Part shown: positions 1 through 36,421 of the stretch, in pieces
Layout: the number at the start of each line of letters is the position of its first letter
Position numbering within the stretch: position 1 is the first letter of the stretch
Source of the DNA: a virus
Taxonomy: Duplodnaviria; Heunggongvirae; Uroviricota; Caudoviricetes
Virus record (IMG/VR): IMGVR_UViG_2718218361_000002
Length of the DNA stretch: 36,421 nt
Direction: 5' to 3' (one strand)
Program-made: the position numbers and the translations under genes
Notes under the pieces: generated by a model
The model's input: the letters and a program-made list of their open reading frames with translations, nothing else
Database searches by the model: none
What the model was told of the DNA's origin: nothing

Positions 1-900
1 TTAACGCAATAATGGACAATCTGGTGGTAATCGACAACGCAACGCCGCCGGAAGTATTTCAATATGAAAGTTTTGTCCGCTCAACGGTTCGCCATCAAGA
101 TTAAAAGTGATTTCGTGTGGGGCTTGTATATCAAACCACGACGAAGCGCCTTCGATAATATTCGGGTTATCTTCGTCAGATTTTAAGGTTGATACGAGAG
201 CCGGAAGAATTTCATCGCCGGTAAAAATGCGCAGTTGCAGCAAGCCATCGTTAATTAACGCGTTCGGACACAATTGCTGACCGCCACCGGCCTGACGCCC
301 GTTACCAATACCAATGACCAGGGCGTCACCTTGCCAGTGAAAGTTTTCACCGCGGATTTCACAACGGTCCGGTTGCAGAGTATCCATGCGCATTAAGCCA
401 TGAATGATGTAAGAGACGCCACCCAGCGCGGCTTTTAATTTTTCCGGCGTTTCTGTGGTAATACGCGTCCCAAATCCGCCTGTCGCCATATTAATAAAAC
501 AGGTTTGTTTGTTGACCTGCGCCATATCTATCGCAATGGCGTTACCGGCAATTGCCAGTTTCAGCGCCTTATCCAGTGCCTCAGGAATCCCTACACTGGT
601 GGCAAAATCATTGGCGGTTCCTAATGGCAAAATTCCCAGCGCGGGTATGTCATCCCCCTCACACTGAATCAACGCCGTAGAAACTTCATTAATGGTGCCA
701 TCGCCACCACCGGCAATCACCGTTGCGACGCCCAACTTCCGGGCCTCCTCTACATATCGTGCGGCATCGCCTTTCTCCCAGGTGACCCGCACATGGATCG
801 TCATTCCTTCCTCACGCAACAGCATAATTGCTTCGCGCAAGGGTAGATTGTCAGTACTTTTGCCATTAAGAATCAGTAAGCTGGCGGGAAATTCTGCCAT
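1..900 (-). CDS. yegS: lipid kinase YegS (diacylglycerol-kinase-like catalytic domain)
   Basis: 299-aa ORF, stop at 1..3 and ATG at 898..900; sequence [15 protein letters not shown]...GGGDGT matches my recollection of E. coli YegS. Confidence 0.9.
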
Positions 901-1314
901 GATCGTATGTGCCTTTATGATTGGTCTGTAGATAGTGTAGAGCAGAAAACAAAAGGTGGAGTCAGAACAGGATGAAAGTCGGAGGATAAAAAGTCAGTTC
1001 AAGTATGGAGGATTCAGTGGTTACCACCAGGAGCTTGCAATGGGGACAGCGAATACTAACGGCTGCCACCGATAAATTTCAAAAAAGAGCATATGCCTAA
1101 TATTCAACCAAACAGTGGCATCTTAAATATACTATTCCAAATATATTAAAGCCCCCATGGAGTTACCCTGAAGGGCCTCAATGTCCGTAATTCCTACTTA
1201 TGTAGGAAATGTTGTACAGAACATTTATTATAATCCTATTCAATTATAATAATCATGCCATTATTATATTTAAACACTAGAGAGTGTCGTTGGTATTTAA
1301 TGGGGGAAGGTGAG

Positions 1315-1632
1315 ATGAAAAAGATAGCTGCTATATCATTAATTAGTATTTTTATTATGTCTGGTTGTGCTGTGCATAATGATGAGACAAGTATCGGTAA
1401 ATTTGGTCTTGCATATAAAAGTAATATTCAGCGTAAACTCGATAACCAATACTACACCGAAGCCGAAGCTTCTTTAGCCAGGGGCAGAATATCTGGTGCA
1501 GAAAATATAGTAAAAAATGATGCAGCCCATTTCTGTGTTACTCAGGGCAAAAAAATGCAGATAGTTGACCTGAAGACAGAAGGTGCAGGATTACATGGCG
1601 TCGCTCGTCTGACATTCAAATGTGGAGAGTGA
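1315..1632 (+). CDS. yegR: small lipoprotein-like protein YegR
   Basis: ORF track 1255..1632; I place the start at internal ATG 1315 (MKKIAAISLISIFIMSGCAV, signal peptide with cysteine), preceded by GGGGGAAGGTGAG; 105 aa. Confidence 0.8.
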   Translation: MKKIAAISLISIFIMSGCAVHNDETSIGKFGLAYKSNIQRKLDNQYYTEAEASLARGRISGAENIVKNDAAHFCVTQGKKMQIVDLKTEGAGLHGVARLTFKCGE

Positions 1633-1789
1633 GAATATTTTTTGGTAAGCGTCAAACATGCGCGTTCTGGTTGTGCTTAGCCGGAACCTGTGCGAGCACG
1701 ATGCCGTTACGTGAAAGGCATCGTGCTATGAAGGGAGATTCTATCGATGTGGTCAATGGAAGACGGTGACCAGGGATAGGGCTTATGCA

Positions 1790-1817
1790 TAAAAAATAAG
1801 CCCGTGTAAGGGAGATT
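1790..1817. repeat. attL core (duplicate of the cyaR 3' end)
   Basis: TAAAAAATAAGCCCGTGTAAGGGAGATT, identical to 34888..34915; flanking bases differ on both sides. Confidence 0.85.
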
Positions 1818-1896
1818 TAGGGTGTCACCAGTAGGGGCTTTCAACGGTACAATGCGGGTTTGAGCGGCATAAATTACCACTGAAAGCCCTTAAACG

Positions 1897-2910
1897 TTAC
1901 TCTACTGTGGACACTGTGTGGACACTCTCGGCTTCAGTACCACCTCTTAGCGGATTAAGAGAAATGGCGTCCTGAAGGTACTCTGGCGCAAAATGAGCGT
2001 AAACCATAGTTTGCTCAATCCGCGTGTGACCTAGTATCCGTTGTAGCGTGATAATACTTCCTCCATTAATCATGAAATGAGTGGCAAAGCTGTGCCTTAG
2101 TGCATGTGTGGCTTGCCCCGTTGGCAAATCCGGTTTTATTTCTTTCATTGTTCGTCTGAAGCGAGGGTAATCAGCATCAGGGAATAAAAAACCTCGTTTG
2201 TTATCCGCGATCATTTTGGCAACAGCCTCTGAGATCGGGACGGTGCGTGGTTTGTTTGTTTTCGTTTTAACAAACGTGACGCGGTTATGGATGATATTTT
2301 CTGCTTTCAAACGAGCTGCTTCTCCCCAACGTGCTCCTGTACTCAGGCAAAGAATCGCAATCTTTTTATTGTCGCCGTCAAGTGCTGCAAGCAGTAAGGC
2401 AATTTCTTCCTGTGTGAGATAGCCTGTTTCTGGTTTTTCCTCCTTAAGCCTCTTTGTCCCTCTGATAGGGTGCTCACCAAAGAATAACTCCGCTTCAATC
2501 AGGGCTGTAAACATGCCGCTAATACATGTTAAATCACGATTGATACTCGAAGGTTTAATACCCTGACTTCTTCGGGTGGCGCAGTACTGGCTGATAAGGG
2601 ATTTCGTGATTTGAAATGCGCATGGGTCATTCGTTATTTTTGTGAAGATTTCAATTTTTCCAAGATTAGATTTCCCATGCTCTTCGTGTTTACCCTTTAA
2701 ATCCCACCAGATCTGTGTCAGTTCCGACAGACGTCGTTTGTCTGTTGGTTTTGATAGCCATTCTTTATTGTGGTGGTTGTACAACGTGTATTTTTCGAAA
2801 GCGACAGCTTCGCTTTTCTTATCAAACTTCCTACGGATGCGTTTTCCGTTACGTCCAGTAGGGCGGATGTCCACTTCATATCGACCATCATCGAGTTTTT
2901 TGATTGCCAT
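1897..2910 (-). CDS. int: tyrosine integrase (P2 Int-like)
   Basis: 337-aa ORF; C-terminal HALRHSFATHF...LGHTRIEQTMVYAHF (R-H-R-Y catalytic pattern); immediately inside attL. Confidence 0.95.
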   Translation of the reverse strand: MAIKKLDDGRYEVDIRPTGRNGKRIRRKFDKKSEAVAFEKYTLYNHHNKEWLSKPTDKRRLSELTQIWWDLKGKHEEHGKSNLGKIEIFTKITNDPCAFQITKSLISQYCATRRSQGIKPSSINRDLTCISGMFTALIEAELFFGEHPIRGTKRLKEEKPETGYLTQEEIALLLAALDGDNKKIAILCLSTGARWGEAARLKAENIIHNRVTFVKTKTNKPRTVPISEAVAKMIADNKRGFLFPDADYPRFRRTMKEIKPDLPTGQATHALRHSFATHFMINGGSIITLQRILGHTRIEQTMVYAHFAPEYLQDAISLNPLRGGTEAESVHTVSTVE

Positions 2911-3025
2911 CAGAAAACCCTCCGAGTGGTACTTTTTTTTGCTACTACTAATCGCTTTTTTCGTGGTGGCTGAAATTTAGCCACCAATAGTAGACACTTG
3001 TGATGAATATATTCACGATAAATTG

Positions 3026-3325
3026 TTAACCAGTCTTTTGACCGGAGTGGGGCGACGTTGTTTCGTTTTGCCCAAAGTGTGCGAGAGCGGGCGCAATTTG
3101 CCCGGCTTCTGGAGCTACCTGATCAGTCATGAACCACAAAGTATATTTAGTAAATCTGGGATGTTGTAAGACCTTCATTATGGCTTCAACTCCAGCGTTT
3201 TTTGACCGGCTCTCATAGCTCGAAAGTGAGCTGTAGGCTACACCAGTTAATTCACTGAATTCTTTACGGTTTAACCTTTCAGATTCACGGATTAGCTTCA
3301 ACTTCTCCGAAACGTCTATTGACAT
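3026..3325 (-). CDS. C: immunity repressor C (HTH)
   Basis: ORF track 3026..3397; start chosen at internal ATG (plus-strand CAT 3323..3325), giving 99 aa; C-terminal TKYTLWFMT...QIAPALAHFGQNETTSPHSGQKTG as in P2 C; N-terminal DNA-binding part looks divergent. Confidence 0.8.
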   Translation of the reverse strand: MSIDVSEKLKLIRESERLNRKEFSELTGVAYSSLSSYESRSKNAGVEAIMKVLQHPRFTKYTLWFMTDQVAPEAGQIAPALAHFGQNETTSPHSGQKTG

Positions 3326-3402
3326 AATTACTCCGATTGCGTAATTTCTTGCTGATGGTGTGAAATGTTGTGCTTCTGGAGTTATCCTTTTAGGCAATAA
3401 TT

Positions 3403-3421
3403 AGCCATTAGGAGCCATTAG
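3403..3421. promoter_or_regulatory. candidate operator: tandem direct repeat AGCCATTAG x2, 10 bp centre to centre
   Basis: AGCCATTAG at 3403..3411 and 3413..3421 in the C-cox divergent intergenic region; P2-type repressors bind direct repeats at the early promoter. Confidence 0.4.
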
Positions 3422-3446
3422 AAGCACTAAGGGAGAATCGTAGCAG

Positions 3447-3722
3447 ATGAATAGACAGCTTGTAAGCGTGACTGATGCCGTGCCTTATCAGGAGTTTGCA
3501 AAACTCATTGGTAAAACTCCAAGAGCTGTAAGGGGTATGATTGAGAAAGGGAAATTACCAGTTATTGAGATTACTGACCCTCAGTCAGTATCGGGGCGTG
3601 CTGGTGAATATTGGGTATACCTTCCGGCATGGAATAACGGACTAAAACTGGCTTATGAAAGCCGTCCTAAAGAGATTCGTGACGGCTGGTTGATGTGGTT
3701 AGGTCTCGGTGAACCACGTTAA
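3447..3722 (+). CDS. cox: Cox excisionase / early-promoter repressor
   Basis: 91 aa; ...PYQEFAKLIGK...GKLPVI...GRAGEYWVYLPAWNNGLKLAYESRPKEIRDGWLMWLGLGEPR; SD AAGGGAGA upstream. Confidence 0.85.
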   Translation: MNRQLVSVTDAVPYQEFAKLIGKTPRAVRGMIEKGKLPVIEITDPQSVSGRAGEYWVYLPAWNNGLKLAYESRPKEIRDGWLMWLGLGEPR

Positions 3723-3732
3723 GGAGAACCGT

Positions 3733-3903
3733 ATGAATGAGCCTCGTTGTATTGCTCAGTTATTGCGTAACGAAAGCCCCAGGGCGATTGACTTCACCAT
3801 CACCCACGGTAAGGGGCGTAAGGGAATCATTATCCGCACCAAAAAACAGAGTCCGTTAAAAAAGGCTCTGACCTTTCTGAAAAGCCGGAGGGTCTGGAAA
3901 TGA
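3733..3903 (+). CDS. small hypothetical protein (P2 orf78 position)
   Basis: ORF track 3709..3903; internal ATG 3733 is preceded by AAGGAG; basic 56-aa product. Confidence 0.45.
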   Translation: MNEPRCIAQLLRNESPRAIDFTITHGKGRKGIIIRTKKQSPLKKALTFLKSRRVWK

Positions 3904-4400
3904 CAGTGATGACGCTCAATCTCGTTGAAAAACAGCCAGCAGCTATGCGCCGGATAATTGGTAAGCATCTTGCCGTTCCTCGCTGGCAGGATACATGTGA
4001 TTATTATAATCAGATGATGGAGCGCGAACGGTTAACGGTTTGCTTCCATGCGCAGTTAAAACAGCGTCACGCAACGATGCGTTTTGAAGAAATGAACGAC
4101 GTCGAACGTGAACGGCTGGTTTGTGCAATTGATGAATTGCGTGGAGCATTCTCAAAACGCCGTCAGGTTGGCGCAAGTGAGTATGCATATATTAGTTTTT
4201 TAACAGTCAGTCAGCGTCGTACTTTATTTATGCATGCCGGATTGACTGAAAAAGAATTCAACCAGCCATACTGGCGAATTAATGAAGAATCATGTTACTG
4301 GCGTGATGCTTTATTCCGTGCATTACGTGAATTATTCAGCCTGTTTGAGTATGCACCGACAATTCTGACGTCGGTAAAACCAGAGCAATATCTGCATTAA
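3900..4400 (+). CDS. B: replication protein B (helicase-loader-like)
   Basis: 166 aa; MTVMTLNLVEKQPAAMRRIIGKHLAVPRWQ... matches recalled P2 gpB. Confidence 0.9.
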   Translation: MTVMTLNLVEKQPAAMRRIIGKHLAVPRWQDTCDYYNQMMERERLTVCFHAQLKQRHATMRFEEMNDVERERLVCAIDELRGAFSKRRQVGASEYAYISFLTVSQRRTLFMHAGLTEKEFNQPYWRINEESCYWRDALFRALRELFSLFEYAPTILTSVKPEQYLH

Positions 4401-4463
4401 ATAATTAACCAGAGTTTTTAACGCACTTAATCGTGCGGGGCTTCTTTTTGCCTGGAGAAAGTC

Positions 4464-4688
4464 ATGCATACAGTTTCTGAAAATCAGTGCGGTAAATACG
4501 CATTACTGCTGCAACAGGCCAGAACCGAAGCACAGGCTGACGCTGCGACGCGCTTTTCTTCTCATCTTGACACCATGATTCGCCACATCACAAAGGCGGA
4601 GTTATCCCGCGTGGAGATAGTCGAGCTGCTCAGTCAGGAGTCGGAAAAATTTCACAATATCGGATTGTCTCGCGGGGAGGTGCTTTGA
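4464..4688 (+). CDS. hypothetical early protein (P2 orf80 position)
   Basis: 74-aa ORF in the early operon, in synteny. Confidence 0.6.
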
Positions 4689-4990
4689 TGTCCTGTTCTC
4701 ATTCAGTTGTATTACTGAATAACGCCTTAAAAATCGCCGTTATGAAAAATGGCGATTTGTCTCTTATTCAACTTTGTCTTGATAAAGAAAAACGCGACAT
4801 CACTGAATCTGTTATCGCGATTTATCAGAATGAATTAAACCTCCTGTCTGATGTGGTCAATTTACTTGTTAAACGCGCTGTATTTCACAAGCAAATCTCC
4901 TCCGTGGATGAACTGACGAAATTAACGACAGAAATTGCCAGCTATTGCGCTGATGAATTTAAAAAACTTAACGACAAAAGGAGCTGGTAA
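4685..4990 (+). CDS. hypothetical early protein (P2 orf81 position)
   Basis: 101-aa ORF overlapping the upstream stop by 4 nt (coupled). Confidence 0.6.
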
Positions 4991-5214
4991 TGCCGGACAA
5001 CGTAGATTTTATTCAGGAACAACAGGCTGAATTACTGGAGCGTCAGATTAACGCGGCAAGGGTAAAACATTGCGGTGCTTCTGCGTTGGTTTGCGAAGAG
5101 TGTGACGCGCCAATACCTGCTGCCCGTCGTGCGGCTTATCCGTCAGCCACGCGTTGTGTTTCCTGCCAGTCAGTCTTTGAAGCAAAAAACAAACATTACC
5201 GGAGAACGGCATGA
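4990..5214 (+). CDS. DksA/TraR-type C4 zinc-finger protein (P2 orf82 position)
   Basis: 74 aa; C-x2-C...C-x2-C (CEECDAPIP...RCVSCQ). Confidence 0.65.
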   Translation: MPDNVDFIQEQQAELLERQINAARVKHCGASALVCEECDAPIPAARRAAYPSATRCVSCQSVFEAKNKHYRRTA

Positions 5215-5486
5215 GTATTCGTATTGAAATTGGCGAACGTTATGTCGTTACCAGTGACAGCTTTCAGTTTATTCTCCACGAGAAAAAGAGAGCGGAAAGC
5301 GGTAAAAACGCCGGTCAGGAATGGCTGGCGGTGGTTGGTTATTATCCGAAATTAAGCCAGCTCGTTTCCGGCCTGATGCATCACGATATTCTGACCGGAA
5401 GCGCAAAGTCTTTTGCTGATTTAAACGCGCAGGTTGAGCAACTCAGCAGGCGTTGTTCAGAGGCTTTTGGCTCATATGGCCGTTAA
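5211..5486 (+). CDS. hypothetical early protein (P2 orf83 position)
   Basis: 91-aa ORF, overlaps the A start. Confidence 0.6.
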   Translation: MSIRIEIGERYVVTSDSFQFILHEKKRAESGKNAGQEWLAVVGYYPKLSQLVSGLMHHDILTGSAKSFADLNAQVEQLSRRCSEAFGSYGR

Positions 5487-7752
5487 AGCCTCCGGGCGTT
5501 TTGTCCCTCCGTCAGCATTTGCCGCAGGCACCGGTAAGGCGTTTACCGGTGCTTATGCATGGAACGCGCCACGCGAGGCTGTCGGGCGCGAAAGACCCCT
5601 TACACGTGACGAGATGCGTCAGGTGCAAGGGGTTTTATCCACGATTAACCGTCTGCCTTACTTTTTGCGCTCGCTGTTTACTTCACGCTATGACTACATC
5701 CGGCGCAATAAAAGCCCGGTGCACGGGTTTTATTTCCTCACATCCACTTTTCAGCGTCGTTTATGGCCGCGCATTGAGCGTGTGAATCAGCGCCATGAAA
5801 TGAACACCGACGCGTCGTTGCTGTTTCTGGCAGAGCGCGACCAGTATGCGCGCCTGCCGGGGATGAATGACAAGGAGCTGAAAAAGTTTGCTGCCCGTAT
5901 CTCATCGCAGCTTTTCATGATGTATGAGGAACTCTGCGATGCCTGGGTGGATGCACATGGCGAAAAAGAATCGCTGTTTACGGATGAGGCGCAGGCTCAC
6001 CTCTATGGTCATGTTGCTGGCGCTGCACGTGCTTTCAATATTTCCCCGCTTTACTGGAAAAAATACCGTAAAGGGCAGATGACCACGAGGCAGGCATATT
6101 CTGCCATTGCCCGCCTGTTTAACGATGAGTGGTGGACTCATCAGCTTAAAGGCCAGCGTATGCGCTGGCATGAGGCGTTACTGATTGCTGTCGGGGAGGT
6201 CAATAAAGACCGTTCTCCTTATGCCAGTAAACATGCCATTCGTGATGTGCGTGCGCGCCGCCAGGCAAATCTGGAATTTCTTAAATCGTGTGACCTTGAA
6301 AACAGGGAAACCGGCGAGCGCATCGACCTTATCAGTAAGGTGATGGGCAGTATTTCTAATCCTGAAATTCGCCGGATGGAGCTGATGAACACCATTGCCG
6401 GTATTGAGCGTTACGCCGCCGCAGAGGGTGATGTGGGGATGTTTATCACGCTGACCGCGCCGTCAAAGTATCACCCGACACGTCAGGTCAGAAAAGGCGA
6501 AAGTAAAACCGTTCAGCTTAATCACGGCTGGAACGATGAGGCATTTAATCCAAAGGATGCGCAGCGTTATCTCTGCCGCATCTGGAGCCTGATGCGCACG
6601 GCATTCAAGGATAATGATTTACAGGTCTACGGTTTGCGTGTCGTCGAGCCACACCACGACGGAACGCCGCACTGGCATATGATGCTTTTTTGTAATCCAC
6701 GCCAGCGTAACCAGATTATTGAAATCATGCGTCGTTATGCGCTCAAAGAGGATGGCGACGAAAGAGGAGCCGCGCGAAACCGTTTTCAGGCAAAACACCT
6801 TAACCGGGGCGGTGCTGCGGGATATATCGCGAAATACATCTCAAAAAATATCGACGGCTATGCACTGGATGGTCAGCTCGATAACGATACCGGCAGACCG
6901 CTGAAAGACACTGCTGCGGCTGTTACCGCATGGGCGTCAACGTGGCGTATCCCGCAATTTAAAACGGTTGGCCTGCCGACAATGGGGGCTTACCGTGAAC
7001 TACGCAAACTGCCTCGCGGCGTCAGCATTGCTGATGAGTTTGACGAACGCGTCGAGGCTGTACGCGCCGCCGCAGACAGTGGTGATTTTGCGTTGTATAT
7101 CAGCGCGCAGGGTGGGGCAAATGTCCCGCGCGATTGTCAGACTGTCAGGGTTGCCCGTAGCCCGTCGGATGACGTTAACGAGTACGAGGAAGAAGTCGAG
7201 AGAGTGGTCGGCATTTACGCACCGCATCTCGGCGCGCGTCATATTCATATCACCAGAACCACGGACTGGCGCATTGTGCCGAAAGTGCCGGTCGTTGAGC
7301 CTTTGACTTTAAAAAGCGGCATCGCCGCGCCTCGGAGTCCTGTCAATAACTGTGGAAAGCTCACCGGTGGTGATACTTCGTTACCGGCTCCCACACCTTC
7401 TGAGCGCGCCGCAGCCGTGCTTAATCTGGTTGATGACGGTGTTATCGAATGGAATGACCCGGAGGTCGTGAGGGCGCTCAGGGGCGCATTAAAACACGGC
7501 CTGAGAACACCAAACCGTCAGCAAAGAAACGGAAGCCCGTTAAAACCGAATGAAATAGCGCCATCGGCCAGGCTGACCCGGTCGGAGCGTATGCAAATTA
7601 CCCGTATCCGTGTTGACCTTGCTCAGAACGGCATCTGGCCTCAGCGATGGGAACTTGAGGCGCTGGCGCGTGGAGCAACCGTAAATTATGACGGAAAAAA
7701 ATTCACGTATCTGGTCGCTGATGTGTGGCCGGGGTTCTCGTTACCCATTTGA
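5476..7752 (+). CDS. A: replication initiation protein A (rolling-circle nickase)
   Basis: ORF track 5434..7752; start placed at ATG 5476 (MAVKASGRFVPP...); ~758 aa; contains HWHMMLF (HUH-type motif) and tyrosine-rich GYIAKYISKNIDGY. Confidence 0.9.
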   Translation: MAVKASGRFVPPSAFAAGTGKAFTGAYAWNAPREAVGRERPLTRDEMRQVQGVLSTINRLPYFLRSLFTSRYDYIRRNKSPVHGFYFLTSTFQRRLWPRIERVNQRHEMNTDASLLFLAERDQYARLPGMNDKELKKFAARISSQLFMMYEELCDAWVDAHGEKESLFTDEAQAHLYGHVAGAARAFNISPLYWKKYRKGQMTTRQAYSAIARLFNDEWWTHQLKGQRMRWHEALLIAVGEVNKDRSPYASKHAIRDVRARRQANLEFLKSCDLENRETGERIDLISKVMGSISNPEIRRMELMNTIAGIERYAAAEGDVGMFITLTAPSKYHPTRQVRKGESKTVQLNHGWNDEAFNPKDAQRYLCRIWSLMRTAFKDNDLQVYGLRVVEPHHDGTPHWHMMLFCNPRQRNQIIEIMRRYALKEDGDERGAARNRFQAKHLNRGGAAGYIAKYISKNIDGYALDGQLDNDTGRPLKDTAAAVTAWASTWRIPQFKTVGLPTMGAYRELRKLPRGVSIADEFDERVEAVRAAADSGDFALYISAQGGANVPRDCQTVRVARSPSDDVNEYEEEVERVVGIYAPHLGARHIHITRTTDWRIVPKVPVVEPLTLKSGIAAPRSPVNNCGKLTGGDTSLPAPTPSERAAAVLNLVDDGVIEWNDPEVVRALRGALKHGLRTPNRQQRNGSPLKPNEIAPSARLTRSERMQITRIRVDLAQNGIWPQRWELEALARGATVNYDGKKFTYLVADVWPGFSLPI

Positions 7753-8012
7753 GTAAAAACACAACGTGATTTGATATGGCATTGAATGGCTTATGCGGAG
7801 CAGTTATGGGGCAGCAGAAGGTCAATAGCATGCTGAATTAGAAGGCTAAATGCTATTGAGTGACTAGCATGTCGGTAAGGACAGCCGTTTGATCCGGGTC
7901 ATAAAAGGCCATCCATTTAGTCTAATAAAATCATTGCGGGTAACCTTATGTCGACGCATAATTCGTCTTGAGCGAAGTCTTGTCAGTCTTTCATCGTATT
8001 GATGATGGGCGC

Positions 8013-8042
8013 AAAAAAACCACCCTGGCAGGTGGTTTTTTT
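8013..8042. terminator. bidirectional rho-independent terminator
   Basis: AAAAAAA-CCACC-ctggca-GGTGG-TTTTTTT; A-run upstream and T-run downstream. Confidence 0.7.
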
Positions 8043-8054
8043 GTTTGAAGCATA

Positions 8055-8168
8055 TTAAAGCATAATGCTGACATTGATATTACTGACGTTTACTGACAAA
8101 CCACTCGGACTACCGTTTGGATAGCCAAAGAGGGCCAGAACGAGAATGCAGTAATAGCATTTCTTCAT
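8055..8168 (-). CDS. small hydrophobic peptide (37 aa), candidate membrane peptide
   Basis: MKKCYYCILVLALFGYPNGSPSGLSVNVSNINVSIML; AGGAGG SD 5 nt before the ATG (plus-strand CAT 8166..8168); ends just before terminator 8013..8042; longer 88-aa reading exists but lacks an RBS. Confidence 0.3.
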   Translation of the reverse strand: MKKCYYCILVLALFGYPNGSPSGLSVNVSNINVSIML

Positions 8169-8646
8169 ATTGCCTCCTGTAAGTAGAGGGCAACTTCCAC
8201 CGGTATATGCGCTTGTTAGGTGGAATGACTTTTGAGCGAAGTCTTGCCCTGAAATAATGCTCTGTTTAAACGCAAAGTGATTTGGCATATCACCGAACAG
8301 AGAGCCGGAAAAACACAACATATAGTATGTCGTTGTTTCTAGACATACATTCTATGTTGTGTAACAAGGGCTTTGCATTAAACATGTTTGAGATTTTATT
8401 GATGTAGCTCAAAGTAAAAAACAGAGACTACGGATGATAAGGTCTTGAAAGCAATGTAAATTTTTTAAAGTTGCCAATTGCTTAAAAATGTACAGTTGCG
8501 GTATGGCGTACTTAAAAAGCTATGCATGCAACAAGTGAATGTTTTTGCATGCGCTGGGGATGTCCGTTCAGGCTGCGTGCGGTCAGGACTGGTGCGGATC
8601 CATAGTATCTATGCAACTGCATTAAAACCGCCCCGTGAAGCGGGCG

Positions 8647-8665
8647 GGCGAGGCGGGGAAAGCAC
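8647..8665. other. cos site (19-nt cohesive-end sequence)
   Basis: GGCGAGGCGGGGAAAGCAC, which I recall as the P2 cohesive-end sequence, in a GC-rich island inside AT-rich DNA. Confidence 0.7.
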
Positions 8666-8916
8666 CGCGCTCATGCAATGTGAAAATGTAATACCGATAG
8701 ACTTACCGTTTCAGAGTTAGGATGTTCATCATATTGAAGTAACATACGAGAGATTCAGCAGAGCGCAACAAGTTTGAGAAAACAGTCCATATATCTTAAC
8801 CTATTAGGACTGACGGAAAATGAAGCACTATTCTTCGTGGTTATTTAGTATAGTATTGACTTTTCAACACGATCAATGGTTTGATCAGTTCGTATGTAAT
8901 TGATTAAGGAAACTCA

Positions 8917-10350
8917 ATGAAAAAGCAAAGCGAAATTAACGTAAAAAAATTAGCATCATGGAGATTTTCATTTAAAAACATTGGGTGTATCTCTACAGGA
9001 GAAATTAATGCAAAACCTTTAACGCTTTTATGCGGAAAAAATAATACTGGTAAAACATGGGTTATGTATGGGTTATATGGCTTCCTAAATATGCCATCAC
9101 CATCTTTAAAATTGCCTCAAGTTGCAAATTTTGCCAAAACTCTTCGTGAAAATGGTAAGTTTGAATTAGATGTAATTGAGTGGATAAAAGATAATTTTAC
9201 GTTAATCAAAAGAGAATTTAATAAAGATTCATCTTTAATGCTTAAAGATGTATTCAACACTAATGATAAGGAAATTTTTTCTAATTCAACATTTGACTGG
9301 GTTATAGATGAAGAATCATTAGTATCAAGTGTTTATGAAAAAAAATTGGATGTTAGCCTCGTCATAGGAACCGGCAAAAAAGAAGTAATGCTATTATCCA
9401 AAGATAAAAATAGCAATATCATACAAATGACGCTGCTAGATTCTGCTTTCCCCAGAATTGATGGGTTTATAAACTTAACTCTAAGTCAGTTATTAAAGAT
9501 AGAGTATGATGAAAGCCCAGCATTTTTAATTCCCGCAGAAAGAAATGGCTTGCACCTTTTTTTCAATGAATTAAGTTCCAGAAGAACTGCGTTATTGCAC
9601 CACGCCTCAAAAGAACAGTTCGATCTGAACTCACTATTAATGGATGTAATGAAGTCTAAGTATTCTGCTCCTATAGCAAATTACATAGACTGGCTTAATG
9701 AAATTAAGGTTAATAGGAAAAATAAAAATGGCCAATTTCATAAATTAGCAGAAGAAGTAAAAAAAATAATTTCAGGAAAATATTCAGTTGATCCTGAAGG
9801 GCAGATTTATTTTTCAACGTATAAGAAAGGTAAGACACCTGCAAGTAAAATTGAACTTCATTTATCGTCATCCACTGTTAAAAGTTTGTTTGGCCTGTGG
9901 TTTTATTTAGAGCACCAAGCAAAAACTGGTGATATTTTAATGATTGACGAACCCGAGTTAAATTTACACCCGTCAAATCAGCGAGTAATTGCAAGATTTT
10001 TAGCAAAGCTAGTTAACTCTGGTATTCGGGTTATTGTTAGTACTCACAGTGATTATTTTGTAAAAGAAATCAATAGCTTGATTATGTTGCATGGCGTTTC
10101 TGAAAATATGATTGAAAAACGAAACGCTATCATGCAGAAGCAAGGGATTAGCATCGACTCAATTTTAGACTCTAACCTAGTCGCTGCGTATCTATTTGAT
10201 AATGGCTCAGTCAATGAAATGCAGAAGTCAAATGAAGGGATTAATGCTGTAACTTTTGATGAAGTAATTAATGCCATTAATGACGATAATGATGAAATAT
10301 ATTACTCCTTGGTGGAGAATGCCTCTGATAGTGAGGATGTAGATGAGTAA
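8917..10350 (+). CDS. ABC-type (AAA_15/AAA_21-like) ATPase, OLD/AbiLi/AriA/PtuA-like, family unassigned
   Basis: 477 aa; Walker A CGKNNTGKT, signature-like LSSSTVKSLFGL, Walker B DILMIDEPE, H-loop STHSDYF; ~280-aa insertion between Walker A and B; acidic C-terminal tail; SD TAAGGA; AT-rich. Confidence 0.85.
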   Translation: MKKQSEINVKKLASWRFSFKNIGCISTGEINAKPLTLLCGKNNTGKTWVMYGLYGFLNMPSPSLKLPQVANFAKTLRENGKFELDVIEWIKDNFTLIKREFNKDSSLMLKDVFNTNDKEIFSNSTFDWVIDEESLVSSVYEKKLDVSLVIGTGKKEVMLLSKDKNSNIIQMTLLDSAFPRIDGFINLTLSQLLKIEYDESPAFLIPAERNGLHLFFNELSSRRTALLHHASKEQFDLNSLLMDVMKSKYSAPIANYIDWLNEIKVNRKNKNGQFHKLAEEVKKIISGKYSVDPEGQIYFSTYKKGKTPASKIELHLSSSTVKSLFGLWFYLEHQAKTGDILMIDEPELNLHPSNQRVIARFLAKLVNSGIRVIVSTHSDYFVKEINSLIMLHGVSENMIEKRNAIMQKQGISIDSILDSNLVAAYLFDNGSVNEMQKSNEGINAVTFDEVINAINDDNDEIYYSLVENASDSEDVDE

Positions 10351-10915
10351 TATTATCAATGTAATACAAAGTTGCATCGATCCTACATTTCAATTAATGC
10401 GAGAGCAGGAATGCTGGGTTGTATGCGAAGAGAACCCAGGTGCTACAAATAAAAAATTACTGGTAAACGGAAATGGTATCTATGGATTTTCGCTAGATTC
10501 TAATAGTATTTCTAAACCAGTCTGGAAATTTTTAAAATCTTCTGCTTTACCAGGAGTATGCTCTGTTTGTGATGGAATTTTTGTTACGTCGCACAAAGAC
10601 GTAGATTATTTTATCGTAATAGATCTCAAATCTTATAACTCAAATGGTGCGGCTAAACAGGTAGTTACTGGCATTCATTTTTGTAAGTGGCTATATTCTG
10701 TATTGAATTTACATGGGCATTTGTCAAGAAAAGTGGATTACATTGGTGTAATAAGTAAATTATCGAGGAGGCAGCAATCAGCTAAAAAAACAACTGTTCG
10801 CTCGCAATTGCCTCCTCCTGAAATTTGCTATAATTATCCTGTGTTTACATTGGAAAACTATAACAGATTATCACTGGCGCATATTTGTGACTTTATATAC
10901 AATATGAAAAAATAA
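10343..10915 (+). CDS. small partner protein (190 aa), possible TOPRIM-like or PD-(D/E)xK-like nuclease, family unassigned
   Basis: ATG overlaps the ATPase stop by 8 nt, with GAGGA SD; motifs VVCEEN, CSVCDG, HKDVDYFIVIDLK; AT-rich. Confidence 0.8.
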   Translation: MSNIINVIQSCIDPTFQLMREQECWVVCEENPGATNKKLLVNGNGIYGFSLDSNSISKPVWKFLKSSALPGVCSVCDGIFVTSHKDVDYFIVIDLKSYNSNGAAKQVVTGIHFCKWLYSVLNLHGHLSRKVDYIGVISKLSRRQQSAKKTTVRSQLPPPEICYNYPVFTLENYNRLSLAHICDFIYNMKK

Positions 10916-10924
10916 AATCCTGCA

Positions 10925-10958
10925 ATTATTAGCCCCGGCAAATGCTAGGGCTAATTAT
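10925..10958. terminator. imperfect hairpin between convergent genes (weak terminator candidate)
   Basis: ATTAGCCC...GGGCTAAT 8-bp stem with 12-nt loop between the partner-gene stop and the Q stop; no clean T-run. Confidence 0.3.
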
Positions 10959-10973
10959 CATCTAAATATTGGG

Positions 10974-12002
10974 TTAATTATCGTCTAAAGAGTAATTTTT
11001 GAATTGAATAACTTCGGCGCTGAGCCAGCCGTTTATCTCGCGGATCCTGTCCTGTAGCGGGATAAGCTCATTGCGGACAAAGACCTTTGCCACTTTCTCA
11101 ATATCACCCAGTGACCCGACGTTCTCCGGCTTGCCGCCCATCAACTGAAAGGGGATGCGGTGCGCGTCCAGCAGGTCAGCGGCGCTGGCTTTTTTGATAT
11201 TAAAAAAATCGTCCTTCGTCGCCACTTCACTGAGGGGGATAATTTTAATGCCGTCGGCTTTCCCCTGTGGGGCATAGAGAAACAGGTTTTTAAAGTTGTT
11301 GCGACCTTTCGACTTGACCATGTTTTCGCGAAGCATTTCGATATCGTTGCGATCCTGCACGGCATCAGTGACGTACATGATGTATCCGGCATGAGCGCCG
11401 TTTTCGTAATACTTGCGGCGGAACAGCGTGGCTGACTCATTCAGCCAGGCAGAGTTAAGGGCGCTGAGATATTCCGGCAGGCCGTACAGCTCCTGATTGA
11501 TATCCGGCTCCAGCAGGTGAAACACGGAGCCGGGCGCGAAGGCTGTCGGCTCGTTGAAGGACGGCACCCACCAGTAAACATCCTCCTCCACGCCACGGCG
11601 GGTATATTTTGCCGGCGAGGTTTCCAGCCTGATAACCTTACCGGTGGTGCTGTAACGCTTTTCCAGAAACGCATTACCGAACACCAGAAAATCCAGCACA
11701 AAACGGCTGAAATCCTGCTGGGAAAGCCACGGGTGCGGGATAAACGTTGAAGCCAGAATATTACGTTTGACGTAAATCGGTGAGCTGTGATGCACGGCAG
11801 CACGCAGGCTTTTCGCCAGACCGGTAAAGCTGACCGGTGGCTCATACCATCTGCCGTTACTGATGCACTCGACGTAATCCAGAATGTCACGCCGGTCGAG
11901 TACCGGCACCGGCTCACCAAAGGTGAATGCCTCCATTTTCGGGGCGCTGGCGGTCATTTTTTTTGCCGCAGGTTGCGGTGTTTTCCCTTTTTTCTTGCTC
12001 AT
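10974..12002 (-). CDS. Q: portal protein
   Basis: 342 aa; MSKKKGKTPQPAAK...; P2 gpQ-like. Confidence 0.95.
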   Translation of the reverse strand: MSKKKGKTPQPAAKKMTASAPKMEAFTFGEPVPVLDRRDILDYVECISNGRWYEPPVSFTGLAKSLRAAVHHSSPIYVKRNILASTFIPHPWLSQQDFSRFVLDFLVFGNAFLEKRYSTTGKVIRLETSPAKYTRRGVEEDVYWWVPSFNEPTAFAPGSVFHLLEPDINQELYGLPEYLSALNSAWLNESATLFRRKYYENGAHAGYIMYVTDAVQDRNDIEMLRENMVKSKGRNNFKNLFLYAPQGKADGIKIIPLSEVATKDDFFNIKKASAADLLDAHRIPFQLMGGKPENVGSLGDIEKVAKVFVRNELIPLQDRIREINGWLSAEVIQFKNYSLDDN

Positions 12003-13774
12003 CAGTAAAACTCCAGAATGGTGGATGTCAGCGGGGTGCTGATACCGGCGGTGAGTGGCTCATTTAACAGGGCGTGCATGGTCGCCCAGGCGAGGTCGGC
12101 GTGGCTGGCTTCCTCGCTGCGGCTGGCCTCATAGGTGGCACTGCGTCCGCTGCTGGTCATGGTCTTGCGGATAGCCATAAACGAGCTGGTGATGTCGGTG
12201 GCGCTGACGTCATATTCCAGACAGCCACGGCGGATAACGTCTTTTGCCTTGAGCACCATTGCGGTTTTCATTTCCGGCGTGTAGCGGATATCGCGCGCGG
12301 CGGGATAGAACGAGCGCACGAGCTGGAACACGCCGACACCGAGGCCGGTGGCATCAATTCCGATGTATTCGACGTTGTATTTTTCGGTGAGTTTGCGGAT
12401 GGATTCCGCCTGGGTGGCAAAGTCCATGCCTTTCCACTGGTGACGCTCAAGTATTCTGAATTTGCCACCGGCCACCACCGGCGGTGCCAGTACCACGCAT
12501 CCGGCGCTGTCGCCACGGTGTGACGGGTCGTAACCAATCCATACCGGACGTGAGCCGAACGGATTTGTGGCAAACGGCGCATAGTCTTCCCATTCTTCCA
12601 GCGTGTCGACCATGCAGCGTTGCAGCTCCTCGAACGGGAACACCGATGCCTTGTCGTCAACAAATTCACACATGAACAGGTTTTTAAAATCGTCGGCGCT
12701 GTTTTCGCGTTTAAGCTGCTCAATGTCGAACAATGTGCAGCCGCCTTTCAGGGCGTCCTCAATGGTGACAATCTGCCGCCACTGGCCGTCCGCACAGAGA
12801 AGCCCACCGGCAAGGGCGTTATGACTGACGTCGATTTCCACGCGTTCGGCGGCGCTGGCGCGTCCCCGGTTAAACAGTTCACCGGACCAGAACGGGTAGG
12901 CGTCGTGCGCCAGCGTGGACGGGGTGGAGAAATAGGTCGAGCGCAGGTGACTCTGTGAGGCCATACCTGATGCCACCTTACGGAGCACCTGAAAATTCGG
13001 GATCCAGAAAATCTCGTCGACGTACAGGTCGCCGTTATGGCTCTGCGCGGTGTTGGAGTTGGTGCCGAGAAAAATCAGTTTTGCGCCGTTATTGCCCAGG
13101 ACAATCGGGTCACCGGTCAGGTCAACGTCAACCAGACGGGCAAAGGCGATGATGTATTCACGGAACACATACGCCTGCGTTTTACTGGCCGACAGAAAAA
13201 TCTGGTTATGGCCGGTTTTCAGGGCGCGCAGCAGCGCCTCGCGGGAAAAATAAAACGTCGCGCCAATCTGGCGGGATTTCAGGATATCGCGGATGCGGTG
13301 CTCAAGCCCTGCGCGATACCAGTGCAACTGATATTCGAAAGACTGCTCAAAGAAAATCTGCTCCAGCTTTTCGATGGCCTCGTCACTGAAAAAATTCTTT
13401 TTCGGTTTGCGACGCCCGCTTTTGTTGCGGTTAGCGACGTTCGGATTAAGGTCTGCCTCGTTGCCGGTCTGACTGTAACGGTTGACCCGTGCCAGTCGTT
13501 CAATCTGGCGTCCGAGCAGGTCAATTTCCTTGAAGTCACCGCCGGTTTTCTGCGGTTTGATGATGAGCTGGGTCAGTCGCGCTTCCAGACTCATTTCGAC
13601 ACGGCTGATGGGGGCAACGCTGTCCCAGCCGTCGCGCTGTTTCCAGCTCTGCACCGTCGGGCGTTTCATCTGCAACATGGCGGCAATCTGCGGCACGGAA
13701 AACCCCTGCCAGTACAGCAGCGCCGCCTGACGACGCGGGTCGTGTAAAAGAGTGGTGTCTGTGGTGATGGTCAT
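12002..13774 (-). CDS. P: terminase large subunit (ATPase)
   Basis: ORF track 12002..13804; start placed at internal ATG (MTITTDTTLLHDP...); 590 aa; P2 gpP-like. Confidence 0.9.
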   Translation of the reverse strand: MTITTDTTLLHDPRRQAALLYWQGFSVPQIAAMLQMKRPTVQSWKQRDGWDSVAPISRVEMSLEARLTQLIIKPQKTGGDFKEIDLLGRQIERLARVNRYSQTGNEADLNPNVANRNKSGRRKPKKNFFSDEAIEKLEQIFFEQSFEYQLHWYRAGLEHRIRDILKSRQIGATFYFSREALLRALKTGHNQIFLSASKTQAYVFREYIIAFARLVDVDLTGDPIVLGNNGAKLIFLGTNSNTAQSHNGDLYVDEIFWIPNFQVLRKVASGMASQSHLRSTYFSTPSTLAHDAYPFWSGELFNRGRASAAERVEIDVSHNALAGGLLCADGQWRQIVTIEDALKGGCTLFDIEQLKRENSADDFKNLFMCEFVDDKASVFPFEELQRCMVDTLEEWEDYAPFATNPFGSRPVWIGYDPSHRGDSAGCVVLAPPVVAGGKFRILERHQWKGMDFATQAESIRKLTEKYNVEYIGIDATGLGVGVFQLVRSFYPAARDIRYTPEMKTAMVLKAKDVIRRGCLEYDVSATDITSSFMAIRKTMTSSGRSATYEASRSEEASHADLAWATMHALLNEPLTAGISTPLTSTILEFY

Positions 13775-13947
13775 GAATACCTCGCCGTGATGAATACACG
13801 GCAAGGCTACTGAGTCGCGCCCCGCGATTCGCTAAGGTGCTGTTGTGTCAGTGATAAGCCATCTGGGACTGATGGCGGAGGATGCGCATCGTCGGGAAAC
13901 TGATGCCGACATGTGACTCCTCTAATCACTATTCAGGACTCCTGACA

Positions 13948-14802
13948 ATGGCAAAAAAAGTCTCAAAATTCTTTCGTATCGGCGTTGAGGGTGACACCTG
14001 TGACGGGCGTGTCATCAGTGCGCAGGATATTCAGGAAATGGCCGAAACCTTTGACCCGCGAGTCTATGGTTGCCGTATTAACCTGGAACATCTGCGCGGC
14101 ATCCTGCCTGACGGAATTTTTAAACGTTATGGCGATGTGGCCGAACTGAAGGCCGAAAAGATTGACGATGATTCGGCGCTGAAAGGCAAATGGGCGTTGT
14201 TTGCAAAAATCACCCCGACCGATGACCTTATCGCGATGAACAAGGCCGCGCAGAAGGTCTACACCTCAATGGAAATTCAGCCGAACTTTGCCAACACCGG
14301 CAAATGTTATCTGGTGGGTCTGGCCGTCACCGATGACCCGGCAAGCCTCGGCACGGAATACCTGGAATTCTGCCGCACGGCAAAACACAACCCCCTGAAC
14401 CGCTTCAAATTAAGCCCTGAAAACCTGATTTCAGTGGCAACGCCTGTTGAGCTGGAATTTGAAGACCTGCCTGAAACCATGTTCACCGCCCTGACCGAAA
14501 AGGTGAAATCCATTTTTGGCCGCAAACAGGCCAGCGATGACGCCCGTCTGAATGACGTGCATGAAGCGGTGACCGCTGTTGCTGAACATGTGCAGGAAAA
14601 ACTGAGCGCCACTGAGCAGCGCCTCGCTGAGGTGGAAACCGCCTTTTCCGCACTTAAGCAGGAGGTGACTGACAGGGCGGATGAAACCAGCCAGGCATTC
14701 ACCCGCCTGAAAAATAGTCTCGACCACACCGAAAGTCTGACCCAGCAGCGCCGCAGCAAGGCCACCGGCGGTGGCGGTGATGCCCTGATGACGAACTGCT
14801 GA
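13948..14802 (+). CDS. O: capsid scaffolding protein
   Basis: ORF track 13882..14802; start at ATG 13948 (MAKKVSKFFRIGVEGD...); 284 aa. Confidence 0.9.
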   Translation: MAKKVSKFFRIGVEGDTCDGRVISAQDIQEMAETFDPRVYGCRINLEHLRGILPDGIFKRYGDVAELKAEKIDDDSALKGKWALFAKITPTDDLIAMNKAAQKVYTSMEIQPNFANTGKCYLVGLAVTDDPASLGTEYLEFCRTAKHNPLNRFKLSPENLISVATPVELEFEDLPETMFTALTEKVKSIFGRKQASDDARLNDVHEAVTAVAEHVQEKLSATEQRLAEVETAFSALKQEVTDRADETSQAFTRLKNSLDHTESLTQQRRSKATGGGGDALMTNC

Positions 14803-14860
14803 CCGGCGTCAGCCAGTCCGGGAAAACCTTCACGATTAACCCTTAATTTCAGGAAAAACT

Positions 14861-15934
14861 ATGCGCCAGGAAACCCGCTTTAAATTTAATGCCTACCTGT
14901 CCCGTGTTGCCGAACTGAACGGCATCGACGCCGGTGATGTGTCGAAAAAATTCACCGTTGAACCGTCGGTCACCCAGACCCTGATGAACACCATGCAGGA
15001 GTCCTCTGACTTTCTGACCCGCATCAACATTGTGCCGGTCAGCGAAATGAAAGGGGAAAAAATTGGCATCGGTGTCACCGGCTCCATCGCCAGCACCACC
15101 GACACCGCCGGTGGCACCGAGCGTCAGCCGAAGGACTTCTCGAAGCTGGCGTCTAACAAGTACGAATGCGACCAGATTAACTTCGATTTTTATATCCGCT
15201 ACAAAACGCTTGACCTGTGGGCGCGTTATCAGGATTTCCAGCTCCGTGTCCGTAACGCCATTATCAAACGCCAGTCCCTTGATTTCATCATGGCCGGTTT
15301 TAACGGCGTGAAGCGTGCTGAAACCTCTGACCGCAGCAGCAATCCGATGTTGCAGGATGTGGCGGTCGGCTGGCTGCAGAAATACCGCAATGAAGCCCCG
15401 GCGCGCGTGATGAGCAAGGTCACTGACGAGGAAGGCCGCACCACCTCTGAGGCTATCCGCGTGGGCAAGGGCGGTGATTATGCCAGCCTTGATGCACTGG
15501 TGATGGATGCGACCAACAACCTGATTGAACCGTGGTATCAGGAAGACCCTGACCTTGTGGTGATTGTGGGGCGTCAGCTACTGGCGGACAAGTATTTCCC
15601 CATCGTCAACAAGGAGCAGGACAACAGCGAAATGCTGGCCGCTGACGTCATCATCAGCCAGAAACGCATCGGTAACCTGCCGGCGGTACGCGTCCCGTAC
15701 TTCCCGGCGGATGCGATGCTCATCACGAAGCTGGAAAACCTGTCCATCTACTACATGGATGACAGCCATCGCCGCGTGATTGTGGAAAACCCGAAACTCG
15801 ACCGCGTGGAGAACTACGAGTCAATGAACATTGATTACGTGGTGGAAGACTACGCCGCCGGTTGTCTGGTGGAAAAAATTAAGGTCGGTGATTTCTCCAC
15901 ACCGGCTAAGGCGACCGCAGAGCCGGGAGCGTAA
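14861..15934 (+). CDS. N: major capsid protein
   Basis: 357 aa; MRQETRFKFNAYLSRVAELNG...; SD upstream. Confidence 0.95.
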   Translation: MRQETRFKFNAYLSRVAELNGIDAGDVSKKFTVEPSVTQTLMNTMQESSDFLTRINIVPVSEMKGEKIGIGVTGSIASTTDTAGGTERQPKDFSKLASNKYECDQINFDFYIRYKTLDLWARYQDFQLRVRNAIIKRQSLDFIMAGFNGVKRAETSDRSSNPMLQDVAVGWLQKYRNEAPARVMSKVTDEEGRTTSEAIRVGKGGDYASLDALVMDATNNLIEPWYQEDPDLVVIVGRQLLADKYFPIVNKEQDNSEMLAADVIISQKRIGNLPAVRVPYFPADAMLITKLENLSIYYMDDSHRRVIVENPKLDRVENYESMNIDYVVEDYAAGCLVEKIKVGDFSTPAKATAEPGA

Positions 15935-15937
15935 CCG

Positions 15938-16681
15938 ATGACGAGTCCCGCACAGCGCCACATGATGCGGGTCTCGGCAGCGATGACCGCGCAGCAGGAA
16001 GCCGCCCCGCTGCGACATGCAACTGTCTATGAGCAGATGCTGGTCAAGCTGGCCGCAGACCAGCGCACACTGAAAGCGATTTATTCAAAAGAGCTGAAGG
16101 CCGCAAAAAAACGCGAACTGCTGCCGTTCTGGTTGCCGTGGGTGAACGGCGTGCTGGAGCAGGGCAAAGGTGCACAGGATGACATTCTGATGACGGTCAT
16201 GCTGTGGCGTCTGGATACCGGCGATATTGCCGGTGCGCTGGAGATTGCCCGTTATGCCCTGAAGTACGGTCTGACCATGCCGGGTAAACACCGCCGCACC
16301 CCGCCGTACATGTTCACCGAGGAGGTGGCGCTCGCGGCCATGCGTGCTCACGCTGCCGGTGAGTCTGTGGATACCCGCCTGCTGACGGACACCCTTGAAC
16401 TGACCGCCACGGCTGACATGCCTGATGAAGTGCGCGCAAAGCTGCACAAAATCACCGGTCTGTTTCTGCGTGATGGTGGTGATGCCGCCGGTGCGCTGGC
16501 TCACCTGCAACGTGCGACACAGCTCGACTGTCAGGCAGGCGTCAAAAAAGAGATTGAACGACTGGAGCGGGAGCTGAAACCGAAGCCGGAGCCGCAGCCC
16601 AAAGCGGCCACCCGTACCCCGCGTAAGACCCGGAGCGTGACACCGGCAAAACGTGGACGCCCGAAAAAGAAAGCCAGTTAA
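15938..16681 (+). CDS. M: terminase small (endonuclease) subunit
   Basis: 247 aa; basic C-terminal tail; in synteny. Confidence 0.9.
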   Translation: MTSPAQRHMMRVSAAMTAQQEAAPLRHATVYEQMLVKLAADQRTLKAIYSKELKAAKKRELLPFWLPWVNGVLEQGKGAQDDILMTVMLWRLDTGDIAGALEIARYALKYGLTMPGKHRRTPPYMFTEEVALAAMRAHAAGESVDTRLLTDTLELTATADMPDEVRAKLHKITGLFLRDGGDAAGALAHLQRATQLDCQAGVKKEIERLERELKPKPEPQPKAATRTPRKTRSVTPAKRGRPKKKAS

Positions 16682-16780
16682 CAACCGAATGCGCCCCGCG
16701 CCAGGGCGGCACGCCGGTCAGTGAGGGTGAATCACCTGACACTGCACCGGCGTCCACCGCCCGACTTTTCAGAGGTAGTC

Positions 16781-17290
16781 ATGATGACGCTGATTATTCC
16801 GCGAAAGGAGGCTCCCGTGTCCGGTGAGGGTACGGTGGTCATCCCGCAACCGGCAGGCGACGAGCCGGTGATTAAAAACACGTTCTTTTTTCCCGATATC
16901 GACCCGAAGCGCGTCCGGGAACGTATGCGCCTTGAGCAGACCGTCGCCCCCGCCCGTCTGCGTGAGGCCATCAAGTCAGGCATGGCTGAAACGAATGCGG
17001 AGCTGTACGAGTACCGCGAACAGAAAATTGCCGCCGGTTTTACGCGTCTGGCTGACGTCCCGGCGGACGACATCGACGGTGAAAGCATCAAAGTTTTTTA
17101 CTACGAGCGCGCCGTGTGTGCGATGGCGACCGCATCGCTTTATGAGCGTTATCGCGGCGTGGATGCCAGTGCGAAAGGCGACAAGAAGGCCGACAGCATT
17201 GACAGCACCATTGATGAACTGTGGCGGGATATGCGCTGGGCGGTGGCGCGTATCCAGGACAAGCCGCGCTGCATCGTGAGTCAAATCTGA
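16781..17290 (+). CDS. L: head completion/stabilisation protein
   Basis: ORF track 16721..17290; start at ATG 16781 (MMTLIIPRKEAP...); 169 aa. Confidence 0.9.
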   Translation: MMTLIIPRKEAPVSGEGTVVIPQPAGDEPVIKNTFFFPDIDPKRVRERMRLEQTVAPARLREAIKSGMAETNAELYEYREQKIAAGFTRLADVPADDIDGESIKVFYYERAVCAMATASLYERYRGVDASAKGDKKADSIDSTIDELWRDMRWAVARIQDKPRCIVSQI

Positions 17291-17493
17291 TGAAGACCTT
17301 TGCGCTACAGGGCGACACGCTCGACGCCATTTGTGTCCGGTATTACGGGCGCACTGAGGGCGTGGTTGAAACCGTGCTCGCCGCAAATCCGGGACTGGCT
17401 GAACTGGGCGCGGTGCTGCCGCACGGCACCGCCGTCGAACTGCCCGACGTTCAGACCGCGCCCGTGGCTGAAACTGTCAATCTGTGGGAGTAA
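17290..17493 (+). CDS. X: tail protein X
   Basis: start ATG 17290 overlaps the L stop (MKTFALQGDTLDAICVRYYG...); 67 aa. Confidence 0.85.
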   Translation: MKTFALQGDTLDAICVRYYGRTEGVVETVLAANPGLAELGAVLPHGTAVELPDVQTAPVAETVNLWE

Positions 17494-17496
17494 CGC

Positions 17497-17778
17497 ATGA
17501 CAGCAGAAGAAAAAAGCGTCCTGTCGCTTTTCATGATTGGGGTGCTGATTGTTGTCGGCAAGGTGCTTGCCGGTGGTGAACCCATCACCCCGCGTCTGTT
17601 TATCGGGCGCATGTTGCTCGGTGGTTTTGTCTCGATGGTTGCCGGTGTTGTTCTGGTGCAGTTTCCTGACCTGTCACTGCCTGCGGTGTGCGGCATCGGC
17701 TCCATGCTGGGTATCGCCGGTTATCAGGTGATTGAGATTGCCATTCAGCGCCGCTTTAAGGGCAGGGGGAAACCGTAA
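17497..17778 (+). CDS. Y: holin
   Basis: 93 aa with hydrophobic transmembrane segments, immediately upstream of the endolysin. Confidence 0.85.
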   Translation: MTAEEKSVLSLFMIGVLIVVGKVLAGGEPITPRLFIGRMLLGGFVSMVAGVVLVQFPDLSLPAVCGIGSMLGIAGYQVIEIAIQRRFKGRGKP

Positions 17779-18275
17779 TGCCGGTAATTAACACGCATCA
17801 GAATATCGCGGCCTTTCTCGACATGCTGGCCGTGTCCGAAGGGACGGCGAATCATCCGCTGACGAAAAACCGGGGCTATGACGTGATAGTCACCGGACTG
17901 GACGGGAAGCCGGAAATTTTCACCGACTACAGTGACCACCCGTTCGCGCATGGCCGACCGGCGAAGGTGTTTAACCGTCGCGGTGAAAAATCCACGGCCT
18001 CCGGTCGCTATCAGCAGCTTTACCTGTTCTGGCCGCACTACCGCAAACAGCTTGCCCTGCCGGATTTCAGTCCGTTGTCACAGGACAGACTCGCCATTCA
18101 GTTGATCCGCGAACGCGGTGCGCTGGATGACATCCGGGCGGGACGCATTGAGCGCGCCATTTCACGCTGTCGCAATATCTGGGCGTCCCTGCCGGGTGCC
18201 GGTTACGGTCAGCGTGAGCATTCACTGGAAAAACTGGTCACCGTCTGGCGTACCGCTGGCGGCGTACCGGCTTAA
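17778..18275 (+). CDS. K: endolysin (lysozyme-like)
   Basis: 165 aa; P2 gpK-like. Confidence 0.9.
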   Translation: MPVINTHQNIAAFLDMLAVSEGTANHPLTKNRGYDVIVTGLDGKPEIFTDYSDHPFAHGRPAKVFNRRGEKSTASGRYQQLYLFWPHYRKQLALPDFSPLSQDRLAIQLIRERGALDDIRAGRIERAISRCRNIWASLPGAGYGQREHSLEKLVTVWRTAGGVPA

Positions 18276-18289
18276 ACGGAGTAAACACC

Positions 18290-18715
18290 ATGAAGAAATT
18301 ATCCCTTTCACTGATGCTGAACGTGTCGCTGGCGCTGATGCTGGCACTGTCCCTGATTTACCCGCAGAGCGTGGCCGTCAGTTTTGTCGCTGTCTGGGCG
18401 ATTCTGGCGACGGTTATCTGTGTGGTTGCCGGTGGTGTCGGCGTGTATGCCACGGAGTATGTGCTGGAACGCTACGGGCGGGAGCTGCCGCCGGAATCGC
18501 TGGCCGTGAAGATTGTCGCGTCGCTGTTTTTGCAGCCGGTGCCGTGGCGCAGACGGGCAGTGGCTCTGGTGGTGATGGTGACGACGTTTATCTCGCTGGT
18601 CGCTGCCGGGTGGATTTTTACCGCGCTGATTTATCTCGTGGCGTCGCTGTTCTTCCGGTTGGTACGTACGGCCTGCCGTCAGCGTTTTGAGGGGCGGGAA
18701 CCATGTCAAAGCTGA
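18290..18715 (+). CDS. lysA: lysis timing membrane protein LysA
   Basis: 141 aa, multiple hydrophobic segments. Confidence 0.8.
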   Translation: MKKLSLSLMLNVSLALMLALSLIYPQSVAVSFVAVWAILATVICVVAGGVGVYATEYVLERYGRELPPESLAVKIVASLFLQPVPWRRRAVALVVMVTTFISLVAAGWIFTALIYLVASLFFRLVRTACRQRFEGREPCQS

Positions 18716-19128
18716 TGACTGTGCTGGTCGTGTTGTTATCGCTGGCGGTGGCCGGTCTGTTTCTGGTGAAACATAAAAATGCCAGCCTGCGCGCCTCGCT
18801 GGACAGGGCGAACAACGTCGCCAGTGAACAGCAGACGACCATCACCATGCTGAAAAACCAGCTTCATGTTGCACTCACCAGGGCAGACAAAAACGAGCTG
18901 GCGCAGGTGGCACTGCGTCAGGAACTGGAGAACGCCGCGAAGCGTGAAGCACAGCGCGAGAAAACCATCACGAGGTTACTTAATGAAAACGAAGATTTTC
19001 GCCGCTGGTATGGTGCTGACCTGCCTGATGCTGTGCGCCGGTTGCACCAGCGCCCCGCCTGCACCGACGCCAGTGATTGTCGCCAACGCCTGCCCGAAAG
19101 TGAGCCTTTGCCCGATGCCGGGCAGTGA
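18703..19128 (+). CDS. lysB: i-spanin (Rz-like) LysB
   Basis: 141 aa; N-terminal TM segment then coiled-coil-like region. Confidence 0.8.
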   Translation: MSKLMTVLVVLLSLAVAGLFLVKHKNASLRASLDRANNVASEQQTTITMLKNQLHVALTRADKNELAQVALRQELENAAKREAQREKTITRLLNENEDFRRWYGADLPDAVRRLHQRPACTDASDCRQRLPESEPLPDAGQ

Positions 19129-19273
19129 CCCGGAGACGAACGGCGATTTAAGTGCCGATATCCGGCAGCTTGAGAACGCGCTGGCACGTTGTGCCAGCCA
19201 GGTAAAAATGATTAAACACTGTCAGGACGAAAACGATGCTCAAACCCGACAGCCTGCGCAGGGCGCTGACTGA
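18983..19273 (+). CDS. lysC: o-spanin lipoprotein (Rz1-like) LysC
   Basis: Starts in another frame inside lysB; MKTKIFAAGMVLTCLMLCAGC lipobox; proline-rich; 96 aa; SD CGAGG. Confidence 0.7.
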   Translation: MKTKIFAAGMVLTCLMLCAGCTSAPPAPTPVIVANACPKVSLCPMPGSDPETNGDLSADIRQLENALARCASQVKMIKHCQDENDAQTRQPAQGAD

Positions 19274-19703
19274 TGCCGTCACGGTGCTGAAAACCAGTCC
19301 AGAGATGCTGCGGATATTCGTGGATAACGGGAGTATTGCCTCCACGCTGGCGACGTCGCTGTCGTTCGAAAAGCGTTACACGCTCAATGTGATTGTGACC
19401 GACTTTACCGGTGATTTTGACCTGCTCATCGTGCCGGTGCTGGCGTGGCTGCGGGAAAATCAGCCCGACATCATGACCACCGACGAAGGTCAGAAAAAAG
19501 GTTTCACGTTTTATGCAGACATCAACAATGACAGCAGCTTTGATATCAGCATCAGCCTGATGCTGACCGAGCGAACGCTGGTCAGTGAGGTTGACGGTGC
19601 GCTGCATGTGAAGAATATCCCGGAACCTCCGCCGCCGGAGCCAGTCAATCGCCCGATGGAGCTTTATATCAATGGTGAACTGGTGAGCAAGTGGGATGAA
19701 TGA
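19236..19703 (+). CDS. R: tail completion protein R
   Basis: 155 aa, synteny. Confidence 0.9.
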   Translation: MLKPDSLRRALTDAVTVLKTSPEMLRIFVDNGSIASTLATSLSFEKRYTLNVIVTDFTGDFDLLIVPVLAWLRENQPDIMTTDEGQKKGFTFYADINNDSSFDISISLMLTERTLVSEVDGALHVKNIPEPPPPEPVNRPMELYINGELVSKWDE

Positions 19704-20148
19704 GTTTAAGCGTTTTGAAGACCGGCTGACCGGACTGATTGAATCGCTGTCACCGTCTGGGCGTCGGCGACTGAGTGCAGAACTGGCGAAACGTCTGCGG
19801 CAGAGTCAGCAGCGTCGGGTGATGGCACAGAAAGCCCCGGACGGCACACCCTACGCACCACGCCAGCAGCAGAGCGCCAGAAAAAAGACCGGTCGCGTTA
19901 AGCGAAAAATGTTTGCGAAACTTATCACCAGTCGTTTTTTGCATATCCGCGCCAGCCCTGAACAGGCATCAATGGAGTTTTACGGCGGGAAGTCACCGAA
20001 AATCGCCAGTGTGCATCAGTTCGGTCTGTCGGAAGAAACCCGGAAAGACGGTAAGAAAATTGATTATCCGGCGCGTCCTCTGCTTGGCTTTACCGGTGAG
20101 GATGTGCAGATGATTGAAGAGATTATCCTGGCTCACCTGAATCGTTAG
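19696..20148 (+). CDS. S: tail completion protein S
   Basis: 150 aa, synteny. Confidence 0.9.
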   Translation: MNEFKRFEDRLTGLIESLSPSGRRRLSAELAKRLRQSQQRRVMAQKAPDGTPYAPRQQQSARKKTGRVKRKMFAKLITSRFLHIRASPEQASMEFYGGKSPKIASVHQFGLSEETRKDGKKIDYPARPLLGFTGEDVQMIEEIILAHLNR

Positions 20149-20221
20149 ATTTAATCATCTGAGAATATAAGATAGAAATCAATTAATTAGCATAATTTAT
20201 TTTGAATTTTCATGTTAATAA

Positions 20222-20247
20222 ATAAAAGGCCAGTTATTGGCCTTTTA
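20222..20247. terminator. bidirectional rho-independent terminator between convergent genes
   Basis: AAAAGGCCA-gttat-TGGCCTTTT with A-run and T-run flanks, between the S stop and the reverse-strand gene stop. Confidence 0.75.
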
Positions 20248-20250
20248 TCA

Positions 20251-21324
20251 TTACTTTCCATTTTTTAATGAATTGATTAACGATGCTATTTGCTCAATGC
20301 CATCAAATGTAGATGGTATCTTATCATCGGATAGCATGATGTTTGAAAATACTACGTCTTCGAATTTTGAAAGCGCTTCCGGATTGTTTTTCCTTATCTC
20401 TGAGGAATAGTCGCTATAACTCTGAATGAACTGACAAAGGCTCTTTCTGAGTTCTATTTGCATAATCTGAGTTCGTAACGATATATGATTTATCAGTACA
20501 ACTCTAAAGTAATACATGAAAATCAATGTAACTGATGCAAAAGGTAGTGCTGACATAAAATATGTGGCAGCATTTGTCGTTTCGAGAGTTGGTAATTTAT
20601 GCATTCCATAGTATATCAGCGGGGAGGGAATGATTATAGCCAAGATGATAAGAATTATTCTTGATAGCATGATTTCACTTTCTTTCTTTTTGCCAAGTGA
20701 ATTAAAGCCATCAAACAATCCAACAAAATTAAATGCGACCTCATACCCTTTTAATGACTCTTTAATTGACTCTATTTTGGCATGTTGCTCCTTTAAGAAG
20801 GAGTCGCACTTTTCGAAAAATTGACGCCCTTCGTTTAAACTATCAATGTATTTTTTATATGTGTCAACATTGCTGGAGCTTAAAACTTCTTTAACCATTG
20901 CTAATGGCAGTTCTCTAAGAGAAAAGTCTATCTGTGCTCTGCTCCGCTCATCGAATTCATTATAGTTATACAGAGCAAAATCCTTGATGGTTCTTAGTGG
21001 TGAAAAGTGAGACTCTATTTCCGGAGAGAGAATGCTTGGTTCAATGATAAATCTAAAAAAGCAAGTGAATATAAGGTTGATGCTGTTGTTATCTTCCCCC
21101 TTTTCTCTTAAGAAACTTTTAAAGGTGTCGCCAATCATAGCAATGTTGTACTGGGATTTTTTGTCCCAATCTTCAGGGTTTTCGGAAATGAAGTTTATTG
21201 CTTGAGCAATTATTTTGTTTCTGTTTGATTCAAAGTTTGTGCTGGGAGTCAGCGTGTTCAAAAAGACCAGATAATCTTTGAACAATTCTTTCATTGTTTC
21301 TGACGAGAAAAAGTAAGTACTCAT
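20251..21324 (-). CDS. hypothetical two-pass membrane protein (accessory gene at the S-V locus, P2 orf30 position)
   Basis: ORF track 20251..21420; start placed at internal ATG (plus-strand CAT 21322..21324) to avoid overlapping V; ~357 aa; hydrophobic helices IMLSRIILIILAIIIPSPLIYYG and YFMSALPFASVTLIFMYYFRVVLI; AT-rich, opposite to the late genes. Confidence 0.75.
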   Translation of the reverse strand: MSTYFFSSETMKELFKDYLVFLNTLTPSTNFESNRNKIIAQAINFISENPEDWDKKSQYNIAMIGDTFKSFLREKGEDNNSINLIFTCFFRFIIEPSILSPEIESHFSPLRTIKDFALYNYNEFDERSRAQIDFSLRELPLAMVKEVLSSSNVDTYKKYIDSLNEGRQFFEKCDSFLKEQHAKIESIKESLKGYEVAFNFVGLFDGFNSLGKKKESEIMLSRIILIILAIIIPSPLIYYGMHKLPTLETTNAATYFMSALPFASVTLIFMYYFRVVLINHISLRTQIMQIELRKSLCQFIQSYSDYSSEIRKNNPEALSKFEDVVFSNIMLSDDKIPSTFDGIEQIASLINSLKNGK

Positions 21325-21410
21325 AATGGATTTTGTTGTCCCTTGTTGTTCTGTGCACCAGAAATCGTGGTGTGATTTACTTCGAGATTGTACAGAATCA
21401 TTATTATCGA

Positions 21411-22040
21411 ATGAATGCACAATACAATGAAATTCTTCGCTTTATACGCAATATGATTCGCACTGGCATTATCGTCGAAACCGACCTTAATGCCGGTCGC
21501 TGCCGTGTGCAGACCGGCGGCATGTGCACCGACTGGCTTCAGTGGCTGACCCATCGCGCTGGGCGTTCGCGCACATGGTGGGCACCTTCCGTGGGGGAAC
21601 AGGTGCTGATTCTGGCCGTGGGCGGTGAACTCGACACGGCGTTCGTTCTGCCGGGGATTTATTCCGGCGATAACCCTGCGCCGTCTGCGTCGGCGGATGC
21701 CCTGCATATCCGTTTCCCTGACGGGGCGGTGATTGAGTATGAACCTGAAACCAGTGCACTCACGGTAAGCGGAATTAAAACGGCCAGCGTGACGGCTTCT
21801 GATTCTGTTACTGCCACGGTACCAGTGGTCACGGTGAAAGCATCAACCCGCGTCACCCTGGACACACCAGAAGTGGTCTGCACTAACAAACTGACTACCG
21901 GCACGCTGGAAGTGCAGAAGGGCGGGACGATGCGCGGCAACATTGAACACACCGGCGGTGAACTCTCATCAAACGGTAAGGTACTGCATACCCACAAACA
22001 CCCCGGCGACAGCGGCGGCACAACCGGGAGTCCTTTATGA
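21411..22040 (+). CDS. V: baseplate spike/assembly protein V
   Basis: ORF track 21333..22040; start at ATG 21411 (MNAQYNEILRFIRNMIRTG...); 209 aa. Confidence 0.9.
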   Translation: MNAQYNEILRFIRNMIRTGIIVETDLNAGRCRVQTGGMCTDWLQWLTHRAGRSRTWWAPSVGEQVLILAVGGELDTAFVLPGIYSGDNPAPSASADALHIRFPDGAVIEYEPETSALTVSGIKTASVTASDSVTATVPVVTVKASTRVTLDTPEVVCTNKLTTGTLEVQKGGTMRGNIEHTGGELSSNGKVLHTHKHPGDSGGTTGSPL

Positions 22041-22384
22041 CAGCGCGTTATCTCGGAATGAATCGCAGTGATGGCCTGACGGTCACTGACCTTGAGCATA
22101 TCAGCCAGAGTATCGGCGATATCCTGCGCACACCGGTCGGCTCACGGGTGATGCGTCGTGATTACGGCTCGTTGCTGGCGTCAATGATTGACCAGCCGCA
22201 GACTCCGGCGCTTGAGTTGCAGATTAAGGTCGCCTGTTACATGGCGGTGCTGAAATGGGAACCCCGCGTCACCCTGTCATCCGTCACCACGGCGCGCAGT
22301 TTTGACGGGCGAATGACGGTCACGTTAACAGGTCAGCACAACGACACCGGCCAGCCACTTTCGTTAACCATCCCTGTGAGTTGA
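22037..22384 (+). CDS. W: baseplate wedge protein W
   Basis: 115 aa, synteny. Confidence 0.9.
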   Translation: MTARYLGMNRSDGLTVTDLEHISQSIGDILRTPVGSRVMRRDYGSLLASMIDQPQTPALELQIKVACYMAVLKWEPRVTLSSVTTARSFDGRMTVTLTGQHNDTGQPLSLTIPVS

Positions 22385-22388
22385 AACC

Positions 22389-23297
22389 ATGCCGATTATC
22401 GACCTGAACCAGCTACCCGCACCGGATGTGGTCGAGGAGCTGGACTTTGAAACCATTCTCGCCGAACGCAAGGCGACACTGATTTCCCTTTACCCGGAAG
22501 ACCAGCAGGAGGCGGTCGCCCGTACCCTGACGCTGGAATCCGAGCCTCTCGTCAAACTGCTGGAGGAAAATGCTTATCGTGAGCTTATCTGGCGTCAGCG
22601 TGTGAATGAGGCCGCACGGGCGGTGATGCTGGCCTGTGCCGCCGGTAATGACCTTGATGTGATTGGTGCCAATTACAACACCACGCGCCTGATTATCACC
22701 CCGGCAGATGATTCGACCCTCCCGCCGACACCGGCAGTGATGGAGTCTGACACCGATTATCGTCTGCGTATTCAGCAGGCGTTTGAAGGTTTAAGCGTCG
22801 CCGGGTCGGTGGGTGCCTATCAGTATCATGGCCGCAGTGCCGACGGGCGTGTCGCGGATATCTCTGTCACCAGTCCGTCTCCGGCCTGTGTCACCATCTC
22901 CGTACTGTCACGTGAAAATAACGGTGTCGCTTCCGAAGACCTGCTGGCGGTGGTACGTAACGCCCTTAATGGCGAGGACGTCAGACCGGTGGCCGACCGC
23001 GTGACCGTGCAGTCTGCCGCCATCGTTGAATACCAGATAAACGCCACGCTTTACCTTTACCCTGGTCCCGAAAGCGAACCCATCCGCGCTGCCGCTGTGA
23101 AAAAGCTGGAAGCGTATATCACGGCACAGCACCGGCTGGGGCGCGACATCCGTCTGTCTGCCATTTATGCCGCTTTGCATGTGGAAGGTGTGCAGCGTGT
23201 CGAACTGGCTGCACCACTGGCCGACATCGTGCTCAACAGTACGCAGGCGTCTTTCTGTACCGAATACCGCGTCGTGACCGGAGGCTCGGATGAGTGA
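22389..23297 (+). CDS. J: baseplate protein J
   Basis: 302 aa, synteny. Confidence 0.9.
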   Translation: MPIIDLNQLPAPDVVEELDFETILAERKATLISLYPEDQQEAVARTLTLESEPLVKLLEENAYRELIWRQRVNEAARAVMLACAAGNDLDVIGANYNTTRLIITPADDSTLPPTPAVMESDTDYRLRIQQAFEGLSVAGSVGAYQYHGRSADGRVADISVTSPSPACVTISVLSRENNGVASEDLLAVVRNALNGEDVRPVADRVTVQSAAIVEYQINATLYLYPGPESEPIRAAAVKKLEAYITAQHRLGRDIRLSAIYAALHVEGVQRVELAAPLADIVLNSTQASFCTEYRVVTGGSDE

Positions 23298-23820
23298 TTC
23301 GCGACTGCTGCCGACCGGCTCATCACCGCTTGAGGTCGCCGCCGCAAAAGCCTGTGCGGAAATTGAAAAAACGCCGGTCAGTATTCGTGAGCTGTGGAAC
23401 CCGGACACCTGTCCGGCAAATCTGCTGCCGTGGCTGGCGTGGGCGTTTTCGGTCGACAGGTGGGATGAAAAGTGGCCGGAAGCGACAAAACGCGCCGTTA
23501 TCCGCGATGCGTATTTCATCCACTGTCATAAAGGCACAATAGGTGCAATCCGGCGTGTGGTGGAGCCGCTCGGCTATCTCATCAACGTGACGGAGTGGTG
23601 GGAAAACAGTGACCCGCCCGGCACCTTCCGGCTTGATATTGGTGTACTGGAAAGCGGCATCACAGAGGCAATGTATCAGGAAATGGAACGGCTGATTGCT
23701 GATGCCAAACCTGCAAGCCGCCACCTTATTGGTCTGAACATTACCCGGGACATTCCCGGCTACCTGTTTGCCGGTGGTGTGGCTTATGACGGCGATGTAA
23801 TTACGGTTTACCCCGGATAA
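23290..23820 (+). CDS. I: baseplate protein I
   Basis: 176 aa, synteny. Confidence 0.9.
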   Translation: MSDSRLLPTGSSPLEVAAAKACAEIEKTPVSIRELWNPDTCPANLLPWLAWAFSVDRWDEKWPEATKRAVIRDAYFIHCHKGTIGAIRRVVEPLGYLINVTEWWENSDPPGTFRLDIGVLESGITEAMYQEMERLIADAKPASRHLIGLNITRDIPGYLFAGGVAYDGDVITVYPG

Positions 23821-23830
23821 GTGAGGAATA

Positions 23831-25852
23831 ATGAGCACAAAATTCAAAACCGTTATCACCACTGCCGGTGCAGCAAAGCTGGCAGCGGCAACCGCGCCGG
23901 GAGGGCGGAAGGTCAACATTACCACGATGGCCGTCGGGGATGGCGGTGGTAAATTGCCTGTCCCGGATGCCGGACAGACCGGGCTTATCCACGAAGTCTG
24001 GCGACATGCGCTGAACAAAATCAGCCAGGACAAACGAAACAGTAATTATATTATCGCAGAGCTGGTTATTCCGCCGGAGGTGGGCGGTTTCTGGATGCGT
24101 GAGCTTGGCCTGTACGATGATGCGGGAACGTTAATTGCCGTGGCGAACATGGCCGAAAGTTATAAGCCAGCCCTTGCCGAAGGCTCAGGGCGTTCGCAGA
24201 CCTGCCGCATGGTCATTATCGTCAGCAGTGTGGCCTCAGTGGATCTGACCATCGACACCACAACGGTGATGGCGACGCAGGATTACGTTGATGACAAAAT
24301 TGCAGAACATGAACAGTCACGACGTCACCCTGACGCCTCGCTGACCGCAAAAGGTTTTACTCAGTTAAGCAGTGCGACCAACAGCACGTCTGAAACACTG
24401 GCTGCAACGCCGAAAGCCGTTAAGACGGTAATGGATGAAACGAACAAGAAAGCGCCATTAAACAGCCCTGCACTGACCGGAACGCCAACGACGCCAACTG
24501 CGCGACAGGGAACGAATAATACTCAGATCGCAAACACGGCTTTCGTTATGGCCGCGATTGCCGCCCTTGTAGACTCGTCGCCTGACGCACTGAATACGCT
24601 GAACGAGCTGGCGGCGGCGCTGGGCAATGACCCGAATTTTGCTACCACCATGACTAATGCGCTTGCGGGGAAGCAACCGAAAGATGCCACCCTGACGGCA
24701 CTGGCGGGGCTTGCTACTGCGGCAGACAGGTTTCCGTATTTTACGGGGAATGATGTTGCCAGTCTGGCAACTCTGACAAAAGTCGGGCGGGATATTCTTG
24801 CGAAATCGACCGTTGCCGCCGTTATCGAATATCTCGGTTTACAGGAAACGGTAAACCGAGCCGGGAACGCCGTGCAAAAAAATGGCGATACCTTGTCCGG
24901 TGGACTTACTTTTGAAAACGACTCAATCCTTGCCTGGATTCGAAATACTGACTGGGCGAAGATTGGATTTAAAAATGATGCCGATGGTGACACTGATTCA
25001 TACATGTGGTTTGAAGCAGGCGACAACGGCAATGAATATTTCAAATGGAGAAGCCGCCAGAGCACCACAACAAAAGACCTGATGAATCTTAAATGGGATG
25101 CTTTGTATGTTCTTGTCAATGCCATTGTAAATGGCGAAGTAATATCAAAATCAGCAAACGGCCTACGTATTGCTTATGGTAATTACGGATTCTTTATTCG
25201 TAATGATGGTTCAAATACATACTTCATGTTGACAAACTCCGGTGACAACATGGGGACTTATAACGGATTAAGGCCATTATGGATTAATAACGCTACTGGC
25301 GCTGTTTCGATGGGGCGTGGCCTTAATGTTTCAGGGGAGACGCTTTCAGACCGTTTTGCTATTAACAGCAGTAATGGTATGTGGATTCAGATGCGCGATA
25401 ACAACGCTATCTTTGGGAAAAATATAGTTAACACTGATAGCGCTCAGGCGTTGCTTCGCCAGAATCACGCTGACCGCAAGTTCATGATAGGTGGACTGGG
25501 GAACAAGCAATTTGGCATCTACATGATTAATAACTCAAGGACAGCCAATGGCACCGATGGTCAGGCGTACATGGATAATAACGGTAACTGGCTTTGTGGC
25601 TCGCAAGTTATTCCTGGCAACTATGGCAATTTTGATTCCAGATATGTGAAAGATGTTCGACTTGGTTCACAGCAATATTATGGAGTGAACAACTGGCAAA
25701 CATGGAATTTCCAGTGCCCGTCAGGTCATGTATTGTCTGGTATTAATGTTCAGGATACAGGGTCCAACTCTGCCGATAATATAGCGGGCGTTTATTACAG
25801 ACCCGTTCAAAAGTATATAAATGGCACCTGGTATAATGTAGCGAGCGTTTAA
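23831..25852 (+). CDS. H: tail fiber protein
   Basis: 673 aa; conserved N-terminus [25 protein letters not shown]; Asn/Gly-rich C-terminal region. Confidence 0.9.
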
Positions 25853-25853
25853 T

Positions 25854-26381
25854 ATGATGCACTTAAAGAAAATAAAAGCGGGTAACGCTAAAACACTGGA
25901 ACAGTATGAGTTAACAAAGAAACACGGAGTTATCTGGCTTTACTCTGAGGACGGAAAAAACTGGTATGAGGAAGTGAAGAACTTTCAGCCAGATACAATA
26001 AAGATTGTTTACGATGAAAATAATATTATTGTCGCTATCACCAGAGATGCTTCAACGCTTAATCCTGAAGGTTTTAGCGTTGTCGAGGTTCCTGATATTA
26101 CCGCCAACCGACGTGCTGATGACTCAGGGAAATGGATGTTTAAGGATGGTGCCGTGATTAAGCGGATTTATACGGCAGACGAACAGCAACAACAGGCCGA
26201 ATCACAAAAGGCCGCGTTACTTTCCGAAGCTGAATCAGTTATCCAGCCGCTGGAACGCGCCGTCAGGCTGAATATGGCGACGGATGAGGAGCGCGCACGA
26301 CTGGAGTCATGGGAACGCTACAGCGTTCTGGTCAGCCGTGTGGATCCTGCAAATCCTGAATGGCCGGAAATACCGCAATAA
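25854..26381 (+). CDS. G: tail fiber assembly chaperone
   Basis: 175 aa immediately downstream of H. Confidence 0.9.
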
Positions 26382-26671
26382 GTTGTATGATATCTGGAGT
26401 GAGCTAACGTATCTATGGCACAGAGTAAAACTTAATCTGACAGTCTGCTCTGTACCAAAAGCGGAACTTGCTTACATCGTGCTATGTTAGTTTGCTGGGA
26501 GCAGGTCATTATCTACGTGATTGCTATTTTATAACTTGGATAAAATGGGGGATGAACATAATATCGAGACAGTGATTGCAGAGTTAGTCATTATAGGCGG
26601 GCATCAGTTCATGCCGGATCTCTAATGCAATTATCAGGAAAATATGGGACGTTTTATCAATCAGAGGAAAT

Positions 26672-27898
26672 ATGTTACAGTTCAGCTTTGTATCAAATGA
26701 CGTTGTTATGACTTACGACGGTGACAGCGGAGAACAAATAATTTGGGTTTGGGAGAGTTTAAATAAATTTCAAACAGTATGCATTTCACGCATTTTTAAC
26801 TTTCAACTCCAGGACTTGAGAAACCCACCGTCAACCGTTCAGGATTTTAATGATTATGAATATTCCTTTAATTTTGGCACGCTTAATAATGAATACATAA
26901 CAGTTCCGGGACGGATTCTAAGCATTAATCGAGATGTCCTTATACATAAGTCCATCAAGCTTGAAAGGAAAGTATTTGCGTCAGAACGCAACGTCTCCAT
27001 TTTTGGTCGGCTTTCAAAACTACTCGATCACACTAATCCCATCATCATCGGAGGAGATAAGCCGGAAGCTATACCAAAAAGCGTATTCCAGGAGTTGCAA
27101 AGTAAATTCCCCAACACAGGGGAACTGGATCGCTATGCTAATGCAAGGGTTCACGCTATTCTCGCAGGTTATCTTGATGGTATGAAAGATGCTCGCGAAC
27201 GGTATGAACATTACCTAAACAGAAAAACAGTGATCAGAAAAACCGACAAACTGGATTTAGAAGTTTTAAATAAGCTCGAAATTGAGAAATATACACTCAT
27301 AAGAGACATTATCCAGGATGCGTTGAATAACAAAACTAACTTGTCTGAAGATGACTGGCAGAGCCTGATGATACCCTTCATCACATTACTTTTTCCAAAA
27401 TATATCAAGGTCCTCGAGAAGGTTAAAATTTTCGACTATTACTCTAATCCTTCGGCTAAAACAAATCGGTTTATAGACATTGCACTGGTGGATGCAAACG
27501 GCAACCTTGATATCATCGAAGTCAAAAAGCCGTTTGATGATAAGATCCTTCGCAAGACGCCCTATCGCGACAACTATATTCCTACATCAGAACTTAGCGG
27601 CGGTATTATGCAGGCTGAAAAGTATATTTTTCATTTATCTAAATGGGGTGTTAAGGGTGAAAAAGAGCTTACGAATGCCTACAAGAATTCTCTGCCAGCG
27701 GGAATGTGTATTCGTATATCTAACCCAAAAGCCATCATCATTGTCGGGCGCGATCAGATAGCGAACGGTAACATGACCGACGGTCAGTTGCTTGATTTTG
27801 AGATAATCAAACGTAAGTACGCCAACATGATAGACATATTGACGTACGACGACCTGTTGCGTCGACTTAATAATACGATTGAAGCATTGAAAGGTTGA
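26672..27898 (+). CDS. PD-(D/E)xK nuclease-like protein, Shedu/DUF4263-like candidate (accessory gene at the G-FI locus, P2 Z/fun position)
   Basis: 408 aa; SD GAGGAA; C-terminal half has RFIDIALVDANGNLDIIEVKKP (D...D...ExK) followed by AIIIVGRD; AT-rich. Confidence 0.8.
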   Translation: MLQFSFVSNDVVMTYDGDSGEQIIWVWESLNKFQTVCISRIFNFQLQDLRNPPSTVQDFNDYEYSFNFGTLNNEYITVPGRILSINRDVLIHKSIKLERKVFASERNVSIFGRLSKLLDHTNPIIIGGDKPEAIPKSVFQELQSKFPNTGELDRYANARVHAILAGYLDGMKDARERYEHYLNRKTVIRKTDKLDLEVLNKLEIEKYTLIRDIIQDALNNKTNLSEDDWQSLMIPFITLLFPKYIKVLEKVKIFDYYSNPSAKTNRFIDIALVDANGNLDIIEVKKPFDDKILRKTPYRDNYIPTSELSGGIMQAEKYIFHLSKWGVKGEKELTNAYKNSLPAGMCIRISNPKAIIIVGRDQIANGNMTDGQLLDFEIIKRKYANMIDILTYDDLLRRLNNTIEALKG

Positions 27899-27967
27899 AT
27901 GTCCATGAGGTTCACACCCACAACGGGGAGCAGGTCACTTCCTATTGTTTGATTGACATACCATAAC

Positions 27968-27991
27968 GTCTGCTTTTGGCTCAAAGCAGAC
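27968..27991 (+). terminator. hairpin downstream of the nuclease-like gene (weak terminator)
   Basis: GTCTGCTTT-tggctc-AAAGCAGAC, T-poor tail. Confidence 0.4.
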
Positions 27992-28057
27992 TGTCTGATT
28001 TGATAGCTTTTGGGCTATGTAAATTGTCAGTTGAAAGATGAGTGAGTACAAATCAGG

Positions 28058-28088
28058 ACGGGCGGGCGAGTTGCCCGCCTTTTCTTTA
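28058..28088 (+). terminator. rho-independent terminator
   Basis: GGCGGGC-gagtt-GCCCGCC followed by TTTTCTTT. Confidence 0.7.
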
Positions 28089-28184
28089 ATCTGTTGTTTC
28101 ATCCACTGACCAGCCAGGTCAAATAGCGTCTCATGCTCTGCACAACAGAAAATAGTTGCACCCATTAACCACGGAGTTAAACGG

Positions 28185-29375
28185 ATGAGCGACTATCATC
28201 ATGGCGTGCAGGTGCTGGAGATTAACGACGGCACCCGCGTCATTTCCACCGTATCCACGGCCATTGTCGGCATGGTCTGCACGGCCAGCGATGCGGATGC
28301 GGAAATCTTCCCCCTCAATAAACCGGTACTGATTACCAATGTGCAGAGCGCAATTGCAAAGGCTGGTAAAAAAGGCACGCTGGCGGCATCGTTGCAGGCC
28401 ATCGCCGACCAGTCAAAACCGGTCACCGTTGTCGTACGTGTGGAAGACGGCACCGGCGACGACGAGGAAACGAAACTCGCGCAGACCGTTTCCAATATCA
28501 TCGGCACCACCGACGAAAACGGTCAGTACACCGGACTGAAAGCCCTGCTGGCGGCGGAGTCGGTAACCGGTGTTAAACCGCGTATTCTCGGCGTGCCGGG
28601 ACTGGATACCAAAGAGGTGGCTGTTGCACTGGCATCAGTCTGTCAGAAGCTGCGCGCTTTCGGGTATATCAGCGCATGGGGCTGTAAAACCATTTCCGAG
28701 GTGAAAGCCTACCGTCAGAATTTCAGCCAGCGTGAGCTGATGGTCATCTGGCCGGATTTCCTCGCATGGGATACGGTCACCAGTACCACCGCCACCGCGT
28801 ATGCCACCGCCCGTGCGCTGGGGCTGCGCGCTAAAATCGACCAGGAGCAGGGCTGGCATAAAACGCTGTCCAATGTCGGGGTGAACGGTGTTACCGGCAT
28901 CAGCGCCTCTGTATTCTGGGATTTGCAGGAGTCCGGTACTGATGCTGACCTGCTTAACGAGTCAGGCGTCACAACGCTGATTCGCCGTGACGGTTTCCGC
29001 TTCTGGGGTAACCGTACCTGCTCTGATGACCCGCTGTTCCTCTTTGAAAACTACACCCGCACCGCGCAGGTGCTGGCCGACACGATGGCTGAGGCGCACA
29101 TGTGGGCGGTGGACAAGCCCATCACTGCAACGCTGATTCGCGACATCGTTGACGGTATTAATGCCAAATTCCGTGAGCTGAAAACAAACGGCTATATCGT
29201 GGATGCGACCTGCTGGTTCAGCGAAGAATCCAACGATGCGCAAACCCTCAAGGCCGGAAAACTGTATATCGACTACGACTATACCCCGGTGCCTCCTCTT
29301 GAAAACCTGACCCTGCGCCAGCGTATTACCGATAAATACCTGGCAAATCTGGTCACCTCGGTTAACAGCAATTAA
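28185..29375 (+). CDS. FI: tail sheath protein
   Basis: 396 aa; MSDYHHGVQVLEINDGTRVISTV... Confidence 0.95.
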   Translation: MSDYHHGVQVLEINDGTRVISTVSTAIVGMVCTASDADAEIFPLNKPVLITNVQSAIAKAGKKGTLAASLQAIADQSKPVTVVVRVEDGTGDDEETKLAQTVSNIIGTTDENGQYTGLKALLAAESVTGVKPRILGVPGLDTKEVAVALASVCQKLRAFGYISAWGCKTISEVKAYRQNFSQRELMVIWPDFLAWDTVTSTTATAYATARALGLRAKIDQEQGWHKTLSNVGVNGVTGISASVFWDLQESGTDADLLNESGVTTLIRRDGFRFWGNRTCSDDPLFLFENYTRTAQVLADTMAEAHMWAVDKPITATLIRDIVDGINAKFRELKTNGYIVDATCWFSEESNDAQTLKAGKLYIDYDYTPVPPLENLTLRQRITDKYLANLVTSVNSN

Positions 29376-29387
29376 GGAGCCTGACCG

Positions 29388-29906
29388 ATGGCAATGCCGC
29401 GCAAACTCAAGTTAATGAACGTCTTTCTGAACGGCTACAGCTATCAGGGCGTTGCAAAGTCCGTCACGCTGCCAAAACTGACCCGTAAGCTTGAAAACTA
29501 TCGCGGTGCGGGGATGAACGGCAGCGCACCGGTAGACCTCGGCCTTGATGACGATGCGCTGTCAATGGAGTGGTCGCTCGGGGGCTTCCCGGATTCGGTT
29601 ATCTGGGAGCTTTACGCCGCAACCGGTGTGGATGCCGTGCCGATTCGTTTTGCCGGCTCTTACCAGCGCGACGATACCGGCGAAACGGTGGCCGTCGAGG
29701 TGGTCATGCGTGGCCGTCAGAAAGAAATCGACACCGGCGAGGGGAAACAGGGAGAAGATACCGAGTCGAAAATCTCCGTGGTCTGCACCTATTTCCGGCT
29801 GACGATGGATGGTAAGGAGCTGGTCGAAATTGACACCATCAACATGATTGAGAAGGTGAACGGCGTCGACCGGCTGGAGCAACACCGCCGCAATATCGGC
29901 CTGTGA
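29388..29906 (+). CDS. FII: tail tube protein
   Basis: 172 aa; SD AAGGAG. Confidence 0.95.
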   Translation: MAMPRKLKLMNVFLNGYSYQGVAKSVTLPKLTRKLENYRGAGMNGSAPVDLGLDDDALSMEWSLGGFPDSVIWELYAATGVDAVPIRFAGSYQRDDTGETVAVEVVMRGRQKEIDTGEGKQGEDTESKISVVCTYFRLTMDGKELVEIDTINMIEKVNGVDRLEQHRRNIGL

Positions 29907-29962
29907 TTTTCATCCGGTCAGCCAGGCTGACCGGTTAACCCCGATTCAGAAGTGAGAAAACC

Positions 29963-30238
29963 ATGAACAAAGAAAATGTCATTACCCTGGACAATCCGGT
30001 CAAACGTGGTGAGCAGGTTATCGAACAGGTCACGCTGATGAAACCCAATGCCGGGACGCTGCGCGGTGTCAGTCTGGCAGCGGTCGCGAACTCTGAAGTC
30101 GATGCACTGATTAAGGTGCTGCCGCGCATGACGGCACCGATGCTGACCGAGCAGGAAGTCGCCGCGCTGGAACTGCCTGACCTTGTGGCGCTGGCCGGTA
30201 AGGTGGTCGGTTTTTTGTCGCCGAACTCGGTGCAGTGA
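29963..30238 (+). CDS. E: tail assembly chaperone E (E+E' by -1 frameshift, extension to 30390)
   Basis: 91 aa ending VGFLSPNSVQ; slippery GGTTTTTTG near the 3' end; -1 frame stays open to TAA at 30388..30390. Confidence 0.9.
   Translation: MNKENVITLDNPVKRGEQVIEQVTLMKPNAGTLRGVSLAAVANSEVDALIKVLPRMTAPMLTEQEVAALELPDLVALAGKVVGFLSPNSVQ
30209..30217 (+). promoter_or_regulatory. programmed -1 ribosomal frameshift site (E/E')
   Basis: GGTTTTTTG heptamer-type slippery run; -1 frame adds ~58 codons ending at the start of T. Confidence 0.7.
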
Positions 30239-30382
30239 CGTTTCCGAAAAATCTGTCGGTCGATGACCTGATGGCGGATGTGGCAGTGATATTTCACTGG
30301 CCGCCATCAGAACTGTATCCCATGAGCCTGACCGAACTCATCACATGGCGCGAAAAGGCGCTCCGGCGAAGCGGAAACACGA

Positions 30383-32830
30383 ATGAGTAACAATGTAAAA
30401 TTACAGGTATTGCTCAGGGCTGTTGACCAGGCATCCCGCCCGTTTAAATCCATCCGCACAGCGAGCAAATCGCTGTCGGGGGATATCCGGGAAACACAAA
30501 AATCACTGCGCGAGCTGAACGGTCAGGCATCCCGTATTGAGGGATTCCGCAAGACCAGTACACAGCTCGCCGTGACTGGTCATGCACTTGAAAAGGCTCG
30601 GCAGGAGGCCGAAGCCCTTGCCACACAGTTTAAAAATACCGAACGTCCGACCCGTGCTCAGGCGAAAGTGCTGGAATCCGCAAAGCGTGCGGCGGAGGAC
30701 TTACAGGCGAAATATAACCGCCTGACGGATTCCGTTAAACGCCAGCAGCGGGAACTGGCCGCTGTGGGAATTAATACCCGCAATCTTGCACATGATGAGC
30801 AGGGACTGAAAAACCGTATCAGTGAAACCACCGCACAGCTTAACCGTCAGCGTGACGCACTGGCGCGTGTCAGTGCACAACAGGCAAAACTTAACGCAGT
30901 AAAACAGCGTTATCAGGCCGGAAAGGAACTGGCCGGAAATATGGCCTCAGTGGGCGCTGCCGGTGTGGGGATTGCGGCGGCGGGAACGATGGCCGGAGTT
31001 AAGTTGCTGATGCCCGGTTATGAGTTTGCGCAGAAAAACTCAGAATTGCAGGCTGTGCTCGGTGTGGCAAAAGACTCCGCCGAAATGACCGCACTACGCA
31101 AACAGGCGCGCCAGCTCGGCGACAATACCGCCGCCTCAGCGGATGATGCGGCCGGTGCACAGATAATCATCGCGAAAGCGGGTGGGGATGTTGATGCCAT
31201 TCAGGCGGCAACGCCGGTCACGCTGAATATGGCGCTGGCGAACCGCCGCACGATGGAAGAAAACGCCGCCCTGCTGATGGGGATGAAATCCGCCTTTCAG
31301 CTTTCAAACGATAAGGTCGCTCATATCGGGGATGTTCTCTCCATGACGATGAACAAAACCGCCGCCGATTTTGACGGCATGAGCGATGCGCTGACCTATG
31401 CCGCACCTGTGGCAAAAAATGCCGGTGTCAGCATTGAAGAAACCGCCGCAATGGTCGGGGCGCTGCATGATGCAAAAATCACAGGCTCAATGGCGGGGAC
31501 GGGAAGCCGTGCCGTGTTAAGCCGTCTGCAGGCACCGACGGGAAAAGCATGGGATGCACTCAAAGAGCTTGGCGTGAAAACCTCAGACAGTAAGGGGAAT
31601 ACCCGACCAGTATTTACCATTCTGAAAGAAATGCAGGCCAGTTTTGAGAAAAACCGGCTCGGTACTGCCCAGCAGGCTGAATACATGAAAACTATTTTCG
31701 GGGAGGAGGCCAGCTCAGCCGCCGCCGTGCTGATGACTGCCGCCTCAACTGGAAAGCTGGACAAACTGACCGCTGCGTTTAAAGCCTCAGACGGGAAGAC
31801 TGCCGAGCTGGTAAATATCATGCAGGACAACCTCGGCGGTGACTTTAAGGAGTTTCAGTCCGCTTATGAGGCGGTGGGGACTGACCTGTTTGACCAGCAG
31901 GAAGGCGCACTGCGTAAGCTCACGCAGACGGCCACAAAGTATGTGTTAAAACTCGACGGCTGGATCCAGAAAAACAAATCACTGGCGTCAACCATCGGCA
32001 TTATTGCCGGTGGTGTACTGGCGCTGACTGGCATCATTGGTGCCATTGGCCTCGTAGCCTGGCCGGTTATCACCGGCATCAATGCCATCATCGCGGCAGC
32101 AGGCGCAATGGGGGCAATCTTCACGACGGTTGGCAGTGCTGTTATGACGGCCATCGGGGCGATTAGCTGGCCGGTTGTGGCCGTGGTGGCCGCCATTGTC
32201 GCCGGGGCGTTGCTTATCCGTAAATACTGGGAGCCTGTCAGCGCATTCTTTGGCGGTGTGGTGGAAGGGCTGAAAGCGGCATTTGCGCCGGTGGGGGAAC
32301 TGTTCACGCCACTTAAACCGGTGTTTGACTGGCTGGGTGAAAAGTTACAGGCCGCGTGGCAGTGGTTTAAAAACCTGATTGCCCCGGTCAAAGCCACCCA
32401 GGACACCCTGAACCGTTGCCGTGACACGGGCGTCATGTTCGGGCAGGCACTGGCTGACGCGCTGATGCTGCCGCTTAATGCGTTCAACAAACTGCGCAGT
32501 GGTATTGACTGGGTACTGGAAAAACTCGGTGTCATCAACAAAGAGTCAGACACACTTGACCAGACCGCCGCAAGGACTAATGCCGCCACGTATGGCACCG
32601 GTGGTTATATTCCGGCGACCAGCTCTTATGCAGGCTATCAGGCTTATCAGCCGGTCACGGCACCGGCTGGCCGCTCTTATGTGGACCAGAGTAAAAACGA
32701 ATATCACATCAGCCTGACCGGTGGTACTGCGCCGGGGACACAGCTTGACCGCCAGTTACAGGATGCGCTCGAAAAATACGAGCGGGATAAACGTGCGCGC
32801 GCCCGTGCCAGCATGATGCATGACGGTTAA
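30383..32830 (+). CDS. T: tail tape measure protein
   Basis: 815 aa; coiled-coil N-terminal half, Gly/Ala-rich hydrophobic middle. Confidence 0.95.
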   Translation: MSNNVKLQVLLRAVDQASRPFKSIRTASKSLSGDIRETQKSLRELNGQASRIEGFRKTSTQLAVTGHALEKARQEAEALATQFKNTERPTRAQAKVLESAKRAAEDLQAKYNRLTDSVKRQQRELAAVGINTRNLAHDEQGLKNRISETTAQLNRQRDALARVSAQQAKLNAVKQRYQAGKELAGNMASVGAAGVGIAAAGTMAGVKLLMPGYEFAQKNSELQAVLGVAKDSAEMTALRKQARQLGDNTAASADDAAGAQIIIAKAGGDVDAIQAATPVTLNMALANRRTMEENAALLMGMKSAFQLSNDKVAHIGDVLSMTMNKTAADFDGMSDALTYAAPVAKNAGVSIEETAAMVGALHDAKITGSMAGTGSRAVLSRLQAPTGKAWDALKELGVKTSDSKGNTRPVFTILKEMQASFEKNRLGTAQQAEYMKTIFGEEASSAAAVLMTAASTGKLDKLTAAFKASDGKTAELVNIMQDNLGGDFKEFQSAYEAVGTDLFDQQEGALRKLTQTATKYVLKLDGWIQKNKSLASTIGIIAGGVLALTGIIGAIGLVAWPVITGINAIIAAAGAMGAIFTTVGSAVMTAIGAISWPVVAVVAAIVAGALLIRKYWEPVSAFFGGVVEGLKAAFAPVGELFTPLKPVFDWLGEKLQAAWQWFKNLIAPVKATQDTLNRCRDTGVMFGQALADALMLPLNAFNKLRSGIDWVLEKLGVINKESDTLDQTAARTNAATYGTGGYIPATSSYAGYQAYQPVTAPAGRSYVDQSKNEYHISLTGGTAPGTQLDRQLQDALEKYERDKRARARASMMHDG

Positions 32831-32844
32831 GGAGGTGACGAAAA

Positions 32845-33324
32845 ATGATGCTCGCGTTAGGTATGTTTGTTTTTATGCGCCAGACGCTGCCACACCAGAC
32901 CATGCAGCGTGAATCAGATTATCGCTGGCCGTCAAATTCCCGTATCGGTAAACGGGATGCCTACCAGTTTCTCGGTGTGGGTGAGGAAAACATCACGCTT
33001 GCCGGCGTGCTTTATCCCGAACTGACCGGCGGCAAGCTGACGATGACCACGCTCAGGCTGATGGCAGAGGAAGGCCGGGCGTGGCCGTTGCTGGATGGCA
33101 CCGGCATGATTTACGGCATGTATGTCATCAGCAGGGTGAATGAAACAGGGAGTATTTTCTTTGCAGACGGCACACCCCGGAAAATTGATTTTACGCTGTC
33201 GCTCACCCGCGTTGATGAATCACTGGCCGCGCTTTATGGCGATATCGGTAAACAGGCGGAATCGCTCATCGGTAAGGCTGGCAGTATGGCGACTAAATTC
33301 ACGGGTATGACGGGGGCGGGATAA
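32845..33324 (+). CDS. U: tail protein U
   Basis: 159 aa, synteny. Confidence 0.9.
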   Translation: MMLALGMFVFMRQTLPHQTMQRESDYRWPSNSRIGKRDAYQFLGVGEENITLAGVLYPELTGGKLTMTTLRLMAEEGRAWPLLDGTGMIYGMYVISRVNETGSIFFADGTPRKIDFTLSLTRVDESLAALYGDIGKQAESLIGKAGSMATKFTGMTGAG

Positions 33325-34487
33325 TGCTGGATGCGCTGACATTTGATGCAGGCAGTACGCTGACGCCGGATTACATGCTGATGCTCGACAGCAGGGATAT
33401 TACCGGCAATATCAGCGACCGTCTGATGAGCATGACCCTGACGGATAACCGGGGCTTTGAGGCTGACCAGCTTGATATTGAACTGAACGATGCCGACGGG
33501 CAGGTCGGGCTGCCGGTTCGTGGCGCTGTCCTGACGGTGTATATCGGCTGGAAAGGTTTTGCCCTGGTATGCAAAGGGAAATTCACCGTTGATGAGGTTG
33601 AACACCGGGGCGCGCCGGATGTGGTTACCATCCGCGCCCGGAGTGCAGATTTTCGCGGGACGCTCAATTCCCGCCGTGAAGGCTCATGGCATGACACCAC
33701 GCTCGGTGCGATTGTTGAGGCGATAGCCTCCCGTAACAAGCTGGAAGCCAGTGTCGCGCCGTCACTGGACGGAATTAAAATCCCGCACATCGACCAGTCG
33801 CAGGAGTCTGATGCGAAATTCCTGACCCGCCTTGCTGAACGCAACGGCGGTGAGGTGTCGGTAAAAATGGGAAAACTGCTGTTTCTCAAAGCGGGGCAGG
33901 GGGTGACGGCCAGCGGTAAAAAAATCCCGCAGATTACCATCACCCGCAGCGACGGCGACCGTCATCATTTTGCGATTGCTGACCGTGGAGCTTACACCGG
34001 CGTAACGGCAAAGTGGTTACACACCAAAGACCCGAAGCCGCAAAAGCAGAAGGTAAAACTGAAACGCAAAAAGAAAGAAAAACACCTGCGCGCACTGGAG
34101 CACCCGAAAGCGAAACCGGTCACGCAGAAGAAAGCGCCAAAAGTACCGGAAGCGCGCGAAGGTGAATACATGGCCGGTGAGGCTGACAACGTTTTTGCCC
34201 TGACCACGGTATATGCCACGAAAGCGCAGGCCATGCGCGCCGCTCAGGCGAAGTGGGATAAACTGCAACGGGGCGTAGCGGAGTTCTCCATCAGCCTGGC
34301 TACCGGTCGGGCAGATATTTACACGGAAACACCGGTTAAAGTGTCAGGCTTTAAGCGCGTCATAGACGAGCAGGACTGGACAATCACTAAGGTGACACAT
34401 TTTCTGAATAACAGCGGCTTCACGACGTCCTTGGAGCTTGAGGTCAGGCTTTCTGATGTGGAGTACGAAACAGAAGATGATGAGTGA
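33324..34487 (+). CDS. D: tail protein D
   Basis: 387 aa, synteny. Confidence 0.9.
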   Translation: MLDALTFDAGSTLTPDYMLMLDSRDITGNISDRLMSMTLTDNRGFEADQLDIELNDADGQVGLPVRGAVLTVYIGWKGFALVCKGKFTVDEVEHRGAPDVVTIRARSADFRGTLNSRREGSWHDTTLGAIVEAIASRNKLEASVAPSLDGIKIPHIDQSQESDAKFLTRLAERNGGEVSVKMGKLLFLKAGQGVTASGKKIPQITITRSDGDRHHFAIADRGAYTGVTAKWLHTKDPKPQKQKVKLKRKKKEKHLRALEHPKAKPVTQKKAPKVPEAREGEYMAGEADNVFALTTVYATKAQAMRAAQAKWDKLQRGVAEFSISLATGRADIYTETPVKVSGFKRVIDEQDWTITKVTHFLNNSGFTTSLELEVRLSDVEYETEDDE

Positions 34488-34568
34488 TGTTTTGTTTTTA
34501 TCTGTTTGTTTTATAAGGGTAAATTAACTAAAATGGCACCATCAACAAAACCGGAAGAGGTGCTCGCG

Positions 34569-34787
34569 ATGTTTCATTGTCCTTTATGCCAGCATGCCGC
34601 ACATGCGCGTACAAGTCGCTATATCACTGACACGACAAAAGAGCGTTATCACCAGTGTCAGAACGTGAATTGCAGCGCCACGTTCATCACTTATGAGTCG
34701 GTACAGAGATACATCGTGAAGCCGGGAGAAGTCCACGCCGTGAGGCCGCACCCGTTGCCGTCAGGGCAGCAAATTATGTGGATGTAA
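34569..34787 (+). CDS. ogr: late-gene transcription activator Ogr (zinc finger)
   Basis: ORF track 34506..34787; start at ATG 34569 (MFHCPLCQHAAHARTSRY...CQNVNCSATF); 72 aa. Confidence 0.9.
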   Translation: MFHCPLCQHAAHARTSRYITDTTKERYHQCQNVNCSATFITYESVQRYIVKPGEVHAVRPHPLPSGQQIMWM

Positions 34788-34798
34788 TTACAAACAGG

Positions 34799-34824
34799 AA
34801 GCCCCTCAGTCGAGGGGCTTTTTT
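34799..34824 (+). terminator. rho-independent terminator after ogr
   Basis: GCCCCTC-agtc-GAGGGGC followed by TTTTTT. Confidence 0.8.
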
Positions 34825-34887
34825 GTCGATGTGGTCAATGTGTGGACGTGACCAGAAATAAATCCTTTTATTTCATTGTATTACGCG

Positions 34888-34915
34888 TAAAAAATAAGCC
34901 CGTGTAAGGGAGATT
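34888..34915. repeat. attR core (lies in the 3' terminator end of cyaR)
   Basis: TAAAAAATAAGCCCGTGTAAGGGAGATT, identical to 1790..1817. Confidence 0.85.
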
Positions 34916-34975
34916 ACACAGGCTAAGGAGGTGGTTCCTGGTACAGCTAGCATTTTATGGGTTATGTTTTTCAGC
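34889..34975 (-). ncRNA. cyaR: CyaR (RyeE) Hfq-dependent sRNA
   Basis: Reverse complement reads GCTGAAAAACATAACCCATAAAATGCTAGCTGTACCAGGAACCACCTCCTTAGCCTGTGTAATCTCCCTTACACGGGCTTATTTTTT, matching my recollection of E. coli CyaR; sits between the prophage and yegQ as in K-12. Confidence 0.85.
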
Positions 34976-35009
34976 GAAACGGATGATAACCTTAATAAAT
35001 ACAGCTGTA

Positions 35010-35025
35010 TGTGATCGGTTTCTAA
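35010..35025 (-). promoter_or_regulatory. candidate CRP half-site upstream of cyaR
   Basis: TGTGA-containing motif (TGTGATCGGTTTCTAA) about 35-50 nt upstream of the cyaR 5' end; cyaR is known to be CRP-activated. Confidence 0.35.
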
Positions 35026-35059
35026 GAATTTTCCATCCGGGAAAAATAATCGAAATTAA

Positions 35060-36421
35060 TCACTTACCGTGGGGATTACGCGTGGTTTCCCCGGAGAAAT
35101 TACGCATCAGCAGCGCGTAATTGAGCTCAAGATCCTGCGGGACCGGGAGCCACACAGTATAACCATCGCCTGGTGCTATCGGCATAGCTTCGCCTTTGGC
35201 GTTTTCCATGTGCTCAAGGGTAAAATTAATGTTGCCTTGCGGCGTCATCAGCTCAAGGCTGTCGCCAACGGAGAATTTATTTTTCACCGCTACCGCCGCG
35301 AGGTCCCCCTTGCGCTCACCGGTAAACTCACCAACAAACTGCTGGCGGTCAGAAACTGAATAACCGTATTCGTAGTTCTGATAATCGTCGTGAGTATGAC
35401 GACGCAGGAAACCTTCGGTATAGCCACGATGCGCCAGACCTTCCAGAGTTTCCAGCAGGCTGGTATCGAACGGTTTTCCCGCAGCGGCGTCATCGATAGC
35501 TTTGCGGTAAACCTGTGCGGTGCGTGCACAATAGTAGAAAGATTTGGTACGACCTTCGATTTTCAGCGAATGCACGCCCATTTTGGTCAGGCGTTCTACA
35601 TGGGCGATGGCGCGCAGATCTTTCGAGTTCATGATGTAAGTGCCGTGCTCATCTTCAAACGCGGTCATATACTCGCCCGGACGCTGGGCCTCTTCGATCA
35701 TAAACACTTTGTCGGTTGGTGCGCCGATACCCAGCGTCGGCTCAACATTTTGCACCGGAATCGGCTCGTACTTGTGTACGATGTTGCCAACATCATCTTC
35801 TTTCCCTTCCTGGACGTTGTACTCCCAGCGGCAGGCGTTGGTGCAGGTGCCCTGGTTCGGGTCGCGCTTGTTGATATAGCCAGAGAGCAGGCAGCGACCG
35901 GAGTAGGCCATGCACAGCGCGCCGTGAACGAAGATCTCGATCTCCATATCCGGCACCTGATTGCGGATCTCTTCAATCTCTTCCAGCGACAGCTCGCGAG
36001 AGAGGATCACGCGGGTCAGGCCCATTTGCTGCCAGAATTTCACCGTCGCCCAGTTCACGGCGTTAGCCTGCACCGAAAGGTGGATCGGCATTTCAGGGAA
36101 GTGCTCACGCACCAGCATAATCAGCCCTGGATCGGACATAATCAGCGCATCCGGCCCCATTTCCACCACCGGTTTCAGGTCACGGATAAAGGTTTTCAGC
36201 TTGGCGTTGTGCGGTGCAATGTTGACCACGACATAAAACTTTTTCCCCAGCGCGTGGGCTTCATTGATGCCGAGCTGAAGATTTTCGTGGTTGAATTCGT
36301 TGTTGCGCACACGCAGGGAATAACGCGGCTGGCCCGCATAAACAGCATCTGCGCCATAAGCGAAAGCGTAACGCATATTTTTCAGCGTTCCCGCCGGGGA
36401 AAGGAGTTCCGGTTTAAACAT
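35060..36421 (-). CDS. yegQ: U32-family peptidase-like protein YegQ (RlhA)
   Basis: 453-aa ORF filling the window edge (ATG at 36419..36421); MFKPELLSPAGTLKNMRYAFAYGADAVYAG... matches recalled YegQ. Confidence 0.9.
   Translation of the reverse strand: MFKPELLSPAGTLKNMRYAFAYGADAVYAGQPRYSLRVRNNEFNHENLQLGINEAHALGKKFYVVVNIAPHNAKLKTFIRDLKPVVEMGPDALIMSDPGLIMLVREHFPEMPIHLSVQANAVNWATVKFWQQMGLTRVILSRELSLEEIEEIRNQVPDMEIEIFVHGALCMAYSGRCLLSGYINKRDPNQGTCTNACRWEYNVQEGKEDDVGNIVHKYEPIPVQNVEPTLGIGAPTDKVFMIEEAQRPGEYMTAFEDEHGTYIMNSKDLRAIAHVERLTKMGVHSLKIEGRTKSFYYCARTAQVYRKAIDDAAAGKPFDTSLLETLEGLAHRGYTEGFLRRHTHDDYQNYEYGYSVSDRQQFVGEFTGERKGDLAAVAVKNKFSVGDSLELMTPQGNINFTLEHMENAKGEAMPIAPGDGYTVWLPVPQDLELNYALLMRNFSGETTRNPHGK

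Follow-up and report, generated by a model that had tools for sequence, protein, structure and literature searches.

The site at which P2-type phages integrate in E. coli is probably the right junction of an ancient Peduoviridae prophage, preserved today as a fossil throughout nearly the whole species, and the attR core of that prophage would be the attB that is used now. We analyzed a window of 36,421 nucleotides (the whole stretch of DNA under study), which holds a P2-like prophage flanked by host DNA. The original prediction had picked out three features just outside attL, namely an 11-bp inverted repeat, a 10-mer, and a 15-mer, and had read the segment 1695-1758 as the relic of an older, largely deleted P2-like prophage. 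All three features were found where it had placed them, the alignment of the 15-mer region with a phage arm argues for an older and almost wholly deleted P2-like prophage on the host side of attL, and the accompanying proposal that the attR core of this old prophage serves as attB for the resident phage was supported, while the extent had been set too narrowly, as the fossil runs from about 988 to 1817 and includes yegR. In the course of events that we propose, an E. coli ancestor would have acquired a P2/186-like phage (Peduoviridae) by integration into the 3′ end of cyaR, which duplicated the 27-nt core, and internal deletions would then have removed nearly the whole prophage. The leftovers would still lie in map order and orientation, comprising a displaced core (988-1014), a scrap of P′ arm, yegR, DNA from just before cos (1637-1694), a P arm (1744-1790), and a second core (1791-1817). 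This right-hand core would owe its intact state to its role as the functioning terminator of the CyaR small RNA, and it serves as the attB (locI) for modern P2-type phages, the resident one included. What the data show directly is homology, the order of the homologous pieces, and their occurrence across genomes, and from this we infer a single integration event with yegR as its cargo.

The present layout of the locus is that of an occupied P2 site (coordinates refer to the plus strand unless stated otherwise). Upstream of the prophage lie yegS (1-900, minus strand) and yegR (1315-1632, plus strand; an ORF of 105 aa with a lipoprotein-like product of family PF27694), and a host arm of 158 nt separates yegR from the attL core. 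The core coordinates were corrected to 27 nt, at 1791-1817 for attL and 34889-34915 for attR, the two copies being identical. The resident prophage runs with its int side first and its ogr side last. Next to attL stands its P′ arm (1818-1931, mapped from the P2 annotation), with a Cox-site region at ~1834-1907 and two Int arm-type repeats TGTGGACACT arranged as a direct repeat at 1906-1926. Its cos, the 19-nt cohesive end at 8647-8665, is an exact match to GGCGAGGCGGGGAAAGCAC, the exact P2 cos, and it provided the reference point for the cos-proximal homology discussed below. At the far end, ogr (34569-34787) is followed by an ogr-side phage arm (34788-34888), in which the P arm proper (34826-34888) carries Int arm-type sites at 34826-34853 and an IHF-site region from ~34857 into the core; this P-arm region is 95.6-99.3% identical to P2 and Peduovirus records. 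The attR core overlaps the 3′ end (terminator) of cyaR (RyeE), a small RNA gene on the minus strand (34892-34977; Rfam RF00112, 100.7 bits, E 3.5e-19), with yegQ beyond it. The 3′ half of the CyaR terminator is formed by the 27-nt core, which is contiguous with cyaR at unoccupied sites. This is the classical P2 site, and a published table assigns both P2-like prophages and the K-12 'ogr-D′' remnant to cyaR (PMC3032704 Table 2).

The host arm contains a degraded copy of a phage attachment arm. The 15-mer TCGATGTGGTCAATG at 1744-1758 is identical to 34826-34840 and was the sole exact match of at least 15 nt between the host arm (1632-1788) and the interior of the 33-kb prophage on either strand, where the chance expectation for a 15-nt exact match against the whole prophage is ~0.01; a 13-mer match on the other strand was at chance level. 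In the naming used by P2 workers, the arm concerned is the P arm, on the ogr side. The similarity extends past the 15-mer, with host GACGGTGACCAG aligning to phage GGACGTGACCAG, and when host arm and phage P arm were aligned locally, TCGATGTGGTCAATG-GAAGACGGTGACCAG paired with TCGATGTGGTCAATGTGTGGAC-GTGACCAG at a score of 38, compared to 14.8±2.2 in 2000 dinucleotide shuffles (maximum 26; 0/2000). Local alignments of the host arm with the reverse complement and with the int-side arm stayed at background. In a multiple alignment, 1744-1790 was collinear with the P arm throughout (33/47 identical), interrupted by one 16-nt gap that falls in the IHF-site region.

Mapping the relic onto P2 itself assigned it to a defined binding site. 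The GenBank annotation of P2 lists an Int 'P arm' site at 24293-24320, IHF at 24324-24357, the attP core at 24356-24382, Cox at 24399-24472, and an Int 'P′ arm' site at 24470-24496. The P-arm Int site reads TCGATGTGGTCAATGTGTGGACGTGACC, and the host relic matches this stretch from the same first base, its first 28 nt (1744-1771) corresponding base for base in the alignment to the annotated 28-nt site. The first repeat, TGTGGTCA, and its flank are identical in the relic and stand on the same side of the core in the same orientation, whereas the second is degraded, with GAAGACGG vs TGTGGACG in P2. The TGTGG(A/T)C repeats in the two arms, which had been suggested to be Int arm-type sites, agree both with the two Int sites of the P2 record and with the published arm-repeat consensus of P2-type phages, tgTGGaCa (PMC3448106), and are such sites, the pair at 1906-1926 being the annotated P′-arm site. 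Citrobacter and Enterobacter also have P2-like prophages at cyaR, with slightly different cores, and these prophages share the 15-mer and the surrounding architecture; the complete functional arm is therefore the phage version, and the host copy is a degraded derivative of it. Compared to a functional attP/attR-type arm, the relic has one repeat intact, its IHF region deleted, and a spacing 16 nt shorter, its site lying 47 nt from the core instead of 63 nt, and in contrast to the P2 P arm, no ogr terminator stands upstream. Given one intact repeat, the missing IHF site, and a distance to the core shorter than that of attP, this relic is most likely inert and probably non-functional. Among eight E. 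coli/Shigella sequences, the 15-mer was perfectly conserved in seven and polymorphic at 1/15 positions, which is not significantly lower than the 25/158 variable positions across the host arm and hence gives no evidence of constraint. Of the three features noted originally, this arm is the only demonstrable phage relic.

We found the relic to be nearly fixed in E. coli. Of 5426 complete E. coli genomes, 5371 contain the segment 1600-1817, unoccupied sites included, and at the unoccupied site of O157:H7, yegR, the relic, the core, and cyaR follow one another uninterrupted. The original prediction had named two observations that together would count against a relic, occurrence of the same sequence at unoccupied sites and a similarity to P2 arms not beyond chance; empty sites do carry the sequence, yet chance falls far short of explaining the resemblance to the P arm. 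In K-12, the relic is present and is followed on its right by a remnant that starts inside the core and continues into D′-ogrK, a P arm, the core, and cyaR. Because the relic is near species-wide and K-12 carries both, it is older than, and independent of, the K-12 remnant. The original idea, with its comparison to the K-12 ogrK remnant, names the right kind of element, but the relic is not peculiar to certain strains, and the fossil exceeds the proposal in both age and size. The cryptic P2 remnant of K-12 (yegZ/D′-ogrK-attR, locI) shares with the relic its site at the 3′ end of cyaR, the phage family, and the mode of formation, as internal deletion leaves the right end and attR in both. However, it retains a D gene fragment, an intact ogr, and a full P arm at ~95-99% identity to P2 and is confined to K-12-like strains, while the relic has no phage genes, an arm ~70% identical with a 16-nt gap, and a nearly species-wide distribution, and lies outside the K-12 remnant.

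To read the ancestral state of the site, one genome was taken for each species and searched for a 21-nt cyaR pattern, which yielded 120 loci. At 66 of these, the yegS start codon lies ~130-320 nt from cyaR, without yegR. Loci without the island include those of Klebsiella, Enterobacter, Kosakonia, Atlantibacter, Citrobacter amalonaticus, Citrobacter sedlakii, and Escherichia sp. E1V33, and in most Enterobacteriaceae and in E1V33, yegS is found ~65 nt from the cyaR terminator, again with no yegR. The empty E1V33 site reads ...GATGAAAGTCGTGAGGC/AAAAAATAAGCCTGCGTAAGGGAGATT/ACACAGGC, with the left flank GGATGAAAGTCGTGAGGC followed by the core and then ACACAGGC, where E. coli has an island of ~800 bp in the yegS-cyaR interval instead. 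Neither the empty E1V33 arm nor the Salmonella arm showed P-arm similarity on alignment. The sample of Escherichia other than E. coli comprised three lineages. The genome L101 is labelled E. coli yet represents a separate species-level cluster; its arm keeps the IHF-site region and has lost the arm repeats (40/62 identical; score 40 vs 14.2±2.0). E. albertii carries an IS-truncated P arm (41/47 identical; score 64), and in a metagenome-assembled genome (MAG L006), yegS and cyaR are separated by an insert of ~200 nt that includes P-arm-like DNA (24 vs 14.2±2.2; 2/1000). Decay therefore differs by lineage, E. coli keeping repeat 1 and having lost the IHF region, and L101 showing the reverse; in addition, a further ~170 nt that L101 and L125, a long form within E. 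coli, retain are missing from most E. coli. Other truncations at the site are a K-12 deletion from the core to gene D, one in strain E308 from the host arm to gene J, and the IS in E. albertii. Such lineage-specific losses are as expected from neutral decay of one ancestral arm, or from repeated events at a hot site.

At the left end of the island stands a decayed copy of the functional core. In the window, the E1V33-type left flank ends at 987 and gives way to AAAAAGTCAGTTCAAGTATGGAGGATT, which is 17-18/27 identical to the core, and the equivalent place in L101 reads AAACCGTCAGTCTGCATAAGAGAGATT, 20/27 identical. This decayed core (988-1014) is located exactly at the synteny break, where empty genomes have their core, and 25 of the 27 core positions survive in at least one of the two lineages (window or L101); at a fixed position, the binomial probability is ~4e-4 for 17/27 and 3e-6 for 20/27. 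We interpret 988-1014 as the attL core of the fossil prophage, which would be the original, displaced 3′ end of cyaR. To its right, 1015-1095 resembles the spacer and Cox-site region of the P′ arm in P2 attP. When anchored at the core, 1015-1054 aligned with 1818-1857 of the resident P′ arm at a score of 10 vs -3.4±2.7 (0/2000 shuffles), and the alignment over 80 nt scored 8 vs -7.2±3.8 (0/2000). The P′-arm-like DNA is significant only if anchored at the decayed core, free local alignment being not significant (182/1000 shuffles), and its arm-type repeats are barely recognisable. Given the matches of flank, core, and P′ arm, the ~800 bp at 988-1790 appear to be an island inserted at the cyaR core, with a decayed attL on one side and a working attR on the other.

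The interior of the island holds DNA that corresponds to the right end of Peduoviridae genomes. The first clue was a weak phage-database match between 1637-1685 in the window and the right terminus of phage 186, which further comparison confirmed. When the final 295 nt of 186 served as reference, scores were 43 for the window segment (shuffles 16.3±2.3), 50 for that of L125, and 70 for the orthologous segment of L101 (shuffles 18.2±2.2), with 0/500 shuffles reaching the score in each case. In a MAFFT alignment, the L101 homology extends to the cos cut site, ending in ...AAGTGGGCG at the cut. Searched against a 2.3-Gb phage database, the L101 arm matched Peduoviridae only, among them 186, SEN1, BIS20, SW9, EtG, and Midge, with matches ending at the right ends of these genomes; the best was to 30543-30623 of the 30624 nt of 186 (E 6e-8). 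The DNA preceding cos in the resident prophage (8576-8646) also aligns with this segment, whose homolog in the window spans 1637-1694 and is oriented +/+, as on the prophage map. The 19-nt cos itself was not recognisable in the fossil part of the window. Searches of the islands against the resident prophage with tblastx and blastn returned arm and cos-proximal matches only and no phage protein-coding genes (int, A, Q, D, ogr, and others). As no phage genes were found, what we claim is restricted to non-coding landmarks, the skeleton of a prophage.

Immediately upstream of the cos-proximal homolog lies yegR. P2-like phages carry a hotspot for defence and other cargo genes between gpA and gpQ, near cos (PMC13586616), and yegR stands at the hotspot position, although YegR homologs elsewhere are chromosomal and not phage-borne. 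Among the 120 species loci, yegR was found only in Escherichia and Shigella. Homologs of YegR with 47-81% identity occur in unrelated chromosomal contexts, those of 76-81% identity being paired with a lipoprotein ORF of 108-110 aa in non-phage surroundings, and none of the six contexts examined had a P2-like neighbourhood. In the E. coli long form L125, the 5′ part of this partner ORF survives as its first ~35 codons (tblastn E 5.6e-6), and the ~170-nt deletion of most E. coli falls at the partner-ORF remnant. A tblastn search of 50,697 phage records recovered yegR in two only, both apparently including host flank. We also considered a strong match to phrog_21109 as phage evidence for YegR and set it aside as probably not independent, the phage records with yegR carrying host flank. 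A Pfam search of YegR gave nothing above threshold; the family assignment PF27694 comes from a protein database. As YegR homologs are non-phage and the phage records with yegR appear to include host flank, it is the position of yegR that suggests former phage cargo.

The hairpin and the 10-mer, which the original prediction had grouped with the relic, have no demonstrable att or cos ancestry. The hairpin lies in the yegR 3′ region, and its arms, AGCACGATGCC (1695-1705) and GGCATCGTGCT (1717-1727), pair without mismatch over 11 bp; a repeat search lengthened the inverted repeat to 14 nt with 93% complementarity. Folding of the region is more favourable than that of shuffled sequences (z = -4.4); no T-tract follows the hairpin on either strand, and no terminator-like site was found in 900-2000. 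Natural variants of the hairpin are single-sided, two of three keeping G-U pairing on the plus strand, with no compensatory double changes, and the hairpin is absent from L101. A REP-like repeated element was rejected, since the 58-mer 1688-1745 is single-copy in 5415 genomes. In this haplotype only, the 10-mer AAGGGAGATT (1731-1740) is identical to the end of the att core (its final 10 nt, 1808-1817): K-12 and Shigella read AAGGAGGATT, ECONIH2 AAGGAGTATT, and GN06156 AAGGGGGATT, so that in the eight E. coli/Shigella sequences the 10-mer is polymorphic at 3/10 positions (1735-1737), and the other haplotypes are 8-9/10 identical to the core end, which is not above chance. Compared by eye, the 17 nt to its left are a poor core match and do not extend the identity. 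Being polymorphic and without a counterpart in L101, the 10-mer cannot be shown to be a core remnant, and its reading as a scrap of the core or of an intermediate core was rejected as unsupported. Judging from the chain of haplotypes, perfect identity may be derived and not ancestral, unlike in a decaying core, and it is probably a coincidence. Hairpin and 10-mer together were also tried as a decayed cos, with no significant match to 186, the resident cos junction, or L101 (best 69/1000 shuffles). By similarity, 1695-1743 is not assignable to any phage part, and the two features occupy the place of the last 45 nt before cos and of cos itself.

Several other accounts of the host arm have to be weighed against this evidence. 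Coincidence in AT-poor intergenic DNA would cover the 15-mer, the 10-mer, and the hairpin at one stroke, and it is still the best reading for the 10-mer, given the polymorphism of the latter and the chance-level identity of its variants, as well as a chance-level 13-mer on the other strand. For the P arm and the cos-proximal DNA, in contrast, chance is rejected, as no shuffle reached the P-arm score, L101 and E. albertii gave independent significant matches, the cos-proximal match was significant database-wide, and all pieces are collinear with the phage map; as an explanation of the whole, we give it practically no credence. It is equally hard to believe that the arm stems from a P2-like prophage that decayed only lately in this lineage, in the style of the K-12 D′-ogrK. 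K-12-type remnants do arise at the site, with another in strain E308, yet a recent event conflicts with the presence of the relic in nearly all genomes and at empty sites such as that of O157:H7, with its coexistence in K-12 with D′-ogrK, to the left of which it lies, and with a decayed ortholog in L101. The direction of transfer might also have been the reverse, as phages are known to capture att-adjacent DNA by aberrant excision, in which case the P arm of P2 would be host DNA. We consider this very improbable, for it is the phage copy that is complete and functional, its pair of arm repeats and its IHF site being annotated in P2, and the host copy that is degraded; the 15-mer and architecture recur in the Citrobacter and Enterobacter prophages next to different cores, and cos-proximal and P′-arm remnants would not result from aberrant excision. 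The arm-repeat consensus is, moreover, general to P2-type phages (PMC3448106).

Selection might instead have retained part of the arm, either an Int site that might aid or tune P2 integration or excision at locI or the hairpin as a stabiliser of the yegR mRNA or a 3′-end element. The conservation of the 15-mer in seven of the eight sequences, the perfect stem with its favourable folding score, and the two natural variants that keep G-U pairing point this way. Overall, however, retained function seems rather unlikely to us: polymorphism in the 15-mer is not significantly below that of the region, the second repeat and the IHF site are gone although they occur in every intact P arm aligned, L101 lacks both the arm repeats and the hairpin, and the hairpin has no U-tract, no terminator call, and no compensatory double substitutions. 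More than one element may also have been involved, with successive insertions at the cyaR core, with an element carrying yegR arriving first, for example, and a P2-like phage later, of which deletion then spared only the P arm. Since the cos-proximal DNA resembles 186 whereas the arm repeats are of P2 type, either a mosaic ancestor or two elements are needed; the site is repeatedly targeted, and the 10-mer AAGGGAGATT might represent what is left of an intermediate core. Against such nesting, every recognisable piece fits the order and orientation of one prophage map, no full third core could be detected between the outer two, and the 10-mer is not fixed, its perfect match possibly being derived among the sampled haplotypes. 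We regard nested insertions as a less likely alternative and favour the decay of a single ancient Peduoviridae prophage.

The mechanism invoked for this fossil is not new, as the accretion and decay of elements at att sites in RNA genes are well known. Islands at tRNA and sRNA genes, or tandem prophage remnants, bounded by decayed att direct repeats are an established type, and the present island shares with them a decayed and a functional att core, decay by deletion, and reuse of the intact repeat. It differs from the general type in that, at only ~800 bp, it displays four non-coding landmarks (core, P′ arm, cos-proximal DNA, and P arm) in map order, and in that its single surviving gene is nearly fixed in the species. 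We found no description of the relic in the searchable literature; an earlier mention in the 1992 locI paper or in De Lay & Gottesman 2009 is possible.

If the fossil-prophage reading is correct, the 'empty' P2 site of E. coli is not virgin host DNA, but the right junction of a prophage that had decayed to ~800 bp before E. coli diversified. With the empty site being an old right junction, the 3′ end of CyaR would have been replaced by phage-borne copies at least once, and in the lysogen studied here twice, leaving three generations of this sequence visible at 988-1014, 1791-1817, and 34889-34915. For yegR, an orphan gene present in nearly all E. coli, the reading offers a concrete and testable origin as cargo of the P2 hotspot next to cos. 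The prophage would have been dated and reconstructed from non-coding landmarks alone, and gene-based prophage finders would miss such a remnant. A bolder extension, which we put forward as a long shot, is that locI and yegR both derive from one ancient Peduoviridae prophage, with yegR as domesticated cargo of a possibly phage-related role, and that the surviving arm site still binds Int and biases integration or excision. Were this true, a phage family would have built, and would still maintain, its own landing pad.

Within one window, the 3' end of cyaR appears to be preserved in three successive generations, each as a copy of the 27-nt att core. The decayed core at 988-1014 would be the original host copy, the core at 1791-1817 the one left behind by the fossil prophage (an older, P2/186-like element), and the core at 34889-34915, which forms the present terminator of cyaR, the one brought by the resident prophage. 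The resident prophage also carries a 477-aa ORF (8917-10350) in its cargo hotspot, located directly after cos and ahead of the portal gene.

The host arm, i.e., the DNA between yegR and the attL core that holds the decayed P arm (the ogr-side phage arm) of the older prophage, showed a bimodal identity to the window across E. coli: over 1688-1745, 2359 genomes were at least 99% identical and 2523 were 90-95% identical. This bimodality points to two deep haplotypes, an O157/window type and a K-12 type, which look highly diverged for intergenic DNA of E. coli. In unoccupied sites, GGGCTTAT (1779-1786) is able to pair with ATAAGCCC of the core (1796-1803), and RNAfold predicted this hairpin within 1779-1803. 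It overlaps the CyaR terminator tail and arose through A-to-G changes when compared with the IHF-site sequence of the phage. We also observed an exact 12-nt direct repeat, TCTGGTTGTGCT, at 1360-1371 and 1666-1677, for which the chance expectation in 1.1 kb is ~0.04. The copy within yegR codes for the YegR lipobox, and the second lies within the cos-proximal homolog, where phage 186 reads TCTGGTTGTGCG.

Immediately 3' of yegR, some E. coli (7 of 40 match rows spread over the matches) and a separate Escherichia species-level lineage (L101) contain an extra ~170-225 nt, located at 933-1110 in the locus of E. coli ECONIH2 (L125). This segment, deleted in most E. coli, carries the 5' part (the initial ~35 codons) of a lipoprotein ORF with which yegR homologs are paired in other bacteria.

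Other P2-like prophages and their remnants were encountered at the cyaR site as well. In E. coli E308 (L126, 2585 onward), we found another type of remnant, in which the host arm is broken at about window position 1680 and fused to a truncated copy of the baseplate gene J from a P2-like prophage. At the same core, E. coli GN06156 (L128, about 1110-1180) harbors another P2-like prophage, whose integrase is divergent. The attL of this prophage reads ...GTAAGGGCGTTTTT in place of ...GTAAGGGAGATT, such that strand exchange would fall to the left of the final ~5 nt of the 27-nt core. In E. albertii NBRC 107761 (L057), a P arm remnant lies within 110 nt upstream of the core and matches the arm of the resident phage at 41 of 47 positions. 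The remnant begins within the second Int repeat, where a fragment of an IS3-family transposase directly adjoins it.

Inserts between yegS and cyaR extend to further lineages. A metagenome-assembled genome (Proteobacteria OH_SBB_50, L006) has a mini-insert of about 200 nt there with P-arm-like DNA, TCGAGATGGTCAGTGCGTACAGGTGGCCTGAAATGAA, and near its left end GTGGACTGGACA resembles two arm-type repeats; this mini-insert is possibly an independent prophage stripped to its two arms. In Enterobacter spp. (L009, L047, L074, L076, L077, L082, L106, L121, and L123), a ~550-nt insert occupies the same interval. The ORF it contains stops a few bases short of the att core, and the insert looks like one more lineage-specific element at the cyaR att site.

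Follow-up and report, generated by a model that had tools for sequence, protein, structure and literature searches.

A P2-type prophage with three cargo cassettes at the cyaR attachment site of Escherichia coli

P2-like prophages at cyaR are common, and the arrangement found here is of a familiar, well-understood type. Three variable regions of P2-like phages have been described (PMC3091744), as have their defence hotspots (PMC9122126, PMC9519451, PMC13586616). The stretch of DNA analysed here (the window; 36,421 nucleotides, IMG/VR record IMGVR_UViG_2718218361_000002) is identical in sequence to E. coli S21 (NZ_CP010230.1) and contains a repeat-bracketed element of 33,098 bp. By sequence comparison the element is very probably a temperate phage of P2 type (genus Peduovirus), complete and integrated at the cyaR att core.

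Relatives and the cyaR attachment site

The prophage and phage P2 (AF063097/NC_001895) have in common the gene order, attP core, ori, cos core, frameshift site and Ogr; the defence cassette, however, lies on the Q side of cos here and on the A side in P2. Phage Wphi (NC_005056) likewise combines a P2-like backbone with a repressor differing from that of P2, but it carries other cargo and no gene between S and V. Its Int (~50% identical) and C (~49% identical) led to rejection of Wphi as the identity of the prophage. E. coli W and its derivatives (NC_017664) contain, at the same site and with the same flank, a P2-like prophage whose sequence is 98.2% identical over 90% of window positions 1-23726, with a 99.7% identical PD-T4-4 cassette; the match is split into two pieces that together span 90% of the query, so some of the cargo differs.

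In E. coli K-12 the same chromosomal site is occupied by the cryptic prophage PR-X (ogrK and the yegZ pseudogene). The D'-ogr-attR-cyaR-yegQ segment of K-12 is 99.2% identical to the window; on the yegS-yegR side the match is 97.5% identical and extends 18 nt into the att core, such that K-12 aligns to positions 1-1808 and 34275-36421. This alignment indicates that PR-X is the type of prophage found here with 1809-34274 deleted, the endpoints being inside the attL core and inside gene D. Both annotation and alignment therefore support the statement, made in a preliminary description of this DNA, that the K-12 locus holds only a P2 remnant (ogrK/yegZ).

The same description had the element bounded by a perfect 28-bp direct repeat and inserted at the 3' end of cyaR between yegR and yegQ. 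A repeat search of the window confirmed the repeat (TAAAAAATAAGCCCGTGTAAGGGAGATT; coordinates of all features are in Table 1), for which ~9e-9 exact 28-mer repeats would be expected by chance in 36 kb, and both copies contain the 27-nt attP core of P2 (AF063097 24356-24382) without a mismatch. The P' arm adjoins attL and the P arm adjoins attR. The location also agrees with the Rfam match to CyaR (RF00112), which is full length (100.7 bits, model positions 1-85 of 85), and with RefSeq, in which the flanking genes of the identical sequence in S21 are named yegS, yegR and yegQ (trhP). By the Rfam placement, the attR core makes up the 3' half of the cyaR terminator. A copy of the att core stands at each end of the element, and cyaR is regenerated unchanged. 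No tRNA genes were found in the window, so integration was not into a tRNA. The cyaR site is presumably the preferred P2 site locI of the classical literature.

A reconstructed empty site of 803 nt is present as one uninterrupted piece (97-100% identity) in many genomes, and it is contiguous in each single-piece genome among the matches listed. The flank next to attL that resembles the P arm also occurs in these unoccupied genomes. At least 80% of the empty site is covered in 4562 of 5426 complete genomes, a count that takes in small remnants such as that of K-12, and its two halves lie apart in roughly 16% of complete E. coli genomes.

Table 1 Features of the window (positions in nucleotides from its first letter).
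Feature	Position	Strand	Details and basis
yegS (lipid kinase), chromosomal flank	1-900	-	cut by window edge; RefSeq of identical S21
yegR, chromosomal flank	1315-1632	+	RefSeq of S21; K-12 homologue
attB flank resembling P arm of P2 attP	1730-1789		16-nt gap; repeat search and alignment
attL	1790-1817		28-bp repeat including 27-nt P2 att core (1791-1817)
Cox-binding region and Int P' arm sites	1834-1931		100% identical to P2
int	1897-2910	-	337 aa; 2 substitutions relative to P2 Int (99.4% identical)
C immunity repressor	3026-3325	-	99 aa; 65% identical to P2 C; phrog_147
cox	3447-3722	+	91 aa; 84% identical to P2 Cox
Early operon (orf78, B, orf80-83, A)	3733-7752	+	
A	5476-7752	+	758 aa; active-site tyrosines YIAKY
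Unannotated conserved module next to cos	7934-8440		
Putative sRNA	~7968-8047	+	predicted
Bidirectional terminator	8011-8045		
37-aa hydrophobic ORF	8168-8055	-	
cos region	8612-8670		block common to P2 and P4
PD-T4-4 defence cassette	8917-10915	+	island of ~33% GC
PD-T4-4 A	8917-10350	+	ATPase; Walker A GKNNTGKT, Walker B ILMIDE
PD-T4-4 B	10343-10915	+	putative PD-(D/E)XK nuclease; D...DLK motif
Q portal and P large terminase	10974-13774	-	342 aa and 590 aa
Divergent late promoters pP/pO	13775-13947		Ogr site; 172/173 identical to P2
O operon (O, N, M, L, X, Y, K, lysA, lysB, lysC, R, S)	13948-20148	+	all full length
Uncharacterised 357-aa protein, orf30 slot	20251-21324	-	all-helical; ~36% GC
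pV promoter region	21325-21410	+	replaced
V operon (V, W, J, I, H, G)	21411-26381	+	V 209 aa; H 673 aa
Shedu nuclease SduA, Z/fun slot	26672-27898	+	408 aa
pF late promoter	28076-28184	+	Wphi type
F operon (FI, FII, E, E+E', T, U, D)	28185-34487	+	
ogr late activator	34569-34787	+	72 aa; 100% identical to P2 Ogr
Int P arm and IHF site	34826-34890		P arm 28/28 identical to P2; IHF site 29/34
attR	34888-34915		28-bp repeat including att core (34889-34915)
cyaR sRNA gene, complete	34892-34977	-	3' half of terminator within attR core; Rfam
yegQ (trhP), chromosomal flank	35060-36421	-	RefSeq of S21; K-12

Backbone genes, immunity region and cis-acting sites

Searches with all 42 P2 proteins (tblastn) placed the backbone proteins at full length, ungapped and in P2 order, with the exception of H, which is mosaic, and of the ends of A, Q and V, which differ from P2 over short stretches at the cassette borders. 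Apart from C, cox and H, the backbone proteins are 92-100% identical to those of P2. The gene order int-C-cox-B-A / Q-P / O-S / V-G / FI-D-ogr was recovered both by these searches and by whole-genome blastn, which upholds the earlier claim that all P2 backbone genes are present in canonical order. The alignment to P2 that the preliminary description had called for gave ~97% nucleotide identity (blastn); the P2 backbone genes contain no stops or frameshifts. Other cargo takes the place of orf30, fun(Z), tin, old and orf91, the accessory genes of P2, none of which was found by tblastn with the P2 proteins. Decay in the form of IS elements, deletions or pseudogenes is not visible, and in S21, where the sequence is identical, RefSeq flags no pseudogene inside the prophage. 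The circularised genome would be 33.1 kb, compared with 33.6 kb for P2.

The immunity repressor C is diverged from that of P2 in its N-terminal half and identical to it in its C-terminal third, and the divergence suggests an immunity different from that of P2. Operators for the diverged repressor were looked for and none was identified. In H it is the C-terminal third, the tail-fibre tip, that is unlike both P2 and Wphi. The changed repressor and the three cargo cassettes were absent from the preliminary description.

Most cis-acting sites are those of P2. The Cox sites (74/74), the P' arm (27/27), the ori nick region (7304-7364; 61/61) and the region of the E/E' slippery site (~30209-30218; 41/41) are identical, and the E+E' product of -1 frameshifting (142 aa) contains one substitution. 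The Int, IHF and Cox sites required for excision are all present, and the promoter and terminator of ogr are conserved. At cos, the 19-nt cohesive-end sequence (8647-8665) matches P2 exactly, and a block of ~55-60 bp is common to both P2 and P4. Beyond +5 the Q side of cos differs from the P2 sequence; the common block should be sufficient because P2 terminase packages P4. The late promoter pF is nearly identical to pF of the sequenced phage Wphi.

Cargo cassettes and a module beside cos

Three AT-rich cassettes fill the TO, orf30 and Z slots, which are the classical variable positions of P2 and correspond to the defence hotspots of P2-like phages. All three are lysogenic-conversion cargo. The exact combination was found in 2 of 5426 complete genomes (S21 and H14).

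The TO cassette was identified with PADLOC profiles as PD-T4-4 (A, 2e-112; adjacent B, 1e-15). The Z cassette encodes SduA (PADLOC, 1e-219; Pfam SduA_C (DUF4263), 3e-33), which is near-identical over its full length to the structurally solved E. coli Shedu (PDB 8ps4; 915 bits). PD-T4-4 and Shedu together are expected to defend the lysogen against other phages. The orf30 slot encodes a 357-aa protein with two predicted transmembrane helices, which belongs to the family phrog_9373 and has no assigned function or defence annotation. Homologues are found divergent from V in prophages of Kosakonia, Yersinia and Pectobacterium, and the family is also present in cargo regions of unrelated mobile elements. 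The protein may take part in exclusion or abortive infection, and its family could represent a new single-gene, membrane-acting system of one of these kinds.

The conserved module next to cos looks like a candidate type I toxin-antitoxin. Its 37-aa ORF has a GGAGG Shine-Dalgarno sequence and is conserved with synonymous changes, and the 5' end of the putative sRNA is complementary to the 5' UTR of the ORF (8231-8247). This complementarity is perfect over 13-15 nt and kept in 28 variants, and the predicted duplex of sRNA and mRNA (-30 kcal/mol) was reached by none of 1000 shuffles. The module is found at 29 loci in IMG/VR, in all of which the pairing core is invariant and shows no covariation. 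Rfam searches of the module returned sub-threshold noise only and no family; an extended frame of 88 aa had no match in a collection with one genome per species, and a full-text literature search found no paper on the 37-aa peptide. Together, the ORF and the sRNA could make up a type I toxin-antitoxin not described before, with a role in stabilising or protecting P2-like prophages. That at least one of the 357-aa protein and this module is a new functional class in P2-like phages we regard as possible but less likely than not.

Late promoters, life cycle and significance

The preliminary description called the prophage apparently intact. This is shown for the ORFs and most cis sites, on which intactness was judged (sequence by itself gives no verdict on missense changes), but the pV promoter has been replaced. 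Together with the first ~12 codons of V, pV came with the cargo cassette, and it matches no sequenced phage: megablast and distant blastn against 50,697 deposited phage records gave no match to the region. The prophage might be cryptic, in that it looks intact but does not complete a lytic cycle, either because the replaced pV is deaf to Ogr and the V-G genes for baseplate and tail fibres stay silent or through a missense change or operator mismatch. Consistent with this are the restriction of the pV region and V N-terminus to the cassette, the occurrence of the exact element in only two complete genomes, and the lack of the strict pattern TGT-N12-ACA from the late promoters, pV region included (6 matches were found, against 9 expected by chance). 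The annotated P2 sites at pO, pF and pV, however, also deviate from the strict consensus, and for this reason a comparison anchored by position was used instead. It revealed a TGT-N11-CCA element (21344-21360) that starts 67 nt upstream of the V ATG, close to the -64 to -65 at which the corresponding TGT lies in P2, Wphi and the prophages of Kosakonia and Yersinia; by its position and loose motif, this element is a plausible candidate activator site. Furthermore, the cassette of orf30 slot and pV is found in P2-like prophages of 60 complete genomes, homologous cargo occupies the same divergent position in the other genera, and the open ORFs, high backbone identity and lack of visible decay described above all argue against a cryptic prophage, which we consider unlikely.

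A domesticated P2-derived structure (a tailocin or fixed defence island) whose terminal repeat is incidental would accord with the known domestication of P2-type tail clusters in some bacteria and with three cassettes of host-beneficial cargo, but the head, packaging and integration modules are all complete and effectively refute it: portal, terminase, scaffold, capsid, cos, ori, int, cox and the two att arms are each present in P2-like form. That the repeat is the exact attP core, and that many genomes have the empty site, also speaks against it.

As a complete temperate phage, the element would follow the life cycle of P2. The integrase would insert the phage into the att core common with the 3' end of cyaR, and in the lysogen the C repressor would, from established P2 biology, shut off Pe. 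After derepression, Cox, Int and IHF would excise the circle, A would nick ori for rolling-circle replication, Ogr would activate the four late promoters and terminase would cut at cos. While integrated, PD-T4-4 (as ATPase and nuclease) and Shedu (as a nuclease sensing DNA ends) would be the cargo guarding the lysogen. P2-type prophages are not SOS-inducible, which qualifies the induction experiment suggested in the preliminary description.

All three cargo slots have already been described, as have two of the systems they hold, and the finding matters little in itself. The prophage provides a clean full-length reference for PR-X of K-12, showing the exact deletion behind that remnant, and shows the E. 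coli Shedu of known structure within the phage that naturally carries it. It also offers two inexpensive targets for follow-up, the membrane protein of the orf30 slot and the candidate toxin-antitoxin beside cos.

Attachment site, chromosomal setting and the K-12 remnant

The P2-like prophage (1790-34915) is bounded by a 28-bp direct repeat, TAAAAAATAAGCCCGTGTAAGGGAGATT, found twice in the window, where ~9e-9 exact 28-mers would be expected by chance. The copies are exact, as the preliminary description had stated, and 27 nt of each (1791-1817 and 34889-34915) match without a difference the 27-nt attP core annotated in P2 (AF063097, 24356-24382). A search of Rfam identified a complete cyaR (CyaR, RF00112, 100.7 bits, model positions 1-85 of 85), the single family reaching its gathering threshold in the window; it lies on the minus strand at 34892-34977, so the right-hand repeat copy makes up the 3' half of its terminator. 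No tRNA genes were found in the window.

The window corresponds to the reverse complement of E. coli S21 (NZ_CP010230.1, 1638504-1674924), with 0 mismatches in 36,322 positions compared, and strain H14 is identical to it across the first 25 kb. The RefSeq annotation of S21 gives yegS, yegR and yegQ as the flanking genes and flags no pseudogenes between the flanks. The Rfam match and these flanks bear out the proposed location at the 3' end of cyaR, between yegR and yegQ. Just past the window in the S21 chromosome (36425-37019 of locus L002), adjoining yegQ, is a RelE/ParE-ParD type II toxin-antitoxin pair. Its place is the yegQ-yegP interval, for which K-12 has no gene annotated.

An empty site, reconstructed by joining 1400-1817 to 34916-35300, was searched for in 5426 complete genomes and found as a single uninterrupted piece in many. 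At least 80% of it was covered in 4562 genomes, a count that includes small remnants like that of K-12, and its halves are apart in the remaining ~16%. The site is reportedly one preferred by P2, with a remnant present there in K-12 (work attributed to Barreiro and Haggard-Ljungquist in 1992). Immediately to the left of attB, the chromosomal sequence at 1730-1789 is similar to the P2 attP P arm (TCGATGTGGTCAATG...GTGACCAG, with a 16-nt gap); it is also present in unoccupied E. coli genomes and may be left over from a far earlier integration.

The corresponding interval of MG1655 contains cyaR and the 629-bp 'cryptic prophage PR-X' (ogrK and a yegZ pseudogene), followed by yegR and yegS, in agreement with the earlier statement that K-12 carries only a cryptic ogrK/yegZ remnant at this locus. 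K-12 aligns with window positions 1-1808 (97.5%) and 34275-36421 (99.2%). The two alignments overlap by 3 nt at the junction, where the K-12 sequence (locus L003) reads AAAAAAATAAGCCCGTGTA followed by GCAGAG. PR-X is thus a prophage of this kind that, judged from these alignments, has undergone a single deletion of 1809-34274, with one end point in the attL core and the other in gene D.

Backbone genes and control sites

P2 was the best match of 1790-26789 in a megablast search of 50,697 phage records (97.0% identity, 77% of the query). Local blastn against P2 rotated at attP gave collinear blocks of 88-98% identity, broken at 7740-10989, 20154-21446, 25136-25807 and 26470-27964. With all 42 annotated P2 proteins as tblastn queries, all backbone proteins were recovered in P2 order and at full length, without gaps except in H, and none has an internal stop; C, Cox and H are the divergent ones. 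The reading of a complete P2 backbone in canonical order, free of frameshifts and premature stops, held on alignment to P2. A keeps the YIAKY tyrosine pair (450/454). P2 orf30, fun(Z), tin, old and orf91 were absent in the same search. The circularised genome would be 33,098 bp, compared with 33,593 bp for P2.

Features of the prophage and their comparison with P2
Feature	Position	Strand	Observation
attL	1790-1817		
C	3026-3325	minus	65% identical to P2 C (tblastn)
15-nt direct repeat TTGAGCGAAGTCTTG	7968-7982 and 8232-8246		
Bidirectional terminator	8011-8045		strong
37-aa hydrophobic ORF MKKCYYCILVLALFGYPNGSPSGLSVNVSNINVSIML	8168..8055	minus	GGAGG Shine-Dalgarno
19-nt cohesive-end sequence	8647-8665		single occurrence
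PD-T4-4 (TO region)	8917-10915		
357-aa protein (orf30 slot)	20251-21324	minus	
cyaR	34892-34977	minus	
attR	34888-34915		
Int			99.4% identical to P2 Int; 2 residues differ
Cox			84% identical to P2 Cox (tblastn)
B, orf78, orf80-83			all present (tblastn)
A			aligned residues 1-755 of 761 (tblastn)
Q			aligned residues 1-342 of 344 (tblastn)
P, O, N, M, L, X, Y, K, lysA, lysB, lysC, R, S			complete (tblastn)
V			aligned from residue 5 (tblastn)
W, J, I, G			complete (tblastn)
H			67% identical to P2 H, gapped (tblastn)
FI, FII, E, T, U, D			complete (tblastn)
Ogr			100% identical to P2 Ogr (tblastn)
Int P arm			28/28 vs P2
Int P' arm			27/27 vs P2
Cox-binding region			74/74 vs P2
IHF site			29/34 vs P2
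ori nick region			61/61 vs P2
pP/pO intergenic region			172/173 vs P2
ogr promoter			70/72 vs P2
ogr terminator			23/23 vs P2
E/E' slippery region			41/41 vs P2

A simulated -1 frameshift gives an E+E' product of 142 aa with one substitution. The window, P2 and the satellite P4 have in common a block around cos that reaches ~35 nt towards A and 5 nt towards Q; the 5 nt after cos towards Q have the P4 form (CGCGC) instead of the P2 form (TGCGC). Since the P2 terminase packages P4, this shared block is the sequence that matters for recognition, and here it is intact.

The late promoter pF matches that of P2 at only 88/116 positions but is nearly identical to that of the P2-like phage Wphi. The one uncertain element among the cis-acting sites is pV. 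P2-like sequence restarts only at 21447, 36 nt within V, and therefore pV and the first ~12 codons of V arrived with the cargo cassette; 21325-21446, which covers both, has no match in the 50,697 deposited phage records, even at distant sensitivity. A TGT...(A/C)CA element starts at -65 from the V ATG in P2, Wphi and a Kosakonia prophage, and at -64 in a Yersinia prophage. The candidate here, TGT-N11-CCA, starts at -67, about where P2 and Wphi have their activator sites, and the annotated pO and pF sites of P2 are likewise TGT-N12-CCA. The pV promoter is taken to be probably functional.

Repressor, tail fibre and cargo

The hybrid C repressor diverges from P2 C over residues 1 to ~57 and is almost identical to it over ~58-99; with Wphi C it shares only 49% identity. 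Judged by P2 C, the divergent N-terminal half would be the DNA-binding part. Immunity is probably different from that of both P2 and Wphi, although the integrase and site are those of P2. The C-terminal third of H (25136-25807) is unrelated to H of P2 or Wphi, while G is still 92% identical to P2 G, which probably reflects a swap in receptor specificity.

Three AT-rich islands (32-41% GC, compared with ~55-60% in the late-gene backbone) occupy all three of the classical variable regions of P2-like phages (TO, orf30 and Z; PMC3091744). Of the three cargo systems, two are known. The TO region encodes PD-T4-4 (PADLOC; protein A, 2e-112; protein B, 1e-15), a system discovered through functional selection (PMC9519451) and of a class that combines a P-loop NTPase with a PD-(D/E)XK nuclease (bioRxiv 10.1101/2025.07.10.664194). 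Protein A has AAA_15/AAA_21 domains with Walker A (GKNNTGKT) and Walker B (ILMIDE) motifs, and protein B has a D...DLK motif. PD-T4-4 is carried in the cos-Q interval (8647-10973), where the packaged genome has its left end, whereas old and tin of P2 lie between A and cos. The Z region encodes Shedu SduA (PADLOC, 1e-219; Pfam SduA_C), which is equivalent to PD-T4-8 (bioRxiv 10.1101/2025.07.10.664194). It is essentially identical over its full length (915 bits) to PDB 8ps4, presumably the tetrameric nuclease sensing DNA ends that is described in bioRxiv 10.1101/2023.08.10.552762.

The gene in the orf30 slot was called by PGAP as 347 aa, and its homologues point to 357 aa. The protein is all-helical with two predicted transmembrane helices (phrog_9373); Pfam, PADLOC and NCBIfam gave no match to it, and no fold match was specific. 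In P2-like prophages of Kosakonia, Yersinia and Pectobacterium the corresponding slot is taken by homologues, which are also found within cargo regions of other mobile elements.

A candidate module beside cos and the proposed life cycle

Between the end of A (7752) and cos is an interval of ~0.9 kb with no annotated gene in S21, which is 86-90% identical to two other Peduovirus genomes. It contains the 37-aa hydrophobic ORF, which is conserved with synonymous changes, is present on at least 1000 contigs and has a hypothetical-protein annotation in both Salmonella phage MET_P1_103_31 and E. coli W. The peptide sequence was not found in a full-text search of the literature, and no Rfam family matches the module (7934-8440). 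The first copy of TTGAGCGAAGTCTTG lies just 3' of a conserved plus-strand promoter-like sequence (TTGCGG-17-CATAAT) and 5' of the terminator, and therefore a plus-strand RNA of ~80 nt (~7968-8047) could be made. The 5' end of this putative sRNA is complementary to the 5' UTR of the ORF mRNA, 65-79 nt upstream of the ATG. Folds were predicted for both RNAs (z = -3.85 for the sRNA and -5.8 for the mRNA), and the 5' 22 nt of the sRNA form a predicted 17-bp duplex with the UTR at -30 kcal/mol (shuffles, -14.8 +/- 2.2), a value reached by 0/1000 shuffles. Perfect complementarity of 13-15 nt is kept at the same positions in all 28 distinct IMG/VR variants; the pairing core never varies, so covariation cannot be assessed. 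The layout resembles that of type I toxin-antitoxin pairs, for example tisB/istR-1 or zorO/orzO, and the module is put forward only as a candidate of that kind.

Sequence comparison established the structure of an integrated P2-type genome in which the att sites and genes are intact, as are most control sites. Going by what is established for P2, C would repress Pe in the lysogen and the prophage would not be SOS-inducible; the RefSeq annotation of the S21 prophage lists no 186-type tum antirepressor. After derepression, Cox, Int and IHF would excise the genome, A would nick ori, Ogr would activate pP, pO, pV and pF, and the terminase would cut at cos. The cargo cassettes would act in the lysogen against other phages.

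The preliminary description was correct in both observation and interpretation. The element is an ordinary P2-like prophage, already sequenced and automatically annotated, at a known attachment site, and its cargo sits in known hotspots. Some novelty attaches to two leads only, namely the uncharacterised membrane protein encoded in the orf30 slot and the module beside cos that resembles a toxin-antitoxin.

Follow-up and report, generated by a model that had tools for sequence, protein, structure and literature searches.

A compact mobile cassette with a probable type I toxin-antitoxin-like organization in P2-like phages and on enterobacterial plasmids

On plasmids and in prophages, hok-sok encodes a small membrane toxin that is silenced by an antisense RNA, and the system contributes to post-segregational killing and to the exclusion of phages. 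The par locus combines convergent promoters, a shared bidirectional terminator, oppositely transcribed direct repeats and a stem that sequesters the Shine-Dalgarno sequence (SD) (PMC7472228). For repression in zorO-orzO, an uninterrupted 15-nt duplex that begins at the 5' end of the sRNA suffices (PMC3919570). More generally, the mRNA in such systems has a sequestered ribosome-binding site (RBS) and is inactive, and the point of action of the sRNA is an element further upstream (PMC11228461). TimP, finally, has 38-41 aa with a hydrophobic N-terminal signal-anchor-like segment and a polar, variable C-terminus, and the 5' end of the sRNA TimR pairs with the 5' UTR (PMC7667032).

Here we describe a locus that we compared with these systems. 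The window, i.e. the whole stretch of 36,421 nt that was analysed, belongs to a P2-like (Peduovirus) phage or prophage. An initial annotation had reported, between gene A and cos, a perfect 15-bp direct repeat, a strong bidirectional terminator and a 37-aa reverse-strand open reading frame (ORF) with an AGGAGG SD. All of these are present, the repeat exactly as described and the terminator and the ORF each with a shift of one base (Table 1). The accompanying reading, that the locus has the architecture of a gene for a type I toxin or for a small membrane peptide, agrees with every comparative test that we ran in silico. As set out below, the cassette is probably a type I toxin-antitoxin-like locus which is built like par of pAD1 and encodes an unrelated peptide.

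Table 1 Features of the cassette and its surroundings in the window (position 1 is the first nucleotide of the window).
Feature	Position	Strand	Remarks
Gene A (replication endonuclease)	end 7752		
Whole cassette	7889..8464		~540 bp; homologous to Klebsiella/Enterobacter plasmid, Citrobacter and Kluyvera copies
Predicted sRNA promoter	7934..7962	+	-35 TTGCGG 7934-7939, 17-nt spacer, -10 CATAAT 7957-7962
Direct repeat copy 1	7968..7982	+	exact repeat; core invariant in all homologues; predicted 5' seed of the sRNA
Predicted antitoxin-like sRNA	7969..8046	+	~75 nt: 5' seed, stem-loop 2, terminator hairpin
Stem-loop 2 (SL2) of the sRNA	7986..8010	+	covariation, strand-biased stability
Bidirectional intrinsic terminator	8012..8043	both	common to predicted sRNA and peptide mRNA
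Small ORF	8055..8168	-	37 codons + stop; ATG 8168-8166, stop 8057-8055; candidate membrane toxin
Shine-Dalgarno AGGAGG	8173..8178	-	4-nt spacer to ATG
Anti-SD segment UUGCCCUCU	8185..8193	-	pairs with AGGAGGCAA
Direct repeat copy 2	8232..8246	-	reverse complement CAAGACUUCGCUCAA is the predicted sRNA target in the mRNA 5' UTR
5' UTR hairpin CUCUGUU...AACAGAG	8260..8302	-	invariant; inner stem GGUGAU/AUCACU
Candidate peptide mRNA promoter	8349..8377	-	TGCAAA 8377-8372, 17-nt spacer, TAGAAT 8354-8349
P2 cos sequence GGCGAGGCGGGGAAAGCAC	8650-8668		adjoining stretch matches cosR of phage P2
Portal gene Q	10974-12002	-	

Extent, distribution and coding content of the cassette

The cassette lies inside the 897-bp spacer between gene A and cos, for which RefSeq holds no annotation, and a two-gene defence system, PD-T4-4 A + B, is located between cos and the portal gene Q. 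In blastn alignments of the window with plasmid and contig loci (71-75% identity), the homology between phage and plasmid copies started at 7889-7924 and stopped at 8420-8464, and the flanking genes differed in every context in which the cassette was found. Judged from these alignments, the repeat, the terminator and the 37-codon gene are parts of one compact and discrete mobile cassette. A 30-nt imperfect repeat in the same spacer (7757-7786 and 8268-8297) was rejected as a further element; the two stretches do not resemble each other in the other phage clade, so that the repeat is probably due to chance.

Among 5426 complete E. coli genomes, 152 carried the cassette, always after gene A. As the 3' end of gene A was present in 1406-1682 E. 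coli genomes, about one tenth of the genomes with a P2-like gene A carry the cassette. The spacer is conserved in two phage clades at ~99% and ~86-90% identity, respectively; phage P2 itself is without the cassette. E. coli strain ST2350 (NZ_CP031321) has the cassette region at 100% identity to the window. Three deposited phage records contain the spacer (OU784750/NC_070905, which are two accessions of one P2 assembly, and OQ383618), and the PGAP annotation of the spacer is blank in these three records as well as in all 152 E. coli genomes. Sensitive blastn revealed copies of 72-77% identity on large plasmids, and tblastn with the peptide returned 392 plasmids (390 from Klebsiella and 2 from Enterobacter), 332 of which are conjugative. 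One of the Klebsiella plasmids with the cassette is pKPN-498. Further copies, in Citrobacter freundii and Kluyvera georgiana, came from a genome scan at the species level. The plasmid copies are flanked by IS elements, ABC transporters, an exonuclease or TraX, and the phage cargo next to the cassette comprises PD-T4-4, retron Ec48 and ImmA/IrrE-type genes. Plasmid pKPN3 of K. pneumoniae MGH 78578, a strain for which dRNA-seq has been published (PMC10907235), is without the cassette (pKPN3 alone was checked).

Metagenomes were scanned with the conserved 5' UTR hairpin (8260..8302) as a pattern, which is independent of the repeats, and yielded 31 further loci. One of the contigs (L068) bears two diverged copies of the cassette 2.9 kb apart, and several type I loci are duplicated in a similar way. 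On a contig from the human gut (L072), the ORF and the terminator between the repeats are deleted and a single hybrid repeat is left. By its sequence, this natural loss, found in the comparison of homologues for presence or absence of the segment between the repeats, demonstrates that the peptide gene can be lost by way of the repeats. That the repeat might be common filler of P2-like genomes without the ORF, as had been considered in the initial annotation, was not borne out: every locus with two repeat copies also has the ORF, and the sole ORF-less locus is the deletion derivative with its single hybrid repeat.

The product of the small ORF is MKKCYYCILVLALFGYPNGSPSGLSVNVSNINVSIML. Homologues were sought by a padded query and by peptide alignments, and the frame has a length of 37 codons in almost every distinct homologue that was examined (38 in Kluyvera). 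The GGAGG core of the SD and the ATG are invariant across the homologues, and no other frame on either strand is open in all of them. The differences between the window and plasmid copies fall on the three codon positions at ratios of 5:9:17, 6:5:13 and 9:9:17, showing an excess at the third position. By this comparative signature, the 37-codon ORF is a conserved coding gene. It also forms the tail of an 88-aa ORF (8055-8321); in-frame upstream stops interrupt the extension in 8/10 homologues, and we therefore regard it as a chance extension.

The peptide has the conserved core CILVL[AT]LFGYPxG..SG.S..VS.I and is ~60% identical between the phage and the plasmid clade, with Trp limited to the latter. 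It is hydrophobic (GRAVY 0.77-0.95), carries charges at residues 2-3 only and ends in an Asn/Ser-rich tail; its hydrophobic core comprises ~13 residues, and it is without the charged tail that is typical of many type I toxins. No family was returned for the peptide by Pfam (E up to 10), NCBIfam or PADLOC, where the models of Hok, Ldr, TisB, Ibs, ShoB, ZorO, DinQ and other curated toxins gave no match. PHROGs gave one non-significant match (E = 0.34), and only two clusters of the peptide occurred in a collection of 5.8 billion proteins. The sparse annotation can be explained by gene callers, which skip ORFs under ~40-50 codons. Two studies of the P2 gpA-gpQ hotspot, both of them protein-based surveys, do not mention the cassette (PMC9122126, PMC13586616), and no paper, Rfam family or annotation for it was found in the literature covered, which was incomplete. 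A 37-codon gene with an sRNA partner is invisible to such surveys and to routine annotation.

The predicted sRNA, the shared terminator and the repeats as a pairing site

Upstream of repeat copy 1, the hexamers TTGCG[GA] and CATAAT are invariant in 10 diverged homologues from five genera, while the sequence of the spacer between them diverges and its length stays at 17 nt. The consensus promoter scan placed this predicted sRNA promoter below its threshold, and the -35 hexamers of both predicted promoters, that of the sRNA and that of the mRNA, are weak (3/6). Repeat 1 starts 6-7 nt past the -10 hexamer and would therefore form the extreme 5' end of the sRNA. A promoter-like CTGACA-17-AATTAT on the minus strand (7986-7958) was judged to be an echo of the plus-strand promoter, because its -10 corresponds to the conserved CATAAT read on the other strand, and because its -35 varies (CTGACA, CTAGCA, CTGGCA) and it reads out of the cassette.

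The predicted sRNA folds with a minimum free energy of -29.3 kcal/mol (z = -4.45 against shuffles). Its three-part fold recurs in 8/10 homologues, with the seed being free or weakly paired. In SL2, compensatory changes affect 5/8 pairs, so that the sequence differs between the clades and the pairing is kept. The covariation score of SL2 was 0.220 compared to 0.161 in shuffles, of which 1/500 reached 0.220, and slid controls scored 0.05-0.13. SL2 is 4-6 kcal/mol more stable on the plus strand than on the complement in 7/10 homologues, which is due to G-U pairs, and this strand bias implies that the selected structure belongs to a plus-strand transcript.

The predicted sRNA ends in the terminator that it would share with the peptide mRNA. 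This element is composed of A7-CCACC-CTGGCA-GGTGG-T7 with perfectly complementary 13-nt arms (8012-8024 and 8031-8043), and it is invariant except for one loop base and an A/T run that is longer by one base in one homologue. A simple terminator scan of the window did not list it, presumably because the A/T runs pair with each other, count as stem and leave no T tail. The predicted sRNA and mRNA are fully complementary across the 30-34 nt of the terminator hairpin, and the loop CUGGCA of the sRNA is complementary to UGCCAG of the mRNA. A search with the Rfam 15 covariance models (E up to 1) returned no family at gathering score; the sub-threshold matches to RNAI and Phe_leader were driven by the terminator and reached 25 bits, compared to the 47-55 needed.

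The 15-mer TTGAGCGAAGTCTTG occurs exactly in both repeat positions, and no third copy was found on either strand of the window with up to 2 mismatches. By our own arithmetic, ~0.6 exact 15-mer direct-repeat pairs are expected by chance per 36 kb and ~4e-4 within a 900-bp spacer; as ~0.6 such pairs are expected in 36 kb, the repeat alone is weak evidence. At least 13 nt are invariant in both copies while their flanks are ~75% identical, and in the plasmid clade the invariant stretch comprises 17 nt (TGAGCGAAGTCTTGCCA). It is this joint conservation in diverged homologues by which the repeat can be considered real.

The reverse complement of repeat 2 is located ~53 nt upstream of the SD in the predicted peptide mRNA, and the consensus fold exposes the core of this target in the loop of a short hairpin (GACU/AGUC). 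RNAduplex anchored the 5' end of the sRNA on the target in 10/10 homologues, and the duplex of seed and target comprises 14-17 continuous pairs in 9/9 haplotypes (75 loci). Internal differences between the two repeat copies occurred four times, in the window clade, in the L049-type loci, in Kluyvera and in one of the two copies on contig L068. All four are transitions which result in G·U pairs in the predicted orientation and in A·C in the opposite one; the argument rests on n = 4 events and has a chance of ~0.06 by our own arithmetic. The orientation of the wobble pairs agrees with that implied by the strand bias of SL2. These in silico results support the view that each repeat provides one half of a site at which the two RNAs pair, and the conserved seed/target pairing of 14-17 nt likewise favours one of the two roles proposed in the initial annotation, that of regulatory sites.

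The mRNA leader, a proposed mechanism and alternative readings

For the peptide mRNA, both TA[GA]AAT and the invariant (A)TGCAAA are kept in the homologues, and so is the distance between them. A predicted transcription start near 8342, which would give a 5' UTR of ~173 nt, is tentative, because the -35 is weak, the promoter is absent from the promoter scan and conserved blocks reach as far as ~8464. The consensus fold pairs the anti-SD segment with the SD (GGAGGC), where one pair covaries, and the predicted probability of the SD being unpaired is 0.02-0.34 in all homologues. A further stem in the UTR covaries as well (UUCCACC/GGUGGAA versus UCCGCC/GGCGGA). Most of the conserved UTR helices are invariant and are thus neutral for or against structure. 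The pairing site of the sRNA does not cover the RBS. A switch model, by which binding of the sRNA frees the anti-SD to close the SD, was dropped, since blocking the target in silico left the predicted SD accessibility unchanged in every homologue.

For the transcript ends, repression, membrane toxicity and biological role of the cassette, we infer the following course. A minus-strand mRNA of ~330 nt (from ~8342 to 8013) would encode the nearly uncharged, hydrophobic peptide of 37 aa, which is probably anchored in the inner membrane via its N-terminal segment, and in the long 5' UTR of this mRNA a local hairpin would keep the SD inaccessible. A convergent plus-strand sRNA of ~75 nt (from ~7969 to 8046) would open with repeat copy 1. 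The complementary terminator loops of sRNA and mRNA could make the first contact, and the 5' seed would form a duplex of 14-17 nt with the mRNA segment that is the reverse complement of repeat copy 2, ~53 nt upstream of the SD. Through this pairing, a standby or activating element may become occluded or cleavage by RNase III may be set off, either of which would block translation and be in line with known precedents (PMC11228461, PMC3919570). If production of the sRNA stops, because the cassette is lost or because an invading phage shuts off transcription, the peptide would be made and lead to growth stop or death. The expected outcome would be stabilisation of plasmid and prophage, and abortive infection is possible.

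The evidence for the ORF and the sRNA would be identical if both were real and the peptide were an sRNA-tuned membrane modulator, e.g. a lysogenic-conversion or exclusion factor, and not a toxin. With its short hydrophobic core and its uncharged Asn/Ser-rich tail, the peptide is indeed atypical for pore-forming type I toxins, and TimP, which is of similar design, permits growth at its native expression level (PMC7667032). However, the spread of the cassette through unrelated surroundings, on conjugative plasmids as well as in prophages, the tight silencing in several layers by a sequestered SD and an sRNA, and the contig with two copies together with the natural deletion of exactly the ORF all fit an addictive or toxic module better, so that we consider a modulator rather unlikely. 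That the terminator alone is functional and ends the P2 early operon, with the ORF, the repeat and the apparent sRNA being due to chance or hitch-hiking, appears highly improbable: a terminator is expected after gene A, and the blank PGAP annotation in 152 E. coli genomes and the two peptide clusters among 5.8 billion proteins would suit this reading, but the cassette is conserved on plasmids without gene A, the ORF shows coding-type substitutions and a fixed length, and SL2 covaries.

Two further readings concern the repeats as DNA. Exact and conserved as they are, and with one metagenomic contig bearing a deletion that ends in them, they could be protein operators or recombination sites and not RNA pairing partners. 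This is very unlikely, as the phage and plasmid contexts share no protein, any repeat of 15-17 bp can cause a single deletion, a bias of G·U wobbles towards one orientation of transcription is meaningless for a DNA site, and repeat 1 falls on the predicted 5' end of the sRNA and repeat 2 into the loop of a UTR hairpin. The repeats do bracket the terminator and the ORF, and the segment between them can be lost, as would also be the case for a target-site duplication or scar left by insertion of terminator plus ORF downstream of gene A, the second role proposed in the initial annotation. The homology between phage and plasmids (7889-8464), however, runs 45-80 bp past repeat 1 and 175-220 bp past repeat 2 and includes promoter-like blocks and the 5' UTR, and both repeat copies are under purifying selection across genera. 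The repeats are hence internal to the mobile unit and not at its boundaries, by which an insertion scar can be discarded as extremely improbable.

If the two genes of the cassette work as a toxin-antitoxin pair, the peptide would represent a new toxin family. If the type I reading is true, the cassette would be a candidate factor in the stability of ~390 large, mostly conjugative Klebsiella plasmids, and a constant neighbour of swappable defence cargo in ~10% of the E. coli genomes with a P2-like gene A. To our knowledge, it would then also be the first par-style architecture with convergent genes and a shared terminator in Enterobacteriaceae. As a speculation that goes further and that we regard as a long shot, the cassettes may form an undescribed enterobacterial par-type family with a dual life, as an addiction module of Klebsiella resistance and virulence plasmids and, in P2-like prophages, as a guard that borders the gpA-gpQ defence hotspot. 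In the phage, the gene A transcript running into the terminator would carry the antitoxin in its 3' end, and the toxin would thus be silent during the phage's own lytic growth and fire when a competing phage shuts off transcription, resulting in abortive infection.

Comparison with known type I systems

With regard to the general features of type I systems, the cassette has a gene for a small hydrophobic protein (under ~60 aa) which, judged from its substitution pattern, is really coding, and next to it a predicted sRNA gene with complementarity in silico to the putative toxin mRNA. In hok-sok, Sok overlaps the mok/hok leader in cis and the hok mRNA is activated by 3' trimming, both unlike the cassette, and the Pfam model Hok_Gef did not match the cassette peptide.

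The peptide is similar in design to TimP of timP-timR (ryfA locus), with a short N-terminal likeness, MK..C.CI[LV][VL][IL]. The timR gene is divergent whereas the predicted sRNA of the cassette is convergent, and timPR is a locus of the core genome. Homology to TimP, as suggested by eye from C.CI[LV][VL][IL] and S.SG, was rejected: BLASTP, NCBIfam, Rfam RyfA (RF00126) and nucleotide similarity all gave nil, and hhalign of the cassette peptide with TimP resulted in a probability of 7.8% over 11 columns. PGAP does name TimP proteins.

As predicted for the cassette, the 5' end of the sRNA of zorO-orzO (E. coli O157:H7) pairs over ~15-18 nt with a long 5' UTR of the toxin mRNA, far upstream of the RBS, and tisB-istR-1 resembles both in the place where the sRNA binds. 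The sRNAs of zorO-orzO and tisB-istR-1 are located divergently upstream, without a shared terminator, and the peptides are unrelated to that of the cassette (no Pfam or NCBIfam match).

From par (RNA I/fst - RNA II) of the Enterococcus faecalis plasmid pAD1, the cassette differs in several respects. Par and its Firmicute relatives have the repeats DRa and DRb, whereas the cassette has one repeat pair and its hosts are Enterobacteriaceae. Pairing of the par repeats sequesters the initiation region, whereas the predicted target in the cassette is ~53 nt upstream of the SD. The Fst/Ldr signature (P/D/S/TXXXG, a conserved Trp and a charged C-terminus) is absent from the cassette peptide, which has no Pfam match. 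In common with par, the cassette has predicted convergent promoters and one common bidirectional terminator, complementary terminator hairpins with oppositely read direct repeats as a second pairing region, a predicted stem that hides the SD, a peptide in the range of ~35 aa and a location on plasmids and in phages. As far as the predicted transcripts allow this comparison, the cassette thus has the layout of par/Fst-RNA II, with convergent genes, a shared terminator and repeats that are read in opposite directions.

Conserved and promoter-like signals around the peptide gene

The 5' UTR of the predicted peptide mRNA contains a hairpin in whose inner stem a Shine-Dalgarno-like sequence pairs with a sequence resembling the 3' end of 16S rRNA. 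This hairpin, which shows no covariation, could represent a candidate ribosome standby or decoy element. Further conserved blocks, which are common to the phage, Klebsiella-plasmid and Kluyvera copies of the cassette, might act as an UP element, bind a regulator or contain a second promoter.

Features of the cassette region and the adjacent cargo
Feature	Window position	Strand	Remarks
5' UTR hairpin	8260-8302	minus (RNA)	inner stem GGUGAU/AUCACU; invariant across all homologues
30-nt imperfect direct repeat	7757-7786 and 8268-8297		73% identity
Promoter-like CTGACA-17-AATTAT	7986-7958	minus	consensus scan; overlaps repeat 1
Conserved blocks AAATTTACATT, TTTTTAC[TC]TTG and TCAATAAAA	8400-8464	minus	upstream of candidate mRNA promoter
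PD-T4-4 anti-phage system	8917-10915	plus	gene pair lying between cos and Q (portal)

Two other signals in this region were considered and set aside. One copy of the 30-nt imperfect repeat directly follows the gene A stop codon and the other lies inside the UTR hairpin; as the similarity drops in the other phage clade, the resemblance is probably due to chance. The element CTGACA-17-AATTAT was the sole promoter-like match near the cassette in the consensus scan. We judged it to be an echo of the plus-strand promoter, since its -10 hexamer mirrors the conserved CATAAT; possibly, though, it drives antisense transcription that runs into gene A at its 3' end.

Natural variants of the cassette

A contig from a human gut metagenome (OWPP01003510; locus L072, in whose reversed sequence the cassette occupies about 3082-3300) carries the mRNA promoter and 5' UTR followed by a single hybrid repeat (GGTAAGACTTCGCTCACGG), which leads directly into the sRNA promoter region. 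This locus is a natural deletion derivative in which recombination between the two repeats removed the ORF and the terminator. Another contig, Ga0268256_1001162 (locus L068), bears two diverged copies of the cassette, with matches 2.9 kb apart, that differ in their peptide variant. The seed difference in this locus amounts to a G·U wobble, as in other loci with such differences.

Occurrence in E. coli and neighboring defense genes

In many complete E. coli assemblies among the RefSeq chromosomes, e.g. NZ_CM130730, NZ_CP074033 and NZ_CP148323 (locus L005), the spacer is located at exactly 2278-3174, which means that position 1 of these records coincides with the start of prophage replication gene A. 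The tools that rotate assemblies seem to use this P2 replication endonuclease for their origin gene, an artefact to be heeded when coordinates are used. The cassette also occurs in KO11FL (NC_017660.1, 2624627-2625125), an E. coli W derivative, in the ST131 isolate NZ_OX637964 and in O121 STEC strains. Existing RNA-seq data from these well-studied backgrounds could confirm the predicted transcripts.

Beside the cassette, a 477-aa AAA_15/AAA_21 ATPase matches PD-T4-4_A (E = 2e-112) and its 190-aa partner matches PD-T4-4_B (E = 1e-15). This pair belongs to the cargo carried in the P2 gpA-gpQ hotspot, and in other prophages with the cassette it is replaced by retron Ec48 or ImmA/IrrE-type cargo.

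Follow-up and report, generated by a model that had tools for sequence, protein, structure and literature searches.

The window (the whole 36,421-nt stretch of DNA analysed here) contains an apparently intact P2-like prophage in which a cassette with a predicted PD-T4-4-type defence system lies between the cos site and the portal gene Q. Judged from its sequence, we consider it quite probable that this cos site is functional and that the cargo occupies a slot to the right of cos that was already known. We propose that the 55-bp cos core would split the variable region between genes A and Q into two independent cargo slots, of which the left one, the place of tin and old in P2, appears to hold no recognisable gene in the window, while the right one is filled by the 2.3-kb PD-T4-4-type cassette. 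Across related loci, the left and right slots assort independently. The features on which this description is based are listed in Table 1.

An earlier note on this DNA had placed the cargo on the Q side of cos, at an insertion point other than that of P2 but in the same hotspot. This second insertion point within the A–Q hotspot is correct, but it is not new, since Dodd & Egan 1996 (Virology 219:115) is cited for the cos-to-portal position in PMC6868368 and PMC5694545. The window adds one more cargo type to a known slot.

Table 1. Positions of the main features of the prophage in the window.
Feature	Position	Strand	Basis or remarks
attL	1790..1817		28-bp repeat with P2 attP core AAAAAATAAGCCCGTGTAAGGGAGATT; P2 homology begins here
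Replication endonuclease gene A	5476..7752	+	Pfam Phage_GPA 5.9e-123; DNA 97% identical to that of P2 A as far as 7739
Left sub-slot, A to cos core	7753..8617		865 bp, no recognisable gene
55-bp cos core	8618..8672	+	29 nt left + 19-nt cohesive end (8647-8665) + 7 nt right
Foreign cassette, right sub-slot (cos to Q)	8673..10989	+	Replaces P2 nt 25-208
PD-T4-4_A-type AAA ATPase, 477 aa	8917..10350	+	PADLOC PD-T4-4_A 2.1e-112, residues 16-465, full length
PD-T4-4_B-type partner, 190 aa	10343..10915	+	PADLOC PD-T4-4_B 1.2e-15, residues 2-155; PHROG 14491 8e-138
Hairpin between convergent cargo operon and Q	10931..10956		Stem TTAGCCCC/GGGCTAA; sequence, RNA fold, inverted repeat I17
Portal gene Q	10974..12002	-	Pfam Phage_portal; 96.7% DNA identity to P2 from 10990 (= P2 nt 209)
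Terminase large subunit gene P	12002..13774	-	Pfam Terminase_6N, Terminase_6C, Terminase_5; RefSeq CDS limits
attR	34888..34915		Second exact 28-bp direct repeat copy

The prophage and its cos site

The prophage (1790–34915) is syntenic with P2 from attP core to attP core, and its excision would give a circle of 33,098 bp, compared to 33,593 bp for P2. In addition to genes A, Q and P, open reading frames were found where P2 carries int, C, cox and B, and for D and ogr at the right end, with the late genes between them covered by blocks of P2 homology. The host flank is yegS/yegR, the site of a prophage in E. coli W that Archer et al. (PMC3032704) named Wphi2. This 33.1-kb prophage integrated next to yegR thus appears to be intact. 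For gene A, Table 1 gives the RefSeq CDS limits in E. coli W and S21; its open reading frame starts further upstream, at 5434. Among 5,426 complete genomes of E. coli, 19 contained the entire arrangement of cos, cargo and Q, including W and its derivatives, S21, H14, ST2350 and CFS3246; three of the 19 carried a variant that is 87% identical.

Elsewhere in the prophage, a full-length Shedu protein (PADLOC SduA 1e-219, Pfam SduA_C) is encoded at 26672–27898 on the plus strand, at the position of Z/fun in P2, which is the second P2 defence hotspot. Together with the PD-T4-4-type pair, this brings the number of defence systems in the prophage, as judged by homology, to at least two. Between genes S and V, the P2 homology is interrupted (20153–21447), and orf30 of P2 is replaced by a 389-aa open reading frame on the minus strand (20251–21420) that had no match in Pfam or PADLOC.

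The 19-nt cohesive end, GGCGAGGCGGGGAAAGCAC, occurs on the plus strand at 8647–8665, with no chance match expected in the window, and is identical to the annotated cosL/cosR of P2 (NC_001895) and to the start of P4. It had been recognised as the P2 cohesive end in the earlier note, and the match is both exact and unique. A second cos-like site near Q, which would have undermined the reading, was not found, as no other site with up to 3 mismatches to GGCGAGGCGGGGAAAGCAC exists in the window. The limits of the core were set by aligning the circularised P2 and P4 junctions with the window, and the sequence common to P2 and P4 amounts to 29 + 19 + 7 = 55 nt. This is the size of the “55-bp core” that is credited to Ziermann & Calendar 1990 in PMC9122126, PMC9594776 and PMC5694545; the sharing of the cos core by P2 and P4 is stated in the first two of these.

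In the alignment, the window is identical to P2 at 29 of 29 positions to the left of the cohesive end and at 19 of 19 within it. The right 7 nt read CGCGCTC in the window, TGCGCGC in P2 and CGCGCGC in P4, corresponding to 6/7 matches with P4 and 5/7 with P2, so that the window core equals that of P4 at 54 of 55 positions. At core position +1, the window shares the C of P4. The G-to-T change at +6 was found in only one of the 120 IMG/VR loci described below (L102), a near-identical copy of the cos-to-Q region of the window.

A GC-rich inverted repeat (8628–8647; CCGCCCC-gtga-a-GCGGGCGG) is present in the left part of the core and was flagged on the minus strand by the terminator scan. Over the 120 loci, the loop bases of this dyad differ (GTGA, ATGA, GCAA or ACGA), while most of the stem bases are constant. 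A varying loop on a mostly conserved stem suggests that the dyad matters for cos function.

Both P2 and P4 are packaged by the P2 terminase, and P4 has no sequence in common with P2 other than the 55-bp core. The core would therefore be sufficient for the terminase, and the DNA beyond position +7 would be free to vary, making the sequence just past the core presumably dispensable. The DNA flanking the cos core has been reported to affect the efficiency of cosmid transduction (PMC9594776).

The distance from the end of A (7752) to cos is 894 bp, and that from cos to the Q stop codon (starting at 10974) is 2,308 bp, in line with the figures of about 0.9 and 2.3 kb estimated in the earlier note. 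The layout of P2 given there was accurate as well. In NC_001895, cosL occupies nt 1–19 and the Q stop lies at nt 187, and the gap of 167 bp between them contains only the tQ terminator (160–181), while orf91, tin and old are located between A and cosR. Coding space is thus absent from the cos–Q interval of P2; its presence there, at a comparable size, had been named as an observation that would speak against a different insertion point. The total A–Q interval is similar in the window (3.2 kb) and in P2 (3.4 kb).

The 865-bp module in the left sub-slot of the window is not homologous to orf91, tin or old of P2. Its sole open reading frame of at least 50 aa (8055–8321, minus strand, 88 aa) had no match in Pfam (up to E = 5), PADLOC or PHROG, and accessory genes of the P2 tin/old type were not found between A and cos in the window.

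The cassette between cos and Q

BLAST homology to P2 breaks off at 8670 and returns at 10990, within the last codons of Q, and the left breakpoint is the same when the window is compared to phages 9W, 720R8 and P2DC1. The absent P2 sequence amounts to 184 bp, comprising the spacer, tQ and about seven Q codons, and about 2.3 kb are found in its place. The C-terminus of Q reads SLDDN in the window and SLDTDND in P2. The cassette has a GC content of 28–36%, compared to 50–58% in the phage backbone. By this AT-rich composition and by its matches to the PD-T4-4 profiles, the cassette is foreign DNA of a predicted defence system.

The larger of the two cassette proteins also matches Pfam AAA_15 (6e-26) and AAA_21 (8e-17), and PHROG 13167 over its full length. 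The smaller one had no Pfam match even at E = 5. The description of the two genes as an “ATPase pair” in the earlier note consequently holds for the 477-aa protein, but not for its 190-aa partner. The genes overlap by 8 nt and agree with PD-T4-4 in both operon organization and profile matches, and the pair is predicted to have an anti-phage function.

The cargo operon reads away from cos and is convergent with Q. Between them lies a hairpin that is likely to substitute for the lost tQ terminator. The hairpin did not pass a consensus terminator scan, which identified no consensus terminator after the cargo operon, and a consensus scan of 8673–8916 gave no convincing plus-strand promoter for the operon. 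The right arm of the hairpin overlaps the upstream copy of a 19-nt direct repeat (10948–10966 and 10971–10989; 89% identical). This copy lies inside the cassette and represents a vestige of a duplicated Q 3' end, with codons for LDDN followed by a stop codon. It is probably the scar of an earlier recombination or cassette swap within Q.

We suggest that cassettes are exchanged by recombination, with the cos core and its left flank as one site of exchange and the 3' end of Q as the other. If the terminase cuts at this cos, the virion DNA would begin, at its left end, with the ≈2.3-kb cassette, and the cargo would lie at roughly nt 27–2,340. This would place the PD-T4-4-type system at the very left end of the packaged genome. 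In the lysogen, where cos is internal, the side of cos on which the genes lie should be irrelevant to defence-gene expression.

Recurrent use of the right slot and its independence from the left side

We scanned IMG/VR for exact occurrences of GGCGAGGCGGGGAAAGCAC and obtained 120 loci, including 96 P2-like and 22 P4-like ones. In most of the P2-like loci, the cos–Q gap is about 176–182 nt by the measure used here. Cargo to the right of cos was present in 10 of the 96 P2-like loci (≈10%), as a gap of 936–3,214 nt in eight of them and in two loci that end before Q. In a second sample, consisting of one genome per species, right-slot cargo was found in 2 of about 15 P2-like loci. The comparison of related prophages for cargo on either side of cos, which had been proposed as a check, showed that the right side is used repeatedly.

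The cargo in the right slot is diverse defence material, comprising DRT2, an Avs5-like SIR2-STAND protein, a type IV retron (reverse transcriptase and 2TM), PDC-S02, one or more other AAA ATPase pairs and genes without an assignment. In all cargo-bearing loci, including those with unrelated cassettes, the divergence starts directly after the 7 nt that follow GGCGAGGCGGGGAAAGCAC on its 3' side. The same junction, after core position +7, was seen in the 87%-identical PD-T4-4 cassette of E. coli DETEC-S565, which is preceded by the consensus edge TGCGCGC and by another left module. This copy (L129, 7227–9529) belongs to a P2-like prophage with an IS21-family element, ISEc12, between Q and P, and is probably defective.

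The 865-bp left module of the window recurs at 99.8–99.9% identity in L014, L019, L044 and L102. There it is paired with PD-T4-4 (L102), with a HEC-02-like ATPase pair (L014 and L044) or with an empty right slot (L019). In L019, the left module and the cos core are unchanged and are followed by a standard spacer of ≈170 nt leading straight to Q. The two slots thus assort independently. L019 (IMGVR_UViG_2579778773_000009) is also a locus with essentially no hotspot #1 cargo on either side of cos.

Among 77 isolated Peduovirus records, a small and highly redundant sample, every readable one has the short cos–Q gap, and no right-slot cargo was found in the isolated coliphage records listed. The difference from the ≈10% of prophage loci could be due to sampling bias, or could hint at a cost in packaging or viability.

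We found no cargo shared by P4-like and P2-like loci, neither by tblastn with 14 right-slot proteins nor by blastn of the right flanks of P4-like loci against both flanks of P2-like ones. The apparent cases of P4/P2 shared cargo came from matches to L034 only, and were rejected because L034 is itself a P2-like locus.

Exact P2 cos cores were also present in five genome_contigs loci (L137, L143, L153, L160 and L162) labelled as Bacillota, Vagococcus, Clostridiales and Lachnospiraceae. Two of these contain a P2-like Q gene, one of them together with A, and the loci most likely represent enterobacterial contamination or mis-binning.

Alternative explanations and comparison with known systems

The points that weigh against a functional cos with cargo in its right slot are the change at core position +6, the loss of tQ with a presumed replacement hairpin that fails the terminator scan, the lack of an operon promoter by scan, the short gap in the isolated phages and the reported effect of cos flanks on cosmid transduction. 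One alternative is that cos is a relic, in which the replacement of the 184 bp (tQ and right flank) together with the +6 change has crippled packaging, so that the prophage would persist as a fixed defence island instead of spreading as a phage. The rarity of the +6 change, restricted to the window element and L102, would fit this explanation, as would the loss of tQ, the absence of right-slot cargo from the isolated phages as opposed to ≈10% of prophage loci, the influence of flanking DNA on cosmid transduction (PMC9594776), the defective state of the BL21 prophage that bears Ec86 (see below) and the insertion element in the DETEC-S565 copy. However, the core differs at a single position from that of P4, which is itself packaged by the P2 terminase, and the prophage is full length, retains P2 synteny and has the A, Q and P genes as well as int, D and ogr open reading frames. 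The contrast between prophage loci and isolated phages is lessened by the redundancy of the phage sample. Moreover, the phages phiCTX and phiRSY1 carry genes at the same position and are viable (PMC5694545), indicating that the arrangement is compatible with packaging. Overall, we regard a relic cos as unlikely.

It might also be supposed that the cargo is an ordinary module of the tin/old side and that cos was transposed to its left, which would agree with the similar total length of the A–Q interval in the window and in P2. This is hard to reconcile with L019, where the same left module and cos core are followed by the usual spacer, showing that cos is in its usual place and that the right side alone was swapped. 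Right-slot cargo was never found to the left of cos elsewhere in the 96 loci, except for a reverse transcriptase homologue of 23% identity in L020, and a displaced cos is hardly credible. The precise left junction and the foreign, AT-rich composition could, on the other hand, point to a cassette that inserted itself as an autonomous mobile element, similar to a transposon or retroelement, rather than by recombination between phages. Such an element would be expected neither to replace 184 bp of phage DNA instead of interrupting it, nor to share a single left junction with unrelated cassettes, and the vestigial Q 3' end within the cassette points to earlier recombination in Q. The cassette also lacks a transposase or integrase gene, terminal inverted repeats and a target-site duplication, making self-insertion very improbable.

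A more far-reaching version of the preferred reading is that the gpA–gpQ hotspot really consists of two independently evolving slots, the right one matching the position of the P4 hotspot. The cargo of this slot could then either impose a cost on packaging efficiency or on Q/P termination, and so mark prophages that drift towards domestication, or the shared cos could serve as an anchor for recombination in the exchange of cargo between helper and satellite. We consider this extended scenario rather doubtful.

The practical consequence of a right slot is mainly one of bookkeeping, and the understanding of P2 packaging and of defence hotspots is unchanged. The surveys of hotspot #1 (Rousset 2022, Vassallo 2022, NAR 2026), in the parts of their text available to us, treat the whole gpA–gpQ interval as one locus “adjacent to cos”, with the two sides unseparated. 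They therefore already include the right slot, but merge two slots that assort independently. Splitting the hotspot at the cos core should allow a sharper reconstruction of the movement of defence cassettes. As expected from these surveys, the defence cargo of the window is inside P2 hotspot #1, whereas the cargo of P2 itself (tin and old) is on the A side.

A close parallel to the window is found in the retrons Ec86 and Ec67 (Eco1 and Eco2) of prophages related to 186 and P2 (Dodd & Egan 1996). In BL21, we checked the order of elements to be a 186-type cos (GGCGTGGCGGGGATACGAG), CGCGCGC, the retron effector, msr/msd, the reverse transcriptase and the portal gene on the minus strand, so that a cassette unrelated to that of the window, Ec86, fills the cos-to-portal slot. 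The slot, the junction following the core and the size of the cargo (≈2.1 kb in BL21) are similar to those in the window. The cargo in the window, however, is a PD-T4-4-type ATPase pair and not a retron, its cos is of the exact P2 type and not of the 186 type, and its prophage looks intact, whereas that of BL21 is a defective remnant.

The position between cosL and the gpQ homologue was described as a hotspot for foreign genes in PMC5694545, which cites Dodd & Egan 1996 and Nakayama 1999 on this point. Like the prophage in the window, phiCTX, phiRSY1 and phiRSA1 belong to the P2 family and carry accessory genes in the interval from cosL to the portal gene, namely ctx in phiCTX and open reading frames in phiRSY1 and phiRSA1. 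They differ from the window in their hosts (Pseudomonas and Ralstonia), in their cos sequences and in their cargo, which consists of a toxin or Vgr-like open reading frames.

When cos is oriented as in P2, the hotspot of the satellite P4 with its variable cargo (gop-beta-cII; NC_001609, L127, 1–2540) is found, like the cassette in the window, to the right of cos and begins directly after the same 7-nt edge of the core. Unlike the window, P4 is a satellite that has no Q gene, and no cargo was common to the P4-like and P2-like loci in our sample. PD-T4-4 itself was described as a two-gene operon by Vassallo et al. 2022, and both proteins of the window match its PADLOC profiles. The original system came from an ICE-like element and not from a P2-like prophage (PMC9519451).

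Follow-up and report, generated by a model that had tools for sequence, protein, structure and literature searches.

A PD-T4-4-family gene pair as probable anti-phage cargo near the cos site of a P2-like prophage

Two adjacent genes in the window (i.e. the whole stretch of 36,421 nucleotides that was analysed), encoding an ATPase of 477 amino acids and a small partner of 190 amino acids (here called B), most probably constitute a two-gene anti-phage system of the PD-T4-4 family that forms AT-rich accessory cargo of a P2-like prophage, in its cos-proximal hotspot. That the ATPase and B genes act as an anti-phage system is very probable. The pair is already known, belonging to the named PD-T4-4 family, and as a find it is ordinary.

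The module comprises two open reading frames on the + strand, taken from the ORF list of the window. The PD-T4-4_A-type OLD-family ABC ATPase is encoded at 8917..10350, and the PD-T4-4_B-type partner, a small predicted PD-(D/E)xK nuclease, at 10343..10915; the first assignment is based on the reading frame and profile matches, the second on reading frame, profile and fold. The ATG of B (at 10343) lies just before the TAA of the ATPase gene (10348-10350), so that the genes overlap by 8 nt. For B, a Shine-Dalgarno sequence GAGGA at 10333..10337 (+ strand) precedes the ATG by 5 nt and falls in the 3′-terminal part of the ATPase gene, while that of the ATPase gene itself, AAGGA at 8906..8910 (+ strand), can be read 6 nt 5′ of its ATG. 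Both frames, their overlap and the separate Shine-Dalgarno sequence of B had been described in an earlier sequence-only reading of this DNA, and all are found where it had placed them. The overlap and the GAGGA inside the ATPase gene are consistent with translational coupling of the ATPase and B. The 8-nt overlap is kept in the E. coli variant of 88% identity and in the Klebsiella and Enterobacter homologues.

The left edge of the cargo slot is a P2-type cos site at 8647..8665 (+ strand). A 19-nt cohesive-end sequence, GGCGAGGCGGGGAAAGCAC, which we take to be that of P2, was used as the query; it matches exactly at this position, with 0/100 shuffles matching. Because the cos match is exact, the ATPase/nuclease pair can be placed between cos and Q, where the sequence-only reading had it. 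The GC fraction is 0.325 in the ATPase gene and 0.339 in B, against 0.539 in the replication gene A and 0.527 in the portal gene Q, which bears out the AT-richness relative to the flanking genes that had been claimed. No + strand sigma-70 promoter was called by a consensus scan from cos to the ATPase ATG. A 7-bp inverted repeat (TTAGCCC ... GGGCTAA; 10929..10954, unstranded), read from the sequence, lies between the convergent stops of B (10915) and Q (10974). It is possibly a bidirectional terminator, a weak candidate, and was not called in a terminator scan. The neighbouring genes belong to a P2-like prophage, which is integrated next to yegR. We note that the same prophage carries Shedu (equivalent to PD-T4-8) in its Z/fun hotspot.

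The ATPase matches the PADLOC profile PD-T4-4_A (PDLC04033) with E=2.1e-112 and a score of 375 bits, its residues 16-465 aligning with positions 2-458 of the 460 in the profile. B matches PD-T4-4_B (PDLC04037) with E=1.2e-15 and 55.8 bits, aligning residues 2-155 with positions 3-160 of 190; this match is moderate, covering 83% of the profile. Partner proteins of ATPase homologues from other genera score like B on PDLC04037, at 42-69 bits. The rival PADLOC profiles give far lower scores on the ATPase, with 102 bits for AriA, 55 for Old, 41 for PtuA and 37 for GajA. The gene order is that of PD-T4-4, the two genes being adjacent and co-oriented with the ATPase first, and linked by the 8-nt overlap and the internal Shine-Dalgarno sequence; the same order with tight linkage is found at nine other loci. 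The pair thus agrees with PD-T4-4 in everything that was compared, i.e. both profiles, the fold and the operon order.

PD-T4-4 is one of 21 systems obtained by functional selection by Vassallo et al. 2022 (PMC9519451). The clone came from E. coli ECOR58 (RCO57999.1 and RCO57988.1, 1973 nt); the system was recorded as 'ATPase, nuclease', and its protection against T4 was validated experimentally (PMC9519451). The window module has a length of 1999 nt against the 1973 nt of the ECOR58 system, and in both the ATPase gene comes first and the small PD-(D/E)xK-like gene second. The published HHpred table for the ECOR58 system places the nuclease-like segment of PD-T4-4B at 77-106, as it is in B, and for PD-T4-4A it has a P-loop around residue 25 and AAA_15 ending at 371. 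In the subfamily to which the window pair belongs the D...DxK...Q motif spans 76/77-105/106, and Walker A and the H-loop are 335-337 residues apart; the corresponding spans in the sister subfamily are about 91-122 and 348-368. Since the published residue positions agree, the ECOR58 reference most likely belongs to the subfamily of the window, as judged from positions in the published table. The settings of the two are different: the reference lies in an ICE-like element, while a P2-like prophage carries the window copy, in its cos/Q slot. There is modest value in recording a PD-T4-4-family operon on the cos/Q side of the P2 defence hotspot when the validated reference comes from an ICE-like element. 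The A-cos-Q interval of P2 is a known defence hotspot (PMC9519451), and the view that a defence-type ATPase and its partner occupy a P2 cargo hotspot here is supported.

In later work PD-T4-4 is classed as a PD-(D/E)xK effector with a P-loop NTPase for a partner. One 2026 preprint calls the effector HNH, contrary to the other sources and to the fold of B found here.

The motifs of the ATPase are Walker A GKNNTGKT (residues 40-47), a signature-like LSSSTVKS (316-323), Walker B ILMIDEPE (340-347) and the H-loop STHSDYF (375-381), and an acidic tail ENASDSEDVDE occupies 467-477. All had been recognized from the sequence. The gap between Walker A and Walker B is about 292 residues; an insertion of about 280 had been estimated. 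In a comparison of 16 homologues, down to 26% identity, G40, N42, K46, T47, E208, R209, S318, K322, D344 and H377 are invariant, as are a PELNLHP segment and T376-H377-S378, and E345 is nearly so; the acidic tail is not conserved among them. E208-R209 stand in place of the Q-loop, and arginine at this position is typical of the OLD clade and matches R182 of WonA. A C-terminal domain at about 385-465 is conserved in the 16 homologues (G441, F447, D448, I451 and Y462). The predicted catalytic residues, as read from these alignments, are all intact. The profile HMM searches that had been suggested as a check gave AAA_15 (6e-26) and AAA_21 (8e-17) for the ATPase, both above the Pfam cut-offs. The PDB entry that matches best by sequence is 6p74, an OLD-family protein (E=1e-6). 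A scan of NCBIfam found only sub-threshold matches to Walker B. In PHROGs the ATPase and B each form a full-length family of unknown function. An old GenBank annotation as an ABC transporter was rejected, transporter families matching only the generic Walker B region, far below cut-offs.

The fold of B is PD-(D/E)xK and not TOPRIM. A structural model calculated with an 8-sequence alignment was unusable (pLDDT 57). A profile search gave 35 homologues of B, and a second model on a 34-sequence alignment reached pLDDT 89.3 and pTM 0.87; such a prediction had also been proposed in the sequence-only reading, and it yields a PD-(D/E)xK core. The model has a beta-beta-alpha-beta core in which D77 starts the strand 78-84 and D94-L-K96 ends the strand 87-96. 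Q106 lies in the helix 103-123, which is followed by the strand 130-139. As modelled, these elements make up the restriction-endonuclease core. D77, D94 and K96 are predicted to be catalytic, and D52, Q106 and E29 are conserved as well. All 34 homologues keep D77, K96 and Q106; Methylococcus has E in place of D94. The D...(D/E)xK active site of B is thus intact, and the fold is that of a PD-T4-4 partner. From acidic motifs in B the sequence-only reading had suggested either a minimal TOPRIM or a PD-(D/E)xK fold, and the second alternative was correct. VIDLK is the real (D/E)xK motif and E29 of VVCEEN is nearly invariant, but conservation of KDVD is limited to the close clade. A further conserved residue, D77 in SVCDG, had been missed.

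Readings of the pair as TOPRIM, HNH, PARIS, Septu, Old or Gabija were rejected on the evidence of profiles and fold. PARIS resembles it as a two-gene ABC ATPase and nuclease system from P2/P4 hotspots, and the AriA profile matches the ATPase with E=1.8e-29. However, AriA scores about a quarter as high as PD-T4-4_A, and the partner in PARIS, AriB, has about 300 amino acids and is of the DUF4435/TOPRIM type, whereas B has no DUF4435 match and a PD-(D/E)xK fold. No AriB match for B was found in PADLOC. The ATPase shares its clade with Old and GajA, and the prophage neighbourhood is shared with Old, the profile of which matches with E=2e-15. In those proteins a TOPRIM nuclease is fused to the ATPase, whereas here a PD-(D/E)xK protein is separate, so that the description of the pair as split OLD-like with a TOPRIM partner is not supported. 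A Pfam search of the ATPase found no TOPRIM, and alignment to the Old and GajA profiles is confined to the ATPase core, at about 318-407. PtuA profiles of Septu match only the region of Walker B and the H-loop (E about 1e-10), and B has neither an HNH match in Pfam nor a PtuB match in PADLOC. The PADLOC candidate PDC-M47 is similar in that its PDC-M47A profile matches the ATPase with E=1.5e-81, and the PDC-M47B profiles weakly match B proteins of the sister subfamily. By contrast, the B of the window has no PDC-M47B match, and the ATPase scores higher on PD-T4-4_A.

The closest characterized relative is WonAB, and it provides the best mechanistic model available for the pair. WonAB is found in the WASA-1 prophage of Vibrio cholerae, and comprises WonA (AWB73975.1), an OLD-type ABC ATPase, and WonB (AWB73976.1), a small variant PD-(D/E)xK nuclease (PMC12137116). 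Its authors relate it to PD-T4-4 and to 'OLD-ABC ATPase + novel REase' operons (PMC12137116), and it is this statement that connects WonAB with the window pair. The operon type was described by Krishnan et al. 2020 and, as it is cited in PMC12137116, is defined by comparative genomics only. The catalytic lysine is K71 in WonB, compared with K96 in the B of the window. Defence by WonAB requires both genes, and is lost on mutation of Walker A, R182 (at the Q-loop position), Walker B or the H-loop of WonA, or on K71A substitution in WonB (PMC12137116). [quoted passage not shown] The system acts by abortive infection after replication has started; the cells arrest without lysis, and capsid assembly fails (PMC12137116). 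Replication of phage DNA begins, and the DNA is not simply degraded (PMC12137116).

A mechanism for the window pair can be inferred from WonAB and other ABC-ATPase/nuclease systems. The ATPase would dimerize head-to-head around ATP, with its conserved C-terminal domains holding and stabilizing the nuclease B. A cue from infection, probably arising after phage DNA replication begins, would alter the ATPase cycle, and the altered cycle would release or activate B. B could then cut a nucleic acid, so that phage development stops through abortive infection or direct interference. Purified EcPD-T4-4 forms a higher-order complex, and this complex did not cleave any DNA substrate that was tried (bioRxiv 10.1101/2025.07.10.664194). 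In view of this, and of the lack of simple DNA degradation by WonAB, it is not certain that B acts on DNA; RNA or structured or modified DNA are possible substrates. It is rather unlikely that the enterobacterial P2-borne clade is functionally distinct within PD-T4-4, by virtue of another trigger, a non-DNA substrate or a role in P2/P4 competition. The non-DNA substrates named for that clade are, for example, RNA or tRNA, and the competition would be that of P2-like phages against P4 satellites, as its chief role.

The sister subfamily is recognized by the profiles PDLC04032 (A) and PDLC04035 (B). Alignment of the two B subfamilies by hhalign gave a probability of 96% and E=4.7e-9, with the same catalytic columns aligned. 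A pair of the sister subfamily lies between the repressor and integrase genes of a Vibrio P2-like phage, a site that is the Vibrionaceae hotspot of Rousset et al. The subfamily is also found on ColE1-type plasmids of 4-5 kb and on IncX1 plasmids of E. coli and Klebsiella, and in both hosts it is essentially the sole cargo of ColE1-type plasmids of 4.2-4.8 kb. This last finding would suit a mainly selfish module of the addiction or toxin-antitoxin type, in which the ATPase restrains a nuclease toxin and so secures retention of the element, with no part in defence; the Pfam text for AAA_21, 'putative AbiEii toxin, Type IV TA system', points the same way, as does the tight coupling of partners evident in the loss of WonB upon inactivation of WonA. 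Nevertheless we consider such a role distinctly unlikely. Defence systems are often carried by small plasmids, the reference PD-T4-4 and WonAB both protect against phage in a manner dependent on ATPase and nuclease residues, and addiction and defence roles are in any case compatible.

Returning to PD-T4-4 as the preferred assignment, the pair had been put forward as undescribed, a view to be given up if both proteins fell within a named system. Both match the PADLOC profiles PD-T4-4_A and PD-T4-4_B and are so placed, B by its moderate match of 56 bits. A split OLD- or PARIS-like module with a minimal TOPRIM or novel effector, standing apart from all named systems, is refuted in its strong form and otherwise very improbable. 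In its favour, B had no matches in Pfam at E<=1 (hence neither DUF4435 nor HNH) and none in NCBIfam, and the sole match of its profile in the PDB was ribosomal S21 (E=0.74), which is spurious, so that no solved structure is detectably related by sequence. In RefSeq it is a 'hypothetical protein', and its close clade contains only 9 clusters at 90% identity. Yet an exhaustive search places B in a family of 727 representative clusters (E<=0.001), all of them standalone proteins of about 180-210 amino acids, its fold is not TOPRIM, and the PD-T4-4_A score of the ATPase is 3-4 times its AriA or Old score. The 'novel system' flag should go, since a standard PADLOC-type profile scan labels the pair PD-T4-4.

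The module is present in 19 of 5426 complete E. coli genomes, 16 copies having at least 99% identity and three 88%; all 19 are chromosomal and adjoin the portal gene. A distant blastn search of the 5426 genomes, with the window module and a Vibrio homologue, found none beyond the same 19. The homologous locus of E. coli W, at about 2325136-2327134 of NC_017664.1, has an identical gene order and a module of 99.8% identity, and this copy offers a handy native host for studies of the trigger and substrate of PD-T4-4. In phage records there was no DNA match for the module and no tblastn match for B, and a search with the ATPase found only the pair of the Vibrio P2-like phage, 30% identical and of the sister subfamily.

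More than 2500 clusters at E<=1e-10 make the ATPase family a large one. ATPases of 45-51% identity occur in Aeromonas, Acinetobacter, Vibrio and Methylococcus, each followed by a partner of 183-201 amino acids that is 26-36% identical to B, and these pairs match the same two PADLOC profiles as the window pair. In a Herbaspirillum copy the partner reading frame is uncalled, but has the same motifs as B. Genes found beside the homologues encode a fusion of a methyltransferase with DUF559 and a DNA methylase accompanied by an HNH protein; other neighbours are an IS66 element and the tail-fibre end of a prophage. Such surroundings fit mobile defence cargo. That the pair serves the DNA metabolism of the prophage instead is scarcely credible; in that case the ATPase could, for example, be of the RecF/SbcC type and B a nuclease of the resolvase type, with a function in replication, recombination or packaging close to cos. 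Against this, the operon also occurs away from phages, with copies that lie on plasmids, between housekeeping genes or next to restriction-modification-like genes; P2 itself lacks it, its GC content is that of foreign cargo, and few E. coli genomes carry it although P2-like prophages are common.

Sequence divergence is throughout faster in B than in the ATPase. Between the E. coli variants, identity is 79% in B compared with 93% in the ATPase, and with respect to Aeromonas and Acinetobacter the values are 33-36% for B and 47-51% for the ATPase.

The prophage carries a second defence gene at the P2 Z/fun hotspot, where an AT-rich ORF of 408 aa (window 26672-27898, + strand) is flanked by the tail-fibre assembly gene G and the sheath gene FI. 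The product matches the PADLOC profile PDLC04067 with E=1e-219, and the Pfam SduA_C domain is matched at residues 224-396; judged by these profiles, the ORF is a full-length Shedu SduA. Its length (1227 nt) and the span of its DUF4263 agree with those of PD-T4-8 of Vassallo (2022). Shedu is a named defence system, so the prophage contains at least two such systems.

A third AT-rich island (GC 0.35-0.37) lies at the P2 orf30 position, between the tail gene S and the baseplate gene V. It contains an ORF of 389 aa on the − strand (window 20251-21420), and the C-terminal third of the product has a membrane-spanning appearance. Scans of Pfam and PADLOC profiles gave no match to this protein, and its sole match is PHROG 9373, a family of unknown function. 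If uncharacterised cargo is sought in this prophage, this ORF is a stronger candidate than the PD-T4-4 module, i.e. the ATPase and nuclease pair.

On the A side of cos, in the gap that separates replication gene A (ending at 7752) from cos (8647), there is a hydrophobic ORF of 37 aa (MKKCYYCILVLALFGYPNGSPSGLSVNVSNINVSIML; window ~8058-8168, − strand) preceded by a strong AGGAGG Shine-Dalgarno sequence. It is followed by a GC-rich hairpin (window ~8010-8043) with runs of A and T on its flanks, which looks from its sequence like a bidirectional terminator. The product could be a small membrane peptide or toxin; the PADLOC scan returned no match to it. The position of this ORF means that cargo flanks cos on either side. 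A variant of the module with 88% identity was found in three genomes, and there the extra genes on the A-to-cos side of the hotspot differ from those of the window: they encode two hypothetical proteins and one with DUF3850 (E. coli UTAK-5, locus L013, 1770-3059). Exchange of the hotspot's two halves appears to be independent.

The sister subfamily of PD-T4-4 (PDLC04032/PDLC04035) is essentially the sole accessory cargo of ColE1-type plasmids of 4.2-4.8 kb, exemplified by pSCU-105-5 of E. coli (L010) and pKPN6 of K. pneumoniae (L012). It is also widespread, with its clusters found on hundreds of contigs, and together these observations raise the question of whether plasmid stabilization is also its role.

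In the introduction of a preprint (bioRxiv 10.64898/2026.07.10.737580), the effector of PD-T4-4 is entered under the HNH nucleases. The original HHpred table and three other papers assign it to PD-(D/E)xK, which is likewise the fold predicted here for the window nuclease, and the HNH label is probably a textual slip.

Follow-up and report, generated by a model that had tools for sequence, protein, structure and literature searches.

PD-T4-4, a two-gene anti-phage system, came out of a functional selection against T4 with E. coli ECOR58, and its published listing reads 'ATPase, nuclease' (Vassallo et al. 2022, PMC9519451). The prototype proteins are RCO57999.1 and RCO57988.1 of E. coli ECOR58 (PMC9519451), and the effector is classed in the literature as PD-(D/E)xK. 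EcPD-T4-4 protects against T4, and its A and B subunits form a higher-order complex, which cut 0 of 11 DNA substrates in vitro under any condition tested, this assay with DNA substrates being the only published one of a PD-T4-4 complex. Protection against T4 has been demonstrated for the ECOR58 prototype only. The defence by WonAB is abortive and depends both on the motifs of the ATPase and on the lysine of the effector (Adams et al. 2025, PMC12137116). Overproduction of WonB is toxic only with a functional WonA; translation is then arrested and the genomic DNA remains undamaged, and the lysine mutant K71A loses both defence and toxicity (PMC12137116). The authors suspected rRNA or tRNA as the target, and they treated PD-T4-4 as a relative of WonAB, with models of the two shown in parallel (Adams et al. 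2025, PMC12137116). The term 'OLD-ABC + novel REase', as quoted by Adams et al. (PMC12137116), comes from the ABC-ATPase classification of Krishnan et al. 2020. P2 OLD, another ABC-ATPase-coupled nuclease, is called 'an abortive tRNase' in the title of a 2026 preprint. A cos-proximal defence hotspot between gpA and gpQ has been described in P2-like prophages (Rousset et al. PMC9122126; Vassallo et al. PMC9519451).

In this study, a stretch of DNA of 36,421 nucleotides (the window) was analysed, and the main subject was a 190-aa protein encoded in it. We believe with good confidence that this protein is effector B of a two-gene anti-phage system of the PD-T4-4 type, which is carried as cargo of the P2 hotspot and has a divergent PD-(D/E)xK fold. 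An earlier, sequence-only reading had held that the identity of this protein decides whether the module is known or new. The matches to PD-T4-4 and the position in the P2 hotspot settle this point: the module is a divergent member of the known PD-T4-4 family and not a new kind of system.

A single P2-like (Peduovirus) prophage makes up essentially the whole window. The hotspot is anchored on the left by gene A, which encodes the P2 gpA replication endonuclease (5434..7752, plus strand; annotated by RefSeq at the identical locus) and whose DNA is 97-98% identical to the Peduovirus gene A of sequenced genomes. The right anchor is the P2 gpQ portal gene (10974..12002, minus strand; annotated by RefSeq, with Pfam Phage_portal in equivalent loci), followed by the terminase gene (12002..13804, minus strand) and then by the scaffold and capsid genes. 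On its left, the cargo slot is bounded by the P2-type cos core, the 19-mer GGCGAGGCGGGGAAAGCAC at 8647..8665 (plus strand), which was an exact single match with 0 expected by chance and which we take to be the P2 cohesive-end sequence. About 60 bp around GGCGAGGCGGGGAAAGCAC recurred in 2122 of the 5426 complete E. coli genomes, in up to 5 places per genome, as expected for a cos core common to P2 and P4 elements. The ATPase and effector genes have a GC content of 32-34%, compared with about 52-58% for the phage genes on either side, and the pair is low-GC cargo. Because it lies between cos and the portal gene, it belongs to the cos-proximal gpA-gpQ defence hotspot. The defence cargo of this prophage is on the portal side of cos, and the old and tin genes of P2 itself are presumably on the gene-A side.

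The cargo is rare, with copies in 19 of the 5426 complete E. coli genomes; 3 of these are at 88% identity and 16 at an identity of at least 99%, E. coli W and its derivatives being among the 16. Sensitive blastn of the E. coli genomes gave no copies beyond these 19, and blastn and tblastn of deposited phage genomes and plasmids showed that the cargo genes were absent there. Since the sensitive blastn revealed no DNA similarity to other E. coli loci, we assign the pair to a distant PD-T4-4 clade.

Other features of the prophage were also recorded. A second defence gene, encoding Shedu SduA of 408 aa (26672..27898, plus strand), matched PADLOC PDLC04067 at an E-value of 1e-219 and Pfam SduA_C at 3e-33. 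This gene, too, is low-GC cargo; its neighbours are the ORFs 25854..26381 and 28185..29375, which are taken as the tail-fibre assembly and tail-sheath genes, and its slot corresponds to the P2 Z/fun position, which Vassallo et al. (PMC9519451) noted as a second hotspot of P2. A 389-aa ORF (20251..21420, minus strand) lies on the opposite strand in an island of 35-42% GC in the block of tail and baseplate genes; Pfam and PADLOC gave no match for it, and PHROGs gave only phrog_9373 (unknown function). This ORF could be a third cargo or defence candidate, and its site is presumably the P2 orf30 position. Between gene A and cos, the 37-codon ORF MKKCYYCILVLALFGYPNGSPSGLSVNVSNINVSIML (8058..8171, minus strand) encodes a small hydrophobic protein, and a perfect AGGAGG Shine-Dalgarno sequence closely precedes its start codon; the ORF is absent from the RefSeq annotation, and the search for a family match to it gave none. 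Just downstream of it, a GC-rich hairpin at about 8013-8045, with runs of A and T on its sides, resembles a bidirectional terminator. The gene for the CyaR/RyeE sRNA (34892..34977, minus strand; Rfam RF00112, 100.7 bits) is located just beyond the apparent right end of the prophage, and it marks the host attachment region.

The cargo consists of two genes on the plus strand. The gene for an ABC ATPase of 477 aa, PD-T4-4_A-like and of the OLD clade, is located at 8917..10350, and the effector gene, PD-T4-4_B-like and with a predicted PD-(D/E)xK fold, at 10343..10915. The effector ORF of 190 aa, with an ATG start, was present as the sequence-only reading had described it, and it is a genuine gene. 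The two genes overlap by 8 nt (10343..10350, ATGAGTAA), the stop codon of the ATPase lying over the start of the effector, and they therefore form one operon and are probably translationally coupled. At the identical locus of E. coli W, RefSeq names the products 'AAA family ATPase' (WP_000744812.1) and 'hypothetical protein' (WP_001350078.1).

The ATPase matched the PADLOC PD-T4-4_A model PDLC04033 with an E-value of 2.1e-112 (374.7 bits), and the match spanned residues 16-465 of the protein and positions 2-458 of the 460 of the model. Other PADLOC models matched far more weakly, namely AriA (1.8e-29) and Old (2e-15), together with NsnB, PtuA and GajA. The Pfam matches were AAA_15 (6e-26) and AAA_21 (8e-17). 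The Walker A motif (GKNNTGKT, residues 40-47, nt 9034-9057), the Walker B motif (ILMIDE, residues 340-345, nt 9934-9951) and the H-loop (T-H-S, residues 376-378) are all intact. Near the C-terminus there is an IYYSL motif, and after it comes a polar tail, which in this protein is acidic (ENASDSEDVDE); this region is encoded at 10285..10347 (plus strand). When the C-terminal 25 residues were compared, IYYSL was found in the ATPases of loci L005, L006, L007 and L009, the four whose 25 residues reach the motif, in relatives down to 42% identity. By analogy with the C-terminal extension of WonA, we regard the IYYSL region as a candidate docking site for the effector.

The neighbourhoods of five relatives were examined, two close and three distant, and A and B were adjacent and co-oriented in all of them. 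The close relatives from Pantoea and Cronobacter occupy the equivalent P2 hotspot and have the same type of ATPase upstream. The three distant effectors (24-28% identity) are found in unrelated non-prophage chromosomal contexts, directly 3' of an AAA_15/AAA_21 ATPase of 425-438 aa that overlaps them by 14-44 nt. A and B overlap by 8-44 nt in L005, L006, L007 and L009, and they are separated by an 11-nt gap in L002. One distant relative, P0146 (loci L007 and L008), is located near methyltransferase and helicase-type restriction endonuclease genes. Identities of 81, 65, 50 and 42% in A were paired with identities of 67, 54, 28 and 24%, respectively, in B, and judging from these values the two subunits diverge together. 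In the Cronobacter sakazakii locus (L005, 4570..6008), the ATPase gene is broken into two ORFs (143 and 322 aa) and the effector gene is intact; this copy is probably a decaying system.

Pfam and NCBIfam gave no family for the 190-aa protein, and the HMM profile of the effector, compared with all PDB sequences, had 0 matches at E<=10. The PADLOC PD-T4-4_B model PDLC04037 matched residues 2-155 with an E-value of 1.2e-15 (55.8 bits), which is significant and weak. Word-indexed searches gave 11 close homologues at 54-99% identity in Escherichia, Cronobacter, Enterobacter and Pantoea, those that align over the full length being 54-79% identical, and a second and a third search of this type added few sequences. 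A profile scan of 1.84 billion representatives gave 135 relatives at E<=1e-3, and almost all of them are 180-200 aa long. The PD-T4-4_B model was matched by 74 of the 76 aligned relatives (best E-value 2.8e-46), and the PDC-M47B model was also matched by 10 relatives. Over the 76 relatives, the Pfam matches were all below threshold, to HSDR_N_2, RE_LlaJI and Hjc. The named relatives are all called 'hypothetical protein', including the copies of Vibrio cholerae and V. alginolyticus, and in PHROGs the effector falls in phrog_14491, which is labelled as unknown function. The family has no Pfam model, and the annotated copies that we examined in RefSeq, PHROGs and protein collections all carry 'hypothetical protein' or 'unknown function', so that about 135 clusters could gain an annotation from the assignment to PD-T4-4_B.

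The sequence-only reading had considered either a PD-(D/E)xK or a TOPRIM nuclease and had proposed structure prediction with fold comparison. The prediction with AlphaFold2 and the alignment of 76 sequences gave a confident model (pLDDT 93.4, pTM 0.89); a model made with 10 close homologues was poor (pLDDT 63) and was left out of the fold search. In the confident model, D77 stands directly before the strand 78-84, which forms a hairpin with the strand 87-96 bearing D94 and K96, and Q106 opens a long helix (103-123), after which comes the strand 131-139. The model has the alpha-beta-beta-beta-alpha-beta core of the PD-(D/E)xK superfamily, and the predicted placement of D77, D94, K96 and Q106 on beta2, beta3 and alpha2 is the canonical one of a restriction-endonuclease core. 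The comparison by Foldseek with the PDB gave no match at E<=1e-3. The weak PDB matches included FokI, N.BspD6I, BamHI and bunyavirus cap-snatching endonucleases, the aligned domain not being resolved in the multi-domain proteins. In BFVD there was one unnamed match at 8e-4, and the matches to UL24 and Mrr-like proteins were weak. The weak matches as a whole were enriched in the restriction-endonuclease fold, and from the model we assign the effector to a divergent restriction-endonuclease (PD-(D/E)xK) fold.

The conservation of residues was counted in the alignment of 76 sequences, which has a mean column identity of 25% and includes relatives down to 20% identity. D77 (10571-10573) and Q106 (10658-10660) were invariant (76/76). 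Position 94 (D94 here, 10622-10624) was always acidic, with 55 E and 21 D, and K96 (10628-10630) was kept in 74 of 76 (97%), which bears out the proposal that VIDLK holds an acidic D-x-K. The predicted catalytic core, from D77 to Q106, is encoded at 10571..10660 (plus strand), as judged from the alignment and the secondary structure. Further upstream (10427..10498, plus strand), D52 (10496-10498) was D in 70 and E in 5 of the 76 sequences, and E29 (10427-10429) was E in 61 and D in 4. The acidic residues of VVCEEN had been proposed for alanine substitution; the first, E29, was well kept (80% E, 86% acidic), and E30 was found in only 7 of 76 (9%). The acidic residues of KDVD did not hold up, D86 being present in 14 of 76 (18%) and D88 in 18 of 76 (24%). 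In the alignment, the motif of the effector thus reads D77 ... (D/E)94-x-K96 ... Q106, with E29 and D52. We predict that D77, D94-x-K96 and Q106 form a metal-dependent active site, in which E29 and D52 probably assist and are candidates for extra metal ligands. The list of residues for mutation was corrected to D77, D94, K96, Q106, E29 and D52, and the KDVD aspartates were excluded.

There is also a basic loop at residues 143-151 (10769..10795, plus strand) with the family consensus R-x4-K-G-T-T, outside the canonical PD-(D/E)xK motif. R143 was kept in 67 of 76 sequences, position 148 was K in 66 and R in 9, and position 151 was T in 57 and S in 17. Model confidence is lowest around this loop (mean pLDDT 71 over residues 141-150). 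The loop could contact the substrate or the ATPase, and it could serve as an RNA-recognition element.

The other strings singled out in the sequence-only reading were all found at their sites, VVCEEN starting at residue 26, GIY at 45, CSVCDG at 73, GIFVTSHKDVDYFIVIDLK at 78 and YIG at 133. GIY and YIG are 88 residues apart and a GIY-YIG nuclease requires 10-11, so the earlier judgement that they are too distant was correct; in addition, Y47 is mostly Phe in the relatives, and the family and fold searches gave no GIY-YIG match. The CxxC pair of CSVCDG was not conserved: C73 was kept in 8 of 76 (11%), and C76, although present in 62 of 76, had no conserved partner, and a zinc ribbon or CxxC site was rejected.

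Several other explanations of the effector were considered. The effector might be a TOPRIM nuclease, and the pair a split OLD/PARIS-like system of the AriA and AriB type, because the ATPase belongs to the same AAA_15 clade, as the matches to AriA and Old indicate, and because the sequence-only reading had seen a possible E...DxD. This is contradicted by the effector itself: the conserved Glu and DxD on a Rossmann-like sheet were sought in the alignment, the model and the searches, and neither the signature nor the fold was seen, so that the TOPRIM half of the earlier proposal falls away and we consider it extremely improbable. Pfam and PADLOC likewise gave no AriB or DUF4435 match for the effector, and PARIS was rejected as an identification. 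The suggestion of an HNH (His-Me finger) nuclease comes from the introduction of the 2026 preprint 10.64898/2026.07.10.737580, which groups PD-T4-4 with Septu as ABC + HNH, and H124 and H126 are indeed present in 68% and 61% of the relatives. However, the AlphaFold2 model contains no beta-beta-alpha metal finger, the searches gave no HNH match and the pattern of conservation speaks for other residues, and we attach practically no weight to it.

A more subtle possibility is that B has the restriction-endonuclease fold and is non-catalytic, acting as a nucleic-acid-binding adaptor or sensor, in which case the ATPase or a host factor would cause the growth arrest. Binding modules with an inactivated restriction-endonuclease fold are known, and the EcPD-T4-4 complex did not cleave DNA under any condition tested. 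Against this, the catalytic set is invariant or nearly so down to 20% identity, which argues for catalysis under selection, and the equivalent lysine mutant of WonB, K71A, is without defence and toxicity (PMC12137116); we regard a non-catalytic B as distinctly unlikely. We give even less credit to a toxin-antitoxin pair, which is very unlikely; B would then act as toxin and the AAA_21 'AbiEii-like' ATPase as antitoxin, and the pair would serve to stabilise the prophage instead of detecting phage. The overlap of the two genes and their place on a mobile element would suit such a pair, and the description of Pfam AAA_21 mentions a type IV TA toxin. But the toxicity of WonB needs a functional ATPase and the deletion of WonA is not lethal (PMC12137116), the loss of either gene of PARIS is non-toxic, and the PD-T4-4 prototype came from a selection for phage defence (PMC9519451). 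We keep to the effector B of a PD-T4-4-type system as the preferred reading.

By analogy with the related systems, the following mechanism is proposed for the PD-T4-4-type pair. A dimer of the ABC ATPase would hold B in an inactive complex, perhaps through the conserved C-terminal IYYSL region. The ATPase would sense a cue of phage infection, and the binding or hydrolysis of ATP would license B. The licensed B would then cleave nucleic acid, so that the infection would be aborted and the population of lysogens protected.

Concerning the substrate of B, we lean to RNA because of the negative DNA assays of EcPD-T4-4 and the result with WonAB. The preprint title that calls P2 OLD a tRNase also counts in favour of RNA. 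From these precedents, there is about an even chance that B would cut RNA (tRNA or rRNA, with translation arrest); phage or host DNA is a possible substrate of lower probability, and something else is unlikely. The negative DNA assays of EcPD-T4-4 may reflect only a missing trigger. We tentatively speculated, as a reading that falls somewhat short of an even chance, that the PD-T4-4_B family, with its divergent restriction-endonuclease fold, acts as an ATPase-licensed RNase that cuts tRNA or rRNA and not DNA, and with which P2-like prophages stop translation in superinfected cells. If true, the RNase reading would explain why the prototype complex was inert on every DNA tried, and the pattern of an ABC ATPase with a translation-targeting nuclease (PrrC, PARIS, OLD and WonAB) would be extended to a PD-(D/E)xK effector. 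The P2-borne variant in the laboratory strain E. coli W and its derivatives is a convenient natural system for the question of RNA versus DNA.

Among the known systems closest to the locus is the PD-T4-4 prototype. In both, the gene of an AAA_15 ABC ATPase (about 470 aa) comes first and that of a partner of about 190 aa second, the total lengths are similar (1973 bp in the prototype and 1999 bp here), and both proteins described here match the PADLOC PD-T4-4 models. In contrast, the prototype is carried by an ICE-like element (PMC9519451) and the present pair lies in the P2 cos-proximal hotspot, and B here is divergent, with a weak family-model match (55.8 bits), the comparison having been made through the models. 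WonAB of the Vibrio cholerae WASA-1 prophage (PMC12137116) is likewise prophage-borne and joins an OLD-clade ABC ATPase to a small variant PD-(D/E)xK effector; by its published description, WonB is smaller (16.1 kDa, with the catalytic lysine K71) than the effector of 190 aa with K96 here. In the proposed mechanism the pair would work in the manner of WonAB, and its resemblance to PARIS, OLD and Gabija is more distant. PARIS (AriA and AriB), P2 OLD and the GajA protein of Gabija use the same clade of ABC ATPase as a sensor or regulator of a nuclease, and the P4 and P2 hotspots are home to PARIS and OLD as well (PMC9122126). The nuclease of PARIS, OLD and GajA is a TOPRIM protein (DUF4435 in AriB), whereas the effector here has a predicted restriction-endonuclease fold. 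Among the closest systems there are also the classical PD-(D/E)xK nucleases Hjc, NucS, the cleavage domain of FokI, McrC, Can2 and Shedu SduA.

Follow-up and report, generated by a model that had tools for sequence, protein, structure and literature searches.

Between the tail genes S and V of a P2-like prophage lies an AT-rich gene, oriented against the late operon, whose product is a putative single-gene anti-phage membrane effector produced in the lysogen, a reading to which we assign a probability of roughly 0.4. The gene is accessory ('moron') cargo of the S/V (orf30) variable slot of this prophage; the window, by which we mean the whole stretch of DNA analysed, is 36,421 nucleotides long. 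That the S/V slot is variable has been recognized for two decades, and the well-studied hotspots of P2 are old/tin and Z/fun. The family found here recurs in the slot among divergent Peduoviridae and is also large and dispersed outside phages. If the protein blocks phages, it represents a compact one-gene defence of ~1.1 kb whose fold is new, S/V becomes a third defence slot of P2, and phage morons are tied to the integron cassette pool; if it does not, it provides a useful counter-example to guilt-by-slot reasoning.

The S/V slot and its exchanged cassette

The S/V slot is one of three loci in P2-like phages that have long been known for horizontally acquired genes. Its layout in the window is as follows:

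19696..20148, plus strand: P2 gene S (tail completion), the left flank
20149..21446, unstranded: swapped cassette, beginning around the stop codon of S and reaching 36 nt into V (blastn breakpoints 20148-20153 and 21447)
20222..20248, both strands: hairpin with an 11-bp stem where S and the membrane-protein gene converge, terminator-like on either strand
20251..21324, minus strand: coding sequence of a two-pass inner-membrane protein of the PHROG 9373 family (ORF list; 349 homologues)
21325..21410, unstranded: divergent intergenic region of 86 nt between the membrane-protein gene (minus) and V (plus)
21411..22040, plus strand: P2 gene V (baseplate spike), the right flank

The original prediction described an AT-rich reverse reading frame of about 357 aa between S and V, running against the late operon, and this description is borne out. 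The 1074-nt ORF at 20251..21324 on the minus strand encodes 357 aa plus stop from an ATG at 21324, and an alternative GTG-extended reading reaches 21420 and yields 389 aa. The ATG is favoured over the GTG, since homologues are 353-358 aa long and F6 is invariant in the family. RefSeq annotates the full 1074 nt in three records and a start at M11 in one. The GC content of the gene is 0.349, against 0.51 for the remaining window and 0.55-0.60 for the adjacent genes.

Alignment with P2 (AF063097) recovers the order S, terminator, reverse gene and V, which confirms the earlier placement of the ORF at the P2 orf30 locus. The flanking S and V share 96-97% identity with P2, as the flanks do with Wphi; within the cassette (20149..21446), megablast and word-11 blastn detect zero similarity to P2 or Wphi. 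Codons 1 to ~12 of V are unlike those of P2 and resemble a Citrobacter phage bearing the same gene family. On the evidence of sequence, the window copy is phage cargo exchanged through recombination in S and V, and not an integron cassette. Wphi, pro483 and fiAA91-ss have nothing in the slot, and P2 has orf30 there. Presence, absence and replacement among near-identical phages, together with an atypical base composition, are among the marks of a moron, and these are found here.

The association with the slot extends well beyond this prophage. In IMG/VR, P2-like S and/or V adjoin a relative of the gene in 74 of the 80 fetched loci, and both do so in 68; S at these loci can be down to 40% identical, and wherever both flanks are present the gene, with one exception, runs antiparallel to S and V. 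Its distribution in E. coli is patchy (60/5426 genomes); E. coli S21 and H14 match a 1.3-kb query spanning the cassette (window 20150-21450) at 100%. The complete genomes that carry it comprise 60 records with 61 places, every one annotated 'hypothetical protein', and these account for ~3.6% of the 1713 P2-type S places, ~96% being without the gene. In Enterobacter, the gene has been kept beside a 61-aa relic of gene S after decay of the prophage. The other two variable slots of the window's prophage contain the defence systems PD-T4-4 A+B (8917-10915) and Shedu SduA (26672-27898). At the related P4 hotspot, published work found that six of eight previously untested cargoes give phage resistance (PMC13586616).

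S and the membrane-protein gene converge on the hairpin at 20222..20248, where the calculated folding energy is -14.3 kcal/mol (z -3.7) on the plus strand and -16.2 kcal/mol (z -5.1) on the minus strand, and the U-run that follows the stem is better on the minus than on the plus strand. A bidirectional terminator had been proposed at 20222..20247; the 11-bp hairpin is present, and its action as a terminator in both directions is plausible from the folding and the U-run. P2 has an annotated putative terminator of different sequence at the equivalent place. At the opposite end of the gene, the intergenic region 21325..21410 would have to contain two promoters, that of the membrane-protein gene on the minus strand and the late one of V on the plus strand. 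A consensus scan of these 86 nt gives no minus-strand promoter upstream of the membrane-protein gene, and an exact canonical TGT-N12-ACA late-activator site is absent from the upstream region. Promoter-like sites inside the gene do not exceed the frequency seen in shuffled sequence, and upstream regions aligned across P2-like carriers are conserved solely where the start of V is encoded. By eye, a weak promoter candidate of the form TTCATT-17-TACAAT can be picked out at 21415-21387 on the minus strand.

Architecture and conservation of the protein

The protein can be divided into six segments, all encoded on the minus strand:

20875..21324, minus strand: N-terminal cytoplasmic seven-helix domain, aa 1-150
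20671..20874, minus strand: long helical stalk, aa 151-218 (in the AF2 model, one continuous helix over 153-231)
20602..20670, minus strand: transmembrane helix 1, aa 219-241 (Kyte-Doolittle 19-residue windows up to 2.4)
20569..20601, minus strand: periplasmic loop, short and variable, aa 242-252 (conservation 0.24, the lowest of any segment)
20488..20568, minus strand: transmembrane helix 2, aa 253-279 (invariant P261, Y271, F273 and L277)
20254..20487, minus strand: cytoplasmic juxtamembrane helix and C-tail, aa 280-357 (conservation 0.77 and 0.74, the highest in the protein)

The two hydrophobic helices of the original prediction are thus found (aa 219-241 and 253-279), and the soluble parts on either side are shorter than it supposed: ~218 aa for the N-terminal part instead of ~240, and ~78 aa for the C-terminal tail instead of ~90. 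The predicted topology is N-in/C-in, based on charge bias across 45 sequences. The segment around the loop (aa 239-253) measures 13-18 residues family-wide and has a mean K+R of 0.8, compared with 3.0 and 4.1 on the cytoplasmic sides.

The strongly conserved parts all lie on the cytoplasmic side. The stalk ends in a conserved pre-membrane motif, AFNFVGL-x-GF-xx-LG-xx-K, in which N199, F200, L203, G206, F207, L210 and K214 are invariant columns and where aa 198-218 reach a conservation of 0.71. Conserved stretches of the C-terminal part are QIELRKSLCQFIQSY, KFEDVIFSNIM and KIPSTFDGIEQ, in that order, and aa 330-357 are modelled by AF2 with a pLDDT <50 despite their strong conservation. Further invariant residues are R274 in the second transmembrane helix and Q286, Q289, R293, C297, E322, D341 and G342 in the C-terminal part. 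The N-terminal domain is the fastest-evolving part of the protein, and at the domain boundary one allele shows a mosaic structure. It has a confident predicted fold without a structural relative; how the domains are arranged is uncertain, because the pTM of the full-length model is low (0.45). Between E. coli alleles dN/dS is ~0.12, falling to 0-0.04 in the C-tail, with dS at 0.27-0.29, and as measured by these substitution rates the gene is under purifying selection along its whole length.

The family and its vehicles

The window protein matches PHROG 9373 over its full length (HMM E 2.6e-134, 449 bits; aa 13-356 aligned to positions 7-387 of the 388 in the profile). This PHROG is the protein's own family and is without functional annotation. 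Searches for known relatives otherwise gave little. The Pfam scan of the protein returned nothing significant and no 2TM-effector domain, the best match being DUF3810 with E 0.027 and 14 bits, where the cut-off is 28 bits, and the NCBIfam scan gave a single weak match, to TrbE (14.6 bits against a cut-off of 94). No family in PADLOC-DB v2.0.0, which contains defence and defence-candidate HMMs, matched at E<=1; a PDB sequence-profile search produced no match below E 0.3, and Foldseek of the full model against the PDB produced 0 matches at E<=1e-3. Nor did any match exceed the threshold when distant family members and P2 Orf30 were scanned against Pfam. In the literature searched, no paper names the protein accessions or PHROG 9373, and the sources searched assign no function to P2 Orf30 or to the window family.

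The family comprises 928 clusters at 50% identity, with a length of ~355 aa throughout, and reaches past phages to chromosomes of several phyla, integron-like arrays and phage-plasmids. Proteobacteria, Campylobacterota, Desulfobacterota, Nitrospirota and Bacteroidota all have members, and some copies are located on chromosomes without nearby phage genes. Of 53 loci drawn from several phyla, 49 have the gene at a lower GC content than its flanks, the mean difference being 14 points, and truncated relics or C-terminal fragments occur in several genomes. Swapping of the N-terminus for known domains was considered and rejected, as the full architecture persists even in the relatives furthest removed, among them the protein of the Klebsiella phage-plasmids. 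All-against-all clustering of neighbours at 53 loci also disposed of a conserved partner gene. Two recurring neighbour clusters, c1 and c2, are probably the histidine kinases/response regulators and the ABC transporters that dominate the Pfam scan of neighbours. At non-phage loci, ~12 of 150 neighbour genes strongly match defence or defence-candidate models; this defence-island signal is weak, since most non-phage neighbours are ordinary (histidine kinases, ABC transporters and housekeeping genes).

Two further vehicles can be recognized. In Vibrio splendidus and Vibrio sp. TBV020, relatives are single genes set between ~125-nt TAAC...GTTA repeats in same-strand arrays. The arrays at loci L009 and L035 comprise 6-13 TAACAA...GGCGTTA repeats, and their genes all share a strand; at L009 the gene lies between repeat copies at 5851-5974 and 7068-7134. 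The bottom strand of the Vibrio repeats folds end to end with bulges, in an attC-like manner. Judged from the repeats, the Vibrio relatives share the single-ORF, attC-like, same-strand layout of integron gene cassettes, whereas the window copy does not. Integron cassettes are reported reservoirs of defence genes (bioRxiv 10.1101/2024.07.02.601719). In Klebsiella phage-plasmids, a relative is present in reverse orientation.

Possible functions and comparison with known systems

A role in superinfection exclusion or abortive infection, as originally suggested, may be inferred from context, namely the defence-filled sister slots, mobility, AT-richness and purifying selection. Several other explanations have to be set beside it. 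The gene could encode a host-fitness or membrane-physiology factor that is unrelated to phages and spread by mobile elements, acting by lysogenic conversion in stress, signalling or envelope upkeep; we consider this unlikely, since the gene is patchy in E. coli, systematically AT-rich relative to its host and found as truncated relics, and since it keeps strictly to a phage slot and the other two variable slots of this prophage hold defence systems. Superinfection exclusion at the DNA-entry step, in which an inner-membrane protein stops genome injection and the cell survives, would follow the genomic logic of the HK97 gp15 moron: a prophage inner-membrane protein is encoded among tail genes, opposite to the late operon. 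The slot elsewhere also houses non-homologous membrane proteins (P2 Orf30 and the membrane ORFs of loci L104 and L117). However, only 13-18 residues face the periplasm and these are the least conserved, the strongly conserved parts are all cytoplasmic, and a host range as far as Bacteroidota, Campylobacterota and Desulfobacterota, with integron-like arrays besides, is a poor fit to the injection machinery of one phage. We regard entry exclusion as distinctly unlikely, and the predicted topology, like the pattern of conservation, speaks for a mechanism facing the cytoplasm rather than for classical cell-surface exclusion.

An improbable alternative is a membrane toxin of the selfish or addictive kind, or a silenced hitch-hiking passenger, that brings no gain to lysogen or phage. 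The gene is AT-rich, horizontally mobile, single and membrane-inserting, a HigB/HigA-like pair occupies the same slot elsewhere, and C-terminal fragments of the family are scattered over several genomes, all of which would suit such an element; the full-length purifying selection, the 355-aa architecture maintained across 928 clusters and the absence of an antitoxin-like conserved neighbour argue otherwise. It is scarcely credible that the protein is a component of phage morphogenesis or lysis, such as a tail-assembly factor or a regulator of the holin/antiholin type. It is a small membrane protein whose gene lies a short way downstream of the lysis cassette and has tail genes on either side, but on the strand opposite to the late operon and separated from it by the hairpin, and the gene is absent from the viable phages Wphi, pro483, fiAA91-ss and P2, as from most P2-type slots of E. 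coli. The family also occurs in integron-like arrays and on chromosomes without phage genes nearby, and no homology to a structural or lysis component was found in Pfam, NCBIfam, PADLOC, PHROG or the PDB (sequence and Foldseek).

The reading as an anti-phage effector can be stated as a mechanism. A stand-alone inner-membrane protein would carry its N-domain on a stalk, followed by a membrane hairpin and a C-module, with both large parts in the cytoplasm. The variable N-domain would sense an infection cue and the stalk would relay the signal towards the membrane, where the conserved hairpin and C-module would assemble and dissipate the membrane potential or permeabilize the membrane; the resulting damage would abort the infection. 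Expression in the lysogen, an anti-phage effect and a division into sensor and effector are what we infer for the protein, and oligomerization and pore formation are purely conjectural. Tentatively, the family as a whole may be a widespread, unnamed single-gene membrane immunity family that combines a new cytoplasmic sensor fold with a conserved two-helix membrane-killing module and uses the P2 S/V slot, integron cassettes and phage-plasmids as its vehicles.

P2 Orf30, which is annotated as nonessential, is the closest comparison by position. It shares with the window protein the S/V slot, reverse orientation, AT-richness (GC 0.34) and membrane location. The original prediction had left open whether the two are homologous, and the answer is negative: homology to Orf30 (AAD03281) is ruled out by a best BLASTP E of 1.4 and an hhalign profile-profile probability of 0.4%, and P2 is not among the matches when the protein is compared with all phage records by tblastn. 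Orf30 has three hydrophobic segments in 261 aa, whereas the window protein has two helices in 357 aa and a different membrane layout; the Orf30 family is narrow (5 clusters at 90% identity), in contrast to the 928 clusters at 50% identity of the window family.

T4 Imm, P22 SieA and HK97 gp15 stop genome injection by the incoming phage without killing the cell; proteins of this type usually act by contacts exposed at the envelope. With morons of the HK97 gp15 type the window protein has in common that an inner-membrane protein gene lies among the tail genes of a temperate phage and is presumably expressed in the lysogen. As they are described, these proteins are set apart from the window protein, which is much larger, with ~300 cytoplasmic residues and a variable periplasmic loop of 13-18 residues, and whose family extends far beyond one phage group. 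The work on the HK97 gp15 moron is cited in PMC13492144. Transmembrane proteins in anti-phage systems are regarded as suicide effectors (PMC9122126). From abortive-infection membrane effectors and known TM effector modules the window protein differs in lacking a PADLOC or Pfam 2TM match and a partner gene; what it shares with them is that a membrane hairpin is joined to a cytoplasmic domain, which may act as a sensor, in a mobile protein borne by a prophage.

The membrane-protein gene and its product

A complete P2-like prophage fills the window between a YegS-like kinase gene and a U32 peptidase gene and carries on its minus strand, between genes S and V, the membrane-protein gene considered here.

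Features of the window around the membrane-protein gene
1–900: YegS-like kinase gene, to the left of the prophage
19696–20148: gene S of P2 type, left flank of the membrane-protein gene
20222–20248: hairpin with an 11-bp stem, 3 bases beyond the membrane-protein stop codon
20251–21324, minus strand: membrane-protein gene, ATG-initiated open reading frame (ORF) of 357 aa
21411–22040: gene V of P2 type, right flank of the membrane-protein gene
21411–21446, plus strand: V segment inside the putative swapped unit, approximately the first 12 codons
35060–36421: U32 peptidase gene, to the right of the prophage

An alternative GTG start gives a 389-aa reading that extends to 21420 and overlaps V; the ATG at 21324 is preferred because homologues are 353–358 aa long and F6 is invariant across the family. 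The full 1074 nt are annotated in three RefSeq records. For the copy in Escherichia coli 7/2 (L061 1602–2645, WP_223479977), RefSeq places the start at the second methionine, M11, giving 347 aa; ten codons are probably missing from this call, since other records give 357 aa and the family conserves early residues (F6).

The GC content of the gene is 34.9%, compared with 55–60% in adjoining genes and 51% in the remaining window. The hairpin has a folding energy of -14.3 kcal/mol on the plus strand (z -3.7) and -16.2 kcal/mol on the minus strand (z -5.1). A promoter scan found none for the membrane-protein gene; a weak TTCATT-17-TACAAT, seen by eye only, lies upstream at 21415–21387. Between the start codons of the gene and of V there is an inverted repeat, CACCA-N7-TGGTG (21354–21374, plus strand), listed by the scan as terminator-like, which could instead be a candidate regulator-binding site for divergent promoters.

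The protein matches PHROG 9373 (function unknown) over its full length (E 2.6e-134) and has no match in Pfam, NCBIfam or PADLOC-DB v2.0.0; a search of PDB sequences with the family profile found nothing. AlphaFold2, given a 45-sequence alignment, returned an all-helical model (pLDDT 79.9, pTM 0.45).

Segments of the protein in the AlphaFold2 model, with the hydrophobic segments
aa 1–150: compact N-terminal domain, pLDDT above 90
aa 153–231: single unbroken helix, extending out of the cytoplasm into membrane span 1
aa 219–241 and 253–279: hydrophobic segments (membrane spans)
between the two long helices: short loop
aa 252–313: second long helix, including the second membrane span
after aa 313: two more helices, the last 28 residues poorly modelled

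The original prediction was thus correct in describing a reverse-oriented, AT-rich ORF with two hydrophobic segments, and its domain sizes need small adjustments, from approximately 240 to about 218 aa for the N-terminal region and from approximately 90 to about 78 aa for the C-terminal tail. Across the family, lysine plus arginine number 3.0 before span 1, 0.8 in the loop of 13–18 residues and 4.1 after span 2, a charge bias from which both termini are predicted to be cytoplasmic. Conservation is 0.24 in the periplasmic loop, 0.45 in the N-domain and stalk, 0.71 in the motif preceding span 1 (AFNFVGL-x-GF), 0.74 in the C-tail and 0.77 in the juxtamembrane helix; in the spans it follows a helical period of ~100 degrees, indicating one conserved face per helix.

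The S/V slot and its defence context

The S and V genes flanking the membrane-protein gene are 96–97% identical to those of P2, Wphi and many further Peduovirus genomes. Similarity to P2 and Wphi ends at 20148–20153 and returns at 21447, 36 nt into V. The opening dozen V codons of the window (MNAQYNEILRFIRN...) are unlike the V start of P2 and Wphi (MNTLANIQELARALRN...) and resemble that of a Citrobacter P2-like prophage (MKTQLNEILRLLRN...) with a 50%-identical copy of the membrane-protein gene. Together, this mismatch and this likeness indicate that the exchanged unit comprises the gene, the intergenic region and the beginning of V, and the swapped first ~12 codons place a crossover within V; the unit was probably acquired through recombination in S and V.

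At the same slot P2 has orf30, which is likewise reverse-oriented and carries a nonessential annotation, and the slot is empty in Wphi, pro483 and fiAA91-ss. The orf30 locus, the TO region and Z/fun are the three loci of P2-like phages with horizontally acquired genes, and the function of Orf30 is listed as unknown (PMC3091744; PMC6823313). The slot is already known; what is new is the membrane-protein family. The other two variable slots of the window prophage hold recognised defence systems.

Defence genes of the window prophage
8917–10350 and 10343–10915, plus strand: PD-T4-4 A and B (E 2.1e-112 and 1.2e-15), in the old/tin hotspot between replication gene A and portal gene Q, with an AAA_15 ATPase as subunit A
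26672–27898, plus strand: Shedu SduA (PADLOC E 9.9e-220; Pfam SduA_C), in the Z/fun hotspot downstream of the tail-fibre genes

A recent published survey describes a defence hotspot inside the P2 tail genes and reports phage resistance from six of eight unannotated P4 hotspot cargos (PMC13586616). At non-phage loci the association of the family with defence is weaker than in the phage context: approximately 12 of 150 genes within two positions strongly match defence or defence-candidate models, and most of the 150 are histidine kinases, response regulators, ABC transporters and housekeeping genes.

Some P2-like viral contigs have 0.9–1.8 kb of added cargo between the membrane-protein gene and S (L122 5053–6906; L133 5044–6862; L104 5192–5860; L117 4500–5270; also L116, L127, L129 and L148). 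As named from a reading of the sequences, without a domain scan, this cargo includes a 210–293-aa antirepressor-like protein, a HigB/HigA-like pair (119+113 aa), a run of GSTGLRVY repeats and further AT-rich membrane proteins.

Distribution, vehicles and selection of the family

Word-indexed searching yielded 349 relatives of the protein, every one labelled hypothetical. When a profile was run exhaustively against 1.84 billion representatives, 928 clusters matched at E<=1e-3, of which 667 reached E<=1e-30; nearly all of the best 150 of the 928 family representatives are ~355 aa long. The 58 family loci in one-genome-per-species contigs come from Gamma- and Betaproteobacteria, Campylobacterota, Desulfobacterota, Nitrospirales and Bacteroidota. 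Clustering of neighbouring ORFs revealed no conserved partner gene, and at 49 of 53 loci the family gene has a lower GC content than the DNA around it (mean gap 14 points). Open frames of 45–126 aa holding C-terminal fragments alone occur in Halomonas, Aquirhabdus, Mannheimia, Undibacterium and others (L051, L054, L057–L060); these are decayed family copies.

Relatives are encoded on 124 IMG/VR viral contigs. P2-like S and/or V adjoin the relative in 74 of the 80 examined, and both do so in 68; gaps are typically ~99 nt on the V side and 58 nt on the S side, and S identity goes down to 40%. S and V lie on the strand opposite to the relative in all 68 except L144, where the relative is between S and V on the same strand, with ~2 kb of additional DNA. 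In six contigs (L139, L140, L142, L143, L145 and L151) the surroundings of the relative contain neither S nor V of P2 type. The S/V arrangement recurs in two isolated Yersinia phages and in Citrobacter, Erwinia and Pectobacterium prophages. In Enterobacter (L068 5001–6253) a 42%-identical relative is surrounded by ordinary host genes and adjoins a 61-aa remnant of gene S: the P2-like prophage has decayed, and its cargo gene was retained. Contigs from many samples carry this protein.

In Vibrio splendidus and Vibrio sp. TBV020 the family gene (L009 5851–7134; L035 5845–7160) is flanked on both sides by ~125-nt TAAC...GTTA repeats in same-strand, integron-like cassette arrays, with repeats spaced 0.5–2.8 kb apart in L009 and up to ~5 kb in L035. 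The bottom strand of these repeats pairs end to end, like attC sites, and they are attC-like sites of putative chromosomal integrons. Similar repeats occur in Zobellella (L007), and in a metagenome-assembled genome (L005) the relative is bracketed by a different short repeat, GGGTCAAGTCTGC...TTGAC. In Klebsiella phage-plasmids the family gene is reverse-oriented amid replication genes; distant members, among them the 388-aa protein of these phage-plasmids, have the complete architecture.

Among 5426 complete E. coli genomes, 60 carry the gene (61 places); it is always chromosomal, adjoining V and under an annotated 'hypothetical protein' CDS; with P2-type S at 1713 E. coli places, it occupies ~3.6% of slots. 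Between E. coli alleles at dS 0.27–0.29, dN/dS is ~0.12 overall, 0–0.04 in the C-tail and 0.14–0.33 in the N-domain: this is a working protein-coding gene, whose N-domain evolves fastest. The E. coli TUM14771 allele (L072 202–1275) differs from that of the window at 37 nucleotides in the N-domain and four elsewhere, a mosaic pattern pointing to recombination within the gene close to the domain boundary. A literature search found no paper on the family, which is without name, domain entry or structural relative, yet is large, widespread and on three kinds of mobile vehicle.

Possible function and comparison with P2 Orf30

Prophage membrane proteins that defend the lysogen are a standard idea. 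We tentatively regard the window protein as a candidate single-gene anti-phage membrane effector made in the lysogen, with a probability of roughly 40%. The variable cytoplasmic N-domain would detect an infection cue, the stalk would pass the signal on, and the conserved hairpin, juxtamembrane helix and C-tail would come together and breach or depolarise the inner membrane. A fitness role unrelated to phages is unlikely. Classical exclusion at DNA entry is doubtful, and less likely than an anti-phage effector, because the protein has almost no periplasmic part and what is exposed is not conserved. A selfish toxin is less probable still, and a role in structure or lysis is very improbable.

The original prediction correctly placed the gene at the orf30 position and left homology to Orf30 open; the answer is negative. 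Sequence comparison gives none (BLASTP E 1.4), P2 was not among the matches of a tblastn search over 50,697 phage records, and profile–profile comparison of the two families gives a probability of 0.4%. Orf30 (L001 1021–1806) belongs to a very narrow family of five clusters and is instead an analogue, likewise AT-rich (34% GC) and with three hydrophobic segments; the slot thus houses unrelated membrane proteins in different phages.

Follow-up and report, generated by a model that had tools for sequence, protein, structure and literature searches.

What is encoded by the single AT-rich gene between the tail fibre assembly gene G and the tail sheath gene FI of this P2-like prophage, and is it a relative of the Z/fun gene that occupies the same slot in P2? 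The DNA analysed here (the window; 36,421 nucleotides of viral sequence, IMGVR_UViG_2718218361_000002) is a complete P2-like prophage, with a yegS-like kinase gene at its left end, an integrase gene at 1897-2910 and replication gene A at 5434-7752; judged by likeness to E. coli strain S21, the late genes would be followed by ogr and yegQ at the right end. The Z/fun locus is a recognised second defence hotspot of P2, and Shedu systems are known to occur in this locus of P2 prophages (Loeff et al., Cell 2025;188:721). We consider it highly probable that the ORF encodes EcSduA, a Shedu nuclease carried as a moron in the Z/fun hotspot and protecting the lysogen from other phages.

The gene, which we call sduA (EcSduA/PD-T4-8-type Shedu nuclease), occupies 26672..27898 on the plus strand, an assignment based on the ORF listing, Pfam, PADLOC and identity to PDB entries. 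It begins with an ATG at 26672, ends with a stop codon at 27898 and encodes 408 aa plus stop. A Shine-Dalgarno sequence, AGAGGA (26663..26668, plus strand), can be read directly from the DNA 3-4 nt 5' of the ATG. With 39.7% GC, the gene lies below both the window as a whole (50.3%) and the P2 late genes on either side of it (about 56-57%). Because the longest open frame in the cassette spans 433 codons, and the corresponding value in 500 shuffled versions of this DNA averaged 87 and reached 178 at most, the open frame of sduA cannot be put down to chance.

The ORF listing contains no other credible ORF in the variable segment 26466-27963, and the RefSeq annotation of the identical region in E. 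coli S21 has a single gene in the interval from G to FI. The idea of a partner gene or antitoxin in the cassette was rejected, the remaining ORFs being either nested out-of-frame or a 76-aa minus-strand ORF (27935-28165) that spans the conserved terminators; none of these is called by PGAP. The cassette thus holds sduA alone, which is the arrangement of a single-gene Shedu system, and a single gene is sufficient to confer defence (Loeff et al.; likewise Vassallo et al.).

The neighbours of sduA are structural genes of the tail. A 673-aa tail fibre (Phage_tail_fib) is among them, as is G, upstream (tail fibre assembly, Caudo_TAP, 25854-26381, 175 aa, Pfam E=7e-37); downstream lie FI (tail sheath, Phage_sheath_1, 28185-29375, 396 aa, Pfam E=1e-33) and, after it, FII (tail tube, Phage_tube, 29388-29906, 172 aa). 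When the window is aligned with P2, homology extends beyond G as far as about 26465, disappears and is found again at about 27964, so the variable cassette measures about 1.5 kb. Its limits (26466..27963) come from alignments with both P2 and P2-EC31, and it has no similarity to the Z/fun cassette of P2.

The flanks of this cassette are conserved. The left arm of an inverted repeat (26434..26465) is backbone sequence that P2 has as well, and is labelled 'left inverted repeat' in GenBank record AJ512677; it is 32 nt long and 84% complementary to the right arm (27969..28000), which is likewise conserved and annotated in that record and overlaps the first of two terminators. This first terminator-like hairpin (27968..27991, plus strand) has a 9-bp stem, GTCTGCTTT/AAAGCAGAC, followed by a T-rich tail. 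The second, a GC-rich intrinsic terminator (28060..28080, plus strand), consists of GGGCGGGC/GCCCGCC and then TTTTCTTT; it sits in the conserved backbone upstream of FI and is kept in P2. Both hairpins also appear in the RNA fold of 27899-28100.

Lying between G and FI and inside the conserved inverted-repeat and terminator flanks, sduA is a member of the hotspot. The preliminary description of this DNA had reported a 408-aa AT-rich ORF standing alone between G and FI as single-gene cargo of the Z/fun locus, preceded by a good Shine-Dalgarno sequence and followed by two hairpin terminators. All of this held: the ORF listing, the GC content and the Pfam matches of the neighbours agree with the isolated AT-rich ORF, the assignment to the locus is borne out by the G, FI and FII neighbours, the P2 alignment and the one gene in S21, AGAGGA stands 3-4 nt before the ATG, and the two plus-strand hairpins were recovered at 27968-27991 and 28060-28080.

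Functional annotation gives a consistent family assignment. The sole Pfam match of the sduA product is SduA_C (PF14082, formerly DUF4263), which is matched over profile positions 2-159 of 159 by residues 224-396 (score 115.6 bits, cutoff 27; E=3.1e-33); DUF4263 lies in the C-terminal half, and nothing in Pfam matches residues 1-223. In PADLOC, 16 SduA models match, the best being PDLC04067 over its full length (E=9.9e-220) and the other 15 being weaker. The product falls into phrog_18241 (function unknown) among the PHROGs. A search of NCBIfam with the sduA product gave no match, a result that reflects the coverage of that library and is not evidence against Shedu.

The identity can be taken further than the family. 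The window protein is identical at 408/408 residues to the chains of PDB entries 8PS4 and 8PS5, and at 188/188 residues to 8PS6, all three being deposited as 'Shedu effector protein'. By exact-sequence look-up, the same protein is present on 409 contigs, NCBI naming it 'Shedu immune nuclease family protein', and its accessions include ELC07825.1, which is that of the EcSduA construct from E. coli KTE10 (Loeff et al., Cell 2025;188:721). RefSeq uses the same name for the 100%-identical locus of E. coli S21, which lies in a full P2-like prophage. The preliminary description had suggested a Shedu/DUF4263-like PD-(D/E)xK nuclease with a variable N-terminal domain; the first part is supported by the SduA_C match, where the HMM search against DUF4263 passed its cutoff, by the PADLOC SduA models and by complete identity to a solved EcSduA, and the second agrees with a nuclease match that starts at residue 224 with nothing in Pfam before it.

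The same gene had been recorded independently before. One record is PD-T4-8, described by Vassallo et al. (Nat Microbiol 2022) as a DUF4263 single gene of 1227 nt from strain ECOR31 (RCP52534.1), selected against T4 and protective from its native promoter on a low-copy plasmid; Gu et al. class it as a type 1B Shedu. The other is AJ512677, from an accession series of the early 2000s, which holds ORF1 of the proviral Z region of P2-EC31, the ECOR31 prophage, and is 99.0% identical to the window over 1862 nt (record position 1 corresponds to window position 26352). The ORF annotated there is only 362 aa long, as the record lacks one T of a T-run (window 27627; record position 1275); with this T restored, the product has 408 aa and differs from the window protein at two residues, T121N and C346R. 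We rejected the 362-aa ORF as a natural truncated variant. A sequencing error in AJ512677 is likelier, because a single T is missing and the genome assembly of ECOR31 itself gives a 1227-nt gene.

The name given to ORF1 in that record, 'putative lysogenic conversion protein', raises the question of whether sduA might serve lysogenic conversion or virulence and have nothing to do with defence against phages, a role that would also suit an AT-rich moron in a prophage. We consider this extremely improbable, as the label predates any functional data and direct experiments give nuclease-dependent anti-phage activity. The label is imprecise and not contradictory, because defending the host against phages also counts as lysogenic conversion.

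As the window protein is the one whose structure was solved, the published domain limits can be transferred directly: an N-terminal DNA-end clamp domain (residues 1-145), an alpha-helical linker (146-194) and the DUF4263 PD-(D/E)xK nuclease domain (195-408). The motif RFIDIALVDANGNLDIIEVKKP corresponds to residues 266-287 and contains the nuclease-core codons D269 ... E283-V-K285 (27476..27526, plus strand); the active-site codons for E226, Q230 and Q314 start at 27347, 27359 and 27611, respectively, on the same strand. All of these residues were checked in the translation. Trp25, by which the clamp stabilises a bound DNA end, is encoded at 26744..26746 (plus strand) and is likewise present in the translation. 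In total, 13 of the 13 functional residues named by Loeff et al. are found in the protein. In the identical protein, alanine substitutions at E226, Q230, D269, E283, K285 and Q314 abolish both defence and cleavage, and W25A loses both defence and the restriction of linear DNA (Loeff et al., bioRxiv 10.1101/2023.08.10.552762). The acidic residue followed by E-x-K that had been picked out by eye in the C-terminal half can now be identified with D269, E283 and K285, which are experimentally validated catalytic residues.

The sduA product is a type I Shedu in the scheme of Loeff et al. and a type 1B Shedu in that of Gu et al. It has the traits of this type, namely a long N-terminal region before DUF4263 together with W25, R106, K116, R154, Y181, Y256 and K263.

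The mechanism of EcSduA has been worked out by cryo-EM, SEC-MALS and nuclease assays, and was restated in a 2026 review. The protein is a homotetramer, built as a dimer of dimers (Loeff et al., Cell 2025;188:721; bioRxiv 10.1101/2023.08.10.552762), in which the DUF4263 domains form the body and the paired N-terminal domains form two clamps. Each clamp is about 17 A wide, which is too narrow for continuous B-DNA and admits only a free dsDNA end, stabilised by Trp25; from there, the DNA follows a basic channel (R106/K116, R154/Y181, Y256/K263) that takes it over the active site of the C-terminal domain, in which E226, Q230, D269, E283, K285 and Q314 act with Mg2+. The nick falls in the 5' strand, about 13-14 nt from the end, and shows no sequence specificity; ssDNA and ssRNA are left uncut. 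Linear fragments are restricted about 10-fold, in a manner that needs W25 and D269, circular plasmids are unrestricted, and circular DNA in general, chromosome and plasmids alike, is spared. The nuclease domain alone is toxic, and the N-terminal domain thus gates the nuclease (all Loeff et al.).

Against phages, EcSduA gives >30,000-fold protection from T2 and T6, and its strong defence is described as limited to 'a single family of phages', that of T2 and T6 (Loeff et al., Cell 2025;188:721). The PD-T4-8 allele, nearly identical in sequence, gives strong defence against T4. T6 escapers carry uvsW mutations by which the UvsW helicase is lost, and this fits an attack on the linear intermediates of recombination-dependent replication. 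Two observations from the same work count against this mechanism: purified EcSduA did not appreciably degrade T2, T6 or T7 genomic DNA in vitro, and in the structure with bound DNA, about 12 A separate the strand to be cut from the catalytic centre.

Carried over to the lysogen, the published mechanism would have the N-terminal clamp of the SduA tetramer admit a free dsDNA end, to be held by Trp25, and the end would then thread through the basic channel to the DUF4263 site, where the 5' strand would be nicked about 13-14 nt in. Linear intermediates of the recombination-dependent replication of phages would be attacked in this way, and circular host DNA would be spared.

A putative promoter at 26536..26564 (plus strand; -35 TTGGAT, 17-nt spacer, -10 TAATAT) can be carried over by coordinates from the annotation of AJ512677. 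It is weak in comparison with the consensus, and a consensus scan for plus-strand sigma-70 promoters upstream of sduA found none. In unlabelled columns of the supplement to Vassallo et al., the cloned PD-T4-8 fragment appears to start 257 nt upstream of the ORF; since a fragment with this much upstream DNA protects from its native promoter, a promoter should lie within 26415-26671. We therefore expect sduA to be transcribed from a weak promoter of its own within about 260 nt upstream, and the two terminators would insulate it from the late tail operon.

Loeff et al. assayed EcSduA under an arabinose promoter and outside a lysogen, and one may ask whether, at native expression, SduA instead acts by abortive infection, with both host and phage DNA damaged and the infected cell dying. 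Abortive infection had been proposed for PD-T4-8, according to Gu et al.; 12 of the 21 systems of Vassallo et al., which were expressed from native promoters on low-copy plasmids, were scored as abortive; the isolated nuclease domain of EcSduA is toxic, as mentioned earlier; and the two-component KELShedu of E. coli acts by abortive infection (Zhang et al., Sci Adv 2025). Set against these points, arabinose-driven EcSduA cultures infected with T6 at an MOI of 5 grew as uninfected controls did, and the restriction of linear fragments, dependent on W25 and D269, left circular plasmids untouched (Loeff et al.). On balance, we regard abortive infection as unlikely and favour direct, end-dependent attack on linear phage DNA.

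Whether the ORF is a homologue of P2 Z/fun was a question that the preliminary description left open. It can be answered from the alignment: BLASTP against the 299-aa P2 gene at the Z/fun position gave E=0.97 over 15 residues, and the two proteins belong to different PHROGs, phrog_7195 for the P2 gene and phrog_18241 for sduA. Homology is rejected, and we conclude that this is an unrelated gene at the same locus. The 299-aa P2 gene has no Pfam domain. The target phage of P2 fun is T5. Sharing the slot between G and FI, sduA might still be a functional substitute for Z/fun, with the blocking of T5-like phages as its main role. Such a role is very improbable: besides the absence of sequence similarity and the separate PHROGs noted above, a T5 block of the Z/fun kind is unsupported because strong defence is reported for T2 and T6 only, though T5 was in the six-phage panel (Loeff et al.). 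A nuclease with T-even phages among its reported targets remains the preferred reading.

Of 5426 complete E. coli genomes, 958 have the conserved flanks and only 53 have the SduA cassette, which they carry in prophages on the chromosome; other P2-like phages have different cargo between G and FI. The conserved 32-nt inverted repeat brackets the hotspot in both the window and P2 despite the difference in cargo, and may be the homology source for cassette exchange. It is by such an exchange between the conserved inverted-repeat flanks that sduA would have arrived.

A second repeat was seen in the same region. Two exact copies of the 12-nt direct repeat GGGAGCAGGTCA, at 26497..26508 and 27926..27937 (both plus strand), are located just inside the cassette, about 30 nt from each boundary. 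Even when one mismatch is allowed, the window contains only these two matches, against 0.11 expected. P2-EC31 and E. coli S21 have both copies in the corresponding positions, and P2's own cassette lacks the repeat.

A P2-type phage may tolerate SduA because P2 circularises via its cos ends and uses monomeric circles, not linear concatemers, for both replication and packaging. One might go further and propose that GGGAGCAGGTCA and the inverted repeats together mark a specific, so far unrecognised form of cargo exchange at the Z/fun hotspot, not plain homologous recombination between the flanks, and that it is these circles that allow P2-like phages to carry an end-sensing nickase. As a whole, we rate this further proposal as distinctly unlikely. 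If the part concerning P2 circles were true, phages with concatemeric or linear replication intermediates should lack this Shedu subtype. A tblastn search of 50,697 GenBank phage records found the window SduA solely in the 1.9-kb P2-EC31 fragment and in no complete phage genome, which is in line with that prediction.

Other variable loci of the prophage carry cargo as well. Gene A and the portal gene are separated by the first defence hotspot of P2, which here holds a two-gene system (8917-10915, plus strand, GC 30-36%). Its first gene encodes a 477-aa AAA_15/AAA_21 ATPase (PADLOC PD-T4-4_A, E=2e-112) and overlaps the second, which encodes 190 aa (PD-T4-4_B, E=1e-15; phrog_14491). PD-T4-4 is a known system type, described by Vassallo et al. 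2022. Between gene A and this ATPase lies about 1.1 kb of AT-rich DNA (7753-8916, GC about 39-41%) with no ORF of at least 90 aa, the largest being an 88-aa minus-strand ORF without a PADLOC match; this segment may have a regulatory role, be the remains of a gene or encode an RNA.

A further AT-rich island (20251-21420, minus strand, GC about 36%) is found between an S-like gene and the baseplate gene V, at the 'orf30' position of P2. Its ORF measures 389 aa from a GTG, or 347 aa from the ATG used by RefSeq, and two hydrophobic stretches, possible transmembrane segments, can be discerned by eye in the C-terminal half. The product has no Pfam or PADLOC match and falls into phrog_9373 (function unknown). 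Its phage relatives are only hypothetical proteins, from Yersinia P2-like phages (37-39% identity) and Klebsiella phage-plasmids, and it is a candidate for an uncharacterised moron or defence gene. Lastly, an AT-rich 125-aa ORF (1255-1632, plus strand) between the yegS-like gene and the integrase gene belongs to phrog_21109 (function unknown) and has no Pfam or PADLOC match. The window illustrates how a single P2-like prophage can collect cargo for defence in its variable loci, here a PD-T4-4-like system, a membrane-protein candidate and Shedu.

The gene, its structure, its mechanism, its phage phenotype and its location at P2 Z/fun are all published already, and the RefSeq name is correct. 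As a discovery, sduA therefore carries little weight, everything about the protein being known. That a Shedu-type nuclease and its hotspot could be recognised from raw sequence alone makes the locus useful as a positive control for readings of this sort.

Comparison with known systems places sduA as follows. The EcSduA of E. coli KTE10 (ELC07825.1; 8PS4/8PS5/8PS6) is the same protein at 408/408 residues and hence shares its architecture, catalytic residues and end-sensing clamp; with no difference at the protein level, the host strain or the copy of the prophage alone may differ. PD-T4-8/P2-EC31 ORF1 is this gene again, in the P2 locus described here and equally 1227 nt long, and is set apart by its two amino-acid substitutions and by having been selected against T4, with abortive infection suggested for it per Gu et al.

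The founding Shedu, SduA of Bacillus cereus B4264 (Doron et al. 2018; 8TI9/8TIA; Gu et al.), likewise is a single gene with a C-terminal DUF4263 PD-(D/E)xK domain, and its product is also oligomeric, with an N-terminal domain that regulates the nuclease. The two proteins are very distant: the nuclease domain alone aligns (phmmer E=0.017), and PD-T4-8 was held to be 'not homologous' to the validated B. cereus Shedu by Vassallo et al. 2022. The B. cereus protein is of type 1A, with an sPC4/Whirly-type N-terminal domain, whereas that of the window is of type 1B, with a different N-terminal domain (Gu et al.). The two-component KELShedu of E. coli also employs a DUF4263 nuclease in phage defence, but it requires the dsDNA-binding partner KELA; NTPs inhibit it, and its mode of action is abortive infection (Zhang et al., Sci Adv 2025); no gene for a KELA-type DNA-binding partner was found next to sduA, either among the ORFs of the cassette or in the annotation of S21.

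P2 Z/fun, finally, shares with sduA the hotspot and the same conserved inverted repeats and terminators, and each is an AT-rich, non-essential gene that forms the cargo by itself and has been linked to the exclusion of other phages. They have no detectable homology, and their reported targets differ, those of EcSduA being the T-even phages.

Follow-up and report, generated by a model that had tools for sequence, protein, structure and literature searches.

Integration of a P2-type prophage at the 3′ end of the sRNA gene cyaR and the parental origin of the shared terminator

When the attachment core of a prophage is at the same time the 3′ end of a host gene, is that end in the lysogen supplied by the host or by the phage? 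The question is raised by a stretch of 36,421 nucleotides (IMG/VR record IMGVR_UViG_2718218361_000002; hereafter the window), in which the exact direct repeat of 28 nt TAAAAAATAAGCCCGTGTAAGGGAGATT occurs twice, at 1790-1817 and at 34888-34915, the second copy lying across the end of cyaR. The repeats enclose a P2-type (Peduovirus) prophage of 33.1 kb, and the flanks are E. coli chromosome. We put at about 0.93 the probability that this prophage sits at locI, the preferred site of phage P2, and that the site is the 27-nt 3′ end of cyaR.

cyaR, the prophage and its two junctions

A first-pass annotation of this DNA had read the reverse complement of 34889..34975 as the CyaR sRNA, and this reading holds. 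The gene (CyaR/RyeE, 87 nt, minus strand) gives the sole Rfam match across the window, a full-length hit to RF00112 at 34977..34892 (-) that scores 100.7 bits where the gathering score is 47 (model positions 1-85 of 85), and 87 of 87 nt are the same as in MG1655 cyaR (b4438; NC_000913 2167114-2167200), with no change at the 3′ end that alters the terminator. The sequence is shared by the lysogen, the empty-site strain and K-12, the score of 100.7 bits recurs at the empty site and in a K-12-type strain, and the proposal that integration leaves cyaR intact is thus borne out at the level of sequence. In an alignment of the lysogen with the empty site, divergence begins 2 nt past the annotated 3′ end of cyaR. 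The intrinsic terminator hairpin occupies 34897..34924 (-), with an 11-bp stem containing one U.G wobble, a 6-nt loop UCUCCC and a predicted fold of -15.4 kcal/mol; it was also found by a terminator scan and in the Rfam structure line, and the U-tail UAUUUUUU follows directly at 34889-34896 (-). Stem, loop and the tail UUAUUUUUU make up a rho-independent terminator that would serve as the Hfq-binding module. Read-through at the CyaR terminator is substantial, reaching 41% in an hfq-minus double-terminator plasmid assay (PMC9765468).

Upstream of the gene lie a -10 element TATCAT (34983-34988, minus strand) and, as had been noticed earlier, a TGTGA-containing CRP-like motif at 35010..35025. This predicted CRP-type box, TGTGATCGGTTTCTAA, has the pattern TGTGA-N6-TCTAA, is centred at -42.5 from the annotated +1, and is kept in position and in part conserved in 78 species loci; cAMP-CRP is known to govern CyaR transcription (PMC3333887). 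The host neighbours, all named from RefSeq annotation, are yegQ (trhP) upstream of cyaR (35060..36421, minus strand; annotation of identical DNA), yegR on the attL side (1315..1632, plus strand) and yegS in the left flank (1-900, minus strand). ARAGORN detected no tRNA gene anywhere in the window.

The DNA that resembles phage P2 (AF063097) has its exact limits at 1790 and 34915, and the inner 27 nt of the repeat are the canonical P2 core, that is, the attP annotated in AF063097 at 24356-24382. At attR the core (34889..34915) is CyaR nt 61-87, with the exact repeat reaching 1 nt further, to 34888. The core had been described as the final 27 nt of CyaR, made up of the terminator hairpin and the U-tail; the first half of this statement stands, whereas the second does not, in that from the 5′ arm of the hairpin the core takes in no more than the final 2 nt, besides the loop, the 3′ arm and the U-tail. 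The other 9 of the 11 nt in that arm belong to the adjoining host DNA. The attL core at 1791..1817 (exact repeat from 1790) is an orphan copy of the last 27 nt of CyaR, in agreement with the earlier view of it as a duplicate of the 3′ end. A fold of 1900..1760 (-) does not restore the CyaR hairpin there, as the 5′ arm is absent. A four-way alignment of P2 attP, the empty attB of strain AUSMDU00014361 and the two junctions of the window resolves attL as B-core-P′ and attR as P-core-B′, the 27-nt core being the same in attP, attB, attL and attR, as for a P2-type Int/attP at locI. The order at attL is the yegR-side B arm, the core and the P′ arm beside int, and that at attR is the ogr-side P arm, the core and the body of cyaR.

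The genes and sites expected next to these junctions are present as well. On the attL side are int, encoding a P2-type tyrosine integrase of 337 aa (1897..2910, minus strand; Pfam Int_N and Phage_integrase), the gene of the immunity repressor C (3026..3397, minus strand; Pfam HTH_3, and immunity repressor in the annotated phage matches), which is probably shorter than given because its reading frame was counted from the first possible start, and cox, for the excision directionality factor and repressor (3447..3722, plus strand; Pfam Phage_Cox, 1.7e-42). The last prophage gene before attR is ogr, the late-gene activator (34569..34787, plus strand; Pfam Ogr_Delta, 1.1e-21; ogrK in RefSeq), followed by the rho-independent terminator of ogr and the F operon at 34799..34825 (plus strand; P2 annotation 24265-24288 and scan), whose hairpin scores on the minus strand too. 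The DNA is 96.5% identical to P2 over the 2.2-kb int-C-cox-B region and about 96-97% identical in the D/ogr region. By homology to annotated P2 sites, putative Int arm-type sites TGTGGTCA and TGTGGACG lie in the P arm at 34825..34852 (plus strand; P2 24293-24320, annotated as 'Int, P arm'), a putative IHF site lies between P arm and core at 34857..34890 (plus strand; P2 24324-24357), and the P′ arm carries a putative Cox-binding region at 1834..1907 (plus strand; P2 24399-24472) and two putative copies of the Int arm-type site TGTGGACA at 1905..1931 (plus strand; P2 24470-24496). The arm-site consensus of P2-type integrases is tgTGGaCa (PMC3448106). The locus would accordingly combine a heterobivalent tyrosine integrase encoded beside attP, direct-repeat arm sites on both arms, an IHF site between P arm and core and Cox sites on the P′ arm, and the att sites together with int and cox appear intact. 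The orphan attL copy was also considered as a terminator for int and rejected, since in the P2-type sequence the P′ arm plus core shows no fold (z = -0.3); the corresponding segment does fold in two lineages other than E. coli.

Recombination of P2 at attB locI, with Int, IHF, Cox and a 27-nt core, was reportedly described by Yu, Bertani and Haggard-Ljungquist in 1989 and by Barreiro and Haggard-Ljungquist in 1992, and the integration site in the window is this locI. The window shares with that system the core, the layout of P arm, IHF site, Cox sites and P′ arm, and the order of the prophage from int at attL to ogr at attR. It differs from P2 in cargo, bearing PD-T4-4 at the position that separates the replication genes from the portal gene, and Shedu at the one between the tail-fibre and tail-sheath genes. 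The junction between attR and cyaR is also the same as in PR-X of K-12, a P2 remnant at locI with ogrK and yegZ; PR-X, however, keeps only about 0.63 kb (a truncated D, ogrK and attR), whereas the prophage of the window is of full length with both att sites intact. In the K-12-type locus a deletion starts within the attL core and reaches into gene D.

Position of the crossover within the terminator

P2 Int and IHF recombine attP with attB, and Cox is required in addition for excision. In the window, Int, as a heterobivalent tyrosine recombinase, and IHF would have joined the attP core, flanked by a P arm with its IHF site and by a P′ arm with its Cox sites, to the same 27 nt of attB, giving an attL of yegR side, core, P′ and int and an attR of ogr, P, core and cyaR body. 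Since the two core copies in the window are identical, the parental origin of the parts of the core is not readable there, and lysogens in which the phage and host cores differ are informative instead. We number the core in the RNA sense (A1 A2 T3 C4 T5 C6 C7 C8 T9 T10 A11 C12 A/G13 C14 G/A15 G16 G17 C18 and onwards), so that core position n corresponds to window coordinate 34915-(n-1). Variation among hosts and phages is found at positions 13 and 15.

One such case is E. coli EC11, which carries at cyaR a divergent P2-like prophage with a P arm of the Citrobacter-host type. Its attR reads ...TTACGCAGGC, the Citrobacter allele, and its attL reads P′-AAACG-CCCTTACACGGGC, which is phage-specific through position 5 and, at positions 13 and 15, canonical for E. 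coli. From the start of yegQ to the 3′ end of cyaR, EC11 differs from the window at 2 of 1,533 nt, and these are core positions 13 and 15; over 300 nt of the B arm there is no difference. A scan of viral contigs for attL of the EC11-type phage family gave 14 sites: all 3 in E. coli B arms have the E. coli allele, and GCAGGC is found in each of the 11 from other hosts, among which 9 have a Citrobacter-type B arm. In E. coli hosts, attL of this family carries the E. coli allele in 4 of 4 cases. A scan for free attP sites, meant to give the phage alleles directly, returned only six matches, mostly attL with a ACGCGTAA-type B arm.

Other junctions tell a similar story. The two ends of one contig from an E. 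coli host have GCAGGC at attR (L173) and ACACGGGC at attL (L225). In an IMG/VR prophage contig (L125/L162) whose host yegQ flank is 98.5% identical to E. albertii, attR has the P2 allele beside a classical P2 P arm, and attL has the allele of E. albertii itself; next to it comes an old remnant that the E. albertii type strain shares. In L106, from an Enterobacter-like host (yegQ about 92% identical to Enterobacter species), the 5′ arm GCCTGCGT is joined to a P2-type 3′ arm, which leaves a C.A mismatch in the stem, and the predicted hairpin is -11.5 kcal/mol versus -16.9 for the native Enterobacter hairpin. We infer from these pairs of alleles that the crossover falls within core positions 6-12, at 34904-34910 of attR and 1806-1812 of attL. 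The interval in attR (34904..34910) reads GTAAGGG on the plus strand and CCCUUAC in the RNA; DNA at 34911 and above would be of host origin, and 34889-34903 and below of phage origin. In these mismatched-core lysogens the attR sequence 3′ of core position 12 comes from the phage, which supports the earlier statement that the phage rebuilds the 3′ end.

Strand exchange in CCCTTAC (RNA sense) would take place in the 3′ half of the terminator loop and in the bases with which the 3′ arm begins. In the lysogen of the window, CyaR nt 1-65 would then be host DNA, and the last 15 nt (34889-34903), comprising the remaining 3′ arm and the whole U-tail, would be phage DNA; the displaced host segment would be orphaned at attL (1791-1805), with neither promoter nor hairpin. 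The phage core equals the host core in this strain and the CyaR sequence is therefore unchanged; as far as sequence can tell, CyaR is unchanged in this lysogen.

Not all junctions fall into line so readily. At attR of L180 (IMG/VR contig 2526164670_000016), from an E. coli host, a Citrobacter-type P arm is joined to the canonical E. coli allele, and at attR of L138 (IMG/VR contig 2579779146_000008) a classical P2 P arm is joined to GCAGGC; the two can be reconciled with a crossover at positions 6-12 only on the assumption of polymorphism at positions 13 and 15 among phage lineages. An alternative explanation places positions 13 and 15 in the overlap, so that a heteroduplex is formed that segregates at replication and either junction can receive either allele. 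Outcomes of the EC11 type and of the L180 type would then both be accounted for with no polymorphism in the phage. Under 50:50 segregation, however, the chance that all 4 attL of the Citrobacter-type phage in E. coli would carry the host allele, as they do, is 1/16, and heterology in the overlap normally blocks recombination by lambda-type integrases, which also counts against a heteroduplex. We regard this explanation as unlikely.

L180 and L138 also bear on a second alternative, in which the crossover lies 3′ of core position 15, the stem at attR is entirely host DNA, and the phage gives only the U-tail or nothing of the RNA. Both contigs, indeed, carry the canonical allele of their hosts beside a 'foreign' P arm, as this explanation would have it. 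It could also draw on the GCAGGC allele, which is present in 30 E. coli genomes. Twenty of these are one O1/O2:K1:H7-type lineage together with the type strain ATCC 11775, which has GCAGGC at attR and ACACGGGC at attL, a pair that fits a tail-side crossover equally well if the host lineage is natively GCAGGC. We had expected GCAGGC in lysogens only, and this was wrong: 3 genomes of a separate E. coli lineage have it at an apparently empty site. The allele is therefore not exclusively phage-borne, and an empty-site lineage with GCAGGC does exist. Taken alone, the ATCC 11775 and ST131 pairs fit either position of the crossover, and the ST131 lysogen is uninformative as a heterologous pair because it has ACACAGGC at both ends. 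The remaining pairs argue for positions 6-12 instead. The EC11 host is the same as the window over 1.4 kb upstream and 300 nt downstream save at positions 13 and 15, and precisely there it matches the Citrobacter allele of its Citrobacter-type phage; attL of the EC11-type family has the E. coli allele in 4/4 E. coli and GCAGGC in 11/11 other hosts. Moreover, a tail-side crossover would require the host of L106 to keep natively a C.A mismatch in its terminator, and the E. albertii pair to unite a non-canonical host with a non-canonical phage. It is thus very unlikely that the phage contributes only the tail, and a crossover at positions 6-12 is the reading we retain.

The locus in other Enterobacteriaceae and at empty sites

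Part of the 'bacterial' B arm of the window itself resembles phage DNA. At 1730..1789 (plus strand), immediately before attL, lies a fossil P2-type P arm (TCGATGTGGTCAATG..GTGACCAG), recognised by homology to the phage P arm. The two have TCGATGTGGTCAATG and GTGACCAG in common, and the fossil has a 16-nt deletion over the IHF region and one decayed arm repeat. Its local alignment score is 22, against a mean of 7.6 (SD 1.25, maximum 14) in 2,000 shuffles. Empty E. coli sites carry this sequence as well. Escherichia sp. E1V33 has neither the fossil arm nor yegR, and yegS directly follows cyaR. When E. coli cyaR is compared with that of E. albertii and of E1V33, only positions 13 and 15 differ, and both are in the phage-supplied segment. 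These observations suggest that the 'empty' E. coli attB may be a decayed attR, and that the canonical 3′ end of CyaR in E. coli, including that of K-12 on which all experiments were done, may stem from an ancient P2-like prophage. YegR was also considered as cargo of the fossil prophage and rejected, as a tblastn search against 50,697 phage records returned only prophage-derived records with host flank; a Pfam search of YegR gave no family.

A scan of species-representative genomes based on YegQ yielded 80 Enterobacteriaceae loci. In 79 of them cyaR follows yegQ, and the usual layout is yegQ-cyaR-yegS with yegR absent. Among the 75 loci with a recognisable terminator, 9 have a P2-type P arm that starts about 17 nt past the U-tail of cyaR and comprises an IHF-like GAAATAAA box and arm repeats; their hosts include E. 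albertii, Trabulsiella, two Citrobacter, Enterobacter, Huaxiibacter and Scandinavium. Homologues of Ogr and gpD are kept in only 3 of these 9 loci, and most of the remaining ones look like remnants, because yegS comes within a few kb. The stem of the terminator differs between genera, and the phage cores show the same variants.

These comparisons also dispose of the idea that cyaR is an sRNA carried as cargo by the phage and not a host gene used as its attachment site. The gene does lie directly against the end of the prophage and shares one part with phage DNA, base for base; nevertheless, the idea is refuted by the identical cyaR at the empty site, and it is at odds with the position of cyaR beside yegQ in 79/80 species loci, mostly prophage-free, and with P2 itself, which carries no more of cyaR than the last 27 nt, so that we consider it extremely improbable. 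There is next to no chance that the 28-nt repeat is a coincidental match or the target-site duplication of a transposon, for which only its nature as a direct repeat could speak, given that none of 100 dinucleotide shuffles contained a match even when 3 mismatches were allowed, that it is identical to the annotated P2 attP, and that the flanks show the exact reciprocal pattern of recombinants.

Precedents, consequences and frequency

The arrangement is textbook P2 biology and already known, as we judge from Bobay et al. 2013 and from the MG1655 annotation. In MG1655 the annotated cryptic prophage PR-X (2167183-2167811; ogrK, yegZ) overlaps the last 18 nt of cyaR, and the CyaR of K-12 itself ends in remnant-prophage DNA. 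A literature search found no paper joining cyaR, prophage and attB. Details that may be new are where the crossover lies, how the terminator is rewritten in hosts with a mismatched core, and that the empty site bears a fossil arm.

Integration at the 3′ ends of tRNA and tmRNA genes is reportedly the subject of work by Campbell, by Williams (2002) and by Kirby et al. (1994; CP4-57 in ssrA). The comparison with tRNA 3′-end integration made in the first-pass annotation is apt, in that the displaced 3′ segment is replaced by a copy borne by the element. In both situations attB shares sequence with the 3′ end of a structured RNA gene, the crossover lies in or next to a hairpin loop between symmetric stem arms, the displaced segment is left as an orphan, and the replacement may differ from the native copy; because the element carries the 3′ segment, the target gene stays intact. 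Unlike in the tRNA/tmRNA class, however, the target in the window is an Hfq-dependent regulatory sRNA with an intrinsic terminator rather than a tRNA-like fold, so that the prophage is an analogue in mechanism and not a member of that class. P2-type integrases are described as usually sitting 'between other genes' (PMC3448106). Bobay et al. 2013 (PMC3603311) describe ryeE (= cyaR) in E. coli as 'previously known to be targeted by phages', citing Wassarman 2001, and name ryeB/SdsR in Salmonella (Balbontin 2008) as an sRNA target or insertion hotspot of prophages; these reports are not known to describe the crossover position, allele replacement in mismatched hosts or a fossil arm at the empty site.

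Since the 3′ arm and the U-tail at attR would be phage DNA, a phage with a differing core would change the sRNA. Natural cases of such rewriting are the hosts of EC11 and L173, in which ACACGGGC has become ACGCAGGC, and the E. albertii lysogen, with the reverse change. These cases, together with the decayed P arm at the empty attB, the P arms next to the U-tail in 9 of 75 species loci and the variants common to phage cores and host terminators, leave about evenly balanced the proposition that P2-like phages write the 3′ end of cyaR and do not merely restore it, with long-term co-evolution of the Hfq-binding sRNA module and the attachment site. The phage-supplied half of the Hfq-binding module of CyaR (hairpin and U-tail) is interchangeable between phage lineages, and gain of a prophage, or its loss by a route other than site-specific excision, could therefore silently alter the 3′ end of the sRNA. 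The C.A mismatch in the Enterobacter-like lysogen is predicted to cost about 5 kcal/mol, and P2 in an Enterobacter host with the 5′ arm GCCUGCGU would be predicted to give a weaker terminator, more read-through and less CyaR. cyaR offers a concrete and testable case of sRNA allele turnover driven by mobile elements, and comparative analyses of sRNAs, in which covariation in terminators is usually taken as purely host evolution, call for caution. The main result confirms a P2-type lysogen at locI; the wider value is real, though modest.

To describe how common these states are, we took a census of 5,426 complete E. coli genomes, in which the split into empty sites, remnants and lysogens is approximate. 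An intact P2-type attL junction is present at the locus in 814 of them (15%), and the arrangement ogr-attR-cyaR in 1,132 (21%), K-12-type remnants included. An attB-type junction was matched in 4,574, a count that probably takes in K-12-type remnants because matching pieces were joined. The last 60 nt of CyaR are the same as in the window in 4,834 genomes and differ by 1-2 nt in 590; about 11% of complete E. coli genomes have a non-canonical CyaR 3′ end. One of these variant genomes, SaT040, was examined and has the allele ACACAGGC, which pairs perfectly with the 5′ arm.

Resemblance of the host B arm to the phage P arm

Beside the attL or attB core of E. coli locI, the preferred P2 attachment site at the 3' end of cyaR, the host B arm is a decayed P2-type P arm (1730-1789 in the window, 4730-4790 in the compared locus L002 and 1562-1620 in L205, from E. 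coli SaT040). The host B arm and the phage P arm share one block of 15 identical nucleotides and a second block of 8 nt, with the IHF region deleted from the host copy; their alignment scores 22, and no shuffled sequence scored above 14. The supposedly 'empty' locI of E. coli therefore has the look of a fossil attR. The B arm of some E. coli strains (attL of contigs L102, L129, L191 and L199) opens with ACGCGTAA, 8 nt that resemble the phage P arm, in place of ATGCATAA. This stretches the attL/attR identity to 35 nt and ties the two arms more closely together.

The CyaR 3' end and terminators near the att sites

The 3' arm of the CyaR terminator is polymorphic within E. coli (L205, 1540-1550; L209, 4385-4395 and 37970-37980; L207, 4040-4050), and 590 of the 5,424 E. 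coli genomes have a non-canonical sequence in the last 60 nt of CyaR. The canonical arm, ACACGGGC, includes a U.G wobble; the allele ACACAGGC, read in SaT040 and in one ST131 lysogen, gives a perfectly paired stem, and a third allele, ACGCAGGC, is found in 30 E. coli genomes. The T-run can also be unequal at the two ends of one prophage, with 7 T at attL vs 6 T at attR in the IMG/VR contig pairs L098/L153 and L145/L128. Lysogeny in strains of these types leaves the encoded CyaR U-tract one U shorter.

At attL of four non-E. coli P2-like prophages (L097, L114, L091 and L202), the P' arm and the core have complementary sequences (..CTGCTGTAAGGGGG.. vs CTCCCTTACGCAGG), so that in these lineages P' and core together fold into a 14-bp hairpin of about -23 kcal/mol, directly followed by a U-run. 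On this predicted fold, int is followed closely by a complete intrinsic terminator. No P' + core hairpin was found in P2 proper by the fold test (z = -0.3). In the window prophage, the ogr terminator hairpin (34799-34825) has a terminator-like score on the minus strand too in the terminator scan. It could therefore halt transcripts that pass the CyaR terminator, for which substantial intrinsic read-through is reported (PMC9765468), and keep them from continuing antisense into ogr.

The cyaR-yegS gap in other species

Many species without a P2 signature bear inserts of about 0.5-4.3 kb in the cyaR-yegS gap (species-representative loci L005-L084, about 11533 onward). An insert of roughly 550 nt is common to several Enterobacter species, and those of Klebsiella sp. 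WOUb02 and Raoultella scottii reach 4.3 kb. The spot just past cyaR looks like an insertion hotspot of a general kind. In L005 (CP169086.1, labelled Enterobacter hormaechei B17-3), sequence affinity switches at about 11533: E. coli-like DNA (95-99% identity, 100% for cyaR) takes in yegQ, cyaR and no less than 4.4 kb upstream, and Enterobacter-like DNA (84-87%) begins right after the cyaR U-tail, with YegS 74% identical to that of E. coli. The junction marks either recombination with its breakpoint at the cyaR terminator or a chimeric assembly.

Cargo genes of the prophage

At the position of tin/old in P2, with the replication genes on one side and the portal gene on the other, the window prophage carries two cargo genes, for an AAA_15/AAA_21 ATPase (8917-10350; PADLOC PD-T4-4_A, 2e-112) and its 190-aa partner (10343-10915; PD-T4-4_B, 1e-15), a candidate anti-phage system. 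A 408-aa Shedu protein (26672-27898; PADLOC SduA, 1e-219; Pfam SduA_C) is encoded between the tail-fibre assembly and tail-sheath genes, in the place of Z/fun in P2.
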